Shown one piece after another: positions 1-64,000 of a stretch of DNA of 64,000 bases. Numbering within the stretch: position 1 is the stretch's first letter; every line of letters begins with the position of its first letter. The notes below the pieces were generated by a model, which was not told the origin of the DNA, did not search any database, and saw only the letters and a program-made list of their open reading frames with translations. Origin of the DNA: a candidate division WOR-3 bacterium (GTDB taxonomy: Bacteria > Hydrothermota > Hydrothermia > LBFQ01); contig JBDRWW010000003.1 in assembly GCA_039802605.1 (NCBI GenBank), positions 32,001 through 96,000 of the forward strand, written 5' to 3'. The position numbers were made by a program, and so were the translations under genes.

Positions 1-1
1 G

Positions 2-1033
2 GGTGTTGGGACGCTTTACGATAAAACGCAAAAGGTTTTGGAAGTTGTTAAAAACCTCCCGGATGTTGGAATTAACGAAAACCTTATATTTGTTGCGAAG
101 CATTACCTTTTTGACACCGCAACATCAATGATAGCAGACGGGAAGGAATTTACAAAACTTGAAGGGAAAATAGGCTATTATTATGTCAAGGATATAACCG
201 GAAATGAGAACTTGGCAAGGGCCATATACGATTCCCATCTCCCAAAAGGTAACGAGTTTCCAAAAACCTATGAAGGGCATATAGTTGCCTTAGCGGATAA
301 CATCGTGCAAATAAGGGGATTGTTGGATATGGGTTATAAGTGGACATCTTCAAGGGATCCCCTTGGCATAAGGATGAGCGCTAGAAAACTCATCGCCTTA
401 TTACTTTACGATAACAACGGTATAACCCTTGGGAGAAAACCCTTAAAGGGATTCTTAAAGTTCTTTGACAAACATTCGGATGCGGTGGTTTCCTTAATAG
501 AAGAACTCCTACCAACATCCGTGGAATACCTACAAAGGATTTTTAATTATCCATACTATCCCATTAAGGGGAAATTTACCCAATTAACCTTTAAGGGTGA
601 AAACCTATTCCTTGAATGCGTAAAGGCGAAGGTTTTGGAGGTTATACTCCTGGGGGGGGATGCCGAAAGGTTTATAACGATTACCAAAAGGGTAAAGAAT
701 ATCCTTGAAGCAAAACCTACAAAGTTTTTAAAGGATGAGGGTGGATATGAAAGGTATGAAGAGGCCTTAAAGGATTACCTCTCGCAATTGGAAATTAGCC
801 TATCCAAGGCTTTAAAATGGGAAAACCTTGATAACGAAGGGGTTTTTTCGCTTTGGAATGAATATATGGGAAATTTGATGGGTTTATACGATATTCTTGA
901 CGAATTCTTTTCAAATGTTCCGGTAATGGTGGAGGATGAGGGAAAGAGAAATTACAGGCTAAACCTTTTAAAGAAGGCATACGGTTTAATAGGGGAAGTC
1001 CTAAGGTTTGACAGAGTGGAGGGGTTTATATAA
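2..1033 (+). CDS. glyS: Glycine--tRNA ligase beta subunit, 5'-truncated by window edge
   Basis: Frame is open from base 2 (GVGTLYDK); EFTKLEGKIGYYY, SSRDPLGIR and FFSNVPVMVEDEGKRNYRLNLL match GlyS HD and anticodon-binding domains. Confidence 0.85.
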   Translation, partial: GVGTLYDKTQKVLEVVKNLPDVGINENLIFVAKHYLFDTATSMIADGKEFTKLEGKIGYYYVKDITGNENLARAIYDSHLPKGNEFPKTYEGHIVALADNIVQIRGLLDMGYKWTSSRDPLGIRMSARKLIALLLYDNNGITLGRKPLKGFLKFFDKHSDAVVSLIEELLPTSVEYLQRIFNYPYYPIKGKFTQLTFKGENLFLECVKAKVLEVILLGGDAERFITITKRVKNILEAKPTKFLKDEGGYERYEEALKDYLSQLEISLSKALKWENLDNEGVFSLWNEYMGNLMGLYDILDEFFSNVPVMVEDEGKRNYRLNLLKKAYGLIGEVLRFDRVEGFI

Positions 1034-2450
1034 TTCCCGATTTATCCCTTATAAACCTTTCCGCCATATCCCACTCCTCATATAAAGACAGATTTTTCCT
1101 ATATTGTGGGAGATATTCTTCAAATTCCTCCATTATCTTTTCCCGCTTTCCCGAAACTTTCAAGGCCTTGTAAGAACATAGGAATTCCGCCGATACAAAC
1201 TTTAACATAATATCCGAAAGCTTTAATAGCCTTAAAGTTGCTCCAAAACTCATGGGAACCCAATCTTCCTGATCGTTCCCCGTGGGAATGGATTGGTAAG
1301 AATAAGGCGTTGATAAAACCTTACACTCCGCAAAAAGCGATGCCAACGCCGTTTGCAGCATCATTAAACCCGATTCCTTCCCCGGATTTTCGGAAAGCAT
1401 TAAGGGTAAGCCGGATTTTTCACTTAGCATAAAGAAAACCCTCCTCTCAATCGCCCCCATATACGCCGTTAAAGCCGAAGATAACATATCGGATGCGAAG
1501 GAGATGCTTTGCCCGTGAAAGTTTCCCGTTGAATATATATCCCCATTAACAAAAACGGGATTATCCGAACATCCCTTATAAAGCTCCGAAAACAAACCCT
1601 CGGCGGATTTTATAGCCCTCAAAAGTGGAGAGGCTATTTGTGGAAAACACCTAAAAGAATATGGGTCTTGAACCCTTTCACCGTCTCCTTCGTCTTCTAT
1701 TAAATTCCAAACCTTTTGGGAAACCTCTTTTGCATATTTATCACCCATAATTCCAACCGCATCCGGGTTTAACGGGGATTTTCTGCCCTTTATGGACTTC
1801 CAACTTAAAACAAATACCTCTATGGAAATGTTAAAGGTTTTTTCAATCTTGTACAAAGCCAAGCCCAGGTTTGATAATGAGAAGGAGTACCCGTTTATCA
1901 AAGCCAAGGCCTCACGAGGTTCAAACTCCAAGGGTTCAAGTTTATACATCCTATGGGCTACTATTGAAGGAACCCTATTACCGTTTTTTAAATAAACCCA
2001 CCCTTCACCCATTAGGGTAAGGGCAATATGGGAAAGTGGCGATAAATCCCCGCTTGCACCAACGGAACCAAATTCATAAACCTCTGGTGTTATACCCATG
2101 TTTAAAAATTCCGCCAACCTTTTAACCACAACCGGCCTAACGCCGGAACTCCCGTTGAGTAAATGCCTTAGTCTAACATACATCCCGGCCCTAACAATTG
2201 GTATCGGTAGGGGTTTCCCCGTTGAAACGGCATGACTCCTAACGGTTAAAACCTGAAACTCCCTTAAATCCCTTTCCGATAACCTTATATTCGCAAGGGG
2301 TCCTAAACCCGTGTTATACCCATAAACGGTTTTATCATTTGCGGCATTGTAAAAGGATTTATTCCTCTCCTCAAGAGCGCGGATTTCATCCTCATCTATT
2401 TCCACCGTTTTCCCTTTGGAAATTTCCCACAATTCCTTTATATACGGCAT
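1026..2450 (-). CDS. hutH: Histidine ammonia-lyase (aromatic amino acid lyase family)
   Basis: VYGYNTGLG, MIO-forming GSVGASGDL, VQDPYSFRC, GNFHG, QEDWV motifs. Confidence 0.88.
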   Translation of the reverse strand: MPYIKELWEISKGKTVEIDEDEIRALEERNKSFYNAANDKTVYGYNTGLGPLANIRLSERDLREFQVLTVRSHAVSTGKPLPIPIVRAGMYVRLRHLLNGSSGVRPVVVKRLAEFLNMGITPEVYEFGSVGASGDLSPLSHIALTLMGEGWVYLKNGNRVPSIVAHRMYKLEPLEFEPREALALINGYSFSLSNLGLALYKIEKTFNISIEVFVLSWKSIKGRKSPLNPDAVGIMGDKYAKEVSQKVWNLIEDEGDGERVQDPYSFRCFPQIASPLLRAIKSAEGLFSELYKGCSDNPVFVNGDIYSTGNFHGQSISFASDMLSSALTAYMGAIERRVFFMLSEKSGLPLMLSENPGKESGLMMLQTALASLFAECKVLSTPYSYQSIPTGNDQEDWVPMSFGATLRLLKLSDIMLKFVSAEFLCSYKALKVSGKREKIMEEFEEYLPQYRKNLSLYEEWDMAERFIRDKSGII

Positions 2451-2456
2451 AAACGG

Positions 2457-3803
2457 TTATTCTAAACCCGTATAAACCCATATACTCCCATCCCCACCTT
2501 CAAAAAGCAACCTCAATTTGAGTCTTTTGACCAAATAATCCTTATCGGGCAAATAGCCCCTGTGAATCCCGTTAATCCAAACTATAACCCCATTTCTCTT
2601 GGCCATGGTATCCCTTAAAGCCTCAATTTCTTCATAGAAATTCGGGTTTTTTCTCGCATTGTGCGGTTCGTAAATCCTCGGAATAAATTCCGCATAAATT
2701 CCGGTTCTATACCATATAAAATCCGGGGCGTTTGAATAAACATACCTTTCCTTTAAACCTTTTAACATTTCCACAAATTTCGGATCGGAAAACCTTATAG
2801 AGTTATACCCCTCAACCCTGTAATGCCTCATATCCCTTATGTATCCGTATGCAATCGGTGATAGTATTGACAAAAATAGAAAATTCCCAAAACGGCTAAC
2901 CGCCAAAATTATAAGGATAAACGATAAGAAGTAAATGGGTGAAAGTATCCTAAGGTTTGGGGTTGTTGAATGGTCGTAAAATGTTATGCTTGCCGTTAAG
3001 AGGAGACCATAGGATGATACGAGGAGGGTTAAAGGTTTAGTAATCTTTAACCTTTTTGAAACCAAAATTGCAAAAACCATAACAAAGGTGAATATTGCGA
3101 TTTTTAATTCCACACTTTCCGGATACCAAAGCCAATTTATGCCAAAAAATCCGTATAAAGTTTCGGAAAATACCCGCAGGTGTTCGGAGTTTGGTGGATG
3201 ATATGCTATATCCCTCCAAGATAAAGCGTTTGTAAGCATATTTCTGACCTTCCAAAATATAAAGGGCAGCGTTGATAGCACCAAAATTATCGGCTTTTCC
3301 GCCATAACCCAAGAGAATATTCCGCTGTACCTTATAATGGGCATTGCCCCCGTCAAGAAGGTTAGAGGTATCAACCTACCCTTAATCCAGAAGTATATGG
3401 TTAGGAGTAAAATGGGCACAAAAAGGGCTTCACTCCATAAATGCGTGAATACATTTATATAAACGGGTGATAAACTAACCACCAAAACGCCTATATATGC
3501 CTTTATGCCCTTCAATTTTCCCGCTTCAAGGATTTTTAGGATTATAACATTTGTGATAAAGGCCAAAATGGGATTTGCAACTTTTGGATTTAAAAACGAT
3601 ATAAAAAGGGGATAACCCCAAGGCCAGTGTTCTATGGGGATTCTCTTTCCGCAACCCGCATAAATGCATACACAGAACGAATTCCTTATATTTTCCGCCA
3701 TCTGTAAGTATGCTACGGAATCCCCCATTGAGATCCCCAAACCATCCCTTGCGATGAAGTATATAATCGCTGCTGGGCCTATAAGCAATAAAATAAAGGG
3801 CAA
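2457..3803 (-). CDS. Polytopic membrane protein, GT-C/ArnT-PMT-like glycosyltransferase
   Basis: Many TM segments; DSVAY, WPWGYPLF, WSEALF motifs; TTG start. Confidence 0.5.
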   Translation of the reverse strand: MPFILLLIGPAAIIYFIARDGLGISMGDSVAYLQMAENIRNSFCVCIYAGCGKRIPIEHWPWGYPLFISFLNPKVANPILAFITNVIILKILEAGKLKGIKAYIGVLVVSLSPVYINVFTHLWSEALFVPILLLTIYFWIKGRLIPLTFLTGAMPIIRYSGIFSWVMAEKPIILVLSTLPFIFWKVRNMLTNALSWRDIAYHPPNSEHLRVFSETLYGFFGINWLWYPESVELKIAIFTFVMVFAILVSKRLKITKPLTLLVSSYGLLLTASITFYDHSTTPNLRILSPIYFLSFILIILAVSRFGNFLFLSILSPIAYGYIRDMRHYRVEGYNSIRFSDPKFVEMLKGLKERYVYSNAPDFIWYRTGIYAEFIPRIYEPHNARKNPNFYEEIEALRDTMAKRNGVIVWINGIHRGYLPDKDYLVKRLKLRLLFEGGDGSIWVYTGLE

Positions 3804-3848
3804 GTAAGATATTATAAAATCGTTTCAGCCTTAAAATACCCACTTGAT

Positions 3849-3933
<85 letters not shown>

Positions 3934-3935
3934 TT

Positions 3936-4763
3936 ATAAAAATCCGTAAATCCCTAAAATTCTTAATAGCAATTGTGGGCTTTTTGTTTGCCTTTTACCC
4001 GATTTTCAAAGGGGGGTTCAAAGGTATAAGTTTTAACCCACTTTTTCTGCTAATTTCTTTTTTCACTCTGATGTTTTCATATGTATTTTTGCCCATAGTT
4101 TGGTTTTTTGTCGCCCGTTCCTTCGGAATACCGATAACATTTAAGGAGAGTGTGGTTTCTTGGTATGTTTCATCCATAGGGAGGTATATACCGGGGAAGG
4201 TTTGGCAATTTGCGGGGAGGGTATCAAGTTTAAACCATCCGGCCGGAAAGGTTGTAAGCGCTATGGTTTATGAACACCTCGTTTTAATGCTTTCCGCCGC
4301 AATGTTTTCGTTTATATATACCAGGTACCCCTTCATTCAGGGTTTCACATTTTTAATCCTTCTCCTTATAACCATAATCTGGGGATATTCTGTAAAGTTC
4401 CTCCAAAGGTTTAACCCCAATCTCTCATATGCCCCAAAAAACGCAAAACTCGTTTTTCTATCCGTTTTGTTTTCCACTATTTACTGGATTTTTTCAAGCC
4501 TATCCGCATATTTTGTTTCTCTAAGTTTGTTCTCAAACTACGGATATAGGTATATAGCATTCGTATTTTCCTTTTCTTTTGTGGCCTCTTATGTTCTACC
4601 CTTAACACCTGCGGGTTTGGGTATAAGGGAGGGTATAATATCCGCTTTAATGGGATATAACATACAATCTTCAACCTTTTCAATCTTAACCCGTTTAGTT
4701 ATTACCGCTGTGGATATTGCGATGCTGATTTTTGCTTTAATTTACAACAGATTCGCCAAATAA
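3936..4763 (+). CDS. Lysylphosphatidylglycerol synthase TM / flippase-like membrane protein (start uncertain, possibly ATA at 3936)
   Basis: RYIPGKVW and TPAGLGIREG motifs; the listed GTG start at 3855 lies inside the tRNA. Confidence 0.7.
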   Translation: MKIRKSLKFLIAIVGFLFAFYPIFKGGFKGISFNPLFLLISFFTLMFSYVFLPIVWFFVARSFGIPITFKESVVSWYVSSIGRYIPGKVWQFAGRVSSLNHPAGKVVSAMVYEHLVLMLSAAMFSFIYTRYPFIQGFTFLILLLITIIWGYSVKFLQRFNPNLSYAPKNAKLVFLSVLFSTIYWIFSSLSAYFVSLSLFSNYGYRYIAFVFSFSFVASYVLPLTPAGLGIREGIISALMGYNIQSSTFSILTRLVITAVDIAMLIFALIYNRFAK

Positions 4764-5602
4764 ACCCCGCCGTATAACGCGGAATGTTCAAGTTTAGCCT
4801 TTAAAACCGGAACCTCCACCTTATACGCAACCTTTCTTTTGAGAATTTCCCGTTTCATAGATTCTTCAAACAGATCGTACGCATTTGATATTCCACCACC
4901 CAAAACGATAACCCCGGGGTCAAATACAGAGATTATATTGGATATGAGAACCCCCAAGTACCTCCCGTATTCATCCCATAGGGTTTTTGCCAAACTCGAA
5001 CCCATTCTGGCCTTATCTTCAAGAACCTTCATATCCGTAGGTGGGTTTTGGCCAAACCTTATAAACACCCTCCTCGCCCTCTCCACAAAATACGCTTCTC
5101 CCAAGAAGCTTTCGGCACAACCAAAAGAACCGCAATTACATGGAGGTCCGTTTATGTCTATGCATATATGTCCGAGTTCTCCGGCAAATCCGTTTTTACC
5201 CCTTAAAAGTTTCCCATCTATAACTACACCCCCTCCCACACCCGTTCCCAAGGTTATACCTACGGCAATCTTATACCCCTTGGCCGCACCGTAATGGTAT
5301 TCACCGAGTATAAAGAGGTTTGCATCGTTTTCAATTATTGGGAAGTATTCCTTAAACTCCTCGTATAAGTTTAAACCCTCCCACCTCGGAAGGTTCGGGG
5401 CGTGTATTACAATGCCGTTTTCCAACATTCCCGCAAAGCCCAAAACGAGCCTATCAAACTTAAAATCCTTCAAAAACTCCCGAAAATCGCTTATGGAATA
5501 CAGGTAATCGGATCTAACAAAACCTTTCTTTTCTAACTCTTCATTGGCAAATAAACCCCACTTAACCCTTGTCCCGCCGAAATCAACGACTAAGGTTTTC
5601 AC
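4742..5602 (-). CDS. ROK family sugar kinase (glucokinase-like)
   Basis: DFGGT, ENDAN, TLGTGVGGG, GELGH and CNCGSFGCAE zinc motif. Confidence 0.9.
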   Translation of the reverse strand: MKTLVVDFGGTRVKWGLFANEELEKKGFVRSDYLYSISDFREFLKDFKFDRLVLGFAGMLENGIVIHAPNLPRWEGLNLYEEFKEYFPIIENDANLFILGEYHYGAAKGYKIAVGITLGTGVGGGVVIDGKLLRGKNGFAGELGHICIDINGPPCNCGSFGCAESFLGEAYFVERARRVFIRFGQNPPTDMKVLEDKARMGSSLAKTLWDEYGRYLGVLISNIISVFDPGVIVLGGGISNAYDLFEESMKREILKRKVAYKVEVPVLKAKLEHSALYGGVYLANLL

Positions 5603-5937
5603 TCTATGAACTCTAAGCGGGAGATTTCCGCCGCATCACCCCTCCTAAAACCCAACCTTATAAACCTCACGCCTTTAACCTTAGGGGCAACCTCCATAAA
5701 GAGTTTATTCACATACTTCCTATCGCCCAAAACCTTGAAAGCCTTACGGCGGTTATGCACGGTATCCTCTTTGGCCAAGGATAGAAGGCGCTCTATTAAA
5801 GACTTCGCAGCCTTTGCCTTGACCGTTGTGGTTGTTATGGCACCGTGATCTATCATTTCCCTTGCCAAGTTCACCAACAATGCCCTCCTATGCTCCCTCT
5901 CCCTTCCGAGTTTTACCCTCTTATCCCTATGCCTCAT
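5599..5937 (-). CDS. rplQ: 50S ribosomal protein L17
   Basis: MRHR..KLGR, ITTTTVKAK, RRGDAA; follows rpoA. Confidence 0.97.
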   Translation of the reverse strand: MRHRDKRVKLGREREHRRALLVNLAREMIDHGAITTTTVKAKAAKSLIERLLSLAKEDTVHNRRKAFKVLGDRKYVNKLFMEVAPKVKGVRFIRLGFRRGDAAEISRLEFIE

Positions 5938-6940
5938 CTTTTAACTCCTCCAATTCCTTCCAATAATCCCTTCCCATTTCAAAACCAAGCCTTTTAACCG
6001 CGGTTTCTATTAGTACAACATCATCCTCCGAAAGCCCGAGTTCCTCACGCAAATCTTCCGGCTTATACTTTAAGAGTTCTCCGAATACGGTTATACCGGC
6101 CTTTTCTAAGGATTTTACGAGTTTTGAAGGTAGTTCGCTCCTAAGGATTGCCCCAATTGGGTCTTGTAATCTCCTCCTCTTAAACTCCAACTCCTCTTTG
6201 GGTAATAGCACCCTTATGGGCTTTATGGGTTTGTCAAGGACATTCTTCAAAGCCTGAAACTGGGATATGAGTATATCCACGGCTTCAAAGAAAACTTCCG
6301 AAGGCTTTTTTGAGCCATCCGTCCATATCTCCACGAACAACTTTTCCTTATCAAGCTTCCCCCCATATAGGAAATTTTCGGTGTAAAAGTTTGCCCTTAC
6401 AACCGGTGAGAATATTGCGTCCATATATATAATCCCTTCCGTATTTCCAAGGGTTTGCTCCAATATCTCACGGGTTTCATCCTCTAAAAGGTACCCCCTT
6501 CCATAGGCTAAATAAACTTCCCCTATTAGTTCTGCACTCTGATCGGATAATGTTGCTATCACCTGTTCTCCGTTCACAACCTCTATATCATTGGGCAAAT
6601 CCAAATCCTTGCCTTTAACCTCCTGTTCCCCCGTAAATTTCAGCTTTATCGGTACAACATTTTCAAAGGGCTTATTAACCTTAAAACGCAGCTTTTTTAG
6701 GTTTAAGATAATCGTGGGTACATCCTCTATTATTCCGGGGATACCGCTGAATTCGTGTTTTACGCCTTCAAACCTCGCGGCCACTAAGGCGGCACCGGAA
6801 GAGGATAGCATAACCGTCCTTCTAATGGAGTTTCCGAGGGTTATACCAAACCCCTTGGGTAAAGGGGCCATCTCAAACTTGCCGTAATTATCCTCCTCCT
6901 CATAATAAACACCGTTGCTTTTTAAAATATCGTTTAACAT
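5927..6940 (-). CDS. rpoA: RNA polymerase alpha subunit
   Basis: PLPKGFGITLGNSIRR, HEFSGIPGIIED, DAIFSPV, EIWTDGS; located between rpsD and rplQ. Confidence 0.95.
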   Translation of the reverse strand: MLNDILKSNGVYYEEEDNYGKFEMAPLPKGFGITLGNSIRRTVMLSSSGAALVAARFEGVKHEFSGIPGIIEDVPTIILNLKKLRFKVNKPFENVVPIKLKFTGEQEVKGKDLDLPNDIEVVNGEQVIATLSDQSAELIGEVYLAYGRGYLLEDETREILEQTLGNTEGIIYMDAIFSPVVRANFYTENFLYGGKLDKEKLFVEIWTDGSKKPSEVFFEAVDILISQFQALKNVLDKPIKPIRVLLPKEELEFKRRRLQDPIGAILRSELPSKLVKSLEKAGITVFGELLKYKPEDLREELGLSEDDVVLIETAVKRLGFEMGRDYWKELEELKDEA

Positions 6941-6955
6941 TTTCCCCTCCTTTTT

Positions 6956-7582
6956 TTACCTTGAATAGAACTCCACTATGAGCCTCTCGTTTATCGGATG
7001 CGTTATATCCTCCCTTTGCGGTAGTCTTACAACCTCGGCCTTAAGGGAATTCCTATCCACCTTTAACCAAGAGGGAACCGGCCTATTCATTTGCAAAGCA
7101 CCCTTTAACTCGGGGTTATCCTTAAAGTAATCAAAAACTTCTATAACATCCCCAACCTTTACGATATAAGATGGTATATCCACCCTTTGGCCGTTCACCT
7201 TAATATGCCCGTGCCTTACGAATTGTCTCGCCTGCCTCCTGTTTTTCGCGAAGCCGGCCCTGAAAACTACATTATCCAACCTCCTTTCCAACAGGGATAA
7301 GAAGTTCTCTCCGGTGTTTCCGGGCATGTTCTGGGCTATGCGGAAAAACCTCTTAAACTGGGCTTCAAGCATTCCGTACATCCACTTAACCTTTTGCTTT
7401 TCCCTTAACTGCTGACCGTATATTGAGAGTTTTACTTTTTTCTGCGTAGGACCGTGTTGACCCGGAGGATAAGGTCTCCTTTCAAAGGGGCATTTATTGG
7501 TAAAGCATTTCTCCCCTTTTAAGTATAACTTCTCACCAGTTCTCCTGCAAAGCCTGCAAACCGGACCTGTATACCTTGCCAT
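6956..7582 (-). CDS. rpsD: 30S ribosomal protein S4
   Basis: MARYTGPVCRLCRR, LERRLDNVVFR, ARQFVRHGH. Confidence 0.98.
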   Translation of the reverse strand: MARYTGPVCRLCRRTGEKLYLKGEKCFTNKCPFERRPYPPGQHGPTQKKVKLSIYGQQLREKQKVKWMYGMLEAQFKRFFRIAQNMPGNTGENFLSLLERRLDNVVFRAGFAKNRRQARQFVRHGHIKVNGQRVDIPSYIVKVGDVIEVFDYFKDNPELKGALQMNRPVPSWLKVDRNSLKAEVVRLPQREDITHPINERLIVEFYSR

Positions 7583-7583
7583 A

Positions 7584-7964
7584 TTACACCGCCCTCTTCT
7601 TTGGTGGCCTTACCCCGTTATGGGGTATGGGTGTTACATCCTTTATCGCGATGACTTCTAATCCGGATGCAGCAACCGACCTTATGGCCGCCTCGCGACC
7701 CGGCCCGGCACCCTTCACCCTAATCTCTACCCTCTGCATACCCAAAGCCTTAGCCTGTTTGCATGCGGTTTCGGCCGCCTTTGATGCCGCAAATGGTGTG
7801 CTCTTTCTCGTACCCTTGAAGCCAACGGAACCCCCGGATGCCCAGGTTATAACATTCCCCTGTAAATCCGTAACGGTTACAATCGTATTGTTAAATGTTG
7901 ATTGTATATGAACTATGCCCTCTGCCGGCGCCTTCTTAGCTTTCTTCTTTCCCTTATTTGCCAT
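7584..7964 (-). CDS. rpsK: 30S ribosomal protein S11
   Basis: [25 protein letters not shown]. Confidence 0.98.
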
Positions 7965-7976
7965 AACTACCCCCTT

Positions 7977-8354
7977 TTACTGTTGTTTCTTTTTTAACCT
8001 TGCAAATATGTTTCCGCGGGGACCCTTACGAGTCCGCGCGTTATGCCTCGTCCTCTGCCCCCTAACGGGCAATCCCAACTTGTGCCTTATACCGCGATAA
8101 CAATTTATGTCTATAAGCCTTTTGATATTCCTCTGAATCTCGGCTCTCAACGCACCCTCAACCCTGTAATTTTCAACCTCTTGCCTCAACTTTTGAATCT
8201 CCTCTTCCGTTAATTCCCTCGTTCTTTTACGGTAATCAATTCCCGTTTTGGCCAAAATCTTCATAGCCAAAGCCGGCCCTATCCCATAAATGTAGGATAA
8301 GGCTATCCACACCGGCTTATCCCTTGGAATATCAACCCCTGCTATCCTTGCCAT
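7977..8354 (-). CDS. rpsM: 30S ribosomal protein S13
   Basis: [32 protein letters not shown]. Confidence 0.98.
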
Positions 8355-8363
8355 TTTTCCCCC

Positions 8364-8480
8364 TTATCCTTGCCTTTGCTTATGTTTTGGATTCCGCGAA
8401 CATATAACATAAACGCGTCCCCGTCTCCGTATAACCTTGCAGTAAGCGCACCTCTTTTTCACCGAAGAATGCACCTTCAT
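8364..8480 (-). CDS. rpmJ: 50S ribosomal protein L36 (Zn-binding type), missing from ORF track
   Basis: Manual translation [38 protein letters not shown]. Confidence 0.97.
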
Positions 8481-8570
8481 AAGGTGGGTATTATATTGCC
8501 GTTTAATTTTTTATGGGAACATATAAACCAAAATTAACTACATTTATATCATTTTATAGTTTTATTTTCC

Positions 8571-8600
8571 TTGACACGGAAAACCTTTTAGCCTTAGAAT
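8571..8600 (+). promoter_or_regulatory. Sigma70-type promoter TTGACA-18-TAGAAT with AT-rich upstream tract; SD AGGAGGTG at 8611-8618
   Basis: Consensus hexamers read directly from the sequence. Confidence 0.7.
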
Positions 8601-8622
8601 AACATCTGACAGGAGGTGGGAT

Positions 8623-8907
8623 ATGATAATGGTAGTAATAGCGCAAGTGGCAAATCCCTATGGGGTTTCAAGACCCCAAGATGTTATAAGGGTGAATATA
8701 TACGATGAGGCTTTTGCAAACTGCAACAGGTGTGTTGATAACCTGCAAAGGGAGATATACGAATACTTTTCTGGGAGTATAGAGTTTATAGCGTACTCCC
8801 AGTTGAAGAAATCGCTTATGATAAGGTATATAAACCCCATAGATACCGCGAAGTTGGGGGATATAATAAGGAAAGCGGGGGTAAAGGGGTATGAGATACG
8901 CTTTTAA
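8623..8907 (+). CDS. Small CxxC protein, possible HMA/ferredoxin-like fold, short hydrophobic N-terminus
   Basis: Strong SD; ANCNRCV motif; ends ...IIRKAGVKGY as in HMA-like domains. Confidence 0.5.
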   Translation: MIMVVIAQVANPYGVSRPQDVIRVNIYDEAFANCNRCVDNLQREIYEYFSGSIEFIAYSQLKKSLMIRYINPIDTAKLGDIIRKAGVKGYEIRF

Positions 8908-10516
8908 GGTTTTTGCGCTATTGAGCCTTTTGGTTTTGGGGCTTAAAGCCCAAACATGGGCGGGATTAAGCACATACGGGGGTACAAATTACGATCAGAT
9001 GTGGGCCATAGATTTCATGGGAGGTACAACACCCGTTCTTGGAATGTTTACTATATCCTATTCAATAAGTGGGAGCGATGAGGACTATGTTTTGATAACA
9101 CCATCTTGGCAAAAGGTTATAGGGAATACGGGTGGAAGGGATGACTGGATGTATAAGACCCAATGGCTAAACAGTGGAAATATAGTTGTAGGTGGTGCTT
9201 GGTGCAACGATGGGGGCGCTGGTCCTGGTAGTTGTTATGCACCGTTATACGGTTTTGTTGTGGGTTTAAACTCTTCGGGTAATTTTCTGTGGGGTAGGCA
9301 TTTGGATTTTTCAAACCTATGGGGATGCTCTGGGAATACGAATAGACAAACGAGGGTAATGCATGTATCACCGACAAGCGATGGCGGATTTTTGGCGGCG
9401 GGGTTTTTGACATATAATATTGATGATGGTTGGGGAAGCTGTATTACCAACGATGCAGACGGTTTCATAGCCAAGTTTAACTCTACCGCTAATCTTCAAT
9501 GGATAAGGATAGTGGATTGGGCTGCGGATTGGAATATAGCCACTACGGCTTTTGAAACGACGGATGGCAATTATGTCCTTTTGGCTCCGAGTTGGTATGA
9601 GGTAGGGGTTTTAAAGTTTGACCCAAGTGGTAGCCTTATCTGGCAAAGGAGGTATCCGAGGAGTATAGCGACTTCAACGATAACATTTTCTTGGGGGAAG
9701 CTCACAAGCGATGGTGGTTTCATTTTGGCCACCCATATAGCGGGTTCTGGTGATGATGCCCTGTTTATGAAGTTTAATTCATCGGGCAATTTTGTATGCG
9801 CCGCAGTTATATCAACATCTGGTAACGATTACGGTATAGATGTGGTTGAAGGGCCTAACTGGTATTGGATGACTGGGAGTTTGGGTGTAAGCGGCAACGA
9901 TCTGTTTATAGCGAAGATAAGGAAAACCGATTGCAATGTTATAGAGGTTAGGAGATTACTTTCGGGTGCGGATGAACAGGGGAGGAGTATGGATATAAGG
10001 CCCGTTATGGGTATCCCTTATGTTGCGGGATATACAAACAACACCGCTTGGTCTGTCGGAAATTATGACGGTTTGGTTGCGGCGGATTCCGGAGGATTGG
10101 ATACATGCTATTGGAGAAATTATTCTCCAACAATAACCTACCCGACATTTAGCGCATCCGGTTCGTTTACCGTATATTATCCAAGCATGAGCACCAGCGG
10201 TTATACCGTAAGCGTTCAGAACATTTCGGTTGCACGCAGGATAAACTGCGGATTGGATCCTTTGGGTGAAGGGGATGAAGAATTGGGAATGGATGAAAGG
10301 TTTGTTAGTTGCGAGATAAACTATACGGTGATAGGGAATAACCTGAGGTTAAGGGTGAAGTCCGAAAGGGGTGTGGATGTGAAAATATACACGCCAAACG
10401 GCGTTAAGGTTTTCGATGAGGGGTTTGTAAAGTCAGGCGTGTATAACATACCTTTGAGAAGGGGTGTATATTTCTTGAAGGCCGGAGGTAAAACCGAGAA
10501 GATTGTTATCCTGTAA
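8891..10516 (+). CDS. Secreted beta-propeller-like protein with T9SS type A-like C-terminal sorting domain
   Basis: Classical signal peptide ending LKA-Q; repeated TSDGGF/KFDxSGxLxW blades; C-terminus KIYTPNG...GVYFLKAGGKTEKIVIL. Confidence 0.7.
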   Translation: MRYAFKVFALLSLLVLGLKAQTWAGLSTYGGTNYDQMWAIDFMGGTTPVLGMFTISYSISGSDEDYVLITPSWQKVIGNTGGRDDWMYKTQWLNSGNIVVGGAWCNDGGAGPGSCYAPLYGFVVGLNSSGNFLWGRHLDFSNLWGCSGNTNRQTRVMHVSPTSDGGFLAAGFLTYNIDDGWGSCITNDADGFIAKFNSTANLQWIRIVDWAADWNIATTAFETTDGNYVLLAPSWYEVGVLKFDPSGSLIWQRRYPRSIATSTITFSWGKLTSDGGFILATHIAGSGDDALFMKFNSSGNFVCAAVISTSGNDYGIDVVEGPNWYWMTGSLGVSGNDLFIAKIRKTDCNVIEVRRLLSGADEQGRSMDIRPVMGIPYVAGYTNNTAWSVGNYDGLVAADSGGLDTCYWRNYSPTITYPTFSASGSFTVYYPSMSTSGYTVSVQNISVARRINCGLDPLGEGDEELGMDERFVSCEINYTVIGNNLRLRVKSERGVDVKIYTPNGVKVFDEGFVKSGVYNIPLRRGVYFLKAGGKTEKIVIL

Positions 10517-10543
10517 AATTTACATCCTTAAAATTCCCGCCTT

Positions 10544-11284
10544 ATGAAGGTTTTAGTGTTTATAAAAAGGACACCGGATACTGCGGCCATCGTTAAACCC
10601 TCCCCCGATGGGAAGGATATAGACAGAACAAACATACCCTTTATAATAAACCCTTATGATGAATTTGCCGTTGAAGAGGCCATAAGGTTAAAGGAGAATA
10701 GGGGGGCGGAAACCGTTGTTATGTCCATAGGGGGCGATGATGTTAAGGAGCAGTTGAGGAGGGCCTTGGCCATGGGTATGGACAGGGCCATACTCGTAAA
10801 ATATCCCGAATACTGGAAATTAAACCCCTCTCAAATCGCGTATACAATAGTTGAGGTTGCAAGGAGGGAAAACCCAGACATGATCATAACGGGAAAACTT
10901 ACCATTGACGATTACACCTATTCCTTAGCCCCATATGTAGCCGAAAAACTCGGGTATAACCTCATAACATATGTAACAAAATTGGAATACCTTGACGGGA
11001 AGGTTAGAGCGGAAAGGGAAACGGATTTGGGTAGCGAAATATGGGAGGCGCCTTTCCCGGTTGTTATAAGCGCGGAGAGGGGTTTGAACGAGCCGAGACT
11101 ACCCAACATGAGGGGTATAATGATGGCAAAGAAAAAAGACATAGAAGAACTTGAAATAAACTTCCCCAAATACGATTACGCAATTGATAAATTCACACCC
11201 CCGCCCCCTCGTAAAGGGGTAAGACTTTTGAATTCGGTAGACGAGTTGATAAAAGTTCTCAAAGAGGAGGTAAAGATATTATGA
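10544..11284 (+). CDS. etfB: Electron transfer flavoprotein beta subunit
   Basis: INPYDEFAVEEA, ALAMGMD, NEPRLP. Confidence 0.95.
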   Translation: MKVLVFIKRTPDTAAIVKPSPDGKDIDRTNIPFIINPYDEFAVEEAIRLKENRGAETVVMSIGGDDVKEQLRRALAMGMDRAILVKYPEYWKLNPSQIAYTIVEVARRENPDMIITGKLTIDDYTYSLAPYVAEKLGYNLITYVTKLEYLDGKVRAERETDLGSEIWEAPFPVVISAERGLNEPRLPNMRGIMMAKKKDIEELEINFPKYDYAIDKFTPPPPRKGVRLLNSVDELIKVLKEEVKIL

Positions 11285-12237
11285 AGGCCTTGGTATTTGT
11301 TGAAACCTTAAAGGGTGTGGTTAGGGAGGCCTCATTGGAAACCATAAACTTTGCGAAGATCTTGGCGGATGAGGTTATAGGTGTTGTTGTGGGAAAGGGT
11401 GTCGAAGTAAAGGGTTTGAATAAACTTTATGTTTATGAGGATGAAAGGCTATTAATACCCATATCAAAGCCTGTGGCGGAGATTATAAAAGAAGTTCAAA
11501 AAAAGGAGAATGCAAAGTTTATAGTTCTGCCCGCAACCGGTTTTGGTAAGGAGTTGGGTGGAAGGCTTGCCGCCGCCTTTGATGCGCCTATATTGGACGA
11601 TTTTATGGCATACGAAAACGGATATTTTGTAAAGGGCTTTTATTCCAACAAGGTATTTGCCCATATCAGGATAGATGGGAATCCCGTTATACTTTCGGTA
11701 AGGCCTAGGGCGTTTAAGCCAGTTGAGGATGGGATATCGCCGGAAGTTATAAAGGTTAATATAAACTTACCCGAGGAATACTTCTCGGCAAAACCCGTTG
11801 AAATACACGAAAAGTCATCCGAAGAGGTGGATGTAACGGAGGCGGACATCGTGGTATCGGGTGGTAGGGGTATGGGAAGTCCCGAAAACTATCACAAATG
11901 GATAATAGCATTGAGGGATGCCGTTGCAAAGGCCACGGGCTTAAAGGTTGCAAACGGCGCTTCGAGGGCCGTGGTTGATGCGGGTTGGGTTGATCACTCC
12001 CATCAGGTTGGACAAACCGGTAAAACGGTTTCCCCCTTGGTTTATTTTGCCATAGGCATATCCGGGGCCATACAGCATCAGGCGGGTATGAGGACATCAA
12101 AAAACATTATAGCAATCAACAAGGACCCCGAAGCCCCAATATTTACGATTTCCGATTACGGCATTGTTTCCAAATGGGAGGATGTATTACCGGAATTGGT
12201 TGAGAAACTGAACAAGATAGCCGAGGAAAAGGTTTAA
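11281..12237 (+). CDS. etfA: Electron transfer flavoprotein alpha subunit
   Basis: VVSGGRG, QVGQTGK, GISGAIQH, AINKDPEAPIF. Confidence 0.95.
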   Translation: MKALVFVETLKGVVREASLETINFAKILADEVIGVVVGKGVEVKGLNKLYVYEDERLLIPISKPVAEIIKEVQKKENAKFIVLPATGFGKELGGRLAAAFDAPILDDFMAYENGYFVKGFYSNKVFAHIRIDGNPVILSVRPRAFKPVEDGISPEVIKVNINLPEEYFSAKPVEIHEKSSEEVDVTEADIVVSGGRGMGSPENYHKWIIALRDAVAKATGLKVANGASRAVVDAGWVDHSHQVGQTGKTVSPLVYFAIGISGAIQHQAGMRTSKNIIAINKDPEAPIFTISDYGIVSKWEDVLPELVEKLNKIAEEKV

Positions 12238-12257
12238 CGGGTTTAAAATAACAAGTC

Positions 12258-14852
12258 GTGAAAGAAATAGAAAAAACATACGATTTTAAGGAGTGGGAAA
12301 GGTTCTTATACTCAAAGTGGCTTGATGCTAAGGTTTTTAGGGCTACGGTTGATGAGGCTAGGGGTAAAAGGGTTTTCACAATAATGATGCCTCCACCCAA
12401 TGTAACCGGAAATATCCACATGGGTCATGTCCTTGATAACACCATTCAAGATGTCGTTGCTAGGTTTAAGAGGATGACGGGTTATTATGTCCTATGGCAA
12501 CCCGGAACGGATCACGCGGGAATTGCAACACAAAATGTTGTTGAAAGGGAACTGAAAAAAGAAGGGAAGACCAGGTGGGAGGTGGGGAGGGAAGAGTTTA
12601 TCAAAAGGGTTTGGGAATGGAAAGAAAAATACGGCAATCTGATAATTGAATCTTTGAAAAAACTCGGGATTTCTCCGGATTGGGATAGGTTGAGGTTTAC
12701 CCTTGACGATGGTTATAGTAAGGCCGTTATAGAGGCTTTTGTTAGGTTATACGAGGCGGGTTTGATATACAGGGGTTATAGGCTTATAAACTGGTGTCCG
12801 AGGTGTGGAACCGCCTTGGCCGACGATGAAGTTGAAAGGGAAGAAGAAAGCGGCTATATATATTATTTGAGATACCCCTTAACCGAAGGGGGTTATATAG
12901 TCGTCGCAACAACAAGGCCCGAAACCTACCTTGGAGATGTGGCCGTTGCGGTAAATCCGCAAGATGAGAGGTATAAGGGTCTAATAGGTAAAAGGGTTAA
13001 GCTGCCCTTTGTGGGCAAAAGGGTTGATGCGGAGGGCAAGGAGGTATATCCCGAAATACCTATAATATCCGACGAAAGCGTTGATATGGGGTTTGGAACG
13101 GGTGCCGTAAAGATTACCCCCGCCCATGACTTCAACGACTGGGAGATAGGCGAAAAGCACAAACTCCCCAAGGTTCAGGTAATAGACTTTGATGGGAAAA
13201 TAAACGAGAACGGTGGGGAGTGGAAGGGTTTGGACAGGTTTGAGGCGAGGGAGAGGATTGTAAAGGCCTTTGCGAATGCCGGATTGCTTGAAAAGGTTGA
13301 AAAACACACGTATTCACCGGGTAGGTGTTATAGGTGTTCTACGGTAATAGAACCTTTGCCATCCCTTCAATGGTTTGTAAAGATGAAACCTTTGGCACAA
13401 AAGGCCTTAGAGGCATACGATAAAGGGGAGTTAATAATAGTTCCGGAAATGTTCGGTAAGGTTTATAAAAACTGGCTGGAAAATGTTAAAGACTGGTGTA
13501 TATCAAGGCAAATATGGTGGGGGCATAGGATCCCCGCATATTATGGGCCGGATGGGGAAGTATTTGTGGGTAGGAATTACGAGGAGGCGCTTCAAAAGGC
13601 GGAAAAGCGTTACGGTGAAAAAGTTGAATTAAAGCAGGATGAAGATGTTTTGGATACTTGGTTTTCCTCTTGGCTTTGGCCCTTTGCAACCCTTGGATGG
13701 CCGGAAGAAACGGAGGATCTAAAAGTTTTCTACCCAACCCATTTCCTCCAATCCGGATGGGATATACTGTTCTTCTGGGATGCCCGTATGATTATGGCGG
13801 GTCTATTCTTCACCGGTAAAGTTCCCTTTAAAGTCCTATACCTCCACGGGTTGTTAAGGGATAAGTACGGTAGGAAGTTCTCAAAGAGTTTGGGAAACTT
13901 TCCGGATGTGTTTGAACTTTTGGATAAATACGGTGCCGACGGCCTTAGGTTTGGCGTTATGAGTTTAACACCCGAGGGTAGGGATATAAGGTTTGACGAA
14001 AACCAGCTCTTGGTTGGGAGGAACTTTGCGAACAAGATGTGGAACATAAACAGACTGATAAACATGTACCTTGAAGGGGAGGTTGATTTGGTAAAGCCAA
14101 ATCCTACTAAGCCTTATCAAAAGTGGGCTTTGCATATGCTCGGGAATTACATTGATGTTATAACCAAAAACCTTGAGAATTACGAGTTTGACGATTATGT
14201 TAAAAACCTATACCACCTAATTTGGAGTAATGTTGCGGATTGGTTGGTTGAGGCTTCAAAGCCTTACATAAAAGAGGGCAAAAGGGAGGCCTTGGATGTC
14301 TTACTCTATGTATGGATAAACTCCTTAAAATTGGCACACCCCATTATGCCCTTTATCACGGATGCTATATACGAGACTTTGCCCTTAAAAAACAAGGAAA
14401 TAACCCTTATGAAAACGGAATGGCCAAGGAGGGAATACGAATATCCCGATGAATACGAATATTTTGAGGATTTGAAGGAGGCTATAACCGTTTTCAGGTC
14501 TATAAAGGATTTGGTTGGTATAAAAAGCGCCCCTTATAGGGGTGATGTTGATGAATCTTTTGTATTTTTGGCGGGTGCGGAAAATGGGGATGCCGAGATT
14601 TGGGTGAAGATACCTTCAAGGTTTGAAGTGTATATCGGGCTTACAAGGGAACAAAAAAATAAGGTTGTTCAAAAGTTAAATAGGGAAAGGGAAGAGCTGT
14701 TAAGCGTTGTATCAAAGGTGGAGAAAAAACTTTCTTCGGACTTTGTCCATAAGGCGCCCAAACATGTAATTGAAAATGAAAGGGAGAAATACAAAACCTT
14801 AAAGGCAAAGCTTTCGGATATTGAAAGGCAATTGGAAATGCTAAACGGGTAG
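12258..14852 (+). CDS. valS: Valine--tRNA ligase
   Basis: PPPNVTGNIHMGH, DWCISRQIWWGH, DVLDTWFSS, KFSKS (KMSKS variant), C-terminal coiled coil. Confidence 0.97.
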   Translation: MKEIEKTYDFKEWERFLYSKWLDAKVFRATVDEARGKRVFTIMMPPPNVTGNIHMGHVLDNTIQDVVARFKRMTGYYVLWQPGTDHAGIATQNVVERELKKEGKTRWEVGREEFIKRVWEWKEKYGNLIIESLKKLGISPDWDRLRFTLDDGYSKAVIEAFVRLYEAGLIYRGYRLINWCPRCGTALADDEVEREEESGYIYYLRYPLTEGGYIVVATTRPETYLGDVAVAVNPQDERYKGLIGKRVKLPFVGKRVDAEGKEVYPEIPIISDESVDMGFGTGAVKITPAHDFNDWEIGEKHKLPKVQVIDFDGKINENGGEWKGLDRFEARERIVKAFANAGLLEKVEKHTYSPGRCYRCSTVIEPLPSLQWFVKMKPLAQKALEAYDKGELIIVPEMFGKVYKNWLENVKDWCISRQIWWGHRIPAYYGPDGEVFVGRNYEEALQKAEKRYGEKVELKQDEDVLDTWFSSWLWPFATLGWPEETEDLKVFYPTHFLQSGWDILFFWDARMIMAGLFFTGKVPFKVLYLHGLLRDKYGRKFSKSLGNFPDVFELLDKYGADGLRFGVMSLTPEGRDIRFDENQLLVGRNFANKMWNINRLINMYLEGEVDLVKPNPTKPYQKWALHMLGNYIDVITKNLENYEFDDYVKNLYHLIWSNVADWLVEASKPYIKEGKREALDVLLYVWINSLKLAHPIMPFITDAIYETLPLKNKEITLMKTEWPRREYEYPDEYEYFEDLKEAITVFRSIKDLVGIKSAPYRGDVDESFVFLAGAENGDAEIWVKIPSRFEVYIGLTREQKNKVVQKLNREREELLSVVSKVEKKLSSDFVHKAPKHVIENEREKYKTLKAKLSDIERQLEMLNG

Positions 14853-14858
14853 CACTAT

Positions 14859-15584
14859 ATGTTGATGCTTTTAGGGGTTATGCCAAAGGCCATAACCTTA
14901 TACGAGGGTGATACGCTTTTACTCGGCAACTTTCCCAGATGGGGGTTTTTTAAAAATAGGGGGGTTGTGTGTAAGGTTGAGGAGGGTAACGCGGTTGAAT
15001 TAAGGGGTGACACTTTAATAGCCAAAAGCGTTGGCATATCCATAATTTTATGCGGAAAGGGGGAGATAGAGAGGGGTTTTGTTATAAGGGTTGTTCCGAA
15101 GGGGTTTGAAAGACCTGAACCCATATTTTTGCGTGTGGGTGAAAGGGTAAAACTTCCAAAATTCGGGTTTCCAGAGGAACTAAAAGTTTATTTTTTGGTA
15201 AAACCCCCTTGGTTGGCAAGGGTTATAGGGGATTCCTTGGAAGGACTTTCGGAAGGAAGGGGGATATTGCAGGTGCATATAGTTAAAGGTGATAGGATTT
15301 TGGACGAATTTCCAATACCATTGGTAGTTGAAGGGAAAAGTAAAGTTTATATTTCGCCAAAAATGGTGGTTTTAAGGGTTGGGGAGGCTACAAAGTTTTC
15401 AATTTCCGGAGATTATATTTCCGCCGATTGGCAAATTTTACCAAAGGGCGTGGGTGATATATCCGGTGATGGGGTTTTTACGGCTTTAAAGCCCGGAAAG
15501 GCCGTAATAATAGCAAAGGTAAGGTTAAAGGATGGGAGTGTGGCATCCGCAAAAGCCTTTGTGAGGGTATTAAAACGGCCTTAG
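14859..15584 (+). CDS. Hypothetical exported protein with Ig-like (Big_2-like) repeats
   Basis: ISPKMVVLRVGE...W...GDISGDGVFTALKPGKAVI pattern. Confidence 0.55.
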   Translation: MLMLLGVMPKAITLYEGDTLLLGNFPRWGFFKNRGVVCKVEEGNAVELRGDTLIAKSVGISIILCGKGEIERGFVIRVVPKGFERPEPIFLRVGERVKLPKFGFPEELKVYFLVKPPWLARVIGDSLEGLSEGRGILQVHIVKGDRILDEFPIPLVVEGKSKVYISPKMVVLRVGEATKFSISGDYISADWQILPKGVGDISGDGVFTALKPGKAVIIAKVRLKDGSVASAKAFVRVLKRP

Positions 15585-15594
15585 AATTCCCACT

Positions 15595-16134
15595 ATGGCT
15601 TTGTACGAAAGGTATAAAAACGAGATAAGGAAAAAACTGGCCGAGGAGTTAAATTTAAACATTATGGAGGTACCAAGAATAGAAAAGGTTGTGGTACATG
15701 TGGGTTGGGGTAGGGAGGCGGTTGAAGACCCCAAATCCTTAGAAATTGTAGCCCAAGACCTGGCCATTATAACCGGTCAAAAACCCGTAATCACTAGGGC
15801 GAGGAAATCTGTGGCGCAATTCAAGCTTAGGAAGGGCATGCCGATAGGTTTAAAGGTTACTTTGAGGAGAAAAAGGGCTTACGATTTCCTTGAAAGGCTT
15901 ATAAACTTTGCATTGCCAAGGGTTAGGGATTTTAGGGGTTTGCCCAAGGACGGATTTGACGGTAGGGGTTCCTATAACTTCGGTTTGAACGAGCACACAG
16001 CATTCCCCGAAATAGACATTGATAAGGTTCAAAGGGTTTTTGGGATGGACATAACCATAGTTACATCTGCCAAGAACGATGAGCTGGCCTATAGGCTGCT
16101 CGAGGCGATCGGTTTCCCCTTTGAAAGGGCATGA
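15595..16134 (+). CDS. rplE: 50S ribosomal protein L5 (isolated)
   Basis: ITGQKPVITRARKSVAQFKLRKG, LPRVRDFRG, FDGRG, GMDITIVT. Confidence 0.98.
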   Translation: MALYERYKNEIRKKLAEELNLNIMEVPRIEKVVVHVGWGREAVEDPKSLEIVAQDLAIITGQKPVITRARKSVAQFKLRKGMPIGLKVTLRRKRAYDFLERLINFALPRVRDFRGLPKDGFDGRGSYNFGLNEHTAFPEIDIDKVQRVFGMDITIVTSAKNDELAYRLLEAIGFPFERA

Positions 16135-17525
16135 AAAGGTTCTTATTCGTTTTGCCGTTTATAATTTCCTGTGCAACAACGGAGGAGGGGGCCGTGAGAA
16201 AAGAAACACAAAAGGAGATAAAACCCTTAACCATACCCGAAATAAAAACCGTTGAAAAAACCTTGCCAAACGGTCTCCACATAATTGCGGTAAAGAAGGA
16301 TAAACTGCCGATATTTTATATGGAGTTGGTTTTAAAGGCGGGTTCGGTTTTGGATCCCAAGGGTAAGGAGGGGTTGGCAAACCTGGTGGGGTCTCTGGTA
16401 GATGAGGGTACTAAAAACAAAACATCCGAACAGATAGCCGAATACATAGAAAGCCTTGGGGCGAACTTTAATGTATCCGTGGGTAAAACTAGAACGGAAA
16501 TTACGGCCAAATGTTTAACCCCGGATGCGGATAGCCTTCTGTCCATAGTATCCGAGATCGTTATGTATCCCACATTCCCCAAAAAGGAGTTTGAGAGGGA
16601 AAAGAGGAGGCAGATTTCAGGTTTAAAAAACAATTTGAGCAATCCAAATTATGTGACATTTGTTAAATTGGACAAACTGGTTTACGAGGGTACCCCTATG
16701 GAACACCCAACGGATGGTTATGTTGAAAGCGTTGAAAAAATAACCTTGGATGATGTTAATGAATTTTATAAAAACTATTGGCTACCAAATCTCTCCTATA
16801 TTGTGGTGGTTTCAAGTTTGGAGCCCGAAGAGGCTATAAGGAAAATAGAAATGTTCTTCGGGAATTGGCAAAAGAAAGAGATTTCACTCCCGGATATACC
16901 AAAGCCAAAGGGGGAAAAGAGGGTTGAGATATTCCATATGGATGGTATAAATCAGGCATATATCAGGCTTGCCTTCCCCGTGGATGTTCAGCGCAATTCT
17001 CCGGATTATAACAAGGTGCGTGTGGCAAATTACATTTTGGGAGGTTCCGGATTTTCAAGTAGGATTTTGAAAAAAATAAGGGTTGAAAAGGGATACGCTT
17101 ACTCGGCATACTCCTATGTTATGCCCAACATAGTTTGGAAGGAGGAGAATTACCCCTCAGTTTTCATAGCGGGTTTGCAAACCAGGGTTGAAACATCCGA
17201 AGATGCCGTTAACACTCTGGTGGAACTCATAAAAGAGGCAAAGGAAAAAGGTTTTACGGAAGAGGAATTAGATGCCGCCAAGAGTTTTTATAACGGTTAT
17301 ATAGCTAGGTTGTCGGAAACATATTCCCAAATAGCGGATTTAATATCCACGCAATACGAATACAAACTCCCAAATATGTTTTGGATTAAGGACATTGATG
17401 AGATAAGGTCATTAACCTTAAAGGATATTAACGAAACCGCGCGGAAACACTTTAATACGGAAAACTTTATCCTTTTGATAGTTACGGATACCACAAAGGT
17501 TAAGTTTAAAAACCTAAAAATTTGA
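16131..17525 (+). CDS. M16 peptidase family lipoprotein, non-catalytic subunit
   Basis: Lipobox IISC; LPNGL; HXXEH replaced by NLVGS; IRVEKGYAY R/Y motif. Confidence 0.8.
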   Translation: MKRFLFVLPFIISCATTEEGAVRKETQKEIKPLTIPEIKTVEKTLPNGLHIIAVKKDKLPIFYMELVLKAGSVLDPKGKEGLANLVGSLVDEGTKNKTSEQIAEYIESLGANFNVSVGKTRTEITAKCLTPDADSLLSIVSEIVMYPTFPKKEFEREKRRQISGLKNNLSNPNYVTFVKLDKLVYEGTPMEHPTDGYVESVEKITLDDVNEFYKNYWLPNLSYIVVVSSLEPEEAIRKIEMFFGNWQKKEISLPDIPKPKGEKRVEIFHMDGINQAYIRLAFPVDVQRNSPDYNKVRVANYILGGSGFSSRILKKIRVEKGYAYSAYSYVMPNIVWKEENYPSVFIAGLQTRVETSEDAVNTLVELIKEAKEKGFTEEELDAAKSFYNGYIARLSETYSQIADLISTQYEYKLPNMFWIKDIDEIRSLTLKDINETARKHFNTENFILLIVTDTTKVKFKNLKI

Positions 17526-18562
17526 GGGTTTTTATATCAACGGGTGAGGTTTCCGGGGATAAAAATGCCGCATATTTGGTCCGTAAATTAAAGGTTTTTG
17601 GTTGGCGTTTTTACGCCCTTGGAGGGGAAAACCTCAGATATGAGGGTGTTGATATAGTGGAAAACCCCGAAAACATATCCGTTGTGGGCTTTCAGGAAGC
17701 CATAACTAGGTTAAGCGAAATAAACAGGGTTAAAAGGAAGGTTTTGGAATACGCTTTGAGTTCGGATTTGATAATAGGGGTTGATTTTCCGGGTTTTAAC
17801 CTTCCGCTTTTAAAGTACCTAAAACAAAAGGGGAAAAAGGTGGTTTATTACATATCCCCTCAGGTTTGGGCTTGGGGGAAGTGGAGGGTTAGGGATTTGA
17901 GGTTATTTGATGCGGTTTTGTGCATCCTTCCATTTGAGGAGGATTTTTTAAGGTCTTATGGCATTAATGCCTTTTTCGTGGGACATCCAGCGGTTAAAGA
18001 GAATAACGGGGGTAAGGATATACGGATAAACCCACCCGTGATAGGGTTTTTACCCGGTTCAAGGAAGGACGAGGTTAGGAGGCTTTTGCCCCGTATGATA
18101 AGGATAGCGGCTTTCGTAAAAAAGCTCCTTCCCGAGGCCAAATTTTTGTTCTCCGTACCATTTGATTACAAATTTGACCTGCCCGATACACATTATGTTA
18201 TAGGTATGGGGAGGGATGTTATAAGGGCCAGCGATGTTGTGGTTTCATCATCGGGCACGGCAACATTGGAAGCCGCCGTTGAAGGAAAACCCGCGGTTGT
18301 CCTCTATATGGTTTCGGAATTAACATACTGGCTCGGTAGGATTGTGCTGAAAATACCCTATATAAGCCTTCCGAATATAGTCTTGAAAAGGAAAGTATAT
18401 CCGGAATTCGTCCAACACATAAAACCGGAAAGTGTGGCGGAAAAGGTTTTGGAGATGTATGGCAGAAAGGAGGAATTCTCCGCCTTATCAAAGGAAATTT
18501 CCAAACTCTTAAAGGGTAAATACGACGAGGTGGAAGTTTTAAAAGAAATTTTACGACTTTAA
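17522..18562 (+). CDS. lpxB: Lipid-A-disaccharide synthase
   Basis: GEVSGD, DFPGFN, SPQVWAW, LPGSR, SGTATLE, ISLPNI. Confidence 0.95.
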   Translation: MRVFISTGEVSGDKNAAYLVRKLKVFGWRFYALGGENLRYEGVDIVENPENISVVGFQEAITRLSEINRVKRKVLEYALSSDLIIGVDFPGFNLPLLKYLKQKGKKVVYYISPQVWAWGKWRVRDLRLFDAVLCILPFEEDFLRSYGINAFFVGHPAVKENNGGKDIRINPPVIGFLPGSRKDEVRRLLPRMIRIAAFVKKLLPEAKFLFSVPFDYKFDLPDTHYVIGMGRDVIRASDVVVSSSGTATLEAAVEGKPAVVLYMVSELTYWLGRIVLKIPYISLPNIVLKRKVYPEFVQHIKPESVAEKVLEMYGRKEEFSALSKEISKLLKGKYDEVEVLKEILRL

Positions 18563-18572
18563 AATTCCCATT

Positions 18573-19886
18573 GTGAAAAGGATTACCGTAATAGGGGCGG
18601 GTTTGGCTGGTAGCGAGGCTGCCCTAGTCGCCGCGAATATGGGGGTTGATGTGATCCTATACGAAATGAGGCCTAAGAAAATGACGCCCGCCCACACCTC
18701 GGGAAAACCCGCAGAATTGGTTTGCTCAAACAGTTTAAAATCTAAGGATTTGTTTTCCGCTCCGGGTTTGTTAAAAGAGGAGTTAAGGATTTTGGATTCC
18801 CCATTAATAAAATTTGCATACGAATGCGAAATTCCGGGAGGAAAGGCCTTAACGGTTGATAGGTGGTGCTTTGCCGATAAAGTTGAAAGGGCATTAAAAA
18901 GTCATCCGAATGTAAAGTTTATAAACGAAGAAATAAGGGAAATACCGGATGGAATTGTTGTAATAGCAACGGGGCCCTTAACATCGGACGCTTTGGCCGA
19001 AGCCATTGGCGGGCTAATAGGTGAAGAATATCTCTTCTTTTACGATGCACAATCCCCCATAGTTGATGGCGACTCCTTAAACTACGAAAAACTATACTTT
19101 AAAGACAGGTTTGGTTATGACGATTCGGCATATTTAAACGCTCCCATGACAAAGGAGGAATATATGGCATTCTGGGAAGCCCTTGTAAATGCTGAAATTC
19201 ACGAACCCAAGGAGTTTGAAAGGGATATATGCTATTTTGAGTCCTGTTTGCCCATAGAAGTTATGGCGAAAAGGGGCCCCGAAACCCTTTTATATGGACC
19301 TTTAAGACCTATTGGGTTGGAAGATCCCAGAACGGGAAAACTACCTTATGCCGTGGTTCAATTGAGGAGGGAAGATTCCGAAGGGAAGGCTTGGAACTTG
19401 GTGGGTTTTCAGACACAGTTAAAAATATCGGAACAAAAAAGGGTTTTTAGGATGATACCGGGTTTGGAGAACGCGGAATTTTTAAGATATGGAGCCGTGC
19501 ATAGAAATACATATATAAACAGCCCAAAACTTTTACTACCAACACTGCAACTTAAAAAGGAACCGAGGATACTTTTCGCCGGTCAGATAACGGGTACGGA
19601 GGGTTATGTCCCCGCAATAGCGGGTGGCCATTTGGCCGGATTGAATGCGGCTTTAATGGCTTTGGGCCTGGAACCCGTTGTCCCCCCAAAACATACGATG
19701 ATAGGGTCTTTAATCCATTATATAACCACGCCTAAAAAGGATTTTCAGCCCATGAACGCAAACTTTGGAATAGTTCCCGATGTTCCAAAAATGAAAAGGG
19801 AACATAGGATAAGGTTTATAGTGGAGAGGGCCTTGTCGGAAATTAGAGAGTTTAAAGAAATGTTGGAAATTGCCCTTGTTAAGTAA
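18573..19886 (+). CDS. trmFO: Folate/FAD-dependent tRNA U54 methyltransferase
   Basis: GAGLAGSEAA, ELVCSNS, YFESCLPIE, HRNTYI, FQPMNANFG. Confidence 0.96.
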   Translation: MKRITVIGAGLAGSEAALVAANMGVDVILYEMRPKKMTPAHTSGKPAELVCSNSLKSKDLFSAPGLLKEELRILDSPLIKFAYECEIPGGKALTVDRWCFADKVERALKSHPNVKFINEEIREIPDGIVVIATGPLTSDALAEAIGGLIGEEYLFFYDAQSPIVDGDSLNYEKLYFKDRFGYDDSAYLNAPMTKEEYMAFWEALVNAEIHEPKEFERDICYFESCLPIEVMAKRGPETLLYGPLRPIGLEDPRTGKLPYAVVQLRREDSEGKAWNLVGFQTQLKISEQKRVFRMIPGLENAEFLRYGAVHRNTYINSPKLLLPTLQLKKEPRILFAGQITGTEGYVPAIAGGHLAGLNAALMALGLEPVVPPKHTMIGSLIHYITTPKKDFQPMNANFGIVPDVPKMKREHRIRFIVERALSEIREFKEMLEIALVK

Positions 19887-19895
19887 AGGAGGAAA

Positions 19896-20387
19896 ATGAA
19901 AGTTAGAGAAACGGATTTGCCAGGTGTGGGGAAAAGATATACCCTTGAATTACAAAGCGGATGGGAGATAACGCTTATTATTCATAATACTGGAAGGAGG
20001 GAGATTTACATAATAGAACCCGAAGAGGAAGAACCCAAATGTGTTTTATCCTTAACGGAGGATGAGGCAAAAGATTTAGGGTTTTTGCTCGCCGGAACTA
20101 CTTATCAATCCGTATCCCCCGAGAGAATGGAGTTTATAATGAAGGAAATGGTTATGGAGTGGGTAAAAGTTGGTAAAAATTCCAACCTTGTAAATAAAAC
20201 CCTCGTAAATGCCCAAATAAGGGAAAGAACGGGTACATCAATATTGGCAATACTTAGAGGGAAAGATATGATAGTAAATCCCGATCCGCACAAAACCGTA
20301 ATAAAGGAGGGAGATATACTCGTTGTGGTGGGGACAAGGGAACAGATAAACAACTTCTTAAAATATTGTGGGGATTGCACCCATTGA
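19896..20387 (+). CDS. khtT: K+/H+ antiporter regulatory subunit (KhtT-like, RCK_C)
   Basis: ETDLPGVGKRY N-terminus, C-terminal TrkA-C domain; adjacent CPA2 gene. Confidence 0.85.
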   Translation: MKVRETDLPGVGKRYTLELQSGWEITLIIHNTGRREIYIIEPEEEEPKCVLSLTEDEAKDLGFLLAGTTYQSVSPERMEFIMKEMVMEWVKVGKNSNLVNKTLVNAQIRERTGTSILAILRGKDMIVNPDPHKTVIKEGDILVVVGTREQINNFLKYCGDCTH

Positions 20388-20398
20388 GGTTATAACCT

Positions 20399-21550
20399 AT
20401 GGATAGTCATTCATCCTTAGCCTTTATTAAACTCGCTTTGCTTTTTGTTTTTATGTTTTTTGTCTCATCCGGATTTAAAAGGTTCGGAATACCGACAATA
20501 ATTTCCTTTCTATTAGTTGGCTTTTTAGCTAAAATTTTCTTAGGAGAAGAAGATGTTCATTACATAGTGTTTTTCAAAGAACTGGGCATAATCCTTCTGT
20601 TTTTCTTCATAGGCTTAGAATATACCTTTGAGAGGTTGAAGAATATGTTTTTTATATGGAAGCCGGGGGTGGTTGATTTTGCTTTAAATTTTATACCCGC
20701 TTTTCTTCTGGGGCTTTTGTTTGGTTTGAACCCTATAACATCTTTAATTTTAGCAAGTGTGTTTTATCCAACGAGTACATCAATAACTGCAAAACTTTTA
20801 ACGGATTTTAAAAGGCTTGCATCACCCGAAGCGGAATTATTAATTGGTATATTGATTTTTGAGGACTTGATGGCCATTATAATATTATCGTTATTAGTCC
20901 CTTTAAAGGAAATAGGTGGTTTGCAGTTTGAAATGTTTTTTACCATTTTAGCAAAGTTATTAATTGTACTTGCAGTTTTTTACGCACTCTACCGTTTTGT
21001 ATTACCGAGAATAAATTCCTGGCTAAACGCGATTTCAGAGGATGAAAGTTTTTCGTTTCTCGTAATCGGGTTTATCATGCTTGTTGGCTTTTCGTTTAAG
21101 GAGTTTGGGATTTCGGAGGCTCTTGGGGCTTTTTTACTCGGTGTTTTGGTCCCCGAAAGCCGTATTAAAGAAAACATTGAGCGTCAATTTTTTTCCTTAA
21201 AAGAATTTTCCATTGGTATATTTTTCTTCTTCTTTGCCTACGAAATACCTTTAAGCATTCCGAAAAATCCAATATTCGTGATATTGCTCATACTCTTCGG
21301 AATAATTTCAAAGATTATCTCAACATATATATCCGCGTACTTTTATGGTATGAAGAAAAAGGCAAGGCTTAGGACAGCCCTATCGTTTGTACCCAGAGGT
21401 GAATTTTCGGTCATATTATCCTCCTTTGATCCTACGGTTAAGATGTTGTCCATACCTTTTATATTTGGCACCGCTCTTGTAGGGGCACTTTTATTCGCTT
21501 TGGCTCCGAGACTTGCCAATATTGTCTATCCCAAAAGCAAAAGGGTATAA
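20399..21550 (+). CDS. khtU: CPA2 cation:proton antiporter (KhtU-like)
   Basis: LLFFFIGLE, LIFEDL, LGAFLLG, PRGEFS. Confidence 0.85.
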   Translation: MDSHSSLAFIKLALLFVFMFFVSSGFKRFGIPTIISFLLVGFLAKIFLGEEDVHYIVFFKELGIILLFFFIGLEYTFERLKNMFFIWKPGVVDFALNFIPAFLLGLLFGLNPITSLILASVFYPTSTSITAKLLTDFKRLASPEAELLIGILIFEDLMAIIILSLLVPLKEIGGLQFEMFFTILAKLLIVLAVFYALYRFVLPRINSWLNAISEDESFSFLVIGFIMLVGFSFKEFGISEALGAFLLGVLVPESRIKENIERQFFSLKEFSIGIFFFFFAYEIPLSIPKNPIFVILLILFGIISKIISTYISAYFYGMKKKARLRTALSFVPRGEFSVILSSFDPTVKMLSIPFIFGTALVGALLFALAPRLANIVYPKSKRV

Positions 21551-21585
21551 TCGGATGGCGCTTTCAACCTTATAATACCCTCACC

Positions 21586-23172
21586 ATGCTCTGGATAATT
21601 TCTTTAACACAGCTTGCCGGAAGGTTTGAGGCGGAACCCTTAAACACCATAAAAAGGGTTCCAACCAACATAAGCGTAAATAATCCCATAAATTCCCTAA
21701 AACTCAACATATACCCAAAACCAATACCAAAGTCGGATTTTTATTTCAGGGCGCCAATAAACTGGTTGAACAATCATGTAAGCTCCGGACGCAATTCGGG
21801 TTTTGAACACAAAGTGGGTATAGGAATAAATTCCTTTAACGATCTCTGGTATGTTTATTCCTCATCGGATGGAGTATCAAACAACGATACTTTACATATC
21901 TTCTGCTCTTCGGATGGTGGAAACACTTGGCTTTATGTTGGAAATTTGGCCTCAAATAACCCCGCTAAGGGGATATTTGAACCATTTCTAAACATAAACC
22001 CTTCGGATAACTATCTTTATGTGATTTTCACCTATGCGAGGAAAAACTCTTATGGGAATTACAACGCCGATACCGTTTCCGTGTTAAGGTTTCAAACGAA
22101 TTCCGGATGCACAACCGTTTCCGGTACCCAAGGGGTTTTTCAGGTTAGCGCTTCATCTTGGTTATACCATACTGCGGTTATAGCCTCCGAACCCACAACA
22201 AGCTATGTATTTGCAATGCTTTTGGATCCGAGCGGATATGTAGATTTTTATAAATCTTCCGATAGAGGTGCTACTTGGACATACGCGAGGAGCTGGAATT
22301 CCGGGCCCTCATTTACAAGGTATTTCTGGGCTTCCTCAAAGGCGGGTGCCAACAGGGGTACATATTTCTCGTTTATAGAGATAAACGACGCCACGGACCC
22401 GCTTACGGGGGCGGATAACAAGTATTATGTTATGTACGCCGAATGGGGGAGTTCTCCGGATACTTTTAGATTATGGTGGTTTGGTCCTACAAGCGGGTAC
22501 GATTCCTTAGAGGGACCTATAAGCAATACCTTTTATTGCCGCCGCACATGTTCAACCCCCTTTGATAGCGTTTTCCTAATGACTTTTAGCAGAAAGACGG
22601 CTGGACCAAATGCCTACGCCGTTTTAATGAACAAAGGAATAGATACCACCATTTGGACCACAGTTATATTCGATTCTTTAAACAACAGACCTTACCGTTC
22701 CCCATCCGTAGCCTATGCTCCAAACGAGGGTAGGGTAATTTTGAGCGTATTATACGATTCGCTTAATACTCGTTTTGGAGTTTTAAGGGTTTGGGTTTCC
22801 TATCCGGATAGCACCCTTTACTGGACAAACTGGCTTGGCTCATCCCTTGACGCTTGGGATACCAAGGATTTGAAGGTTGATATGGGCAATATGCTTGAAC
22901 CATATGCTTTGAGTTCAGTCGTTAGGTATGCGACTCCGGGTGATTTTAGGGTCCATATAGCGTGGAGAAAGGTTAATGGTTCTACGGGAGGTGGGGATGC
23001 TTGGCATGCAACGCCCACGATAGCCTTTACAAGTGTAGAAGAATTTAAGAAAACATTAACCCTTAAAGGCGCTGTATTTTACGATGTTTTGGGTAGGAGA
23101 ATTAATAAGCCAACCAAAGGGGTTTTCTTCAAGGCGGTTGGGGGTAGGGTTGAAAAGGTTATACTTAGGTGA
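21586..23172 (+). CDS. Secreted Asp-box (BNR) beta-propeller protein with T9SS type A-like CTD
   Basis: Asp-boxes SSDGGNTW and SSDRGATW; C-terminus FYDVLGRR...GVFFKAVGGRVEKVILR. Confidence 0.65.
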   Translation: MLWIISLTQLAGRFEAEPLNTIKRVPTNISVNNPINSLKLNIYPKPIPKSDFYFRAPINWLNNHVSSGRNSGFEHKVGIGINSFNDLWYVYSSSDGVSNNDTLHIFCSSDGGNTWLYVGNLASNNPAKGIFEPFLNINPSDNYLYVIFTYARKNSYGNYNADTVSVLRFQTNSGCTTVSGTQGVFQVSASSWLYHTAVIASEPTTSYVFAMLLDPSGYVDFYKSSDRGATWTYARSWNSGPSFTRYFWASSKAGANRGTYFSFIEINDATDPLTGADNKYYVMYAEWGSSPDTFRLWWFGPTSGYDSLEGPISNTFYCRRTCSTPFDSVFLMTFSRKTAGPNAYAVLMNKGIDTTIWTTVIFDSLNNRPYRSPSVAYAPNEGRVILSVLYDSLNTRFGVLRVWVSYPDSTLYWTNWLGSSLDAWDTKDLKVDMGNMLEPYALSSVVRYATPGDFRVHIAWRKVNGSTGGGDAWHATPTIAFTSVEEFKKTLTLKGAVFYDVLGRRINKPTKGVFFKAVGGRVEKVILR

Positions 23173-23190
23173 AGTTTAGTTTTCCGATAT

Positions 23191-24063
23191 ATGTCCCGTA
23201 TCGTTGAACTTTATAAGGCGCTAGAAAAGACGATGGGTCCCGAGAATGCCACGGCCATTGCCAAGTATTTGGAAACATTTGCGGAAGAGAATATACCCAC
23301 AAGGAGGGAATTTGAAGACTTTCGTAGGGAGATAAGGTTGGAAATCCAGACTTTTAAGGAAGAGATAAAGGCGAAAATAGGATCGTTGGAGGAAAAGTTT
23401 GAGTTCAAAATATGGTCGTTAGAAGGAAAGTTTGAAGCGAAAATAGGGTCATTAGAGGGAAAGTTTGAGACCAGAATAGGGTCGTTGGAGGGAAACTTTG
23501 AGGCGAAAATAGGGTCGTTGGAAGAAAGGTTTGAGTTCAAAATGGGATCGTTGGAGGAAAAGCTTGAGGCGAAAATAGGATCGTTAGAGGAAAAGTTTGA
23601 AGCGTTTAAAAGGGAAACAAATGCAAGATTTGAATCCTTGAACGAGAAAATAGAGGCTTACCATAGGGAATTAAACTCAAAAATTGGGGCTTTGGATGAA
23701 AAGTTAGAAGCATATTACAAGGAATTGGGCACCAGAATGGATGCCTTAGACCAAAAACTCGTGGCCTATCAGAGAGAGACAAATGCAAGGTTTGAAGCTT
23801 TAAATCAAAGGATAGACGCCTTAGACCAAAAACTCGTAGCCTATCAGAGAGAAACAAACGCAAGGTTTGAAGCTTTAAATGAGAAGTTAGAGTCTTTCAA
23901 GAGGGGAACGGATGCGGAAATAGATGCGCTTAGGAGTGATGTGAATTCAAAGTTTAACAAAATAACCCTAATCCTTTACTTTCTGATAATCCTTAATATT
24001 CTGGCTATGACCCTTTTTAACCCCAATTTTGTCCAGTTTATGAAGTTGCTTTTTAAAATGTGA
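23191..24063 (+). CDS. Membrane-anchored coiled-coil protein (DUF1640/CCDC90-like head-neck-stalk-anchor)
   Basis: Helical head, PTRREF neck, hendecad repeats, C-terminal TM helix. Confidence 0.65.
   Translation: MSRIVELYKALEKTMGPENATAIAKYLETFAEENIPTRREFEDFRREIRLEIQTFKEEIKAKIGSLEEKFEFKIWSLEGKFEAKIGSLEGKFETRIGSLEGNFEAKIGSLEERFEFKMGSLEEKLEAKIGSLEEKFEAFKRETNARFESLNEKIEAYHRELNSKIGALDEKLEAYYKELGTRMDALDQKLVAYQRETNARFEALNQRIDALDQKLVAYQRETNARFEALNEKLESFKRGTDAEIDALRSDVNSKFNKITLILYFLIILNILAMTLFNPNFVQFMKLLFKM
23374..23604 (+). repeat. Seven tandem 33-bp coding repeats (KIGSLEEKFEA)
   Basis: Units such as AAAATAGGATCGTTGGAGGAAAAGTTTGAGTTC repeated 7 times with substitutions. Confidence 0.9.
23740..23880 (+). 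repeat. Two near-identical copies at 75-bp period (DALDQKLVAYQRETNARFEALN)
   Basis: Copies start at 23740 and 23815. Confidence 0.9.
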
Positions 24064-24164
24064 AACATATAAAACACTAACGGTATATCTCATAATAGCC
24101 CTTCTCCCCAACTTCCGGGTGTTTAAGGCTATACCACATACATCCTTACCTTGATCGGTGGGGT

Positions 24165-25004
24165 TTATTTTAAAAAACCTTTTAATATTTCAAAGAGTTT
24201 TTCAGCTTGGTGGTGATTTACATTTATACCCGTTCCAAACTCAAAACCCGCCATATATCCTTTTCTCGGTATAACCTCAATATGCCAATGATAGTCCGTA
24301 TTAAGGGGTGCGGAATGTAGTATTATGTTGTAATCCCCAACTTTTAACCCTTCTTTTACAAACCTTATGGATTTTATCATAATATCCGCCAAAACCCTAA
24401 GGTTTTTAAATGAATAAAACTCCCTTTGGTGGTTTTTTGGAAATATCCAAAATTCCATAGGGTAAAAGGGTATTTTTGGAACACCCACAATCAATTCCCC
24501 ATTATGGGCAATATAAAAGTTTTCCTCGGCATTACATAGGACGCACTTTTCAATATTTAAATTCCCGCTTTCCTTTAAGGGTATTTCCGGGACGAAATCC
24601 AAAGATACGAGTTGGGTATGGGGGTGCAAAATTGATGCCCCCGCCAGTTGCCCGTAATTCCTGAAAATTATCGTATAAGGCCTTTCCGAGTAATACATTA
24701 ATCTCTTCATCCAAACCCCCAAAACCCTTTCCATATGCCCAACATCATACCCATCAATATCCGCATAATGTTCCCTGTGTTCAACTATAACCTCGTGGTG
24801 TTTTGAAAAGGGGTATTTATTTGGAAAAACCCTAATAATCCATTCCCCGTTTTCTTCAACCCTTGAAATTTCGGGAGGCGTTAAACCTTCATTTCCCGGA
24901 CAGAAGGGACATACAAAACCGCCTTTCCATTCGTTTGGCCTCTTTGTCCTCTCCGGGGCAAAAATTACAAATTTTTCCCTTATAGGGTCTTTAAAACCTT
25001 CCAA
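24165..25004 (-). CDS. galT: Galactose-1-phosphate uridylyltransferase (GalT/HIT family)
   Basis: CPFCPGNE, NKYP, GASILHPHTQ, HWHIE, GFEFGTG. Confidence 0.88.
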   Translation of the reverse strand: MEGFKDPIREKFVIFAPERTKRPNEWKGGFVCPFCPGNEGLTPPEISRVEENGEWIIRVFPNKYPFSKHHEVIVEHREHYADIDGYDVGHMERVLGVWMKRLMYYSERPYTIIFRNYGQLAGASILHPHTQLVSLDFVPEIPLKESGNLNIEKCVLCNAEENFYIAHNGELIVGVPKIPFYPMEFWIFPKNHQREFYSFKNLRVLADIMIKSIRFVKEGLKVGDYNIILHSAPLNTDYHWHIEVIPRKGYMAGFEFGTGINVNHHQAEKLFEILKGFLK

Positions 25005-26304
25005 TTTCGGAAATCAATTTGTCTATATCATCCCTTGTGTGCTTCTCCGTAAAGGCAAATATTATATACCCATCACCCAACTCCTCAACCAATGGACCGA
25101 CGAGAAAACCCTTTTCCAATAGGGCATCCCTTAAATCCTTAGCCTTTGTCGGTGTCTTTATTACAACTTCCCTAAAATGAAAACCCGAAAATGCTACGGA
25201 AAACCCCTTTGGAAGGTTTTTTATAAAGTAATGCGTCTTTGCCAAGGTCTTTTTTGCGTTTTCTATAAGCCCCTTTTTACCCACAAGGGCCAAATACACC
25301 GTTGCAGCCAACGCCATGAGTTGATTGTTTGTGCAAATATTACTCGTTGCCTTTTCCCTCCTTATAAACTGTTCCCTCGTCTGCAATGTCGTAACATATC
25401 CCCTTTTTCCCTCAACATCAACCGTTTCCGCCACTATCCTACCCGGCATCTGCCTTATATGTTTTTTCAAGGATGAAAATAATCCCAAGTAAGGACCTCC
25501 AAAACCCAGAGGGATACCCAAAACTTGACCTTCCGCCGTGGCTATATCCGCACCCGCCTCACCCGGAGGTGTAAATATGGCAACACCCACGGGGTCATAA
25601 TGCACTATGTATATCAACCCCTTTTCCTTTGCAAGGGAACCCAAAAACTTTATATTCTCAACAACGCCAAAATAGTTTGGGCTTTGAACCACCAGGGAGG
25701 CGGTATCCCCATCTATTAAAGATGCTATTTCACCGGCATCGGCCTCACCGGAAGGTGTATAACCGTATTCCCTTATAACCGCAAATTCGGGCAGATATGT
25801 TTTTATAACGGTTTTGTAAAGGGGGTTAAGCGATTTGGGAATTAAAACCTTATATTTCCTCGTTAGTCTAAAAGACATCAAAATCGCCTCTGCTAAGGAT
25901 GTTGCACCGTCATACATTGAGGCGTTGGTCACCTCCATTCCCGTTAAATCCGAAATAAAACTTTGAAATTCAAATATGCTTTGAAGTGTCCCCTGGGAAA
26001 CCTCCGCCTGATAAGGGGTATAGGCGGTATAAAACTCCGATCTCAAAAGTATCTGATTTACAACGGCCGGGGTATATACATCGTAAGCACCACCACCCGC
26101 AAATACCCGTAAGTTGTAAGCGTTTTTAATGGAAATGTTAAAAATCTTCTCATAAACTTCGATTTCGGATAGAGATGGGATATTTTGGGGTTCCGAAAAC
26201 CCTTCACCCCCCACGGCATCTTCCATCAACTCCTCAACATTCTTATACCCCAACGCCCTTAACATCTCCTCCCTATCCTTATCCGAAAGGGAAAGGTATC
26301 TCAT
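24991..26304 (-). CDS. gcvPA: Glycine dehydrogenase subunit 1
   Basis: EFYTAYTPYQAEVSQG, NASMYDGA, REKATSNICTN. Confidence 0.95.
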   Translation of the reverse strand: MRYLSLSDKDREEMLRALGYKNVEELMEDAVGGEGFSEPQNIPSLSEIEVYEKIFNISIKNAYNLRVFAGGGAYDVYTPAVVNQILLRSEFYTAYTPYQAEVSQGTLQSIFEFQSFISDLTGMEVTNASMYDGATSLAEAILMSFRLTRKYKVLIPKSLNPLYKTVIKTYLPEFAVIREYGYTPSGEADAGEIASLIDGDTASLVVQSPNYFGVVENIKFLGSLAKEKGLIYIVHYDPVGVAIFTPPGEAGADIATAEGQVLGIPLGFGGPYLGLFSSLKKHIRQMPGRIVAETVDVEGKRGYVTTLQTREQFIRREKATSNICTNNQLMALAATVYLALVGKKGLIENAKKTLAKTHYFIKNLPKGFSVAFSGFHFREVVIKTPTKAKDLRDALLEKGFLVGPLVEELGDGYIIFAFTEKHTRDDIDKLISEIGRF

Positions 26305-26684
26305 TGCTCCTCCACAAACTTCTTGTATTCTTCCCCTTTCATCAAATTATTAATCTCGTCGGGATTTGAAATCCTTAACTTAAAAATCCAACCCTTACCG
26401 TAAGGGTCTTGATTTATAAGCTCGGGTTTGCTTTCCAATTCCCCATTTACCTCAACCACTTCACCCGATAGTGGGGAATACACATCCGCGGCCGTCTTCA
26501 CCGCCTCTATCGTTGCAACGGCTTCCATCTGTTTTACATTTTTACCAACTTCCGGAAGCTCCACATAAACTATATCCCCTAACTGTTCCTGGGCGTAATC
26601 CGTAATTCCAACAATTGCTATATCCCCTTCTACCTTTACCCATTCGTGCTCTTTCGTGTAAAGCAAATCCTCCTTTATTACCAT
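26301..26684 (-). CDS. gcvH: Glycine cleavage H protein
   Basis: HEWV, GITDYAQEQLGD, lipoyl-Lys EAVKTA, DPYGKGW. Confidence 0.97.
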   Translation of the reverse strand: MVIKEDLLYTKEHEWVKVEGDIAIVGITDYAQEQLGDIVYVELPEVGKNVKQMEAVATIEAVKTAADVYSPLSGEVVEVNGELESKPELINQDPYGKGWIFKLRISNPDEINNLMKGEEYKKFVEEQ

Positions 26685-26807
26685 AGTTTGGTATTCTAAG
26701 TTGGAAAATGTTGTTTTGGATAAAGGGCACAGGAATCCTTATTACTCGGCTTAGTACTTCCCAAAATAGTATTTTATAATAAATTTACCGCTTTATAATA
26801 TTTGGCT

Positions 26808-28514
26808 ATGATGTGGATTATCGCAGTTGATACGATCATGCCGGTGTTTAGGATGAAGCCCATAGTGGTAATGGGGGAAAATGGAAAGGTGTCCATAGAG
26901 GCTGAGATAGGAAAGGATGGTACAATAGGCGCCCTAAAAGATCTCGGAATAACACCCGTAACGCGTGGTTCCTTTATAACATCGGATATAAACTTCTTCG
27001 GCTTCAAGGGAAAGGATATAAACATATCCGTAGATGGTGAAAGGTTCTCCAACGCGTGCCCCAATAGGATGGATGTTCCCCTTATAAGGATAAACCCAAT
27101 TGAAGTAAAGAATGTTATAGTTTATCCAACATCGAGTTTGGGTTCCGCATTAGGTGGAGAAATAAGGGTTATAAGGAGGAGGCCATCAGAAAACCCATCA
27201 CTTATGGGGTATTTGGGGCTGAACACACTATCTTCAACCGGAGGAGAAGTTTCAACCGCTTTTGAAGGCTACAACCACGGATTATATCTCAGATTTTCGA
27301 GGATGAATACATACAAAGATGGCGATGGCAGGGATTTTCAAAATCTTTATGGATATAAACCCGATGTAAAGTTTGCCCATACATTTTACGAGGGTAGTTT
27401 AATGGGTTCCCTACGGAGTTTGTCCTACAATGTCGGCATTTGGTACTATAAAGATGTCCTTTATCCCTATCTTATGATGGATGAAAGGGATAGTAAAACC
27501 ATATCCCTTGGGTTATCCTATAATGGAAACAAACTTTATGCCAACTTTACAGATCACACTATGGATAACGGTTTAAGAAATGAAATGATGTATATGCTCG
27601 CAAACGCCAAGCGCTATAAATTCGGAATTGTAGGCCAAAACTACGATATATATTACGATAGATGGTATGCTGAAAGCGAAATGCATCACATGAAACAAAC
27701 GGTTATGCCTAACTTCTCCTCTTATAATGCCGCATTCGGTCATCAATTCAATACGGGTTATATAAACATATACGCAAAGTTGGGCCTTCAATACTTCAAA
27801 ACCGATGTTAATAAGGGCAGGGTTTTTATTCCCTTCGCCCTAAGACCATCTTATTCAATACTATCATTTGAAGTATCTTCGAGTGCTCCCGATCCCAAAG
27901 AGTTATACTTTTCAAGGCCTTCATTTTTCGGAAATCCCGACCTAAAACAACCCATAAAATTCTCCCTATACCTCAACCCCTCATATAAGTTCATAAACCT
28001 GCTTCTATTTTCCCATATCGTTAAGGATTATGTTGAGGTGGTTGGTAAGGTCTTAGATGGTAAAAAAATAACAACATTTGAAAACACAGACGCTTTACTC
28101 ATAGGTTTTAATATCAAAATCGCCACCGGTTACATCGATATAACCTCAAACTACACTTATGGTAAAAACCTGAGGATAAACGATTACCTCTCCGAAATAC
28201 CTCCCCTTTCGGTTTCCATAAAACTTAAAACACCCGAATTCCTAAAATCCAAAGGTTTTATAAGGTTTAACTATAACGATGCGCAAATTAGGGTTTCAAA
28301 ATCCATAAACGAAAAACCTACAACCTCTTGGAAAACCGTGGATTTGGGTTATGAACTCGGAATTAAAAACCTCTCCATCTCCTTGGTTTTGGAGAATATA
28401 CTTAACGAAACATATTACACCCACCTCTCTTATTACAGAGACCCCTTTATGTCCGGGAAAAGGGTTTATGAACCCGGTAGGATGCTAAAAATTTCCATTA
28501 CAAGCGGTTTTTAG
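26808..28514 (+). CDS. TonB-dependent receptor, OprC-like copper receptor
   Basis: Plug motif ACPNRMD (CxxxM), DHTMDN (HxM), Met/His-rich loops, ENILN..Y and PGR..C-terminal F. Confidence 0.75.
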   Translation: MMWIIAVDTIMPVFRMKPIVVMGENGKVSIEAEIGKDGTIGALKDLGITPVTRGSFITSDINFFGFKGKDINISVDGERFSNACPNRMDVPLIRINPIEVKNVIVYPTSSLGSALGGEIRVIRRRPSENPSLMGYLGLNTLSSTGGEVSTAFEGYNHGLYLRFSRMNTYKDGDGRDFQNLYGYKPDVKFAHTFYEGSLMGSLRSLSYNVGIWYYKDVLYPYLMMDERDSKTISLGLSYNGNKLYANFTDHTMDNGLRNEMMYMLANAKRYKFGIVGQNYDIYYDRWYAESEMHHMKQTVMPNFSSYNAAFGHQFNTGYINIYAKLGLQYFKTDVNKGRVFIPFALRPSYSILSFEVSSSAPDPKELYFSRPSFFGNPDLKQPIKFSLYLNPSYKFINLLLFSHIVKDYVEVVGKVLDGKKITTFENTDALLIGFNIKIATGYIDITSNYTYGKNLRINDYLSEIPPLSVSIKLKTPEFLKSKGFIRFNYNDAQIRVSKSINEKPTTSWKTVDLGYELGIKNLSISLVLENILNETYYTHLSYYRDPFMSGKRVYEPGRMLKISITSGF

Positions 28515-28646
28515 GAAAAGTTGGGTATAAAGGCTTTTAGCGGTTAAGCATACAAATTAAGCCCCTTAATGGGCAGCTGATAATATCCACCGGCCTTATT
28601 GGGGGGGTTATTATGCCCCCCCATCACCCTCATAATATGCGGTCGT

Positions 28647-29768
28647 ATGGAGTTGATACTCCCGGTCATTGAACCTTTATTGCGGTTTTCCGATGGTTGG
28701 GAGGTTTTGGGGAATAAGATTTTAATAAGGGTTAAAAACGGAATATTGGCGGAATTGATAGGGGAGAGGTTTATGGATGTTTTTAAAGAACTGGAAAGCA
28801 AGGGTTATTTAGTAGAACTTTTATACCCAGGTAAGGAGAAAAGGGTTTTTAGGGAAACGTTTGACAACTTCTATTATGATAAAGAAAACGAGTTTGCGGT
28901 TATTGCCTTAAAAAGCCTAATTACCAACCCATCAAATTACAGGATAGCAATTATTTTTGGGGATGCGGGCTTGGGTAAAACACATTTGTTAAAAGCGATG
29001 GCAAATAAATGTCTTGAAATCGGTAAAAAGCCAATATATGTTCAATCGCAAAGGATATTGGACGAAATTCTTTCATCTTATAGGAATAAGAAAAAACCAA
29101 ATTTTGAATTTTTGAAAGGTGCGGATATTATCCTTATAGACGACCTACACCTTTTAAAGGGGAAAACCTTTGTTTTGGAATTTTTAGCAAGGTTGGTGGA
29201 TAAGGTTGAAAGTTCGGGGAAAACATTGGTTATGTCATCCCAAGGCTCTTTATTCCAATTTAACGATACCCCATCCTTTAAAACCCGTTTGATGTCATCT
29301 TTAAGGCTAACGCTTAACCCACCAACAAAGAGGGTTAGAGAGAGTATATTTAAGGAAGCCTGTTTGAGGTTCGGGATATCTCCTGGATACAAAGCGGTTG
29401 ATTTTGTATCAAACAATATTAACAATCCCCGTGGGATAATAGGGGCGGCTACGAGGATAAAGGCCTATTACGATGTTTATGGTATATATCCCGAGGGAGA
29501 AGAATTAAGGAGAATCTTGGGCGACTTGGTAGAAGGTGGAAAATTGGATGTTTTTAAGGTTTTTGGCAGGGGAAAACCCGGAAAATACTTCATTGCTTAT
29601 TATTTGAAAAAGACCGGGGTTTCTATCAACGAAATATGTGAAATTCTAGACTGTTCAAGGGCAACGGTTTATAACTATATCAAAAAAGCCGAAGAAATAA
29701 TGGATAAAAATCCGAAATGGAAGGAAAAAGTTGAAAGCCTTTTAAACCCTATACGCTCCCAACCTTAA
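28647..29768 (+). CDS. Divergent DnaA/Hda-family AAA+ ATPase with C-terminal HTH
   Basis: TFDNF, Walker A GDAGLGKTHLL, Walker B LIDDLH; domain IV-like C-terminus; ATG 28647 follows a CATAAT box. Confidence 0.75.
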   Translation: MELILPVIEPLLRFSDGWEVLGNKILIRVKNGILAELIGERFMDVFKELESKGYLVELLYPGKEKRVFRETFDNFYYDKENEFAVIALKSLITNPSNYRIAIIFGDAGLGKTHLLKAMANKCLEIGKKPIYVQSQRILDEILSSYRNKKKPNFEFLKGADIILIDDLHLLKGKTFVLEFLARLVDKVESSGKTLVMSSQGSLFQFNDTPSFKTRLMSSLRLTLNPPTKRVRESIFKEACLRFGISPGYKAVDFVSNNINNPRGIIGAATRIKAYYDVYGIYPEGEELRRILGDLVEGGKLDVFKVFGRGKPGKYFIAYYLKKTGVSINEICEILDCSRATVYNYIKKAEEIMDKNPKWKEKVESLLNPIRSQP

Positions 29769-31185
29769 CCTTTACAAATACCGCCGGGGAACTCCCATGA
29801 CCCGTATGCATCGTTTGTCCTGGTTCCCCCTTTCCACAGTTTAGCAAACCCCAGAGTTTCCATTCCTCCTCGCCGCCAACCGCAACCAAAGAGTTCCAGA
29901 ATTCTGGGGTAATACCGTAATATATGACATTCTTCAGGGGTTCGGCCAATCTTCCATTTCTTATACGGTATGCCACTTCCGTTGAAAATTGAAAGTTTAA
30001 CCTCCTCTGATCTATTGACCAAGATTTGTTCCCATCAACAAACACGCCGTCCTTAACCTCCGAGATCAAATCCTCCAATGAGCCTTTATCCGGTAAAAGG
30101 TTTATGTTTGTCATCCTAACCATGGGCATCCTGTTATAAGATGATGCCCTCGCGGTTCCACCGGCCCTCTTGAGTCCGATAGCCCAAGCGCTATCCCTAG
30201 AAGACAGATACCCTACAAGTATTCCCTCTTTTATCAAGTCTATCTTCTGGGCCTCAACGCCCTCATCATCCCAACCAAATGTACCCAAACCCCTTGGTGT
30301 TTTGGCATCCGCAACTATATTCATTAACCTTGATCCGTATTTTAATTTTCCGAGTTTATCAATGGTTGCAAAGCTCGTTCCGGCATAAGAGGCCTCGTAT
30401 CCTATTACCCTGTCCAATTCCAAGGGATGACCCACGCTTTCGTGTATCTGTAATGCCATTTGGTGGGAACCCACAACCAAGGTTGTTTCCATTTCGCTCA
30501 ACCTTTCAGCCTTAGCAAACATAACCGCCTCTTCGCTTATCCTCTCGGCATTGCCAACAAAATCCATCTCCTCCACTATTTCATAACCTCCCTGCAAATG
30601 ATTCCCGCCGTGTGGGGCGGGGTAAGACCTACTTTGTAAATTGCCATCAACATAAACCCAGATGGTATAACCCCCACCGCTTTCGTATATGGTTTGTTTT
30701 ATCCTTGAACCCTCCGTATTCATAAAAAACTTCTCCGTTTTAAAGAAGTTTAAATGCGCATCCCTTGAAACCGCAAATTTGTTCTTTGAAAGGATTTCAT
30801 CCGTTTTAACCAATAGGTTTATCTTTTCCTCCAAAGGTATGGAAAAGGGATCGGTTTTAATGGGTGTAATGTATTCACCCTTATGGGGTGGTTCGCTTAA
30901 AAAGGGATAGGATTTGCCGCTTATTTTAAAAGAGGATTTGGCGAATTCTATTGCCCTATCAACGGTTTTAACTATGTCGTCTAAGAAAAGGGAACTAGTT
31001 GATGCAAATCCCACGCTTCCACCTACAACAGCCCTAATTCCAATTCCCTCTTCCACCGCCTCGTCTATGGATGTAATTGTGCCGTTTTCAAGCCTTATAC
31101 TCTGCTTTGTAATCCTTACATATCTAACCTCGCCGTAATCCACACCCCTTAATCTTTCTATTGCCACTTCCATAACCTTTTCCAT
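29749..31185 (-). CDS. tldD: TldD/PmbA family metalloprotease (TldD type)
   Basis: HESVGHPLELD, DDEGV, RMTNINL, CGKGEP; start moved to ATG 31185. Confidence 0.88.
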   Translation of the reverse strand: MEKVMEVAIERLRGVDYGEVRYVRITKQSIRLENGTITSIDEAVEEGIGIRAVVGGSVGFASTSSLFLDDIVKTVDRAIEFAKSSFKISGKSYPFLSEPPHKGEYITPIKTDPFSIPLEEKINLLVKTDEILSKNKFAVSRDAHLNFFKTEKFFMNTEGSRIKQTIYESGGGYTIWVYVDGNLQSRSYPAPHGGNHLQGGYEIVEEMDFVGNAERISEEAVMFAKAERLSEMETTLVVGSHQMALQIHESVGHPLELDRVIGYEASYAGTSFATIDKLGKLKYGSRLMNIVADAKTPRGLGTFGWDDEGVEAQKIDLIKEGILVGYLSSRDSAWAIGLKRAGGTARASSYNRMPMVRMTNINLLPDKGSLEDLISEVKDGVFVDGNKSWSIDQRRLNFQFSTEVAYRIRNGRLAEPLKNVIYYGITPEFWNSLVAVGGEEEWKLWGLLNCGKGEPGQTMHTGHGSSPAVFVKVKVGSV

Positions 31186-31195
31186 AACGGTTATT

Positions 31196-32050
31196 CTAAT
31201 GCGGTTTAACCATATACACCCTCCCGGTATTATCCGCACCAACCACCGCAAACATTAAGCCGTTTTCAGACCAAACCCCATCTAACACCCAGTGGAAAAA
31301 TGGTTCCGATTCGAGTAACTTATTCCTTTTAAAATCGTAATAATAAACCCTTTTCTTTGTACCCCCGTATATCACCCCCGTTTCAAGGGGGGATACGGCT
31401 ACGAAAAGGGAACCGAAGGTGTTTTCCTTAATCTCTCCCAAAGTTTTCCATGTTTTGGTATCATAGATTTTCAACCCCTCATCGCCTATTACAAACAACC
31501 TTCCGTTTTTAGTCCAAATTATATCCCTTACCTCCGACTGAAACCTATCAAGTATCCTATAAGGTTTCATAATCGTGGTACTCCAAATATCAACCCTGCC
31601 ATCACAAGAACCCGTTGCGAAGAATTCCCCATCCGGTGATATATCGCCCGAAAGCAAGGGGCAACCCGTTTCCGTATTGGATTCCATTGCTGTATCTTGG
31701 AAAAGGGTTATTAAGGCAACCCCTTTGTTCTGAACGGCCAATAACCTCTTTTCATCGGGAAACCATACAATCTTGTTCGTAAATGATGTGTTTTTAAACC
31801 TATAAATTTCGTTCCCGGAAAAGGTATAAATTATTACCCTATCCCCGGCAACCGCTATATACCTCCCCGAGGGGGAAATCCTAACATCCGAGATTTTACT
31901 CATACCGGCCCTAAATTTTAATTTTAAACTCGGCCCGGTATCCGACCAGATATACACATAACCCCTATTATCCGCCGTAACTATTCCCATACTTCCCCAA
32001 TCAACCGCCACTACCGGAAACATATGTGTGAATGTCCAAAGGATTTCCAT
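31196..32050 (-). CDS. WD40-repeat protein
   Basis: Repeated SPSG/SPDG...ATGSCDG.V.IW blades. Confidence 0.75.
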   Translation of the reverse strand: MEILWTFTHMFPVVAVDWGSMGIVTADNRGYVYIWSDTGPSLKLKFRAGMSKISDVRISPSGRYIAVAGDRVIIYTFSGNEIYRFKNTSFTNKIVWFPDEKRLLAVQNKGVALITLFQDTAMESNTETGCPLLSGDISPDGEFFATGSCDGRVDIWSTTIMKPYRILDRFQSEVRDIIWTKNGRLFVIGDEGLKIYDTKTWKTLGEIKENTFGSLFVAVSPLETGVIYGGTKKRVYYYDFKRNKLLESEPFFHWVLDGVWSENGLMFAVVGADNTGRVYMVKPH

Positions 32051-33571
32051 TTACGCCCTCTTAAATATCGCCATAAGGGAACTCAGGGATACAAAAACAC
32101 CCAATATAAACAACGCTATCGCAAAAATCAAGGCCACCATATTTAGTTTCCCAAACTGATATACAAGTGCCCACAGGGTTATTATACTCATAAAAATTGC
32201 CGGAATTAAGGAAACAATATAGTTCCTTTTCGTTTTAAACAACCAAGCGGTTATTACGAATAAGGAAAGGGCGGCCAACAGTTGATTCGCCGCACCAAAA
32301 ACCGTCCATAGGTTATCCGCTTGTCCGCCCAATAACAGGGCTAGGGAGCATATTACGACAATGGCGGAGGAAATATAGATATTTTTCAGTCCAAAGAACT
32401 CCGTTGTTATATACCTGGCGATGCGTGTGGCCGTATCAAGGGTTGTTAGTATAAAAGCGTTTAGGACGAGTATGGCAAAATATCCCCCATAACTCCCGAG
32501 AAAAGGTGTAATATTCCCCACACCCTTACCGAATGTACCTATGGGGTTTGAAGGGTCTAAACCTCCGGATAACGACCCAACCGCTGCTATTACCAACACC
32601 GCCAAAAAACCCTCCAACAACATAGCGCCATAAGATATTTTCTTTGAATCCCTTTCCTTTGGCAATTGCTTTGCCGATGTCCCGGAGGATATTAGGGAAT
32701 GAAAGCCGGATATAGCCCCGCAGGCCACCGTCACGAACAGAAAGGGTACAAGAGGTATATCCGAAGACTTTACTGGGGGTATGTTAAAATGTTTTCCCGA
32801 AATCAATGCCCCGGCGAACATTACAAGAATTCCCCCTACAAGCAGATATGAGGATATGTAATCCCTCGGTTGCAATAGGTATTGCACGGGAATCACCGAT
32901 GCCATAAAGGAATATATCAATAGGATTAAAAGCCAGAAATGATAAGATGCTTTTATGGGAAACATTTCCCCCAAGGGGATAAGGATTATCAACCCCAGTA
33001 TACCCAAGATCGTGGAAATCAGGAGGTTTATATTGAGTTTATAGGTTAAAAAAATTAAGGCCACGGGTATAAGACCGAGGGAGGGTATTACTATATGCGG
33101 GTCTCCCACATAGGATTTCGCCGCAAAGTGCGCAAACACGGCCACTATCAAAACTAAGGCAAACCATACAAAGGCGGAAAACAAAACCCTTGCATATTCC
33201 GATACATAAATCCTTGATACCTCGGATATACTTTTCCCATCATTCCTAAGGGAAACCATCATGGAACCGAAATCGTGAACACCCCCCATAAATACGCTTC
33301 CAAAAAGAACCCAAAGAAATGCCGGAAGCCAACCCCAATATATTAAAGCCAGTGTGGGACCGACTATTGGCCCCGCCCCTGCTATTGAAGCAAAGTGATG
33401 ACCAAAGAGTACCAACCAGCTCCTTGCGGGTACATAATCCCTGCCATCGTAAAGCCTTTCGGCAGGAGTTGGGTTATCCCCAACCTGAAACACACGACTC
33501 AAAAAACCCCCGTATAATACATACCCCATTATGAGGAATAAGACACAAAACATTACAAAAACCACAAGCAT
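32051..33571 (-). CDS. cstA: Carbon starvation protein A family transporter
   Basis: DGRDYVP, GHHFASIAGAGPIVGP, ACGAISGFHS, TTLDTATR; start moved to ATG 33571. Confidence 0.92.
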   Translation of the reverse strand: MLVVFVMFCVLFLIMGYVLYGGFLSRVFQVGDNPTPAERLYDGRDYVPARSWLVLFGHHFASIAGAGPIVGPTLALIYWGWLPAFLWVLFGSVFMGGVHDFGSMMVSLRNDGKSISEVSRIYVSEYARVLFSAFVWFALVLIVAVFAHFAAKSYVGDPHIVIPSLGLIPVALIFLTYKLNINLLISTILGILGLIILIPLGEMFPIKASYHFWLLILLIYSFMASVIPVQYLLQPRDYISSYLLVGGILVMFAGALISGKHFNIPPVKSSDIPLVPFLFVTVACGAISGFHSLISSGTSAKQLPKERDSKKISYGAMLLEGFLAVLVIAAVGSLSGGLDPSNPIGTFGKGVGNITPFLGSYGGYFAILVLNAFILTTLDTATRIARYITTEFFGLKNIYISSAIVVICSLALLLGGQADNLWTVFGAANQLLAALSLFVITAWLFKTKRNYIVSLIPAIFMSIITLWALVYQFGKLNMVALIFAIALFILGVFVSLSSLMAIFKRA

Positions 33572-33638
33572 AACAAAAATTCTAAGTCGGAAAATATTTT
33601 CCCCACACAGAACATTTTCACCCCTTATAATATCCGCT

Positions 33639-34148
33639 ATGCGATTTATACCCATTTTAATTATTGGGTTAATCGTGGGGTGCTCATCCCTACCTCCAAA
33701 GGGCGGAGCCCCGGATGTTTTGGAAGTTAGGTTTAAATCACCTAAGGATTCCATAGTTAGTAAGTTCAAAGCCGTTGTGTATAACAACAAATACGCCGTT
33801 GCAACATATTCCGTTGACGAAGGTATTATTGAAACCGATTGGAGGGAACTAAACAAAAGTTCCTTTTCTTGCTGCTTTGCTTATATGTTTGAAGGGGTAA
33901 GGCAGTCTTGGATAAAGGTTATAGCATATGTTGGTCAGGTCCCGGGCGATACATTAAACTACATTAAACTACAAGGTTTGTTAAAGATTATAGGGACAAG
34001 GCCTTGGGATAACGAAGTTCAGATAAGGCCCATAAAGAAGGGGACTCCTTATTACAAGGAATTGGAGAAATTGATAACGCAGTTGGAGGAACAGTTGGGG
34101 GAGAAGGGTAATTACGAGGCCATGAAAAGGGAGGTATTGCTAAAATGA
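33639..34148 (+). CDS. Lipoprotein, BamC/NlpB-like helix-grip fold possible
   Basis: MRFIPILIIGLIVGC lipobox after a TATAAT box; GIIETDW motif. Confidence 0.55.
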   Translation: MRFIPILIIGLIVGCSSLPPKGGAPDVLEVRFKSPKDSIVSKFKAVVYNNKYAVATYSVDEGIIETDWRELNKSSFSCCFAYMFEGVRQSWIKVIAYVGQVPGDTLNYIKLQGLLKIIGTRPWDNEVQIRPIKKGTPYYKELEKLITQLEEQLGEKGNYEAMKREVLLK

Positions 34149-34594
34149 TGAAAATGATAAGGTATTTTTTACCCTTTGCGGTATTGATTGTATTGCCGAC
34201 TTTGGGCTTTGCCAATTGCCCAGACCCTCCAAAAGGAATTCCTAATAATCCCCTTGGTGAGGGTTTTGCCTTTGCCTATCCAAGCGTTGTTGCCCTTGAT
34301 GCCAATGGTAATACCAGACCTGCTGTATTCTACAAAGTACACCAGTCCGACATAGTTGAAATTTATGACCCCTTTGGCGTACTCGTTAAAAGGTTTGAAC
34401 AAGGTGATAGAAATGAGGTGAAAGACGGAACCTATGCCAACTGTGCTTATCTTTGGTTTGGAGAAAACGGTGCGGGGAAACCCGTTTCTCCTGGCATTTA
34501 CCTTGCGGTTTTGAGGTTTCAAGCCGGAGGGGCTCCAAGCGGCACATCGCGCAGGCAGTATGTCTTGGTTAAGGTTCCCCCAAGGGTAAGGTAA
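34145..34594 (+). CDS. Exported stand-alone FlgD-Ig / T9SS-CTD-like domain protein
   Basis: Signal peptide; IYDPFGVLVKRF...WFGENGAGKPVSPGIYLAVL. Confidence 0.65.
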   Translation: MMKMIRYFLPFAVLIVLPTLGFANCPDPPKGIPNNPLGEGFAFAYPSVVALDANGNTRPAVFYKVHQSDIVEIYDPFGVLVKRFEQGDRNEVKDGTYANCAYLWFGENGAGKPVSPGIYLAVLRFQAGGAPSGTSRRQYVLVKVPPRVR

Positions 34595-34598
34595 GGCC

Positions 34599-35870
34599 AT
34601 GGTGATACTTCTACTATCGCAGATGGGTACGGGTGGAATACCCGGTTATATGTTTGCATACGCAATAGGTGCAAGGCCTTATGGTTTTGGTAGGGCTTTC
34701 ACGGGTTTGGCAGACGATGCGGAAGCTGTTTATTTCAACCCCGGAGCCTTGGCATTTTTGCAAAGGGTAAATGCGACGGCCGGATATTTCCAATTGCCCA
34801 TATCCGATTTTACATACTACTACGCCGCATTTACATTCCCAACGGCAACATTCGGCAGTTTTGGCATAACCGTAATGCAATTACAGAATCCCACAAGGGA
34901 TCAGGGGGCAATATTTTTTGATTCCGTTCAGTGTACGAGATTTGAAGGGTATGTATGTACGGATTCAACTTTCGCTTATGCCGATTTCCCGAAATCCGGT
35001 AACAATGATAGGACGCCCTTTAACGCGGGCCTAATAGCATATTCAAAATCCTTTTCAAGGTACATATCCGTAGGCGCTGCCCTTGAATTGGTATACCATA
35101 GGGTTTATAACTCATCGCCTTCAAGTGCGGGGATTATGGTGGGTATGATGTTTATCCCGAATCAATATTTCTCCTTAGGAATAGTGGGTCAGCACTTTAT
35201 ACCACCCAAAGAGAGTTATTTGATAACATCCCAAACATACCCTCAGGTTTGGAGGTTTGGGATAGGTTTGAGGCCCTTTAACTGGATAAACCTCGTAGTT
35301 GATGGTGCTTATTCAACCTTTTATAACGGATTCAAGTTTTACGGGGGTGCCGAGGCGAGACTCCTCTCCTTCCTTTATGTTAGAGGGGGTATAAACTACG
35401 AGGAGGTTTCCGGTGGTGGGAGTTTTGAATTCACAATAAGGGATATAATTTTCAGGCTTGACGGTGCTTATACATTTAACTATGCTTCAAACGGCGTGTA
35501 TAAGGATTATATGCAGTTTTCCGGTGTTATAAAGTTTGGCGGTTATAGGGTTTGGGCGGATGCCGATCCAAAACTCATTTCCCCTACGGAAGGGGAAGCA
35601 AACATAGCGTTTGTATATCTCCACACCTTCCCAAGGCAGGATGTTGAGAGTTGGGAGTTTATTATAAAGAAACAAACGGGTGAAGTGGTTAGAACCTTTT
35701 ACGGTGAGGGTGAGCCTCCCGTAAGGATTGAATGGGATGGTAGGGATGACGCCGGAAGAATAGTACCCCCCGGGAACTATAACTATCATTATAGGGTAAT
35801 AGATTCGGGGGGTGAAGTTTATGAACGCGCGGGTTATTTGGTTACGGTAAAAAGGGTGGAGGTATGGTAA
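34599..35870 (+). CDS. PorV/UPF0164-like outer-membrane barrel with C-terminal FlgD-Ig domain
   Basis: GARPYGFGRAFTGLADDAEAVYFNPGAL signature; beta-strand pattern; C-terminal VVRTF...WDGRDDAGRIVPPGNY. Confidence 0.75.
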   Translation: MVILLLSQMGTGGIPGYMFAYAIGARPYGFGRAFTGLADDAEAVYFNPGALAFLQRVNATAGYFQLPISDFTYYYAAFTFPTATFGSFGITVMQLQNPTRDQGAIFFDSVQCTRFEGYVCTDSTFAYADFPKSGNNDRTPFNAGLIAYSKSFSRYISVGAALELVYHRVYNSSPSSAGIMVGMMFIPNQYFSLGIVGQHFIPPKESYLITSQTYPQVWRFGIGLRPFNWINLVVDGAYSTFYNGFKFYGGAEARLLSFLYVRGGINYEEVSGGGSFEFTIRDIIFRLDGAYTFNYASNGVYKDYMQFSGVIKFGGYRVWADADPKLISPTEGEANIAFVYLHTFPRQDVESWEFIIKKQTGEVVRTFYGEGEPPVRIEWDGRDDAGRIVPPGNYNYHYRVIDSGGEVYERAGYLVTVKRVEVW

Positions 35871-35871
35871 G

Positions 35872-38424
35872 ATGCTAACGGCAAGTTTAATGCTTTTTGC
35901 AATGTCCTATAATGATTTTTATAGGGCGTATAAGGACGCGGAGGAACTTTTCAGGAAGGGGGATTACTCAAAATCCGAAAAGATATACCGTAAGATCCTC
36001 AGGGATTCCTACAAGTATGGGTTTGGAAACGAAACGAGGTACAGAATAGCCGAGGCGCTGTTTAATCAAGGTAATTTTGACGGCGCTATAAAAGAATGGG
36101 ACAAACTGGCTAAGGAGAAAGATGTAAAGGGTACATACTTGGAACAGGAAATAGCCTATGCCGTTGCCTTGGCCTATGCTATCAAGGGGGATGTCAATAT
36201 TGCCAAACAAAAGTTGTTAGATTTGCAAAATTACCCATACTACAAAAACTCCGATAGGACAAAGTTCCTTGACGGGGTGATATCTTATAGGGAGGGTAAG
36301 TTCTTAGAGGCTTCCGAAAAATTGGCCAAGGCTCAAACCGTTCCAGAGGCCAAGTTTTATTATGCGAGGACATTGGCTATACTCGGAAAACCCTTGGATG
36401 CCGTGGCCATATATAAAGAACTCCTTGAAGATTATTCCGGAACCCCGCAGGAGGCTTTAATAAACTACGGAATGGTAGAGGCAAACTTCATATACGGTGA
36501 TTACAAGGCCACTTCCGAGATGGCAGACGCTTTTACAAAAAGGTTCCACGGGCATAAGCTATCCGACTATGTACAGTATTACTGGGGTATATCCCTTTAC
36601 CGTATGGGTATGGGTGAGGGTGGAAAGAAGGATAGCGTATTACTACCCAAAGCCTTGGAAAAGCTTACATTGCTAACCAAGAAGAGAAACTTTGAATTGG
36701 CGGGTTTGGCCGCGTATTTTGTGGGTAATATTCAACTTGCGCTAAAACAGTACGATGATGCCCTTAACTATTATCAAACCGCCCGTTCAAGGGCTAACGA
36801 TCAGGTGGTATCGTTTATATCAATCCTCAGAATGGCCGAGACTTATTATTACAAAGGGGATACAAATAACGCGTATTTATTGGCCAACCAGTTGGGTTCA
36901 TTCCCCTTATCCCATGAGGAGCAGGGTGTAAGCGAATATTTAACCGGCGCCATCCATTACCTTTTGAGAAAATATCCGGCTTCTATGGAGCAGTTCCAGT
37001 TCCTCATAGAAAACTATCAGAGGTCTTATTTCAGGAGGCCGGCTATGGCCATGATGATTTTCGCCCTTATAAACCAGCACGAATTTGAGGCCGCAATGGC
37101 AAGGGGTAACCTTTACAACGAAGAGGTTTCACAGGACACAACCTTTACGATATGGAACTCTTGGTTCGTTCATGCATTGGCGGAGGCGCATTATTATAAC
37201 AAGGATTATGCGACGGCAGAAAAGTTGTACAACCTAAACCTCAAATATGGGCTTTCAAAGGATTTAATAATACTTTCAAGGTTAGGCTTGGGTTGGGTTT
37301 ATATCCATCAGGACCGCTTGGACGATGCCCTGGCCCAGTTAAACGCCATAGCGGGACAATCACCCGATACATCCGTTGTTATGGCGACATTTTTGGGGAT
37401 AGGGGTGGCGGAGTTTAACAAAGGGAAATATGTAGATGCTTTTGGAAGGTTTTACGCGGTTTATCAATTTGCCCCCGAGAGGGAGGAAATAGCATCCGAG
37501 GCCCTTTATTACTCGGGTTATGCGGCAAAGGCTGCTAAGTCTTATGGTGATGCGGTTAGGAATTGGGACTTAACCATGCAGAAATATCCGAGACAACCCA
37601 AAGCCTGTGATGCCGCTTTCAGTTCCGGCGAATTGTATAAAATGGCCGGACAGTTTGACGATGCCATATCAAGGTTTAGGTGGTTTTTGGAGCATTGCCC
37701 CGACCATCCAAAGGTTCCTAGGGCTCAATTCTGGATAGCCGAGTCCTATGAGGGTAAGAAGGATTGGGAATCCGCAAGGCAGGAGTACGAAACTTTCTTA
37801 AACAAATTCCCGGAAAATGAACTCGCCCCCAAGGCTAAAACCGGCCTTGAAAGGGTTTATTTCAGGCTAACAGAACAAGACCCCAACTATCTTGAAAAGT
37901 TCTTGGAAAGGTTTCCAACAAGCAATATAGCGGCCCTTGCACTTTATAAGGCCGCGGCGGATGCAATGAACGCCGGGGATGAAGTAAAAGCCGCCGATCT
38001 CTTTTTCCGCCTTGGAAACGAGTATCCAAAGAGCGATAAGGCCGAGGAAGCATTATACTACGCTGGAACCCTCTATTTGAAGAACAAGAAGTTTAGAGAG
38101 GCTATTGAGGCTTTCAAAAAGTATAAAGACTTCTTCCCAGATGGGCAACACGCGGAGGATGTGTTCTACTATTCCTCAACCGCTCATTTGTCCTTACAGG
38201 AATACGACGCCGCTATTAAGGCTGTACAGGAATTTATAAAGAGGTTTCCAAATAGTCAAAAAGTGCCCGATGCATATCGTATAATGGGGGTGGCTTATAA
38301 TGAAATGGGGGATGTTAGGAACGCGGCGAGGGCGTTTAGGCAGGCTGCTGACCTTTATAGGCAGCAGGGTAGGGCCACAGAGGCCCAACAAATGGAAGAC
38401 ATTATTAAACAACTTCCGCAATAA
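35872..38424 (+). CDS. Large periplasmic TPR protein (BamD/CpoB-like repeats at C-terminus)
   Basis: Continuous TPR motifs, repeated F/Y-P-x-S/H...A patterns. Confidence 0.85.
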   Translation: MLTASLMLFAMSYNDFYRAYKDAEELFRKGDYSKSEKIYRKILRDSYKYGFGNETRYRIAEALFNQGNFDGAIKEWDKLAKEKDVKGTYLEQEIAYAVALAYAIKGDVNIAKQKLLDLQNYPYYKNSDRTKFLDGVISYREGKFLEASEKLAKAQTVPEAKFYYARTLAILGKPLDAVAIYKELLEDYSGTPQEALINYGMVEANFIYGDYKATSEMADAFTKRFHGHKLSDYVQYYWGISLYRMGMGEGGKKDSVLLPKALEKLTLLTKKRNFELAGLAAYFVGNIQLALKQYDDALNYYQTARSRANDQVVSFISILRMAETYYYKGDTNNAYLLANQLGSFPLSHEEQGVSEYLTGAIHYLLRKYPASMEQFQFLIENYQRSYFRRPAMAMMIFALINQHEFEAAMARGNLYNEEVSQDTTFTIWNSWFVHALAEAHYYNKDYATAEKLYNLNLKYGLSKDLIILSRLGLGWVYIHQDRLDDALAQLNAIAGQSPDTSVVMATFLGIGVAEFNKGKYVDAFGRFYAVYQFAPEREEIASEALYYSGYAAKAAKSYGDAVRNWDLTMQKYPRQPKACDAAFSSGELYKMAGQFDDAISRFRWFLEHCPDHPKVPRAQFWIAESYEGKKDWESARQEYETFLNKFPENELAPKAKTGLERVYFRLTEQDPNYLEKFLERFPTSNIAALALYKAAADAMNAGDEVKAADLFFRLGNEYPKSDKAEEALYYAGTLYLKNKKFREAIEAFKKYKDFFPDGQHAEDVFYYSSTAHLSLQEYDAAIKAVQEFIKRFPNSQKVPDAYRIMGVAYNEMGDVRNAARAFRQAADLYRQQGRATEAQQMEDIIKQLPQ

Positions 38425-38441
38425 AAAGGAGGTAGGGAAAT

Positions 38442-39146
38442 ATGGAAATGGTTTTTGCAATTTTGCCGGCCTTGCAGGAAGGCTTTAATATACTCAACAT
38501 ATTCCGTATATATGCAGTGGTGGACGGCGTAGTCACCTTTATTGGGTTCTTTGATAACTTAACGATGTTTGTTCTACTCATCCTGTTCATCGCAGCCTTA
38601 ATACTCGTAGGCGAGAGGTTATTCTATGTCTTGCGCCGCAAGAACTTCAACGCCAATAAGGTCCTGTCGGATGTTCAGGCATATCTTGAAAACGGGGATG
38701 TAGAAGGCGCAATAGCTTACCTCAAAAGAACGGATCACCCATTACACAACACCCTTAGGGCTGGTCTTGAAAACATACATTTACCCCTTGACCAGATGTA
38801 CGATATGATGGATTCGGTGTTATCATTTGAAAGGTCAAAGCTGCTCAAATTCACCTCGGGTTTATCCTCTATAATTGCCGTCGCTCCCCTTGCCGGTCTA
38901 TTCGGAACAGTGGATGGGTTGATAGACGCATTCCACCAGATAGCGGTTACCGGGACAGGTGGGCCGGAGGTTGTGGGTAAAGGTATATCCACGGCATTGG
39001 TCACTACTTGGTGGGGATTGATAATAGCGATGATGAGCATACCCGTTTATAACTATGTAACAAACATTGTAGATCAAATAACCACGAGGATAGACAACGC
39101 GGCTAGGAGGCTTTTGATAATAGTTAGCCAATTACAAAAGACTTAA
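38442..39146 (+). CDS. MotA/TolQ/ExbB proton channel
   Basis: APLAGLFGTVDGLIDAF, GISTALVTTWWGL; SD AAGGAGGT. Confidence 0.92.
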   Translation: MEMVFAILPALQEGFNILNIFRIYAVVDGVVTFIGFFDNLTMFVLLILFIAALILVGERLFYVLRRKNFNANKVLSDVQAYLENGDVEGAIAYLKRTDHPLHNTLRAGLENIHLPLDQMYDMMDSVLSFERSKLLKFTSGLSSIIAVAPLAGLFGTVDGLIDAFHQIAVTGTGGPEVVGKGISTALVTTWWGLIIAMMSIPVYNYVTNIVDQITTRIDNAARRLLIIVSQLQKT

Positions 39147-39147
39147 T

Positions 39148-39579
39148 ATGGCCAGAAAAAAGGAATTTTCTAAACCCAAGGGGCCGAGTGTAAACCTCGG
39201 CCCCTTCTCCGATGTGACGACCTCTTTGGTCATAATGTTTATGCTAACAATACCCTTCCTCGTGGAATCCGGTATTTACATAAGCAGATCCTTGCCGGCC
39301 AACATAAGAATGCCTACCCCCCAACAACCTCAAAAGAGCGATATAAAAGTTAATATACACTTAAAAGCCGACGGAACAATACTTTTGAACGAGGAACCCG
39401 TTGACCCATCTTTATTGCCCGACCTTATACCCAAGCTCTTGGCAAGGAGTGTGAAGAAACAGGCTTTACTCTCGGCAGACGAGGAGGTTATATATGAGAA
39501 TGTTATCCAAATAATAGACTTATTAAAACAAAAGGGCGCCTCCGATGTGTTAATAATGAAGAGGGCAAAGAGGAGGTAA
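39148..39579 (+). CDS. ExbD/TolR family protein 1
   Basis: NLGPFSDV TM with conserved Asp; ADEEVIY..V..IID. Confidence 0.88.
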   Translation: MARKKEFSKPKGPSVNLGPFSDVTTSLVIMFMLTIPFLVESGIYISRSLPANIRMPTPQQPQKSDIKVNIHLKADGTILLNEEPVDPSLLPDLIPKLLARSVKKQALLSADEEVIYENVIQIIDLLKQKGASDVLIMKRAKRR

Positions 39580-39582
39580 ATT

Positions 39583-40035
39583 ATGGCGAAAAAATTAGAA
39601 AAGAAGGAAGCCCCCGATGTAGGCCAGTACCTCTTCCCAATGGCCGGGGTAATGATATTGGTTTTGGCAACAATGATAGCAAACGCTCAGTCGCTATTTC
39701 AGGGTACCAGTATAAAGGTTGATATTCCCAAGGCAAATGTCATAGAGGTTGATTTGGAGCAGAGCATACCCATATCCATAACTAAGGATGGGAAGGTATA
39801 TGTTCAAGATAAGGAGATGCCCGATTTAAACGCTTTAAGGGATAGGGTAAAGGAATTGCAGGAAAAGTACGCCCTTGATGCCGGAGACCCAGAACTCAAA
39901 GGGCAACAGCTAACCGTTATAAGGGCCGACAAGGAAATAAACTGGGGAAGGGTTTTAGAGGTCATAGACGAGACGAAAAGGGCGGGTTGTAAAAGAACCG
40001 CCCTTGCGGTTATAAAGAGGAGGGGGGGAGGTTGA
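39583..40035 (+). CDS. ExbD/TolR family protein 2 (TM Asp absent)
   Basis: TM YLFPMAGV; VDIPKA; IRADKEINWGRVLEVID..KRAG. Confidence 0.85.
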   Translation: MAKKLEKKEAPDVGQYLFPMAGVMILVLATMIANAQSLFQGTSIKVDIPKANVIEVDLEQSIPISITKDGKVYVQDKEMPDLNALRDRVKELQEKYALDAGDPELKGQQLTVIRADKEINWGRVLEVIDETKRAGCKRTALAVIKRRGGG

Positions 40036-40060
40036 AGGAAAAATTTTTCACCTTTATAAT
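40032..40060 (+). promoter_or_regulatory. Internal sigma70-type promoter TTGAAG-17-TATAAT upstream of tonB-like gene
   Basis: Hexamers at 40032-40037 and 40055-40060; SD AGGAGGTG at 40070. Confidence 0.6.
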
Positions 40061-40081
40061 ATACAGAACAGGAGGTGGGAC

Positions 40082-41161
40082 ATGGCACAAGTAAGAACTA
40101 TTAAATTACCTGAGGAGAGGGAGGACCGCGCGCAGAAGAGGTTGGCGGTCTTCTTTCTATGGTCCTTGGTGGTGTTGGCGGGCTTGGCGTGGGTTATGAG
40201 GGGTCAAATAGCGGCCGCCCTTGAAGAGGCAAGACTCAGAGAAATCCAATTATTGGAAGAAAAGTTAGCCAAAAAGAAGAATGTACCCCCCAAGTTGATG
40301 AAGCAATTGGAAAAGAAAAAGGAAGAGGCCAAGAAAGAGGCAGAAAAAAAGGATGAAAAGAAACCCGGTGAACCGAAGAAAATAGATTTGCAGGCAAAAC
40401 TATCACAAACCCTGAACCCCACAATAAAACTCGGTGGTCCAAAATTAAATGTAGATATTCCGCAAAACATAAAACTTCAGATAGCGAGTACCCAAATGCT
40501 CCCCGAACAGGTTCAGGTTAAAAACATAGACTTGAACGCGGCATTGGAAACTTCCGCAAAAATAGATATACAATCCCTTGACCAATCTTTGAGCGCCGAA
40601 GCGGCGGATGTTGTGGTGGCAGTTCCGACAAAGGGCGTTAGTACGGCCGATATATTGGCACAAGAGGCCGTTCCCGCCGTATCCCTCGGTGGGGCTGGAT
40701 TTGAAGGCTCCCTTGGTGGAGGTTTGGGCCTTGGTGGTGAAGGGGGTGGAGGAGGTATAAGCTTGAGCAGTGGTGGAGGTGGCGGATTGGCCGCCGCGGC
40801 ACCATCCGTTGATGTGGCCGTACCAAAACCCGCGGCGAAGGAGATAGCCGCCCCTGCCGAACCGGTGCAGGTGAAAGGAGGTGGTGCTATTGAGATAGAA
40901 GGATGCATTCAGGGTAAGGTTGTCCGCAAGGTTAAGCCTGAATACCCTCTAAGGGCTCGTAGGGAAGGTTGGCAGGGAGTTGTGGTTGTTGAGGTAGTAT
41001 TATCTTCAAACGGTACAATCAAAAATCTTGAACTCGTCAAATCAAGCGGTTATGACATCCTTGATAGGGCTGCGATAAGCGCCATACAAGGTTGGCAGTT
41101 TTCAAGCAATGTCCCCGAGGGATGTTCCGGTAAGATAACCATGAGGTTCGTTTTGGAGTAA
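40082..41161 (+). CDS. Energy transducer TonB family protein
   Basis: N-terminal TM, K/E- and G-rich linker, C-terminal PEYPLRARREGWQG...SSGYDILDRAA...WQF. Confidence 0.88.
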   Translation: MAQVRTIKLPEEREDRAQKRLAVFFLWSLVVLAGLAWVMRGQIAAALEEARLREIQLLEEKLAKKKNVPPKLMKQLEKKKEEAKKEAEKKDEKKPGEPKKIDLQAKLSQTLNPTIKLGGPKLNVDIPQNIKLQIASTQMLPEQVQVKNIDLNAALETSAKIDIQSLDQSLSAEAADVVVAVPTKGVSTADILAQEAVPAVSLGGAGFEGSLGGGLGLGGEGGGGGISLSSGGGGGLAAAAPSVDVAVPKPAAKEIAAPAEPVQVKGGGAIEIEGCIQGKVVRKVKPEYPLRARREGWQGVVVVEVVLSSNGTIKNLELVKSSGYDILDRAAISAIQGWQFSSNVPEGCSGKITMRFVLE

Positions 41162-41165
41162 GGGC

Positions 41166-42053
41166 ATGAAAAGGTATTTGATACTGTTGGCGTTTTTTGG
41201 ATTGCCCGTGCTTGGTTATGCTCAGGATCAAGGCGGTGAAATCTCCGAAGAAGAGACCGTTGTCGGTACGGCGGAATACAAGATAGATGATGCGGTGAAA
41301 CCCATTGTTGACCTCCAATTAAGGCCATTTGAACCGGTTGATAGCTTTATACTTTTAAAAGAAAAGGGTTTGGAAAAGAGGTTACCCGCGGGAATAGATA
41401 AGGAATTATCGGAAGTTGTGAAACTAAACAACCCATTCCTCAGAAGGCCGGTATATCCCGTTATGATAGTGGATAAAATAGTTATAAAACCTGGGAAATT
41501 GCCCAAGCCCGATAATTGGAAGATAGTTGTTTACAACTCGGCTGGAATACCCGTAAAAACCTTTGAAGGAAGGGGAGGGGTGCCCAACGAAATAGTATGG
41601 GACGGTATATCCGATAAGGGAGTACCCGCAATAAAACCCGGTGAGAGATTTACATATAGGATATATTTGGAGAGAAAGAGCGGGGCCAAGAGGAGGGAGG
41701 TTAGGGAAATACCCGAAATCGTAGGATTTGCCATATCCGATCCCAAAGGTGATAACATGATTTATCTAAACACCGATTATGTATTCCAACCCGGAAGGGC
41801 AAACTTGCAACCGGATGGTGAAGAGAGGATTGTGGAAATGTTAAACTTCTTAAAGGCAAAGTATAAGGGTAACGGTCCGGTGGAGGTTTATGTTTATGCC
41901 ACCAACAACTTTCTCTACGAGGATAGGGCAAAGGTTTTAAGAGAACTGATACTCAAAAACGCACCAATAGATCCGGAAAAGTTAAAGATAAATCAGGGAT
42001 ATTTTCAATCCGGAGCGAAATACGAAAGAATAGAATTGAAGTTTAGGGATTAA
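41166..42053 (+). CDS. Exported protein with FlgD-Ig-like domain and degenerate OmpA/MotB-like C-terminal domain
   Basis: Signal peptide ending GYA-Q; WKIVVYNSAGIPVKTF..IVWDG; VFQPGRANLQPDG...DRAKV. Confidence 0.6.
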   Translation: MKRYLILLAFFGLPVLGYAQDQGGEISEEETVVGTAEYKIDDAVKPIVDLQLRPFEPVDSFILLKEKGLEKRLPAGIDKELSEVVKLNNPFLRRPVYPVMIVDKIVIKPGKLPKPDNWKIVVYNSAGIPVKTFEGRGGVPNEIVWDGISDKGVPAIKPGERFTYRIYLERKSGAKRREVREIPEIVGFAISDPKGDNMIYLNTDYVFQPGRANLQPDGEERIVEMLNFLKAKYKGNGPVEVYVYATNNFLYEDRAKVLRELILKNAPIDPEKLKINQGYFQSGAKYERIELKFRD

Positions 42054-42054
42054 A

Positions 42055-43527
42055 ATGGATAACAAGGTGGAGGTCCATCTCAAAGAACTTTTAACTTTTG
42101 ATGATGTTCTTTTGCTTCCCAAGTATAGCGAGGTTTTGCCTTCGGAGGTTATCGTTAAAAGTAGATTTAGCAGGAATATATCTTTGAATATTCCCATAGT
42201 TTCATCTGCTATGGATACCGTCACCGAGTATAGAATGGCGGTTGCCATGGCCTTAAACGGTGGAATAGGTGTTATTCACAGGAACCTTCCGCCTGAAAAA
42301 CAGGCCGAGGAGGTTAAAAAGGTTAAAAGGTTTAGGGCTTGGATGGTTATAGACCCTTATACCCTTACGGAAAAATCCACCATAGGCGATGCAAAAAATC
42401 TTATGCATACCCATAACATATCCGGAATACCCATAATTGATAATAACGGCAAGCTGAAAGGCATTATAACCAGAAGGGATATTTATTATGCGGAAAACGA
42501 TTGGGAACCGGTAATAAGGTACATGACCCCAAGGGAAAAGTTAATAGTGGCATATTATCCCATAACTTTGGAGGAGGCCAAGGATATACTTAGGAAACAT
42601 AGAATAGAAAAATTGCCCGTTATAAACGAAAGGGATGAATTGGTTGGCCTTATAACGGCAAAAGATGTTTTCAACCAAGAGGATGATGGGGATGCAAATG
42701 TGGATAATTTGGGTAGGTTGAGGGTTGCGGCTGCCATTGGGCCTTCTAAGGATTTTGAAAGGAGGGCGGAACTCTTATACGAGGCGGGGGTTGATGCGTT
42801 CGTCGTGGATACCGCCCACGGTCATAGCAAAAGGGTTGGTTATGCGGTTGAATATTTAAAGAAAAACTATCCCAATGTTGATGTTGTGGCCGGAAATGTG
42901 GCCACATACGATGGCGCTATGTACCTTATAGATAAGGGTGCGGATGGTATTAAGGTAGGTGTGGGTCCCGGATCCATATGCACCACCCGTGTTATTGCCG
43001 GTGTTGGCGTACCTCAGCTGAGCGCAATAATGGAATGTTATAAGGCCTGTTCTTACAACGATGTTCCACTAATAGCCGATGGGGGGATAAGGTACTCCGG
43101 TGATATTGTTAAGGCGTTGGCGGCCGGTGCGGATGCCGTTATGTTGGGCAATTTGTTGGCGGGTACGGATGAAAGTCCCGGTGAGGATATTTTTTACGAG
43201 GGTAGGAGGTACAAGACTTACAGGGGTATGGGTTCCCTCGGGGCTATGTTGGAAGGTGGATCTTCGCGGTACGGTTGGGATGGGAGTTTGAAATTTGTTC
43301 CCGAGGGTGTGGAAGGTATGGTACCTTACAGGGGAAGTGTTAAAGATGTTTTATTTCAACTGGTTGGGGGTTTGAAGGCGGGTATGGGATACCTAGGAGC
43401 ATCAAATATAAAGGAATTGAGGGAAAAGGCGGAGTTTATAAAAATAACCAACGCGGGTATAAAAGAAAGCCATCCACACGATGTATTTATAATAAAGGAA
43501 GCTCCAAACTATAACAAAGGGGGTTAA
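42055..43527 (+). CDS. guaB: IMP dehydrogenase
   Basis: [11 protein letters not shown] pair, [17 protein letters not shown]. Confidence 0.97.
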
Positions 43528-43528
43528 T

Positions 43529-44512
43529 ATGTCGGTGGAATACGCTTATGCAAGGATTAGGGGGAGAAGGGCAAAACTGCTAACACCTATTGAAATGGAA
43601 ACGCTAATAAGGGAAGACCTTGAAAATATGGAAAATGCCTTAAAGGACACCAAATACGGGAAATACCTACCCAAGGTTGGGGAGAAGGGGGGAATATCCA
43701 AACTTTTAAATGCGGTTAATTTGGCCTTTATAGATGAGCTTGAAAAGGTTAAAAAAATACTCTCCGATGATGGGAACCTTTTATACTCCTTGGAAACATA
43801 TCTGGCAAGATGGGATTTGCAGAATTTTATCACCATAGTTAGGGGAAAGTTTTATTCCCATCCAGAAGAAGAAATTTTAAGGGCTTTGTTGCCCATTGGG
43901 ATTTTAGACGAAATTAGGCTAAGAGACCTTATGAAAGAAGAGGATGCATACTCCGTGGCGGAGAGGGTCAAGGTAATCGTAAAGGGCTTACCCTTTGAAA
44001 TTACAAGGGAATCCCTTAAATACCTAAAAGCCGGAGAACTTGCAAAATTTGAATACGGAGTCTATACCTCGTTTTATCACAACATTCTAAGCCGGGATGT
44101 ACATCCATCCGTTAAGGATTTTTATAAGTTTTCCATAGATGCGAAAAATTTATCTTTGGCCTTCATATCCCTCCAATACGGTGAGAGACCCAGTCTGTGG
44201 ATTGAGGGTGGATATTTGTCGGGCTCGTTAAAAATAAAGGTTTTACAGTGCGAAACCGTTGAAGATTTACAAAGGGTTATATCGGAACACATTGGGTTAA
44301 AAGGGGTTGCTTTGGAAAACATTGATACTATTTTTGAAAGGAAGTTTTTCGGAAGTGTTTTAAGGGATTTTAGGAGGGATCCTGTTAGTTTTTACTCGGT
44401 TTTACAATATCTCAACGAGTTGGAAAGGGAAGTTATAACTTTGAGAACGATTATTTACGCCAAATCGTTTGGTTTGAGTCCCGAACAAATAAAGGAGGTG
44501 TTGTATGTCTGA
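43529..44512 (+). CDS. V/A-type ATP synthase subunit C (isolated)
   Basis: YAYARIRG...LL, RWDLQN...RGK, EREV..LR.I. Confidence 0.8.
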   Translation: MSVEYAYARIRGRRAKLLTPIEMETLIREDLENMENALKDTKYGKYLPKVGEKGGISKLLNAVNLAFIDELEKVKKILSDDGNLLYSLETYLARWDLQNFITIVRGKFYSHPEEEILRALLPIGILDEIRLRDLMKEEDAYSVAERVKVIVKGLPFEITRESLKYLKAGELAKFEYGVYTSFYHNILSRDVHPSVKDFYKFSIDAKNLSLAFISLQYGERPSLWIEGGYLSGSLKIKVLQCETVEDLQRVISEHIGLKGVALENIDTIFERKFFGSVLRDFRRDPVSFYSVLQYLNELEREVITLRTIIYAKSFGLSPEQIKEVLYV

Positions 44513-45131
44513 ACTTTATATGATAGTTTTGCAGGGCAAAGAGGAATTGGGGAACGATCCCGAGGCCGTAAAATTGTGGTCTGAATTGTCGGGTGTGGAT
44601 ATAGAGTCTATAAACGAAAATACGCCATTTGATATAGAAATAGCGGATAAACTCCTTAGAACGCTACCCGAGGTTTTGGAGAAGTTAAAGGAAAAGAAGA
44701 AGGTGGATATTGAGAAGGTTGAGAAAGGTCTTGAAATTTTAATGAAGGAAAAGGAGAGTGAAGAAAAGTTTGAAGAAAAGGTAGGAATTTTAGAAACCTT
44801 AAAGGAAGAGTTGGAAAAGTCGCATATATTTGAAGAGATAAAGGAAACGGTAGAAGAAAAAGCCGTTGAGGGAATAGTGGTTCCGGCGGGTGTAAAATTT
44901 GTTTTGGAGTTTTCCGGAGGCAAATTCTCAAAAATATATGGGGATTGGAAAGATTTTGAGGTTTTAAATTCCTTACTATCGCAAAATCTAAGGTCTTTTC
45001 ACATGGGTTATATTGGGAATTTTACCATATACGGTGAAAGGATTGGGAATAGATGGATAATAGTAGGAGTAGATGAGGGAAACCTCGGGGTGGTTAAGGT
45101 TATATTCTCCTCCCTGAGGAGAAATCTGTAA
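44505..45131 (+). CDS. Hypothetical protein, E/K-rich coiled region
   Basis: ORF with strong SD AAGGAGGTG; no family recognised. Confidence 0.5.
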   Translation: MSELYMIVLQGKEELGNDPEAVKLWSELSGVDIESINENTPFDIEIADKLLRTLPEVLEKLKEKKKVDIEKVEKGLEILMKEKESEEKFEEKVGILETLKEELEKSHIFEEIKETVEEKAVEGIVVPAGVKFVLEFSGGKFSKIYGDWKDFEVLNSLLSQNLRSFHMGYIGNFTIYGERIGNRWIIVGVDEGNLGVVKVIFSSLRRNL

Positions 45132-45962
45132 ATGACGATTTGGTTAATTTCGCTTTTGGATTCGGTTTATGTAAAGGTTTTTAATGTTTCAAGAAACTCT
45201 TATATAAACGACGAAATAAGCGTTGAGATTTCGGGATTTTTTAAAGACGGAAGTGAGGTTTTTGATACCCTAACCATAAAAGGCGAGGGTTGGGTAAAGG
45301 TTCCCAAAGGGCCGCATGTAATAGGACTTACAGCCCTATATCAGGGGGAAAGGTTTCCATCCCAACCGATTATCCTTACTGATACTTCAACCGTTATAAC
45401 CATTGATGTTTACGATGTTTCTGCCGACAGTTCAAATTTAACCATAAGGAGTCATAGCATAGGGATTTTTAAAGAAAGGGGTATATACCGTGTCGTTGAA
45501 TTGTTAAGCATAAAAAATGATGGTAAAAAAGCTTTTAGGGGACCCCTTATGTCCGTAGAATTACCCAAAAAAAGCGAAAGGTTTAACATAACCGGCGATG
45601 AGGAAGATTACTTTATAAAGGATAATAGGGTTGTACTTACACCCTTAATCCTCCCAGGCGAGGGGTCTTTTGGATACGATTATTTCGTGTTGGAAGATTA
45701 TTTTAAAATAATGAGAAAAGGGGCATTGGAATACAGGGTTTTTGCCGATACCGGTATAAAGGTTAAGGTTAAAGGCGGCGTGTTTGAAGGGCAAAGGGAC
45801 TTTGAAGGGCAAAAGTTTAATGTCTGGAAAAGCGTGGGAAAGGTGGAATTGGAAGTGGGATATAATCCTCTACTTAGGGAAATTGGTTATTACATTTTGG
45901 CGGCGGTGGTTATAATAGTCTCATTGGTTTTGGGTATAGTTTTTTATAGGCTTAGGAAATGA
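45132..45962 (+). CDS. Hypothetical exported beta-rich protein with C-terminal TM anchor
   Basis: Short hydrophobic N-terminus; C-terminal TM followed by RLRK. Confidence 0.55.
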   Translation: MTIWLISLLDSVYVKVFNVSRNSYINDEISVEISGFFKDGSEVFDTLTIKGEGWVKVPKGPHVIGLTALYQGERFPSQPIILTDTSTVITIDVYDVSADSSNLTIRSHSIGIFKERGIYRVVELLSIKNDGKKAFRGPLMSVELPKKSERFNITGDEEDYFIKDNRVVLTPLILPGEGSFGYDYFVLEDYFKIMRKGALEYRVFADTGIKVKVKGGVFEGQRDFEGQKFNVWKSVGKVELEVGYNPLLREIGYYILAAVVIIVSLVLGIVFYRLRK

Positions 45963-46510
45963 AAAGGTTTGTGTTTTTATTTGCCTTTATATCTTGTACG
46001 CAAACATACTATACCGAGGAAAAATTGCCGGGGGATTTGATGATTTTTGCACCGGAGAGCGCATTTGTTCAGGTATTTGATAGTACGGGGAGAAAGGTTT
46101 CGGATGGATATGTCCGGAAATACAATGTTTTAATTTATGCCTTTAATGGGAAACCCGAACGGATCTTGATCGTTAAAGCTTCAAATTTTGGATGCGAAAC
46201 CCTCAGCGTTAAAATAAAAGAAGAAAATTACTGTCCTAACCTTGTCAGTTCCTTGAATTTTAGACCTTCACCAAGATGCGATGTATGTAATAGCGGTTCC
46301 GATGGAAACGATACGATAACCATTATTACAGATTTTGATGTGGTATATGTGGCAGAAGATAGCACCTGTGGTACCTTGAAAAGATTCTATAAGGATAACA
46401 TTTTCATTGTTAGGGGATTATATCCCGGAGAGTATAGGGTTAAGGTTGATAGCGCGGAGTTTGTGGCATATGTATCTTCAAGGGCTTGCAATGTTTTAAT
46501 TGCGAGATGA
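45959..46510 (+). CDS. Cys-rich hypothetical lipoprotein
   Basis: MKRFVFLFAFISC lipobox; several Cys. Confidence 0.6.
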   Translation: MKRFVFLFAFISCTQTYYTEEKLPGDLMIFAPESAFVQVFDSTGRKVSDGYVRKYNVLIYAFNGKPERILIVKASNFGCETLSVKIKEENYCPNLVSSLNFRPSPRCDVCNSGSDGNDTITIITDFDVVYVAEDSTCGTLKRFYKDNIFIVRGLYPGEYRVKVDSAEFVAYVSSRACNVLIAR

Positions 46511-47031
46511 TGATAGGATACACTTTGTCCATTGGTTTATTTGGTGGCATAAGTGCGGGTTTGGGTAATGCCCCGATTGGGGCTTATGGTGGTCTATCCC
46601 TTGGTTCTGGATTATATATAAATAGAATGGCCACAATTCAGCTCATCCTGGCCCCCAACCTGAAATATCCGGATCTGTGCTTTGAGGATATGGTAAGGGT
46701 TTCATCTTCCCTTTTCTTGGGAATTCACGAAATCGGTTTGCAGGCGGGTTTAACATGCTTTCAGATGGAGGGTGAGAGGAGTGTAAATATGGGTTCTTAT
46801 ACGGAGATTTACAGGTTTAAAACGGGAGCAGTGGGAAGATCCGCCGGGATATACTACACCATAAGGTTAAACAAGGGGAAAGGCGAAAGGTATTTCGTGG
46901 GCTTTGCGTATCTATTGCCCCTATTTAAAACCTGTGTTGATATGAAAGATTCCTGTATTTCCGCACCCTTTGTTTCCTATCCGAGAGCGGAATTTAGCGT
47001 AGGTGTGCAAACCGCCCGGGCAAAATTCTAA
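46507..47031 (+). CDS. Hypothetical protein, possible small outer-membrane beta-barrel
   Basis: ATG overlapping previous stop; Gly/aromatic alternating strands, terminal F. Confidence 0.4.
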   Translation: MMIGYTLSIGLFGGISAGLGNAPIGAYGGLSLGSGLYINRMATIQLILAPNLKYPDLCFEDMVRVSSSLFLGIHEIGLQAGLTCFQMEGERSVNMGSYTEIYRFKTGAVGRSAGIYYTIRLNKGKGERYFVGFAYLLPLFKTCVDMKDSCISAPFVSYPRAEFSVGVQTARAKF

Positions 47032-47057
47032 AATACCAACCTTAAAATACCCGCAAT

Positions 47058-48335
47058 ATGCTCCTTGAAGCTTTGAGGAATACGGACCCTGAAATATTTG
47101 AAGCTATATATAACGAGGTTAAGAGGCAACACGAAACTCTGGAGCTTATAGCCTCGGAAAACTTTACATCCCTTGCCGTTTTAATCGCAATGGGAAGCCC
47201 GTTAACCAATAAGTATGCGGAAGGCTATCCGAATAAAAGGTATTACGGTGGGTGTGAATTCGTTGATATTGCCGAGAGTTTGGCCATAGAAAGGGCGAAA
47301 AAACTATTTAACGCCGAACACGCAAATGTGCAACCCCATTCCGGCACACAGGCAAATATGGCGGTTTATTTTGCCGTTTTGCAACCAGGCGATACGATCC
47401 TCGCCATGAGGTTGGATCACGGGGGACATTTATCACACGGTGCCCCTGTAAATTTTGCGGGAAAATTCTTCAATGTGGTTTATTACGGCGTTGATCCGAA
47501 TACAGAAACCTTAAACTACGATCACATCAGGGATTTGGCAAAGCAGTACAAACCCAAAATAATCGTATGCGGTTATTCCGCTTACCCTAGGAAGGTGGAT
47601 TTTAAGGCTTTTAGGGAAATAGCGGACGAGGTTGGGGCTTATCTCCTCGCGGATATAGCGCACATAGCGGGTTTGGTGGTGGCGGGGGAACATCCCTCAC
47701 CCATACCTTATGCCCACTTTACCACAACCACAACCCATAAAACCCTAAGGGGTCCAAGGGGCGCTATAATCTTAACATCAAATGAGTATGGTCAAATTAT
47801 TGATAAAACGGTTTTCCCGGGTATTCAAGGTGGTCCTTTGATGCATGTTATAGCGGCAAAAGCCGTGGCGTTTAAAGAGGCTATGAGCGAAGAGTTTAAG
47901 GAATACCAAGGGCAAATAGTTAAAAATGCGAAGGCTTTGGCCGAAACGCTAATGGAAGAGGGTTTAAGGCTCGTTTCAAACGGGACGGATACACACCTTA
48001 TGCTCGTTGATCTTAGAAATCTTGGGATTACCGGAAAGGATGCCCAGAATTGGTTAGAAAGTGCAAACATAACCGTAAATAAGAACACCATACCCTTTGA
48101 CCCACAAAAACCTTGGGTGGCAAGCGGTATAAGAATAGGAACCCCGGCATTAACAACCCGTGGTATGAAAGAGAACGAGATGAGGGAAATAGGTAAGTTA
48201 ATAGCCCAGGTGTTAAAGTCAAAAGGTAATGAAGGTGTTATAAATAAAGTTAAGGGGAAAGTAAAAGAACTCGTGGAGGCATTCCCGCTTTACGAGGTTT
48301 ATAGGAAAGAGATGGAAAAACTTTTGCAAACTTGA
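47058..48335 (+). CDS. glyA: Serine hydroxymethyltransferase
   Basis: [33 protein letters not shown]. Confidence 0.98.
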
Positions 48336-48360
48336 CAATATGGGGTAAGGTAGGCATAAT
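48332..48360 (+). promoter_or_regulatory. rRNA promoter TTGACA-17-CATAAT
   Basis: Near-consensus hexamers about 65 nt upstream of the 16S 5' end. Confidence 0.85.
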
Positions 48361-48365
48361 TGAGA

Positions 48366-50027
<1,662 letters not shown>

Positions 50028-50032
50028 ATTCT

Positions 50033-51139
50033 TTATTTTAAAAGCGGGTGGTGGGTATTAAGATAATCGGCAACCCTTTTAACCTCATCCCATATATAGG
50101 CGCTGGATTTTGTGGTTTCCTTATCAAATATGTATTCTATATCAACACCGTATTTTGAGGCCTTTTCCTTCCATTCCCTTGGTATTTCATCGCTTATACT
50201 AACATTTAGCAGTTTTGAAAGCAGTATAGTCCATAACCTGCAAACATTTCCCACATTATAACCGCCACCTCCCAGGGCCAAAACCGGGATGTTTAAAGAA
50301 AGAACAAAATCATAAACATGAATGTAGGAATTTGTAGTTAAATTCCAATGCGTTAAAGGGTCTTCCCTTATAGCATCCGCACCGCTTTGTAAAACCACAA
50401 CCGATGGGTTAAATTTCCGTATGGCTTTTTTAATAACATTTTCAAAAGCCCATATAAACACATCATCTCCGGAATTTGGGGGGAAAGGAAAGTTTAAAGC
50501 GTACCCAAAACCCTCACCCTCTCCCATTTCATCCTCAAATCCAGTCCCCGGAAATAGATATTTACCGCTTTCGTGGGTGCTTATTGTTAAAACCCTGCTA
50601 TCTTTATAAAAAGCCTCTTGAACCCCATCCCCATGATGGGCGTCTATATCGAGGTATAAAACCTTATCAAATCTTTCGAGGAGTTTATATATGGCAACTA
50701 CCGGGTCGTTTATATAACAAAAACCACTCGCTCTGTCCGACATGGCATGGTGTAATCCTCCCGCCATATTAAACGCCCTATTCCCCCCTAGATTTATGTA
50801 TTCGGCAGCAGCCTGGGATGAACCGGCCGCCAAAAGCGAAGCCGTATATATTCCCGGAACAACCGGGCAATCACCCGTTCCCAAACCGTAGTATATCATA
50901 TAGTCCTTCCATTCACCCTTATCGGCAACCTCTAAAACCTTTAAGTAATCCTCTTCGTGAAATTTTCTAACCAATTGTAAATCGGCCATTTTTGGATAAA
51001 GAAAATCAACGAAATTTAGCAAACCCTTTAACCTTTGCAATTCTTGGGTTAAATAAAGTCTGTACATTTTTAGGGGATGGTATTCCCCATAGGAATACCT
51101 CCAAAATGGCGATGTATCTACAAAACCCGTATGTACCAT
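50033..51139 (-). CDS. acuC: Histone deacetylase family / AcuC-like deacetylase
   Basis: HPLK..R, GGLHHA, SGFCYIND, DIDAHHGDGVQ, GGGGY. Confidence 0.85.
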   Translation of the reverse strand: MVHTGFVDTSPFWRYSYGEYHPLKMYRLYLTQELQRLKGLLNFVDFLYPKMADLQLVRKFHEEDYLKVLEVADKGEWKDYMIYYGLGTGDCPVVPGIYTASLLAAGSSQAAAEYINLGGNRAFNMAGGLHHAMSDRASGFCYINDPVVAIYKLLERFDKVLYLDIDAHHGDGVQEAFYKDSRVLTISTHESGKYLFPGTGFEDEMGEGEGFGYALNFPFPPNSGDDVFIWAFENVIKKAIRKFNPSVVVLQSGADAIREDPLTHWNLTTNSYIHVYDFVLSLNIPVLALGGGGYNVGNVCRLWTILLSKLLNVSISDEIPREWKEKASKYGVDIEYIFDKETTKSSAYIWDEVKRVADYLNTHHPLLK

Positions 51140-51699
51140 TTTAAGAATTTTAACATCGCTTTAAACCTGTGGCTTATTTTGTTTTTCTCCTCGGGTGTCA
51201 TTTCCGCAAGGGTTTTATCGTATCCCTTTGGTATGAACACTGGGTCGTATCCAAAACCGTACTTCCCCCTCTCGCTTTTTGTTATTTCACCATCCAATAC
51301 CCCTTTAAAAAATTCCATCCTTTCCCCATCGTAATAAGAAATTACGGTTATAAACCTCGCCTTCCTGTTTTCCTCATTTTTCAATAAGTACAAAAGTTTT
51401 TCCCTGTTATCCCTATCCGTTGCACCCTTTCCCGCAAATCTGGAAGAGTATATGCCCGGAGATCCGTTTAAGGCGTCCACGAACAAACCGGTATCCTCCC
51501 CAATTGAAGGAATCCCGGTATTGTTATATCCGTATTTGGCCTTTATTAGGGCGTTTTCCTCCAATGTTTTACCCGTTTCATCGGGTGTGTTTAATCCAAA
51601 ATCCGAAAAGGAATAAACATCTATGCATATTCCCACAATGGATTTTATTTCAAAAACCTTATGCTTATTTGATGTTGCCAATAGGATCCTAGGTCTCAT
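51118..51699 (-). CDS. rdgB: Non-canonical purine NTP pyrophosphatase (Ham1)
   Basis: ATSNKHK, ENALIKA, EDTGL, GFGYDPVF, KNKISHR. Confidence 0.95.
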   Translation of the reverse strand: MRPRILLATSNKHKVFEIKSIVGICIDVYSFSDFGLNTPDETGKTLEENALIKAKYGYNNTGIPSIGEDTGLFVDALNGSPGIYSSRFAGKGATDRDNREKLLYLLKNEENRKARFITVISYYDGERMEFFKGVLDGEITKSERGKYGFGYDPVFIPKGYDKTLAEMTPEEKNKISHRFKAMLKFLKWYIRVL

Positions 51700-52304
51700 A
51701 TACCAAACTTTATGTAATACCTCGCACCGAAATAGAAATTGCTATAAGCGACGTTAACCTCCTCCAAATCCCCCGTAGAAAAATCCACCTTTTTGAACTT
51801 TAAAGAAAAAATATTTACACCCGTAAATATGTCAAAGTCTTCAAGCCTTAGGGCAAAACTAAAATTTAAAAGATAACCGAAACCCTTATACTGCTCACTT
51901 TTATCCTTTGCTATTTCTTGCCAAGCGCTTTGTGTAGTATCGTAAAGGTATAAGGAATATTTTGTGTTTAAAATCGTGTAGTTTCCACCCCCTCCCAAAC
52001 CAACCAAAGCATACATATTTTCACCTACATAAAACTTCATAAGCATATTTAAGGAAAAGGGGATGTAGTTTGCCTGGGAGGTTCTTTTCAGTTTAACCCT
52101 ATCGCTACTGTCCGAAAATGGCTTTTGAAAAAAATAAGTGTATCCCGTTTCCAAACCCGCCCCGAATAACTCGCTTATACCAAAGAAATACCTAAAACCC
52201 ATATCCGCCCCTATGCCCGTTGATGCGTAATTTGAAAACTCTTCAAATGGAATCCTTCCGTGAACCCCAAAGGATAAATCCATTGAGGATATTATCCAAA
52301 TCAT
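51696..52304 (-). CDS. Outer-membrane beta-barrel protein (OmpW/OmpA-TM like)
   Basis: Amphipathic strands, YIPF, C-terminal FYFGARYYIKF. Confidence 0.6.
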   Translation of the reverse strand: MIWIISSMDLSFGVHGRIPFEEFSNYASTGIGADMGFRYFFGISELFGAGLETGYTYFFQKPFSDSSDRVKLKRTSQANYIPFSLNMLMKFYVGENMYALVGLGGGGNYTILNTKYSLYLYDTTQSAWQEIAKDKSEQYKGFGYLLNFSFALRLEDFDIFTGVNIFSLKFKKVDFSTGDLEEVNVAYSNFYFGARYYIKFGI

Positions 52305-52326
52305 AGCGGATATTTTAAAGTCGTTG

Positions 52327-53325
52327 TTATCTCATTTTTGCCTCTCCGTAAATCCTGTTGAAATTCTTGGAAAACCTTTCCGCCATTGCTTTACTAAAAA
52401 TTATAACAACATTTTCGTCGTTAAGTTCCTGGGCATTCCTTGAAAAGTTATACGAACCCGTTATAACAATGCTGTCATCCACTATGATATACTTGGAGTG
52501 CATATTATAAGGGTTCCCATCCCTTAAAACATCTATGCCGTTTTTTACGAACTTGTTATACTCAGAACCCCTATTTTTTACGCTTTTGCTCTCAATGACG
52601 CCCGCAACGTTAACGCCCCTTTTCTTAGCATAAACCAATGCATTACCCAATTCGTTATCCGAAAAAGAAAAGGCTGCAAACTTTATATTTTTCCTGGCCA
52701 TATTGACGATTTTTATAATCCTCGCCTCTACATCATCCTCCGGTGAGAAATAAACCTCCACCCTATAAGGTCCAACTTTAAAACAGCAATCCGTATTTCT
52801 CGGAGATAACGCCCCGAATTTTTTATCTTCAAACATCTCGTAAAACTCCCTTAAATAGTTTTCCGCTATGAGGCGTGAATTTATAACCACCAAATTGTTA
52901 TCATTCCTGTATATTTCACTCTCTTTAAAGTTTGTTGAGCCAGTTAATATCAATTGGGAATCTATTACGGCAAACTTGTTATGCATATAGGGTTCCCTGT
53001 TATCAAAGACTATTGGAATTCCTTCCTTTTCCAATTTTTTGGCCGCCCATTCTTTTTTCATCCTATCGTCCATAACCATCTCAACCTTTACACCCCTCTT
53101 TTTTGCTTCTATAATTGCCCTTACTATATCCGGGTGGTCTATTTCGTATATTGCTATTTGTAATGTTTTGCGTGATGAGTTTATCAATCCCACTATAACA
53201 TTCAATACCGTATCCTCCCTTGTGAAGAACACCTGTATATCATCCGTAAGGGTTTTTGGTGCCTCTAATTTACTTCCCCCAAAGCAACCCGATAATACCG
53301 TTAATATTATAAGCAGCCTTTTCAT
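52327..53325 (-). CDS. Phospholipase D/Nuc-family lipoprotein with two HKD motifs
   Basis: Lipobox LSGC; HNKFAVID..TGSTN and HSKYIIVD..TGSYN. Confidence 0.88.
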   Translation of the reverse strand: MKRLLIILTVLSGCFGGSKLEAPKTLTDDIQVFFTREDTVLNVIVGLINSSRKTLQIAIYEIDHPDIVRAIIEAKKRGVKVEMVMDDRMKKEWAAKKLEKEGIPIVFDNREPYMHNKFAVIDSQLILTGSTNFKESEIYRNDNNLVVINSRLIAENYLREFYEMFEDKKFGALSPRNTDCCFKVGPYRVEVYFSPEDDVEARIIKIVNMARKNIKFAAFSFSDNELGNALVYAKKRGVNVAGVIESKSVKNRGSEYNKFVKNGIDVLRDGNPYNMHSKYIIVDDSIVITGSYNFSRNAQELNDENVVIIFSKAMAERFSKNFNRIYGEAKMR

Positions 53326-53328
53326 ACT

Positions 53329-55659
53329 TTAAAATGTTGTCCCTATTTGGAAGTGTGGTCTAAAGCCCTTTGAGGGTTCGTCAAATCCATAACCTATATC
53401 TATCCCCATTATTCCCAGCATCGGTATATTTGCCCTAACACCTAAACCAGCAGATCTTTTGAGGTTTTTAATATCAACCGTCCTCAACTCCCACCAGGCA
53501 TTCCCCCCTTCCAAGAATCCCAAAAGGTATATATTCTCGTTCAACCTAATCCTAAATTCGTATGTTAAAACCGTAAAAACCTTACCGCCTATTACATTAT
53601 AACCCACCTTTGTGCCAACGCTTCTCAGGTCATACCCCCTCAAACCGTAAAACCCCACATCCCCGAGTATGAAGTACTCAAAAAATGGTATATCCTTATC
53701 GGTTGAAAGTCCGTTTAGCAATCCACCCCTAATTCTGAAAGCGTTTATAAGTTTATCCCCGCCAAAGAATGGAAAGGGTTTGTAATATTGTATTTCCGGA
53801 AAATGCCTTAAAAAATTCACATTGCCGCCCAAAGGACCTCCCACCAAATCCAACTGGTATGAAACCCTTAAACCGCTTATTGGGTTAAAAATCCTATCCC
53901 TTGAATCGTAATAAACCGTCCCCGTAGCCGATGACATATACAAAGCGTTTTTATCCTCCCAATAGTCGTAAAAGGGTTGTCCCTGATACTTTTTGTCTAT
54001 GTTAAAAACCTGCAATCTTTCAAGCCTATAACCGGTATTAAACCCCCAGTATGTCCCGAATATCCTTCTACCCACATCGGCGGATATACCCGCCTTTCTC
54101 TGCCAAAAGTCAAAGTAATATTGGGTTAAATAATAGGCGCTCCCCCCAAGGCTTGTAGGTCCGTTTAAAAACCAAGGTTCCCTAAAAGATATTAAAAAGT
54201 TCTTCCTATAACCACCCCATTCAAGTCTTATTTCCCCGTACTGCCCCTTTCCAAAAAGGTTTGGCTGTTGCAATGCCAAATTTCCAAACAAACCCTCCAA
54301 CTGGCTATAACTCGCCCCGGCGCTTATTTGCCCGGTTGGCCTCTCCTTAACTTTAACCACGAGATCAATCCTTTGGGAATCACCAGGAATAGGTCTAATA
54401 TCCGGTAAAACATTTTCAAAATACCCCAGATAATAAAGGTTCCTCAAACTCCTCATAAGTAATGTCCTGGAAAAGTAATCCCCGGGAAAGAGCATAAATT
54501 CCCTACGCATGACATAGTCGTATGTTCTATTGTTTTGCGAAAAATCTATGAACCTGACCCTAACCCTCCAATTTTCCGTAATGTTAAAGTTATAACTCAT
54601 CTTATCGCCTTCTTTTTTCTCTTCGAATCTTAGGTTTGCGTATATATATCCCGAATCCGCGTACAACCCCAAAACCTCCCCCCTTGCCATTTCAAACTTT
54701 TCCTTTGAATATAACCCCCTTTCTAAGGCCTGGGGGGCCCTATACCAAAACCCATACTTCAACCAATCAAATATACTCGGTTTTTTAAAAACTATACTTT
54801 TAAACCTCTCTTCTAGGGTTTTGCTATCAAAAACCTCATTCCCCTCAAAGGACACATCTCCAAATTTATACTTTTTGCCCTCTGTTACATAAACAACTAT
54901 ACCCATATAACCGTTTTCTAAGGGATATACGGAAAAGGAATCAACCTTTGCCTCCGGGTATCCGTGATTGTGATAAAACTCTTCAACCCTTCTTATATCC
55001 TCTTCCCATTTATCGTCGTTAAACACATACCAACTCGTCAATCTCAAGTACCACTTGTATTCTTTTGTGTGAAGGATTTTTTTTAATGTCGCGGATGAAT
55101 ACGCATTGTTTCCCTTAAAGTCTATAAAGCCTACCTTGAATTTTTCGCCTTCATATACCTTGAAAATTATAACCGTCTCCCCGTTTTTGTCCGGCTCCTT
55201 TATCTCGTAATCAACCCTTGCGTTAAGGTATCCCTTTTTCTTATAGATGTTTTCAATGGTTTTTTTCATCGCAAAAATGTTTTTCTCTGTGGCGGCTTTG
55301 TTCTTAAAAACCTTATTCAAAGTGTCAATTAAAGATTTACTTTTAACATTTTTTGCGCCCTGTATCTCAAACTTTTTTATCCTAGGAGCCTCTTTAAAAA
55401 CGAAGAGCATATCAATGGTATCCTTACGGAGCATACCGAGGACCTTTATATCGTCAAATATGCCCAGATTCCAAACCCTATCAAGGGCCTGCTTGAAATC
55501 CATGGCTGTTAATCTTTGTCCCCTTTGTAGCCTCAAAGCGCTCCTTATAACCTGATGGTTTGTCCATTTAACATCCAAAATCTGTATTTCCCCTATATAA
55601 ACCTCCTTTGGTATGGGTTTTGCGGTATCGACTTGCAAAACTAAAATACCTAAGAGCAT
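53329..55659 (-). CDS. bamA: Outer membrane protein assembly factor BamA
   Basis: Five POTRA-like repeats, NLFGKG, LRGY motif, C-terminal FQIGTTF. Confidence 0.93.
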   Translation of the reverse strand: MLLGILVLQVDTAKPIPKEVYIGEIQILDVKWTNHQVIRSALRLQRGQRLTAMDFKQALDRVWNLGIFDDIKVLGMLRKDTIDMLFVFKEAPRIKKFEIQGAKNVKSKSLIDTLNKVFKNKAATEKNIFAMKKTIENIYKKKGYLNARVDYEIKEPDKNGETVIIFKVYEGEKFKVGFIDFKGNNAYSSATLKKILHTKEYKWYLRLTSWYVFNDDKWEEDIRRVEEFYHNHGYPEAKVDSFSVYPLENGYMGIVVYVTEGKKYKFGDVSFEGNEVFDSKTLEERFKSIVFKKPSIFDWLKYGFWYRAPQALERGLYSKEKFEMARGEVLGLYADSGYIYANLRFEEKKEGDKMSYNFNITENWRVRVRFIDFSQNNRTYDYVMRREFMLFPGDYFSRTLLMRSLRNLYYLGYFENVLPDIRPIPGDSQRIDLVVKVKERPTGQISAGASYSQLEGLFGNLALQQPNLFGKGQYGEIRLEWGGYRKNFLISFREPWFLNGPTSLGGSAYYLTQYYFDFWQRKAGISADVGRRIFGTYWGFNTGYRLERLQVFNIDKKYQGQPFYDYWEDKNALYMSSATGTVYYDSRDRIFNPISGLRVSYQLDLVGGPLGGNVNFLRHFPEIQYYKPFPFFGGDKLINAFRIRGGLLNGLSTDKDIPFFEYFILGDVGFYGLRGYDLRSVGTKVGYNVIGGKVFTVLTYEFRIRLNENIYLLGFLEGGNAWWELRTVDIKNLKRSAGLGVRANIPMLGIMGIDIGYGFDEPSKGFRPHFQIGTTF

Positions 55660-55723
55660 AAGCGGTTATTTTATTGCCGTTTTGTTTTTAGTTAGTACCT
55701 TTCCACTTTAAAATATCCGCGCT

Positions 55724-55963
55724 ATGAAAATTACAAAAGAGACAACGGTGGAAGAGGTAGTTGTAAGGTATCCGGATGCCGTTGATATATTTTTCAAATA
55801 CGGGATTCCCGCCATAGCGTGCGGGACACCTATATGGGGCACCATAGGGGAAAATGCGGAAAGGTATGGGGTGAAGGATTTAGGTGGTTTGTTAAGGGAG
55901 CTGAACGAATTGGTGGAAAAGAAAGGGGAGATGGATATTAAACTCAACCCTATAAACGAATAA
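55724..55963 (+). CDS. DUF1858-like small protein
   Basis: ITKETTVEEVV..YP....F..YG..C...TI...A...G. Confidence 0.75.
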   Translation: MKITKETTVEEVVVRYPDAVDIFFKYGIPAIACGTPIWGTIGENAERYGVKDLGGLLRELNELVEKKGEMDIKLNPINE

Positions 55964-55990
55964 AACAAGCTTATAATATCCGCTTCATAA

Positions 55991-56064
55991 GGGCGCGTAG
56001 CTCAGGTGGTTAGAGCGCTCGTTTGACATGCGAGAGGTCGGAGGTTCGACTCCTCCCGCGCCCA
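55991..56064 (+). tRNA. tRNA-Val(GAC), CCA not encoded
   Basis: Acceptor GGGCGCG/CGCGCCC+A; anticodon arm CTCGT-TTGACAT-GCGAG; GGTTCGACTCC T-arm. Confidence 0.95.
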
Positions 56065-56065
56065 T

Positions 56066-57031
56066 TTGAACCTCCCTTTATCCAACGAATACCTTGTTTG
56101 GTTCGTTAAAGTTGCGGGTATTCTGTTCGTAATCCTTACGGTAGCCGCCTATATGGTTTGGGCTGAGAGGAGGGTATCCGCTTGGATGCAGGACAGGATA
56201 GGGCCAAACCTCGTGGGACCTTTTGGTTTATTGCAACCCTTGGCGGATGTCATTAAACTCGCCTTTAAAGAGGACATAACCCCCTTTGTCGCGGACAAGC
56301 TCTTGCACTTCATAGCGCCGGGATTAATTATGACGGCCCCCGTTTTAGCCGTTTCGGTTATACCCTTTGCACCCGGTTTATGGATTGCGAATCCGGATTT
56401 CGGCCTCCTCTGGCTTCTCGGTGCCACATCAATCGCGGCCTACGGGGTTATACTGGGTGGCATCGCCGGGGGTAGCAAGTATCCCCTTTTGGGGAGTTTG
56501 AGGTCAATGTCCCAGATTGTGTCTTATGAACTTCCAATGGGTATATCCGCCTTGGGCCCGGCGGTTATGGCCGGTTCGTTATCCTTGGTTGATATAGTTG
56601 AAGCGCAAAAAAACCTGTGGTTTATAGTTCCCCAATTTATAGGTTTTTTGGTCTTTCTCATTACAACATATGCCGAAACCAACAGGCTACCCTTTGACCT
56701 GCCGGAAGCCGAAGCGGAATTAACGGGTGGGTATCATACGGAGTTTTCTTCTTTAAAGTTTGCATGGTTCTTTGCCGGAGAGTACGCCAATATGGTTATA
56801 GCATCGTCTTCCGTAAGCATATTGTTCTTGGGGGGATGGTATGGTCCCTTTGCGCCGGGATTACACTGGACAATACTAAAAATATCCTTCTTTTTGTTCC
56901 TATTCCTCTGGGTTAGATGGACCCTACCTAGGTTTAGGTTTGACCAGTTGATGTTTTTCAGCTGGAAGGTTTTACTCCCCTTATCTTTGCTTAACTTGGC
57001 CATTGCAACCATTTTGAAGGTAATGTGGTAA
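56066..57031 (+). CDS. nuoH: NADH-quinone oxidoreductase subunit H (isolated)
   Basis: ERRVSAWMQDRIGPN, GLLQPLAD, ETNRLPFDLPEAEAEL, RFRFDQLM. Confidence 0.96.
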   Translation: MNLPLSNEYLVWFVKVAGILFVILTVAAYMVWAERRVSAWMQDRIGPNLVGPFGLLQPLADVIKLAFKEDITPFVADKLLHFIAPGLIMTAPVLAVSVIPFAPGLWIANPDFGLLWLLGATSIAAYGVILGGIAGGSKYPLLGSLRSMSQIVSYELPMGISALGPAVMAGSLSLVDIVEAQKNLWFIVPQFIGFLVFLITTYAETNRLPFDLPEAEAELTGGYHTEFSSLKFAWFFAGEYANMVIASSSVSILFLGGWYGPFAPGLHWTILKISFFLFLFLWVRWTLPRFRFDQLMFFSWKVLLPLSLLNLAIATILKVMW

Positions 57032-57387
57032 AGGGTATAGGGGTGGATGTTGTTAATCTACGAAGGTTTGAAAGGGTTTTAATCAAGACCCCTAGAATAA
57101 AAAACAGATTGTTTACGCAAAGGGAAATAGAGAATTCTTACTCTTTATGGAATTTGGCCGGAAAGTTTGCCGCGAAAGAAGCGGTTTTAAAGTCCGTGGG
57201 TTTGGGTTTGAGTAATGGATTGTGCTGGCACGATGTGGAGATTATTGGAAATTTCAATTCCCCACCAAAAGTTATACTAAGCCCTAAGGCGAAAGAAATT
57301 ATACCCAATGTGGAATTTTTCCTTTCAATATCCCATGAGAGGGATTTTGTTGTGGCGGTATGTTTGGCCGTATTATCAAATACCTGA
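57025..57387 (+). CDS. acpS: Holo-ACP synthase
   Basis: [22 protein letters not shown]. Confidence 0.92.
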
Positions 57388-57797
57388 AATCCCAAATTGA
57401 GCCTTCACCTTCGGAGTTAAAGGGTTTGTTTGTTTTGTTAATATTGGGTTTTATCGGCGTTGGGTACGACTATTACCAAAAACTTAAAACCCCAAAGGGT
57501 ATTACCTTTACAAAGGTTTCCAAGGACTTAAAGATTTTTGAGGATACTTCCTTATTCGTAGTTGAAAGGAGGGAATTTTACCGCAGAAAACCTTTAAGGG
57601 GCGGTGAGAAGATAAATATAAATACGGCAAGCGTTGAAGAGCTCATGAGGATTCCGGGAATTGGCCCCAAGATGGCTCAAAGGATTTACGAATATCGCCG
57701 AAAGTTTGGGAAGTTCAAAAGTGCAGACGAACTTATAAATATAAAGGGTATAGGTCCAAAAAAATTACAAAAGATAAAGCCCTATATTACCCTATGA
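57360..57797 (+). CDS. comEA: ComEA-family helix-hairpin-helix DNA-binding protein
   Basis: N-terminal TM; ININTAS.EEL..IPGIGPK.A, IKGIGPK. Confidence 0.85.
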
Positions 57798-59784
57798 GGT
57801 TTTCGGATATAGCCTCCGATATGTCCCTCACCTTTTCCGGTTCCAAACCCTTTGATTTTACACCGTCGGTAATCATTGTCATACAGAAAGGACAACCCAC
57901 AACGATTTCATCCGGGTTTTTACCCAGCAATTCCTCCGTCCTCTCCAAGTTTATCTTTTTTCCAATCTTTTCTTCCAACCACATCCTACCGCCACCGGCA
58001 CCACAGCAGAACGAATTATTCCTACTCCTATCCGCTTCCAAAACATCCCCCAAAGATTTTAATATATCCCTTGGTTCGTCGTATATTCCGTTATGCCTTC
58101 CCAAATAACACGGGTCGTGGAATATGTATTTTTTGTCGGTCTTTTTTACCTTAATCTTCCCGAGTTTTAAGAGCATGCTAAGATATTCCGAATGGTGATA
58201 AACCTTTATGCTTTTGTCCAAACCGAAATCCGGGTATTCGTTTTTTATGGTATGATAACAGTGAGGACAGGATGCAATTATAGCCTTAGGCTTGTATTTG
58301 TTGAGAGTTTCAACATTTTGAACCGCAAGCATTTCAAATAAGTACTCGTTTCCCGTCCTCCGCGCGGAATCTCCCGTGCATGTTTCCTCTATACCCAGTA
58401 TGGCCACATCAACGCCTGCGGATTTTAAAAGACTAACGACCGTCCTGGCGACTTTTGAATATCTCTGGTCGTAAGAGGCGGCACACCCCGCCCAATACAG
58501 TACTTCAAAATTGGGATTTTCATAGGCCCTTTTTACATCCAATCCCTCGGCCCACTTTTCCCTGTTTTCTGCCGGCATATTCCAAGGATTTCCCTGATTT
58601 TCCATCCCCCTATAAGCATTTGAAAACCCCACCTCTTTACCTTCCATAAGGATTTGCCCCCTCCTTATTTGGAGTATGGTGTATAACTGCTCATTACCCA
58701 CGGGACAAATCTCCACACAGGCGCCGCATGTGGTACAGGCCCAAAGGGCATCCTCGTTTATCGCAAAATCCATTAGCGGCCTTAAACCTTCACCGTTTGC
58801 AAATTTTTTAAGGTTTTGGTTGATCTCGTACCGAATGTTTATTATTAATGCGGATGGCGAAAGGGGTTTTCCGGTAAAGTTTGCCGGGCATACATCCTGA
58901 CACCTGTTGCACATTATACAGGCATAAGCATCCATTATTTGTGCCCACGGTAAATCCTCCAAATTTTTGGCCCCAAAAACCTCTTCCTCTCCCCCCTCCT
59001 CTTGAAGTTTTTCCATAAGGTTTAAAGGTTCGACATATCCGTATGGCTTATCCCTCCTAACCGACCACCTTACCGGGGCAAAGAATATGTGTATATGCTT
59101 TGAGTACGGAAAGTATGGGAAAAAGGCGAGTATTGAACCCAATGCCAACCACCAGAATAAATGTTCGAGAATGGTTTTAAACCCCTCGGGTATCCCATTC
59201 AAGATTAAAAATATGGATGATGCAAAGGGCTGAAATGTATCAAATGAGGAAAGCGATAAAGATTGGTGTAAAACCCTTGAAAACACATGGGTAAAAATGA
59301 ATACGAGCACTATAAGGGAATCCCTTAATATGCCGCTTAGAGCCTTTTCATGAAGGGGAACATTTTCGGGAAAGAATAGCCTTTTATCCTTTACAACATA
59401 TCTGCGGATACCGAAATATATTACGCCAATTAATGCCAAAAGGCTTAAAATATCCGATACAAGGTTAAAAGCGCTCTGCAAAGGTGTGTTTCCAAAGAGA
59501 TTAAAACCGTATATATAACCCCTTATCACATCCTGCAAGTTTACAAGGGCATATACCAAGAAAGCCCAAAGGATGAATGCGTGGAAAATGGAGGTTATAA
59601 ACCTCGCTTTAAATATGGGTTTTTGAAGTATTAGGGCCTGAATCCCCAACCACAAATTTACCCTTCTTTTCTCGCTTTTCCCCCTCTTTATCGCATTAAT
59701 TGCGGCTGAAAAGTTTTTATAAGTTAAGTATCCGGAAAGCAAAAGTAGAACGATAAATAAAACCTTTTCGTATATGGTTAGCAT
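57787..59784 (-). CDS. Membrane Fe-S oxidoreductase (FadF/HdrD/GlpC-like)
   Basis: TM N-terminus, two CxxCxxCxxxCP ferredoxin motifs, CCG-type domains ([23 protein letters not shown]). Confidence 0.88.
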
Positions 59785-59848
59785 AAGTGGGAATTTTACC
59801 CTCGGGAAATTTGTTTGGGTTTAAAACACCTTTAAAATTTCCAAACTC

Positions 59849-60235
59849 ATGTTATTAGCGTTTATACTATCGCAAAACCAAGATACCTTAGAGGATACAT
59901 TAAAGCGTAAGGATATCTTTATAAAATCACCCGTTAAAGCCGCTTTGAGGTCGGCGGTTATTCCGGGATGGGGGCAGTTTTACAACGGTAGAGCATTTAA
60001 AGGCCTAATACTTGGAGGGTTTTCCTTTGTATCCCTCGGTTGGACATTGAAAACTTTTAACGATTACAGGATGAAGGGGGATAATCAAAGCGTATCCAAA
60101 TTTTTGGGGGCTTTGATAGTTAATATAGCGGTTTGGGGTTATACTATTGCCGACGCGTTCGTTGATGCGTATTTATACGGATTTGAGGCCGAGAGGGATA
60201 CGGTTTTAAAGGATATAGAGGTTAAAAAGCATTAG
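59849..60235 (+). CDS. DUF5683-like membrane protein
   Basis: KSP.KAALRSAVIPGWGQFYN, DAFVDA. Confidence 0.7.
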   Translation: MLLAFILSQNQDTLEDTLKRKDIFIKSPVKAALRSAVIPGWGQFYNGRAFKGLILGGFSFVSLGWTLKTFNDYRMKGDNQSVSKFLGALIVNIAVWGYTIADAFVDAYLYGFEAERDTVLKDIEVKKH

Positions 60236-60856
60236 TCAAATCCTTTCAAAAATGCCTTCAACATTGCCAAAGGGTGTTTCCCTTAAAAATACTTTTCTTA
60301 TACTCAATTCATCAAACAACTTTTCAACATCTTCCAATGTATAAAGGCAAACCGGAACATCTATTTTAAACTTTTCCATAACACCTTTGGAAGGAAGGCA
60401 AAACCTTTCTTCAACGGGCAAATCCTTATGGGCATATCCCTTACCCAAAGGGGAATTCAAACCGGAAAAAGAAATAAACAATCTCCCCCCTTTTTCCATC
60501 CTATTTAAAACGATTTTCAAAACCCTTTTTGTGTCCGAAAATCTTAAAAAGTGCAAAACCCTTTCCGCTACAAAAATCCCTATAATCTCTGGAAGTTCTG
60601 AGGGTTTTATTTCTCCAATGTCCTTTAATTTAAGGCCAACCCTTAAATCCAAATCCTTTAATCGTTCAATAAAAAAGGGTTTAATTCTATCGTAAATAAA
60701 CACCCTGTATCCCAAAAGTGCCAATATGAGCGATAACCTTCCGGAGCCAGCCCCAAATTCAACAACACATTTTGTTCCCTTCCAATCCAGAGCAAACTTT
60801 ATAACCTCCTTATCCAACAAGCTCAACCTTTTTGAAACCACATCTATACCGTACAT
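60236..60856 (-). CDS. Class I SAM-dependent methyltransferase
   Basis: VEFGAGSGR motif I, VLHFL, GGRLF. Confidence 0.75.
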   Translation of the reverse strand: MYGIDVVSKRLSLLDKEVIKFALDWKGTKCVVEFGAGSGRLSLILALLGYRVFIYDRIKPFFIERLKDLDLRVGLKLKDIGEIKPSELPEIIGIFVAERVLHFLRFSDTKRVLKIVLNRMEKGGRLFISFSGLNSPLGKGYAHKDLPVEERFCLPSKGVMEKFKIDVPVCLYTLEDVEKLFDELSIRKVFLRETPFGNVEGIFERI

Positions 60857-60911
60857 TCCCCACAAATTTTAAAGGCGAAGGGATTAATCCTCCAACAAGC
60901 AGTGGAAATAA

Positions 60912-61553
60912 TTAATCCCAACACTTTTCGGCGTAAAAGAGTCTCGTAGGGCCAAAGGCGAACCTTTTAACCCTTACCCTTTTAAATCCCACGGATATAA
61001 GCATATCTCTTAAAGTGTTGTCATCCGGAAAATCAATGATGCTTTTGAAAAGATAAAGGTAATCCTTAACCGAACCCCCGAATATGGGGGATAAGAAAAT
61101 CATTAATGTTAAGTATGCCAAATTGGGCAAATCCCAAAAGTTTAAATCCGCCTTCATTTCAAGTATTAAAAGTCTCCCGGGGCATTTTAAAACCCTATAA
61201 AACTCCCTTAAAGCCTTTTCTTTATTGGGAATATTCCTCAAACCGAAGGCAATGGTTATGGTATCAAAAGAATCACTCTTAAATGGTAATTCTTCCCCAT
61301 CCCCCAAAACCAAAACCGCCCTTCTTTTCCCTTTTTTTAACATACTTAAAGAAATATCAAGGCCTACCGAGAAATCCCTTTTGTATATTCCCGGTATTAT
61401 CCCGGGACCTGTGGCCACATCTAAGAGCTTCCCCCTTGAAAGTTTTATAACATCCCTCCTCCACAATAGATTTTGACCAAAAGAAAAAACAACATTTCTA
61501 AATTCGTAAAGCCTCATCTCGGAAAACATTTTATTTATTTCCCTTTTAACCAT
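60912..61553 (-). CDS. UbiE/MenG family methyltransferase
   Basis: SFGQNLLWR, LDVATGPG, GDGEELPF, IAFGLRN, YLYLFKSI. Confidence 0.85.
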   Translation of the reverse strand: MVKREINKMFSEMRLYEFRNVVFSFGQNLLWRRDVIKLSRGKLLDVATGPGIIPGIYKRDFSVGLDISLSMLKKGKRRAVLVLGDGEELPFKSDSFDTITIAFGLRNIPNKEKALREFYRVLKCPGRLLILEMKADLNFWDLPNLAYLTLMIFLSPIFGGSVKDYLYLFKSIIDFPDDNTLRDMLISVGFKRVRVKRFAFGPTRLFYAEKCWD

Positions 61554-61645
61554 AATCTCTTACAGAATAAAAAACCACACCTTTCACACTTGTAATTCTA
61601 AGGTCGGAGACTTATCGGCCTATACTACCGTATAATACTAGCATC

Positions 61646-62356
61646 ATGAATGAGGAAGTTCGTAAAATATTGGAAATGCTGGAAAGCGGAAAAATAACCG
61701 CGGAGCAAGCCGAAAGGCTGATAAGCGCCATATACGAAGGGGAAAAACGGGATAAAGGTGAAAGAAAAAAGGGATTTGAGGGTGCCGTAGAAGATGTTGT
61801 GGGGAAGCTCGTATTGGATGTAATATCCGCAACTTTCAAGGCCGTTGGTAAAGGGTTAAAACTTGCACCCTTTGTTCCCTCCGAGATTTCCGAAGCGTTT
61901 TCGGAAGCAGGAAGGGGTATAGGCGAGGCTTTTAAAGACTTGGACGAAGATTTGTACATTGTAGAAGTCATTTCGGATAATGTTGTGGTTTCCACATCAC
62001 CCGATTCCCACTTGAAACCCGGAAAATACCGTAAAAATAATTTAATTATCCCAGAAAACTCAAAGTTGGCATTAAAGGTTGTAGATGGGGATGCCAAATT
62101 GAACGGTAAGTTTGATAGGGTTATATGCGTAGTTATAGACGGGAACTTGGAGTTTGAAGGGTGGTTTAACCTGTTGGACTTACATATTATTGACGGGGAT
62201 GCAAGGATTAAAACCGATATAAGGGATTTAAAAGAGGGCGTTAAGGTGCTTCAAGGCGCAAAGGATATACCCGAACTCCCAGGCGGAGGCAGGGAAATAA
62301 AAGGAACTATAATTGACGGGAATTTGAAGGTTATTTCTTTGGATTCATCCAGATAA
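61646..62356 (+). CDS. SHOCT-like N-terminal domain protein with beta-rich repeats (YvlB/DUF4097-like)
   Basis: EEVRKILEMLESGKITAEQAERLI; repeated (V/I)(V/I)DG(D/N). Confidence 0.65.
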   Translation: MNEEVRKILEMLESGKITAEQAERLISAIYEGEKRDKGERKKGFEGAVEDVVGKLVLDVISATFKAVGKGLKLAPFVPSEISEAFSEAGRGIGEAFKDLDEDLYIVEVISDNVVVSTSPDSHLKPGKYRKNNLIIPENSKLALKVVDGDAKLNGKFDRVICVVIDGNLEFEGWFNLLDLHIIDGDARIKTDIRDLKEGVKVLQGAKDIPELPGGGREIKGTIIDGNLKVISLDSSR

Positions 62357-63269
62357 ACAGAACTCCCGGAAGGGATGCCAATATGTTTGCAAAGTAATAC
62401 AAAATGGAAATTGAAACCGCACCTTCATAACCCGTATAATAACCCAAAAGATAAACAAATCCCCCCTCCCTTATGCCAACCCCACCTATACTAAGCGGTA
62501 TCATGGTTATGAGATTCACCAGCGATGTATAAACCACGGTTTTTAATAGCAGCATGTCAAGGGAAAAATTAATAACCCCCAAGGAAACCCCCAAAAAATA
62601 AGCCCCCATGCCCAAAAACCCCTGCATGGCAAAGGATATTAAAAATCCAAGGATTACGAGAAGGGGATTTTCCCTGTAATGGTCAAAGGCTAACAGAAAG
62701 TTTGAAATCCTTTCACCAAGACGAAATACTTTAACACTTCCAAGGATGTTTATTACCAATTTCCTTAACCTTCTGCTGAGTATAACGATAGAGGAAATGA
62801 AAGAGGCGATGAAGCCCAAAACTATAAACCACCCTATGGGCTTCATGGTTTTACTTCCCAAAATCAAGGACATCAATGCTAGTGTTAGTAATGCCAAAAA
62901 ACCCACCATCCTATCTATGAAAACGGCGGCAAAGCTCTGGGATTTTGAACCCGATTTAATACCCACATATAAACCCCTTATTATATCAACTCCCGCCCCC
63001 GCTGGCAGAAACATCCCATAAAACAGCGCTCCAAGTGTTACAAAAATTGCCCCCAAAGGGGTTATAACCTTCGGTTGTAAAAAGATATACCACCTATAAC
63101 CCGATAATGCCAACCCCAAAAATACGAAAAAAACCCCAAGTATTGCGGTGTATATGTTTAAGGATAGTATTAACCCGACAACTTTTGATATATCCGTTTT
63201 GGAAAAGACCCAAATGAGGGCCAATACGGTTATCAGGAGCCTTAAAAATATATTAAGGAGATTACGCAA
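62331..63269 (-). CDS. Lysylphosphatidylglycerol synthase TM / flippase-like membrane protein
   Basis: RW, FLPAGAGVD..R, DRMVG, PLSIGGVGIREG. Confidence 0.8.
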   Translation of the reverse strand: MRNLLNIFLRLLITVLALIWVFSKTDISKVVGLILSLNIYTAILGVFFVFLGLALSGYRWYIFLQPKVITPLGAIFVTLGALFYGMFLPAGAGVDIIRGLYVGIKSGSKSQSFAAVFIDRMVGFLALLTLALMSLILGSKTMKPIGWFIVLGFIASFISSIVILSRRLRKLVINILGSVKVFRLGERISNFLLAFDHYRENPLLVILGFLISFAMQGFLGMGAYFLGVSLGVINFSLDMLLLKTVVYTSLVNLITMIPLSIGGVGIREGGFVYLLGYYTGYEGAVSISILYYFANILASLPGVLFIWMNPKK

Positions 63270-63999
63270 TTTCGCAAAACCTTTTTATAAAATCCTCAAA
63301 CTTTAACAGTGCTTGGAGTACATCCCCGCTTACCAAAAACCTGTTATCCTTTGGCAGCGACCTTTTTAAAGAAACCTCGCCATCACCCGCAAGTAAAAAC
63401 ACCCAGAAACCTCCGGGATATGTGGGCGTAAACGACGCGTAAAGTTTAACATTCTTAAAGTTTTGCCGTACAATGTTGTATGTTTGCGTTATTTGGTCCT
63501 TATAGAACAGGGGATTTCCCAACTGCATACTCAAAAATCCCCATTCATTTAAAGATTCCCTTAATCCCTCAATAAATTCCCTGCTAAAAAGAACCTCGGC
63601 GGGGCCAACCGGATCCGTTGAATCCACCAGTATAACATCGTATTTGTTCCCCTCTTTGACAACCTTAAACCCATCCTCAACCCTTATGAATACCCTTTCG
63701 TCCGCAAAAGTTCCTTCCATATTAAGAAAATCCTTTGCCAATCTCAAAACCTCCACATCGATTTCCGCAATTATAACCTTCTTTACACCGTATTTTAAAA
63801 CCTCCCTTAAAGTGCCACCATCCCCACCCCCGACGATCAAAACCTCGTTTATATCCCCTGATATTACCATAGGGGGATGAGTTAAAGCCTCGTGATAAAA
63901 GAACTCATCCCTATCCGTACTCATAACCAAGCCATCCAATACGAAAACCTTGCCCCAAAACTCGTTTTCAAACAAAAGGATATCCTGGTAATCGCTTTT
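63262..63999 (-). CDS. speE: Polyamine aminopropyltransferase (spermidine synthase), 5'-truncated by window edge
   Basis: KSDYQDI, LDG, DEFFYHE, GGGDGG, DSTDP, PTYPGG. Confidence 0.93.
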   Translation of the reverse strand, partial: KSDYQDILLFENEFWGKVFVLDGLVMSTDRDEFFYHEALTHPPMVISGDINEVLIVGGGDGGTLREVLKYGVKKVIIAEIDVEVLRLAKDFLNMEGTFADERVFIRVEDGFKVVKEGNKYDVILVDSTDPVGPAEVLFSREFIEGLRESLNEWGFLSMQLGNPLFYKDQITQTYNIVRQNFKNVKLYASFTPTYPGGFWVFLLAGDGEVSLKRSLPKDNRFLVSGDVLQALLKFEDFIKRFCEIA

Positions 64000-64000
64000 T

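Follow-up and report, generated by a model that had tools for sequence, protein, structure and literature searches.

Short N-termini in the window

The window, by which we mean the whole 64-kb stretch of DNA analysed, belongs to a genome (G000) of Caldipriscus, a lineage of hot-spring bacteria. Several of its genes encode proteins that start with methionine and a few uncharged, mostly hydrophobic residues, hereafter called stubs (Table 1). The original prediction quoted ten such N-termini, and all ten can be read in the sequence where it placed them. The classical signals that it quoted at 16131 and 53325 (lipoproteins), 8891 and 41166 are also present.

Table 1. Short N-termini, neighbouring features and classical signals for contrast
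Feature	Position	Strand	Upstream of start	Protein or remark
BamA gene	53329-55659	minus		776 aa; Pfam POTRA 3e-47, Omp85 2e-39
BamA stub MLLGILVL, then Q	55636-55659	minus		N-terminus read from sequence
BamA in-frame TAA	55666-55668	minus		two codons between TAA and ATG
BamA -10-like box TAAAAT	55668-55673	minus		8 nt before ATG; region 55666-55673
Stub MMWIIAV, then D	26808-26828	plus	TATAAT box 26794-26799, 8 nt spacer	568-aa protein
Stub MVILLLS, then Q	34599-34619	plus		423-aa PorV/PorQ-like protein
Stub MIWIISSM, then D	52281-52304	minus	TAAAAT box 52312-52317, 7 nt spacer	202-aa protein
Stub MLWIISLT, then Q	21586-21609	plus	TATAAT box 21571-21576, 9 nt spacer	528-aa protein
Uncharged start MLTASLMLFAMSY, then N	35872-35910	plus	SD GGAGG 35858-35862	850-aa TPR protein
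Stub MTIWLISLL, then D	45132-45158	plus	SD-led	276-aa protein
Stub MLLAFILS, then Q	59849-59872	plus	TAAAAT box 59833-59838, 10 nt spacer	DUF5683, PF18935 4e-14
Stub MIMVVIA, then Q	8623-8643	plus	SD GGAGG 8612-8616	94-aa ORF
Stub MLMLLGVM, then P	14859-14882	plus	2 codons after upstream stop	241-aa protein
Classical lipoprotein signal MKRFLFVLPFIISC	16131-16172	plus		M16 peptidase
Classical lipoprotein signal MKRLLIILTVLSGC	53284-53325	minus		
Classical type-I signal MKRYLILLAFFGLPVLGYA, then Q	41166-41225	plus		
Classical type-I signal MRYAFKVFALLSLLVLGLKA, then Q	starts 8891			

The BamA label is solid, with both POTRA and Omp85 domains, and direct reading confirms that the protein starts with MLLGILVL-Q, that a TAA lies 9 nt upstream and that no extension is possible. 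In the two remaining frames, the upstream DNA contains nothing that resembles a signal peptide. The TAA is formed by the last T of the TAAAAT box and the AA that follows; relatives have the same arrangement as TAGAAT-AG or TAGAAT-AA. All 19 BamA orthologues from the same class with a complete 5' end start short and uncharged, and 17 have Q after a stub whose own residues vary. Their upstream stops are TAA, TAG or TGA, so one reassigned codon cannot explain them, and the recurrence of the architecture in 19 independently assembled genomes speaks against assembly errors. The stubs are true, complete N-termini that cannot be extended.

Other labels fared less well. The supposed TonB receptor at 26808 has a weak receptor-like C-terminal barrel, matching NCBIfam TonB receptor models at 23-38 bits, far under their cut-offs (37.7 bits against 472 for one), with no Pfam match. 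The PorV-like protein at 34599 reaches 29.8 bits against a PorV_fam cut-off of 90 and has a FlgD_ig-like C-terminus (FlgD_ig 2e-6); a pattern search found neither a -10 box nor a Shine-Dalgarno (SD) sequence upstream of it. The label of CTD cargo for 21586 is not borne out, as CTD, Pfam and NCBIfam searches gave no match and the protein belongs to no known family; the same is true of the 202-aa protein at 52304 in Pfam and NCBIfam. The TPR protein at 35872 has YbgF/BamD-like repeats (TIGR02795 3e-54, TIGR03302 4e-37; TPR families in Pfam). At 45132, the ATG directly abuts the stop codon of the upstream gene.

The stub class, its promoter and its distribution

We counted a gene as a stub gene when, read from its earliest possible start codon (ATG/GTG/TTG), it opens with M and then 5-11 residues that are uncharged and for the most part hydrophobic. 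Of 1618 crude gene calls in G000, 175 (10.9%) open in this way, and the run-length histogram shows a second peak at 6-8 residues. Stubs total about 7-12 residues with no Lys/Arg n-region; position 2 is I/L/V/M/F in 149 and position 3 is Trp in 36. Their mean Kyte-Doolittle value is 2.48, against 2.28 for classical cores in the same genome, and the 12 residues after the start run are slightly acidic (net charge -0.33, against +0.18 for non-stub N-termini). Stub proteins are mostly non-membrane proteins, 136 of the 175 having no TM-like segment past residue 15. The class is impure, with about a quarter false positives by orthologue pairs and a baseline of 2.4% in G066, a genome of another class. 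Proteins that are clearly cytoplasmic, MCGIVG-type amidotransferases for example, account for three of the 11 orthologue pairs formed with G066 and for several of the 15 formed with G020, a genome from the same class but another family. Against internal methionines of the same proteins, stubs are enriched 1.1-1.65-fold at run lengths 6-9, a weak control because transmembrane helices inflate it.

A TAnAAT box ending 5-10 nt before the start, with a peak at 8-9 nt, precedes 467 of 1618 genes (~29%). C occupies position -6 in 94% of these 467, and this unsearched base, absent from the search pattern, supports the -10 box as a real promoter. Its position adjoining the start codon points to putative leaderless mRNAs. 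Stop codons lie close upstream of many starts because TAA or TAG sits inside TAnAAT-A; five or fewer sense codons separate stop from start in 95 of the 175 stubs. The box is commoner in stub genes (78/175) than in other genes (389/1443; odds ratio 2.2, p 3e-6), and 38 of the 175 stubs are SD-led. Three raw-read hot-spring metatranscriptomes contained 0, 0 and 1 reads of the window.

Stub share is 9.3-16.2% in three samples from the same order and 2.4-5.6% in four genomes of the phylum outside it. With the same script, 226 of 2008 genes in the order begin with stubs, against 58 of 1425 in the four outside genomes (odds ratio 3.0, p 7e-15, a value that overstates the case because the compared genomes are related). 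A -10 box adjoins the start in 25-35% of genes in the order and 2.4-8.9% outside it, so that stubs go together with a very high proportion of putatively leaderless genes. By these comparisons, short uncharged stubs are a real trait of the lineage.

Proposed export function and the export machinery

Proteins with a T9SS CTD form a separate, independent group that has to be exported. From 28 T9SS CTD matches over the cut-off, six were left out (five ran off a contig and one was a fragment). This left 22 complete proteins, of which 16 have a stub, three have a classical signal and three are unclassified. SprA, the T9SS translocon, was also found and has a stub of its own, MIILLAYT-D. In 8 of the 11 reciprocal-best pairs with G066, the orthologue has a classical signal of 19-28 residues with a K/R n-region, and the alignment starts just after it. 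In one pair, MVLFLLS followed by QWSFGQNKVDYKD corresponds to MKKMIFLFLFLFVLSLSTFS followed by QTTNFGKNKIQYKD. The classical signals of orthologues end at the same Q as the stubs, and leaders in G020 are intermediate (11-15 residues). Genome comparison shows stubs that are enriched in their own order and sit on proteins that must be exported, in place of their orthologues' classical signals. Since the stubs are the true N-termini of proteins whose place is outside the cytoplasm, they are most simply read as minimal targeting signals, as originally proposed, although we would refine this to truncated ordinary signal peptides.

SecA, SecY, YidC, LepB (S26) and TatC are present. The suggestion of an adapted SecA, SecY or signal peptidase found no support at the Pfam level, where SecA, SecY, YidC and LepB have normal domains and the one LepB, an S26 enzyme, looks ordinary and shows no obvious adaptation. 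The large lineage-specific change is in the SRP: Ffh, also named as worth inspecting, was not found in G000, nor were FtsY and SRP RNA. SecB was likewise not found. Ffh and FtsY were found in none of the 31 genomes of the class searched (free-living, 1.2-2.3 Mb), and several further families of the phylum also gave no match to them; across an 81-genome phylum sample, the families with and without SRP RNA are the same. The group seems to be without this otherwise near-universal targeting machine. The SRP-less families f20, f22, f24 and f25 have classical BamA signals, and the SRP-bearing f12 and f26 have short uncharged BamA leaders, so within the phylum the presence or absence of SRP does not go with the length of the BamA leader. 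Survival without Ffh and FtsY is described for Streptococcus mutans mutants (PMC8546722) and E. coli suppressor strains (PMC7844537, 10.1101/2021.01.06.425660), which are laboratory mutants, in contrast to the 31 free-living genomes here. Scanning of the ribosomal tunnel by SecA has been reported (PMC6692507), and this activity may offer a substitute for the SRP.

Origin and fate of the stubs

We consider it probable that the stubs are N-terminally truncated Sec/signal-peptidase-I signal peptides. An ordinary signal would have lost its basic n-region and about half of its hydrophobic core, leaving fMet and 5-11 very hydrophobic residues (I/L/V/F, often with Trp at position 3). About half of the stub genes would be transcribed from the -10 box 5-10 nt upstream into leaderless mRNAs. 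The nascent stub would reach SecYEG without SRP, probably via SecA. With the basic anchor at the cytoplasmic face missing, the short peptide may lie at a depth where LepB can cleave it, typically between a small residue and Gln, and the N-terminal Gln, once exposed, may cyclise. A search limited to PF05096-type glutaminyl cyclase did not find one.

The residues around the stub end bear on whether it is removed. The stub is followed by Q more often than by any other residue (40/175), and in 60% of these cases A/G/S/T/C occupies position -1, compared with 15-17% small residues at -2 to -5. This signal-peptidase-I-like -1 residue of Gln-type stubs favours cleavage over the uncleaved anchor of the original prediction, which is also disfavoured because 7-9 residues are too short to span a membrane. 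A different possibility, though an unlikely one, is that the stub is a Sec-using export tag, kept on the mature protein (too short to anchor it) or trimmed by another protease. Such a tag would fit the ordinary LepB, the L, V or F at -1 in 15 of the 40 stubs before Q, and the lack of a clear -1 preference before D/E or P/N (39-42% small). It would also fit the 32 of 175 stubs followed by Pro; signal peptidase I does not accept Pro at +1, and for many stubs a cut, if any, must therefore lie elsewhere. The small -1 residue before Q, the Q conserved behind the variable BamA stub and the orthologous classical signals finishing at that same Q all weigh against retention. Gln also follows many classical signals here, as in the Q-rule signals of Bacteroidetes (PMC5837995, PMC10653852), which differ in having normal length and a basic n-region.

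A point against truncated Sec signals is that a helix of 8 residues is too short to cross a leaflet as the usual hairpin model requires. The lack of a basic n-region to orient a hairpin, the SRP components and SecB that were not found, and a preference at positions 2 and 3 tighter than that of a generic hydrophobic core would suit a lineage-specific route distinct from the SecA/SecYEG hairpin that arose together with SRP loss, one possibility being a dedicated factor that reads an M-x-W-I/L-I/L N-terminus and threads it head-first. We regard such a route as quite improbable, given that no candidate factor was found, SecA, SecY and YidC are ordinary by Pfam, stubs correspond in position to the classical signals of orthologues, and SRP-less families elsewhere in the phylum retain classical BamA signals. 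It is very unlikely that stubs are chance hydrophobic N-termini, or by-products of first-codon constraints on leaderless mRNAs, with no role in export. The joint rise of stub and leaderless shares in the order, the cytoplasmic quarter of stub calls and the modest enrichment over internal methionines agree with that idea, but it does not account for the SD-led stubs, for classical signals at the same place in orthologues, or for stubs without any other signal on BamA, SprA and most T9SS cargo. Least credible of all is that the short N-termini are artefacts, with true starts upstream reached through non-canonical codons, frameshifts, read-through or assembly errors. Some stub genes do have long open frames upstream (48 codons before 21586), and a few T9SS genes have an upstream TTG that would add a basic stretch (C3:130200). 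This idea is nevertheless largely refuted by the BamA upstream stop and empty alternative frames, the 19-genome recurrence with differing stops, the short upstream frames of over half the stubs, and the conserved, non-coding promoter motif that occupies the upstream DNA.

Compared with classical Gram-negative Sec/signal peptidase I signals (n-, h- and c-regions, ~18-30 residues), truncated signals of this kind would share the extreme N-terminal site, the hydrophobic core, the small residue before the presumed cut of Gln-type stubs and the presence of SecA, SecY and LepB. They differ in lacking a Lys/Arg n-region, in length (~7-12 against ~20 residues), in the frequent Trp at position 3, in a -3 residue that is small in only 15% before Q, and in opening about a tenth of gene calls across a whole order, and not an odd single protein. 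We know of no Sec signal this short and uncharged. Classical signals coexist with stubs in the same genome, including type-I signals ending in A before Q (…FA-Q, …YA-Q), so the cell keeps the ability to use the classical type. Leaderless mRNAs are common in Deinococcus-Thermus, Actinobacteria and archaea; the boxed genes here resemble them in lacking a Shine-Dalgarno sequence, and differ in a lineage-specific promoter motif (tttCAaCCtTAnAAT). We are not aware of any report that connects leaderless genes with the truncation of signal peptides. Minimal or charge-less signals engineered in E. coli (n-region charge mutants, polymeric Leu/Ala cores) indicate that a signal can work without a basic n-region and that greater hydrophobicity can make up for length, in line with the slightly higher hydrophobicity of stubs compared with classical cores in this genome. 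Those signals are laboratory constructs of reduced efficiency, whereas stubs are the form that most T9SS cargo and essential outer-membrane machines carry in nature.

Ultra-short N-termini of exported proteins

The original prediction held that exported proteins encoded in the window begin with ultra-short, uncharged leaders, and all ten N-termini that it quoted were recovered as given by stop-to-stop ORF translation, inspection of the DNA around the starts and a coordinate script. We refer to such an N-terminus, a Met followed by 5-11 mostly hydrophobic residues, as a stub. The in-frame TAA said to lie upstream of BamA was found at 55666-55668, two codons (Pro, Leu) before the ATG, and the classical signals set against the stubs exist as well, on the lipoproteins 16131 and 53325 and, as type-I signals, on 8891 and 41166 (bare numbers are gene starts in window coordinates). 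Some of the gene labels fared less well. The "TonB receptor" 26808 has C-terminal barrel matches, but these are sub-threshold; the "PorV-like" 34599 does match PorV, but at 29.8 bits against a cut-off of 90; and no CTD or family was detected in the supposed "CTD cargo" 21586.

The source genome, G000, is a 1.65-Mb assembly of 23 contigs, about 90% complete. A frameshifted upstream exon was rejected, since no signal-like peptide is encoded in either alternative frame ahead of the ten starts. An alternative genetic code or read-through was also rejected: under table 11 the reading frames are long and tightly packed, and BamA orthologues do not share one upstream stop (TAA, TAG and TGA all occur). 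That the short N-termini are an artefact is extremely unlikely.

BamA leaders show a gradient outward from the own class. Within this class, the start is short and uncharged in 19 of 19 genomes with a complete 5' end, a count that leaves out one further locus running off its contig and assumes an ATG start for one ambiguous case, the locus L014. Gln directly follows the stub in 17 of the 19, and the hydrophobic residues before it are variable (MILFLLV-Q, MITFFVL-Q, MLLIFLS-Q, MILLLIG-Q, MWLFLTA-Q and others). In another family of the class, the leader has about 13 residues, one Lys and a Shine-Dalgarno (SD) sequence (M-FSKILVLLLAS-Q). BamA leaders of other classes are mostly classical (MRKYWLTLIFLLVFTTSFA-Q, MKKIFLF…), and short uncharged examples (MTSLLLALLLAT-Q) occur as well.

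The central point of the prediction, a minimal targeting signal, is supported by the sequence analysis, and the observation of short N-termini extends to the whole genome and order. Gene calling in G000 (stop-to-stop ORFs, a hexamer coding score, greedy non-overlap) gave 1618 crude genes, with each N-terminus taken from the first possible ATG, GTG or TTG. For counting, a stub had to consist of Met and an uncharged run of 5-11 residues, with strongly hydrophobic residues at four or more positions and Q, P, D, N, E, K, R or H directly behind the run; 175 of the 1618 genes carry one. The histogram of run lengths declines from 0 to 4 residues and shows a second rise peaking at 6-8, and in 95 of the 175 stub genes the upstream stop is separated from the start by no more than five codons. 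Enrichment over internal methionines of the same proteins is a modest 1.1-1.65-fold, because transmembrane helices inflate that control, and the preferred control was the identical script applied to other genomes. The stub share is 10.9% in G000 itself, 11.8% in G007 of the same family (140 kb), 16.2% in a pool of four same-family genomes (160 kb) and 9.3% in G013, from another family of the same order (100 kb). It is 4.7% in G020, of the same class and another order, and 2.4%, 3.7% and 5.6% in G066, G052 and G076, all of other classes (400 kb from each of these four). Pooled, stubs number 226 of 2008 genes in the own order versus 58 of 1425 in the outside genomes (odds ratio 3.0, p 7e-15, a value that overstates independence because the genomes are related). 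A by-product or chance origin of the stubs, which the figure for internal methionines taken by itself might accommodate, appears very improbable.

Four lines of evidence are independent of how the stub class is defined, namely BamA, T9SS cargo, orthologue pairs and the junction behind the stub. T9SS cargo must first reach the periplasm. The T9SS CTD (TIGR04183) has 28 matches above cut-off in G000, of which six were removed, five because they run off a contig and one as a fragment. Among the 22 complete proteins left, the script found 16 stubs, three classical signals and three N-termini of neither kind; by eye, two of these calls are debatable, in opposite directions: C3:130200, scored classical via an upstream TTG, has MLWVISLA, and C6:11248, scored a stub via an internal TTG, seems to have a long basic signal. 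The T9SS translocon SprA was found in all five genomes of the genus searched. One 654-aa T9SS-CTD ORF (G000:C4:109385-109537, minus strand) lacks any ATG, GTG or TTG close to where its open frame begins (IAFTLFRVYGGGGGD…), and may have a non-canonical start or be truncated.

Reciprocal-best comparison of G000 with 400 kb of G066 yielded eleven pairs in which the G000 member is a stub protein. In eight of them, the signal of the G066 partner is classical, 19-28 residues long with a Lys/Arg n-region, and the two proteins align from directly behind both signals, most clearly in MVLFLLS-QWSFGQNKVDYKDLKWKV versus MKKMIFLFLFLFVLSLSTFS-QTTNFGKNKIQYKDYKWKV. The other three pairs are cytoplasmic in both genomes and are thus false positives of the stub class. 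Partners of stub proteins in G020 have intermediate leaders of 11-15 residues.

Leaderless genes and the promoter motif

In five of the ten window examples, a -10 hexamer (TAAAAT or TATAAT) lies 7-10 nt before the ATG, with no SD sequence; the "TAA 9 nt upstream" of BamA consists of the end of this hexamer and two further bases. Across the genome, 467 of the 1618 genes (about 29%) have a TAnAAT whose end lies 5-10 nt ahead of the start codon, with a sharp peak at 8-9 nt, which implies that leaderless mRNAs would be very abundant in G000. Outside the search pattern, the 467 hexamer-aligned sites conserve a C at -6 (94%), a C at -3 (67%) and a T at -1 (64%), together with an A-then-T-rich tract upstream. 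The resulting consensus, tttCAaCCtTAnAAT-aCCCg, is a lineage-specific motif. A TTGACA-type -35 at 16-18 nt spacing, scored at four or more matches, occurs in 17% of promoters versus 12.5% of controls, barely above random, and the extended motif with its C at -6 describes the promoter better than the canonical -35 does. Three raw-read hot-spring metatranscriptomes gave 0, 0 and 1 reads on window 50100-60500, too few for 5' ends, and an older run gave eight short contigs there, uninformative for 5' ends.

The share of -10-adjacent starts is 25-35% in the own order versus 2.4-8.9% in four phylum members outside it, which mirrors the split in stub share. Within G000, the box precedes 78 of 175 stub genes versus 389 of 1443 other genes (odds ratio 2.2, p 3e-6); the association falls short of identity, because 38 of the 175 stubs are SD-led. 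That stubs occur together with abundant leaderless genes suggests one way in which signals can become truncated. A promoter arising beside an internal Met, Leu or Ile codon of a signal would yield a leaderless transcript and a truncated signal, tolerated by the lineage; we propose this origin because of the association. The putative link to leaderless promoters is new here, as is the apparent lack of the SRP system.

Features of the window and of the export system of genome G000. Plain positions are window coordinates; C3 and C4 are contigs of G000.
Feature	Location	Strand	Size	Remarks
tRNA	3849-3933			
-10 box, gene 21586	21571-21576	plus		
-10 box, gene 26808	26794-26799	plus		
-10 box, gene 52304	52312-52317	minus		
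BamA	53329-55659	minus		POTRA and Omp85 domains; N-terminus MLLGILVL-Q
-10 box, BamA	55668-55673	minus		
tRNA	55991-56064			
-10 box, gene 59849	59833-59838	plus		
SecA (locus L048)	G000:C3:23203-27693		978 aa	Normal DEAD, preprotein-binding, P-loop and wing/scaffold domains
SecY			443 aa	
YidC			449 aa	
LepB, single			223 aa	S26 family; SSSMENTL and KRVIALEGD boxes by eye
SprA, T9SS translocon	G000:C4		1829-1842-aa ORF	Stub start MIILLAYT-D from a GTG start codon

Signal type and cleavage

The textbook signal peptide has about 20 residues with a basic n-region, and prediction tools and secretome surveys assume as much. The stubs resemble a Sec/signal peptidase I (SPI) signal in that they would work like one and descend from one: they sit at the extreme N-terminus of BamA, SprA and most of the complete T9SS CTD proteins, and the G066 pairs place them in positional homology with type-I signals. 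They differ in the n-region, a defining feature of such signals, since the class by definition has no charged residue in the first 6-12 residues. As for the h-region, the uncharged run of 5-11 residues after Met (mode 6-8) gives a core at or below the lower end of the usual range of about 7-15 residues. Other signal types were rejected. None of the ten stubs in the window has the junction Cys that a lipoprotein (signal peptidase II) signal requires, and G000 lipoproteins retain classical MKR…C signals. Stubs have no Arg and hence no twin-arginine motif for the Tat system, of which TatC itself is encoded in G000. Class III (prepilin-type) signals are short charged leaders cut before a long hydrophobic helix that is retained in the mature protein; stubs begin hydrophobic and have polar sequence behind them, slightly acidic over its first 12 residues, and 136 of the 175 proteins have no TM-like segment past residue 15.

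Signal peptidase I needs a small residue at -1. Gln follows the stub more often than any other residue does (40 of 175), and before Gln the -1 residue is A, G, S, T or C in 60% of cases versus 15-17% at -2 to -5. This makes the uncleaved anchor, an option left by the original prediction, less likely, and we regard an uncleaved export tag as unlikely, although several features count against a simple Sec/SPI reading. Before Gln, the -3 residue is small in only 15%, and -1 is L, V or F in 15 of the 40 Gln-type stubs; stubs followed by D, E, P or N show no clear -1 rule. Pro stands directly behind 32 of the 175 stubs and is excluded from +1 of an SPI site, so in Pro-type stubs the true signal probably extends slightly further, by a few residues (e.g., MLLLISIPAFA-R), or the stub is uncut. 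Classical type-I and lipoprotein signals also remain common in G000, which counts against the simple reading too, and no rule was found for which proteins carry a stub and which a classical signal.

Overall, the stubs are probably cleavable mini-signals. Each would be the remainder of a type-I signal, comprising the end of the h-region and the cleavage site, and its shortness may be offset by higher hydrophobicity (mean Kyte-Doolittle 2.48 versus 2.28 for the classical cores of G000). SecA would be the obvious targeting factor, because SRP and SecB were not found, and it has been reported to scan the ribosomal tunnel (PMC6692507). The lack of a basic n-region means that there would be no anchor at the cytoplasmic face, and an unanchored short peptide could slide toward the outer leaflet, the site of LepB cutting. 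A distinct recognition route reading the stub, which the missing n-region might call for, is in our judgment quite improbable, the positional homology with classical signals pointing the other way. If stubs of 7-12 uncharged residues suffice in a natural lineage, current predictions probably miss much of the secretome and envelope proteome of these abundant hot-spring bacteria, and the minimal information required by SecA/SecYEG and signal peptidase I would be smaller than thought. Minimal signals would also be of practical interest for secretion engineering, notably in thermophiles.

The N-terminal Gln may cyclise after cleavage, at about 80 °C perhaps without an enzyme; no glutaminyl cyclase of the PF05096 type was found in G000. 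Classical type-I signals of G000 (8891, 41166 and the genome-wide list) often end in …A-Q as well, for example …GLKA-Q, …GYA-Q, …VVFA-Q and …PLFA-Q. The frequent Gln at +1 of stubs and classical signals is a likeness to the Bacteroidetes Q-rule, and on these predicted junctions G000 is a case of a Q-rule-like pattern outside Bacteroidetes. The Q-rule has been described as specific to Bacteroidetes, without extending to the FCB group as a whole or to related phyla (PMC5837995).

Export machinery and the SRP system

By their Pfam domains, the Sec components of G000 look largely ordinary. In SecA, the SecA_DEAD match covers residues 9-505 and the preprotein-binding domain begins only at about residue 333, which suggests roughly 100 extra residues ahead of that domain. 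By eye, the SecA C-terminus has no Cys-rich zinc tail, and this fits the finding that SecB was not detected in G000.

No match to SRP_SPB (the Ffh M domain), to the ftsY model or to small or large SRP RNA was found in G000, and tblastn of four same-phylum Ffh proteins against it reached only E 0.008 at best. The best score to the SRP54 GTPase domain (PF00448) was 20.8 bits, and this match was rejected as an SRP GTPase, since Pfam identifies it as a RadA/KaiC-type ATPase with a zinc ribbon. SRP_SPB was found in none of 31 genomes of the class, 23 of them of high quality and some 99-100% complete in 3-4 contigs, and the best SRP54 score across them was 28.5 bits; FtsY likewise had no credible match in any of the 31. 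The same searches on control genomes detected the proteins in 14 of 14 and small SRP RNA in 12 of 14.

Among 81 genomes sampled evenly from the phylum, 15 of them (G000 included) from the own class, Ffh is present in 46, FtsY in 50-55 and SRP RNA in 49, the last in exactly the Ffh-bearing families. The ftsY model gives two strong matches (FtsY and Ffh) in SRP-bearing genomes, a single weak match of 90-110 bits in families f16, f20 and f24, and none in the 15 own-class genomes or in families f10, f22, f23, f25 and f32; small SRP RNA was likewise found in none of the 15. Ffh, FtsY and SRP RNA thus form one family-level pattern of presence and absence in this sample, and because three unlinked genes follow it, assembly gaps are hard to invoke. 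The neighbours of ffh are not conserved among SRP-bearing relatives, so that no "empty site" is demonstrable. The phylum-wide comparison does not support SRP loss as a cause of short signals: outside the class, BamA has a classical signal in families that lack SRP, and in two SRP-bearing families its signal is short and uncharged.

SRP has been called universally conserved in the literature, and its absence from free-living genomes of 1.2-2.3 Mb would be remarkable. The apparent lack of Ffh, FtsY and SRP RNA there raises the question of how membrane proteins are delivered when SRP is missing. Tentatively, the whole order of hyperthermophilic Caldipriscus-type (WOR-3) bacteria could have rebuilt the first step of export. 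It would have no SRP, SRP receptor or SRP RNA, about one third of its genes would be leaderless, and its outer-membrane machines and T9SS cargo would cross the inner membrane by a 7-10-residue uncharged peptide. Recognition of this peptide would differ from that of a classical signal; SecA/SecYEG might, for instance, read it directly as it leaves the ribosome and thread it with no charge-anchored hairpin. If this possible joint reading is true, it would amount to a minimal signal occurring in nature, together with a free-living organism that lacks SRP. Our literature search returned no description for WOR-3/Caldipriscus of ultra-short signals, of abundant leaderless genes or of SRP absence. 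The terms "signal peptide", "signal recognition" and "ffh" do not occur in the main texts of PMC12285271, PMC12542636, PMC11696919 and PMC4791363, nor does "ftsY" in the main texts of the first two.

The window also holds a full-length 16S rRNA gene (48425-49976, plus strand, 1422 bits) that stands alone, with no 23S or 5S match within the 64 kb. Downstream of the TPR gene, four genes of 234, 143, 150 and 359 aa (38442-41161, plus strand) look like an exbB-exbD-exbD-tonB run by size and order.

Follow-up and report, generated by a model that had tools for sequence, protein, structure and literature searches.

A run of nine genes in the genome of a candidate division WOR-3 bacterium possibly forms one operon for a specialised Ton/Tol-type transducer of the proton-motive force, a proton-driven device whose target would be a surface protein of the CTD type, held by a PorV-like barrel of its own. 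We hold this reading, in which operon and function are joined, tentatively, at a little under an even chance. The genes lie in the window, by which we mean the whole 64,000-nucleotide stretch of DNA that was analysed. As the original prediction stated, they are co-oriented and tightly packed; the nine open reading frames (g1 to g9 in their order along the DNA) are all on the + strand between 33639 and 42053, with a spacing between neighbours of -4 to +46 nt in the ORF list. Families were assigned by profile searches with Pfam and NCBIfam, which gave zero family matches for g1, g2 and g9.

The motor and its arm are encoded by g5 through g8. The g5 product (38442-39146, +) is an ExbB/TolQ stator subunit (PF01618, 93.8 bits), and it is followed by two ExbD/TolR paralogues, g6 (39148-39579, +; PF02472, 65.4 bits), which retains the transmembrane Asp, and g7 (39583-40035, +; PF02472, 61.8 bits), in which this Asp is replaced by Gly. 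The asymmetry is general, since exactly one transmembrane Asp per ExbD pair is found in 28 of 30 aligned clusters, while both ExbD proteins of the housekeeping Ton locus retain the Asp in the same alignment. The arm, g8 (40082-41161, +), is a TonB-like protein of 359 aa. It has a membrane helix at the N-terminus, from which ~200 aa of linker, rich in Lys/Glu and Gly, lead to a TonB_C domain (73.1 bits, residues 285-356); an FHA domain was not found in it with Pfam. The ExbB, ExbD and TonB_C matches are all above the Pfam cut-offs. On the NCBIfam models, g5 scores 61.9 bits for TolQ and 50.4 bits for ExbB, both under the equivalog cut-offs, and the TolQ/TolR models score slightly above the ExbB/ExbD models for g5 to g7 as a group, while g8 reaches 20.6 bits against a cut-off of 59.45 for TolA.

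The predicted outer-membrane component, g3 (34599-35870, +), is a barrel of the PorV/FadL family with an NPG/NPA hatch motif at its N-terminus, invariant in the barrel alignment, and a C-terminal FlgD_ig domain (Pfam, residues 346-396, 28.1 bits versus a cut-off of 27) that is probably periplasmic. The match to the NCBIfam PorV_fam model is weak (29.8 bits versus a cut-off of 90) and covers model positions 9-321 of 326. In a fold search with the AF2 model of g3 (pLDDT 78.3), the top PDB structures were PorV of the SprA complex (8gl6_F and 6h3i_F; target-normalised TM 0.58-0.63) and then FadL; FadL, TodX and TbuX rank beside PorV, and by Foldseek E-value g3 is equally near to FadL and PorV. The Ig domains of g3 and g9 are mutual best matches within the genome.

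The small gene upstream of the barrel, g2 (34145-34594, +), encodes a putatively secreted protein of 149 aa that consists of little beyond a T9SS-CTD-like, FlgD-type Ig domain. It aligns with the C-terminal FlgD_ig/Por_Secre_tail-like domains of proteins whose genes precede the barrel gene in relatives, in which Pfam FlgD_ig is above its cut-off and Por_Secre_tail below, and a profile built from the alignment of this C-terminal domain matches g2 with an E-value of 1.9e-36. In relatives the domain terminates proteins of 119 to 2147 aa with abundant Big_1/Invasin Ig repeats; the gene upstream of the barrel codes in many lineages for an Ig-repeat protein of 550-2147 aa with the CTD-like end, and in several relatives the counterpart of g2 has only 119-215 aa. 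Given the small size of g2 both here and in those relatives, what is conserved is the Ig domain and not an adhesin, which is as compatible with a structural role as with a cargo role. The genetic linkage of a PorV-like barrel to a CTD-like protein, which had been proposed, is borne out by the g3 fold, the g2 alignment and the conserved gene order. Of the two CTD-tagged proteins claimed for the window, a single TIGR04183 match was recovered, at ~10337-10510, and it is below threshold (22.3 bits, cut-off 23). The first gene, g1 (33639-34148, +; 169 aa from 33639, with an alternative ORF start at 33531), encodes a small lipoprotein with the lipobox LIVGC in its translation. Searches of Pfam, NCBIfam and the protein atlas gave no family for it and did not support its earlier label, 'BamC-like'; its orthologues are restricted to close relatives (loci L011, L012, L110 and L112).

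The two remaining proteins are candidates for coupling arm to barrel. The 850-aa product of g4 (35872-38424, +) matches many TPR families in Pfam and NCBIfam, with CpoB/YbgF-like repeats (tol_pal_ybgF, 182.5 bits in 6 stretches) as well as BamD-like ones; judged from the clear signal peptides at the N-termini of its orthologues, g4 is periplasmic in the relatives. The g9 product (41166-42053, +) comprises a signal peptide, an acidic strand motif, a disordered linker, an FlgD-type Ig domain and a degenerate OmpA-like domain. Its acidic motif, near the N-terminus, is conserved in 24 orthologues and, by its sequence, looks like a TonB box. In the AF2 model an Ig sandwich spans residues ~105-182, with FlgD structures among its Foldseek matches, and the OmpA-like domain spans ~187-294, with matches to FopA1 (6u83, E 1.1e-5), PomB and MotB.

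The arrangement is conserved over a broad range of bacteria. The order barrel-TPR-ExbB-ExbD-ExbD-TonB-g9 is kept in 12 of 80 related loci from public genomes, and of 18 fetched regions 16 were colinear, while the other two have the barrel half separated from the motor half. Within the window's own phylum 121 genomes were sampled, and 73 of them have a g9 match (59 of the 96 high-quality ones); ~64 of the 73 are near full length by a count from the table, and the barrel Ig domain mostly lies ~6 kb away. The cluster is also present in records labelled Calditrichota, KSB1, Firestonebacteria and FCPU426, with a near-full-length g9 match in all eight genomes that carry either of the last two labels. 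The same gene order in many genomes of several phyla places the cluster well above chance, and a lack of conserved order, which was to count against the original prediction, is not what we found. Contigs from RNA libraries of two studies together cover g1 to g9 with at least 99% identity, but not the divergent cstA flank, although such contigs alone do not prove transcription or a single transcript.

From these parts we infer how the system might work. The inner-membrane stator would consist of ExbB and an asymmetric ExbD/ExbD' pair with a single protonatable Asp, and would drive the long g8 arm. The arm would meet the g3 barrel with its FlgD-type Ig domain, rather than a TonB-dependent receptor, and the barrel would pair with g2, whose domain elsewhere ends surface proteins of up to ~2100 aa. 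The giant TPR scaffold g4 and soluble g9 may couple arm to barrel, such that proton flow would pull on the barrel or on g9 and the CTD-type surface protein would be loaded, moved, exposed or released. The system would then assist type IX secretion without being its core motor.

The cluster shares its ExbB, ExbD and TonB_C arm, and the TonB-box-like motif of g9, with Ton systems, but it has a presumed outer-membrane partner of PorV/FadL fold, a single Asp-bearing ExbD per pair, and additional TPR and Ig/OmpA-like proteins. It also lacks a Plug/TonB_dep_Rec gene; the receptor of this genome adjoins a second locus, ExbB-ExbD-ExbD-TonB. Neither TolB nor Pal is encoded among the nine genes, and full-length TolB with adjoining TolQ-TolR-TolA is found in five of ten cluster-bearing genomes. 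Because the cluster coexists with TolQRA-TolB operons in these genomes and with a separate receptor-linked Ton locus here, it counts as a third motor system in its own right, and the claim of a distinct, conserved system without TonB-dependent receptor, TolB or Pal stands.

The same evidence bears on an alternative that we consider unlikely, in which the cluster serves envelope tethering or constriction of the Tol-Pal type. Motor and arm would pull g3 as an outer-membrane anchor that substitutes for the Pal lipoprotein, the pull would pass through a wall-associated g9 and the CpoB-like g4 with the Ig proteins as structural subunits, and the outer membrane would thereby be kept anchored and in step with wall synthesis. 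The homologous stator with its slight preference for TolQ/TolR models, the g4 score on the CpoB/YbgF model, the OmpA-fold gene after the arm and the occasional reduction of the g2 partner to a bare Ig domain are all consistent with this. Moreover, TolB was not found in the window's genome or in its closest relative (G040), and the window's genome has only two MotA_ExbB loci (cluster-positive G068 and G145 have three each), so that the cluster could replace Tol-Pal here. However, the canonical operons in five of ten carriers indicate that it is no general replacement, and the arm ends in TonB_C. In addition, g9 has no lipobox and no OmpA match in Pfam or NCBIfam, and its OmpA-like part has no invariant Asp or Arg among 11 orthologues; if this modelled domain did bind peptidoglycan, that could favour tethering. 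A pure tether also leaves the long Ig-repeat proteins with a CTD-like end unexplained.

In phyla that lack GldLM/PorLM, the cluster might instead power type IX secretion, its Ton-type motor energising removal of PorV-cargo from the SprA translocon, but this appears improbable. The setting is suggestive: SprA is present in nine of ten cluster-bearing genomes, and the window's genome has it together with a PorU-like gene, barrels of the PorV family and 46 CTD matches (28 to 148 per genome across the carriers examined), and PorV bound to SprA is the best structural match of the barrel. The g2-g3 arrangement is also reminiscent of sprB-sprF, in which a CTD-protein gene adjoins its own barrel gene. 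A complete type IX system elsewhere was to weigh against the original prediction; GldK, GldL and GldM were not detected in the cluster-bearing genomes tested and were strong in control genomes, but the models are built on Bacteroidota and very distant forms may escape them. The idea of a type IX-like exporter as such is not supported, however, since 113 of the 121 genomes from the phylum have SprA, among them members of families without detected g9 or barrel Ig domain (f3, 6/6; f14, 14/14; f12, 3/4; f28, 4/5). The f3 and f14 genomes have one MotA_ExbB locus each, and that of G050 is a housekeeping-type locus linked to a receptor. The window's genome also holds better PorV matches than g3 (157 and 100 bits). 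The presence of SprA in whole families without the cluster thus argues that the cluster is not a general type IX motor, and makes any tie to this secretion optional.

We likewise doubt that the cluster drives TonB-dependent uptake through a FadL-type channel, in which the arm would open the hatch for a substrate, hydrophobic or derived from a polymer, that a surface Ig protein captures. The ranking of FadL, TodX and TbuX, the invariant hatch motif and the variable upstream proteins, which could serve as binders, would suit such a channel, but the box-like motif is on g9 and no TonB-box-like strand was seen at the barrel N-terminus. The giant TPR and Ig/OmpA proteins have no counterpart in uptake systems and, to our knowledge, FadL channels operate without energy input. 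Surface motility by analogy with Myxococcus Agl-Glt, with an outer-membrane platform that carries adhesin and is moved by the motor, is similarly improbable: long Ig-repeat surface proteins are encoded upstream in some lineages and the parts list (TolQ-like, two TolR-like, a TonB-like arm and large periplasmic TPR proteins) is that of the Agl-Glt core complex (AglRQS, GltD/E/C and GltG), as described in PMC3169522, but the g8 arm has no FHA domain, the PorV-type barrel and Ig/OmpA-like protein take the place of porin-like GltA/B/H and of GltK, the adhesin has shrunk to 149 aa in the window's genome, and the core complex by itself is insufficient for motility according to the same paper. That source also places core-complex genes outside myxobacteria, with unknown function there, and in PMC11761067 the TonB-like domain is assigned to GltD, a TPR protein.

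With action on a barrel-held CTD-type surface protein as its tentative job, which we infer from the parts described above, the cluster looks like an undescribed envelope machine that is common to several little-studied bacterial phyla.

Nine plus-strand ORFs (g1 to g9 in gene order) occupy 33639-42053 with spacings of -4 to +46 nt; a divergent cstA gene lies upstream of them, and genes for IMP dehydrogenase and V-type ATPase lie downstream (Pfam). The host genome is 1.65 Mb in 23 contigs and 90% complete; the window is positions 32001-96000 of contig C3. The motor components are recognized by family models: g5 matches MotA_ExbB (PF01618, 93.8 bits), g6 and g7 match ExbD (PF02472, 65.4 and 61.8 bits), and g8 carries TonB_C (PF03544, 73.1 bits) at residues 285-356 of 359, while equivalog models for ExbB, ExbD and TonB all score the cluster proteins below their cut-offs (NCBIfam). 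The 850-aa g4 is a TPR protein, with BamD-like stretches and six stretches that match the CpoB/YbgF-like model TIGR02795 (182.5 bits, a sum over repeated TPR units). No family in Pfam or NCBIfam matches g1, g2 or g9. The original prediction had called g1 a BamC-like lipoprotein; since it has a lipobox, and no relative in Pfam, NCBIfam or the protein atlas, we keep 'lipoprotein' and drop 'BamC-like'. Two genes upstream of the cluster and outside the operon, the minus strand encodes a 284-aa WD40 beta-propeller protein (31196-32050) that is by score unrelated to TolB. The G+C peak of 0.59 at 48425-49976 is due to a complete bacterial 16S rRNA gene (1422 bits).

Two metatranscriptome libraries, from separate studies and labelled sediment and hot spring, give assembled contigs that are at least 99% identical to the cluster. 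Those of run X1 cover 27 of 30 bins from ~34100 to 43600, with pieces that bridge g1-g2-g3, g5-g6 and g8-g9-guaB, and none lies on the divergent cstA flank. These contigs suggest that the cluster is transcribed, and are uninformative as to a single transcript. Two raw-read RNA runs, X8 and X9, gave 0 and 2 reads. Promoter and terminator scans were at the level of shuffled sequence (23 versus 18.1±4.7 and 13 versus 12.9±3.9, respectively).

The gene order is conserved across several phyla. Scanning reference genomes with the barrel alignment yielded 80 loci, 12 of which (L011, L012, L017, L018, L024-L030 and L056) keep the order barrel-TPR-ExbB-ExbD-ExbD-TonB-g9, including records labelled Stahlbacteria, Calditrichaceae, Caldithrix, KSB1/Deferribacteres and Spirochaetia. 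At another eight, from records labelled Firestonebacteria or FCPU426, only the CTD protein and barrel are present, and the remaining 60 match other PorV-family barrels in part. Within the host phylum, the g9 profile matches 73 of 121 sampled genomes (59 of the 96 of high quality), about 64 of them near full length by our own count, and the usual second match is the Ig domain of the barrel in a 400-500-aa ORF ~6 kb from g9. Sixteen of 18 regions from 18 genomes are colinear; in the other two, a CTD-protein/barrel(/TPR) locus lies apart from a motor/TonB/g9 locus, and both halves are kept. The g9 profile also matches near full length (124-146 bits) in all eight Firestonebacteria- or FCPU426-labelled genomes, of which at least six have an Ig-matching ORF of 416-453 aa on the same contig 6-7 kb away. 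In these eight genomes (G165-G172) proteins with the g9-type Ig domain are much expanded, with 19-29 matches per genome; many are ORFs of 600-900 aa with several Ig copies, some of which also match the OmpA-like part, and the barrel and Ig protein occur in several copies.

The two ExbD proteins of the cluster (g6 and g7, 39148-40035) differ in most pairs: in alignments from 30 clusters, this one and 29 related, exactly one paralogue has the transmembrane Asp in 28, the other having Gly, Ala, Cys, Asn or Ser instead, and both keep Asp in two (L026 and L121). Which paralogue bears the Asp differs between lineages, and in three regions (L122-L124) the Asp-less copy is seemingly fused to a second ExbB-like protein. 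At the housekeeping Ton locus the Asp is present in both ExbD proteins. The membrane helix of g8 (40082-40200) has, in most orthologues, an S-x-x-x-H pattern like that of TonB and TolA; the proteins of the window and of L012 are without the His.

The original prediction had assigned g3 a PorV-like barrel with an FlgD-type Ig domain and g9 an Ig plus OmpA-like domain, and structure models with Foldseek searches bear out both. The model of g3, built from 22 sequences (pLDDT 78.3), is predicted to have the FadL/PorV fold of 14 strands and an N-terminal hatch, a region that includes a Y-x-N-P motif invariant in the barrel alignment. Its best structural matches are the PorV chains of SprA translocon complexes (8gl6_F, E 3e-8; 6h3i_F, target-normalised TM 0.63), and an FlgD_ig domain follows at residues 346-396 (28.1 bits, cut-off 27; Pfam). 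By sequence g3 falls outside the PorV/PorQ family, as the near end-to-end match to PorV_fam NF033709 (model positions 9-321 of 326) reaches 29.8 bits against a cut-off of 90 (NCBIfam); true members of that family occur elsewhere in the host genome at 157 and 100 bits. At the g3 start (34599-34640) the conserved mature N-terminus is preceded by only ~8 hydrophobic residues, as in L011, L012 and L110, whereas the signal peptides of relatives are ordinary, at 20-40 aa. The start codon or export signal is unusual in the window's lineage.

In the relatives, the barrel gene directly follows one for a secreted protein that varies greatly in length, from 119-610 aa in the host phylum to 1821-2147 aa in loci labelled Calditrichaceae/Caldithrix, KSB1 and Spirochaetia. 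They all share one terminal domain, which is FlgD_ig above cut-off (Pfam) and in two cases also matches the T9SS sorting domain Por_Secre_tail below cut-off; it is preceded by Big_1/Invasin Ig repeats. The window's g2 aligns with this terminal domain across its whole mature length, and the terminal-domain profile finds g2 at E 1.9e-36. Since these partners share their end and vary in length, the conserved element is a CTD-like Ig domain encoded beside a PorV-fold barrel, and the passenger ahead of that domain is optional.

For g9, a model from 11 orthologues (mean pLDDT 71, with residues 100-295 mostly >83) predicts that residues 10-97 are disordered and that an Ig sandwich (~105-182) precedes an OmpA-like domain (~187-294). 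Foldseek matches the OmpA-like domains of FopA1 (E 1.1e-5), PomB, MotB and OmpA, as well as FlgD structures. The only invariant or near-invariant positions of the OmpA-like part among these orthologues are F207, L214 and E224, and no invariant Asp or Arg for canonical peptidoglycan binding is present; the signal peptide has no Cys, and Pfam finds no OmpA match. Just after the signal peptide, 24 orthologues from several phyla have in common an acidic stretch of alternating hydrophobic residues, of the type (E/D)(E/D)-V/I-x-V/I-K-G/E ... I-x-E/D-x-K-P, which we presume to resemble a TonB box or the TolA-binding strand of TolB. This stretch is a candidate coupling motif. A complex prediction for the g8 TonB_C domain (residues 262-359 of the g8 alignment) and the N-terminal part of g9 (22-110 of the g9 alignment) gave no verdict for or against this pairing (score 0.00, mark 0.32). 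By analogy, an alternative partner of TonB_C may be the TPR protein g4, as the TonB-like domain of GltG sits on the TPR protein GltD in one published model (PMC11761067).

Of the readings considered, the likeliest is that the cluster encodes a dedicated proton-driven force transducer, the contacts of which we propose from domain content, adjacency and analogy. The stator of ExbB and the two ExbD proteins would drive the TonB-like arm g8, which the TPR scaffold and g9 would link to the PorV-like barrel's periplasmic Ig domain. The barrel would hold a CTD-type protein at the cell surface, and the pull would load, move, expose or release that protein. On this reading the system would be an accessory of the type IX world and not its engine, and mechanically a cousin of Agl-Glt and Tol-Pal.

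The rival that survives best would make the cluster a Tol-Pal-like tether. TolB was not found in the host genome, in which the best TIGR02800 match (63 bits, cut-off 343) consists of repeats only, or in its nearest relative G040, and in these two genomes the cluster might also cover envelope tasks. As a general replacement for Tol-Pal, however, the cluster is rejected because canonical TolQRA-TolB operons coexist with it: a TolB of full length (334-399 bits over model positions ~5-418) occurs in five of ten cluster-bearing genomes, and in the four regions fetched TolQ-, TolR- and TolA-sized genes precede TolB, with lipoproteins nearby. The g8 C-terminus is of the TonB_C type (71.8-73.1 bits) and not TolA domain III (tolA_full 20.6 bits, cut-off 59.45), and g9 has an OmpA-like fold only and is not a Pal lipoprotein with a peptidoglycan-binding domain. 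As for Ton systems, ExbB, ExbD and a TonB_C protein are indeed encoded together, but none of the nine genes encodes a TonB-dependent receptor, with Plug and 22-strand barrel (Pfam). Such a receptor belongs to the other of exactly two MotA_ExbB loci in the host genome, on contig C7, where ExbB-ExbD-ExbD-TonB is followed by a 1063-aa protein with CarboxypepD_reg, Plug and TonB_dep_Rec. In this locus (C7:54031-65478, L107) the receptor gene is followed in turn by genes for a protein of 769 aa, a barrel of the PorV family (100 bits) and a protein of 937 aa that ends in Por_Secre_tail. Ton, receptor, ~1000-aa protein and PorV-like barrel occur again in this order in G050, G068 and G145. G068 and G145, both with the cluster, each have three MotA_ExbB loci. 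Thus the cluster matches neither Ton nor Tol-Pal, as originally predicted, and the receptor-linked Ton locus, the coexisting TolB operons and the three MotA_ExbB loci make it a separate, third system.

The next rival is that the cluster is the general motor of type IX secretion. The original prediction had pointed to T9SS genes elsewhere in the genome as a test: the host genome has an 1829-aa SprA, a PorU-like protein (312 bits, cut-off 420) and 46 Por_Secre_tail matches, 28 of them marked above cut-off (one only with in-frame neighbours), while GldK, GldL and GldM were not detected. No GldM was found in five genomes (G000-G004), and GldL and GldK were each above cut-off in 0 of 7 genomes and 3 of 3 controls. 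A first GldM control of five Bacteroidota-labelled MAGs gave no match; a wider one was positive in 7 of 31 Bacteroidota-side genomes, and GldM, GldL and GldK were found side by side in the controls. As these models were built on Bacteroidota, very divergent motors could be missed. Weak GldL matches at C7:14921 and C15:21527 are coiled-coil low-complexity ORFs and not GldL. Nine of ten cluster-bearing genomes have SprA_N, and five have 28-148 CTD matches each. However, we give the general motor less weight because of families that have SprA but in which no cluster was found: SprA_N occurs in 113 of the 121 genomes sampled from the phylum, among them families with neither g9 nor the Ig domain of the barrel (f3, 6/6; f14, 14/14; f12, 3/4; f28, 4/5; f9, 2/3). 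Genomes of f3 and f14 have one MotA_ExbB locus each, which in G050 is of the receptor-linked kind. Among the Firestonebacteria/FCPU426-labelled genomes, weak SprA_N matches occur in only three of eight, inside ORFs of 2129-2223 aa. SprA, PorU-like protein, PorV and tens to more than 100 CTD cargos, with no GldK, GldL or GldM detected, were also noted in G001-G004, G040-G044, G050 and G051.

A wider proposal, which we think improbable, is that Ton-type 5:2 motors power the T9SS in phyla without GldKLMN, with the cluster as a dedicated Ton-powered unit for the extraction and anchoring of one PorV-like barrel and its CTD protein, and the housekeeping Ton system serving the general pathway. Behind it stand phyla with SprA, PorU-like protein, PorV, 30-150 CTD cargos and no detectable GldKLMN, and the PorV-family barrel that follows the housekeeping Ton locus in the host genome and in G050, G068 and G145. 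If true, ExbBD-TonB and not GldLM would be an alternative or older T9SS power train.

Energised uptake through a FadL-type channel ranks below the general T9SS motor. In the g3 fold search, E. coli FadL and relatives are interspersed with the two PorV chains and follow directly after them. The observed link between cargo CTD and barrel is the adjacency of a CTD-like protein gene to the barrel gene. A gliding machine is the weakest rival. The arm g8 has TonB_C and TonB_2 only (Pfam), whereas GltG is TonB-like with cytoplasmic FHA domains (PMC3169522, PMC11761067); no Glt model is among the NCBIfam matches of g4.

All relatives in the protein searches are unnamed or labelled only 'hypothetical protein' or 'FlgD Ig-like', and our full-text literature searches, which covered listings and abstracts in the open literature, found no description of an ExbBD-TonB operon with a PorV-like barrel. 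The ExbB/TolQ-type 5:2 motor has three well-described uses: Ton imports nutrients, Tol-Pal serves envelope integrity and division, and Agl-Glt drives gliding in myxobacteria. We place the cluster in this Ton/Tol/Agl class of envelope systems, and there is a real chance that its function is new. The multi-phylum operon would then add a further use of the 5:2 motor, one that ends in a PorV-fold barrel and a CTD-like protein and has a single protonatable ExbD. It also bears on the energy source of the T9SS in uncultured FCB-related lineages that have SprA and large cargo sets without recognisable GldLM/PorLM.
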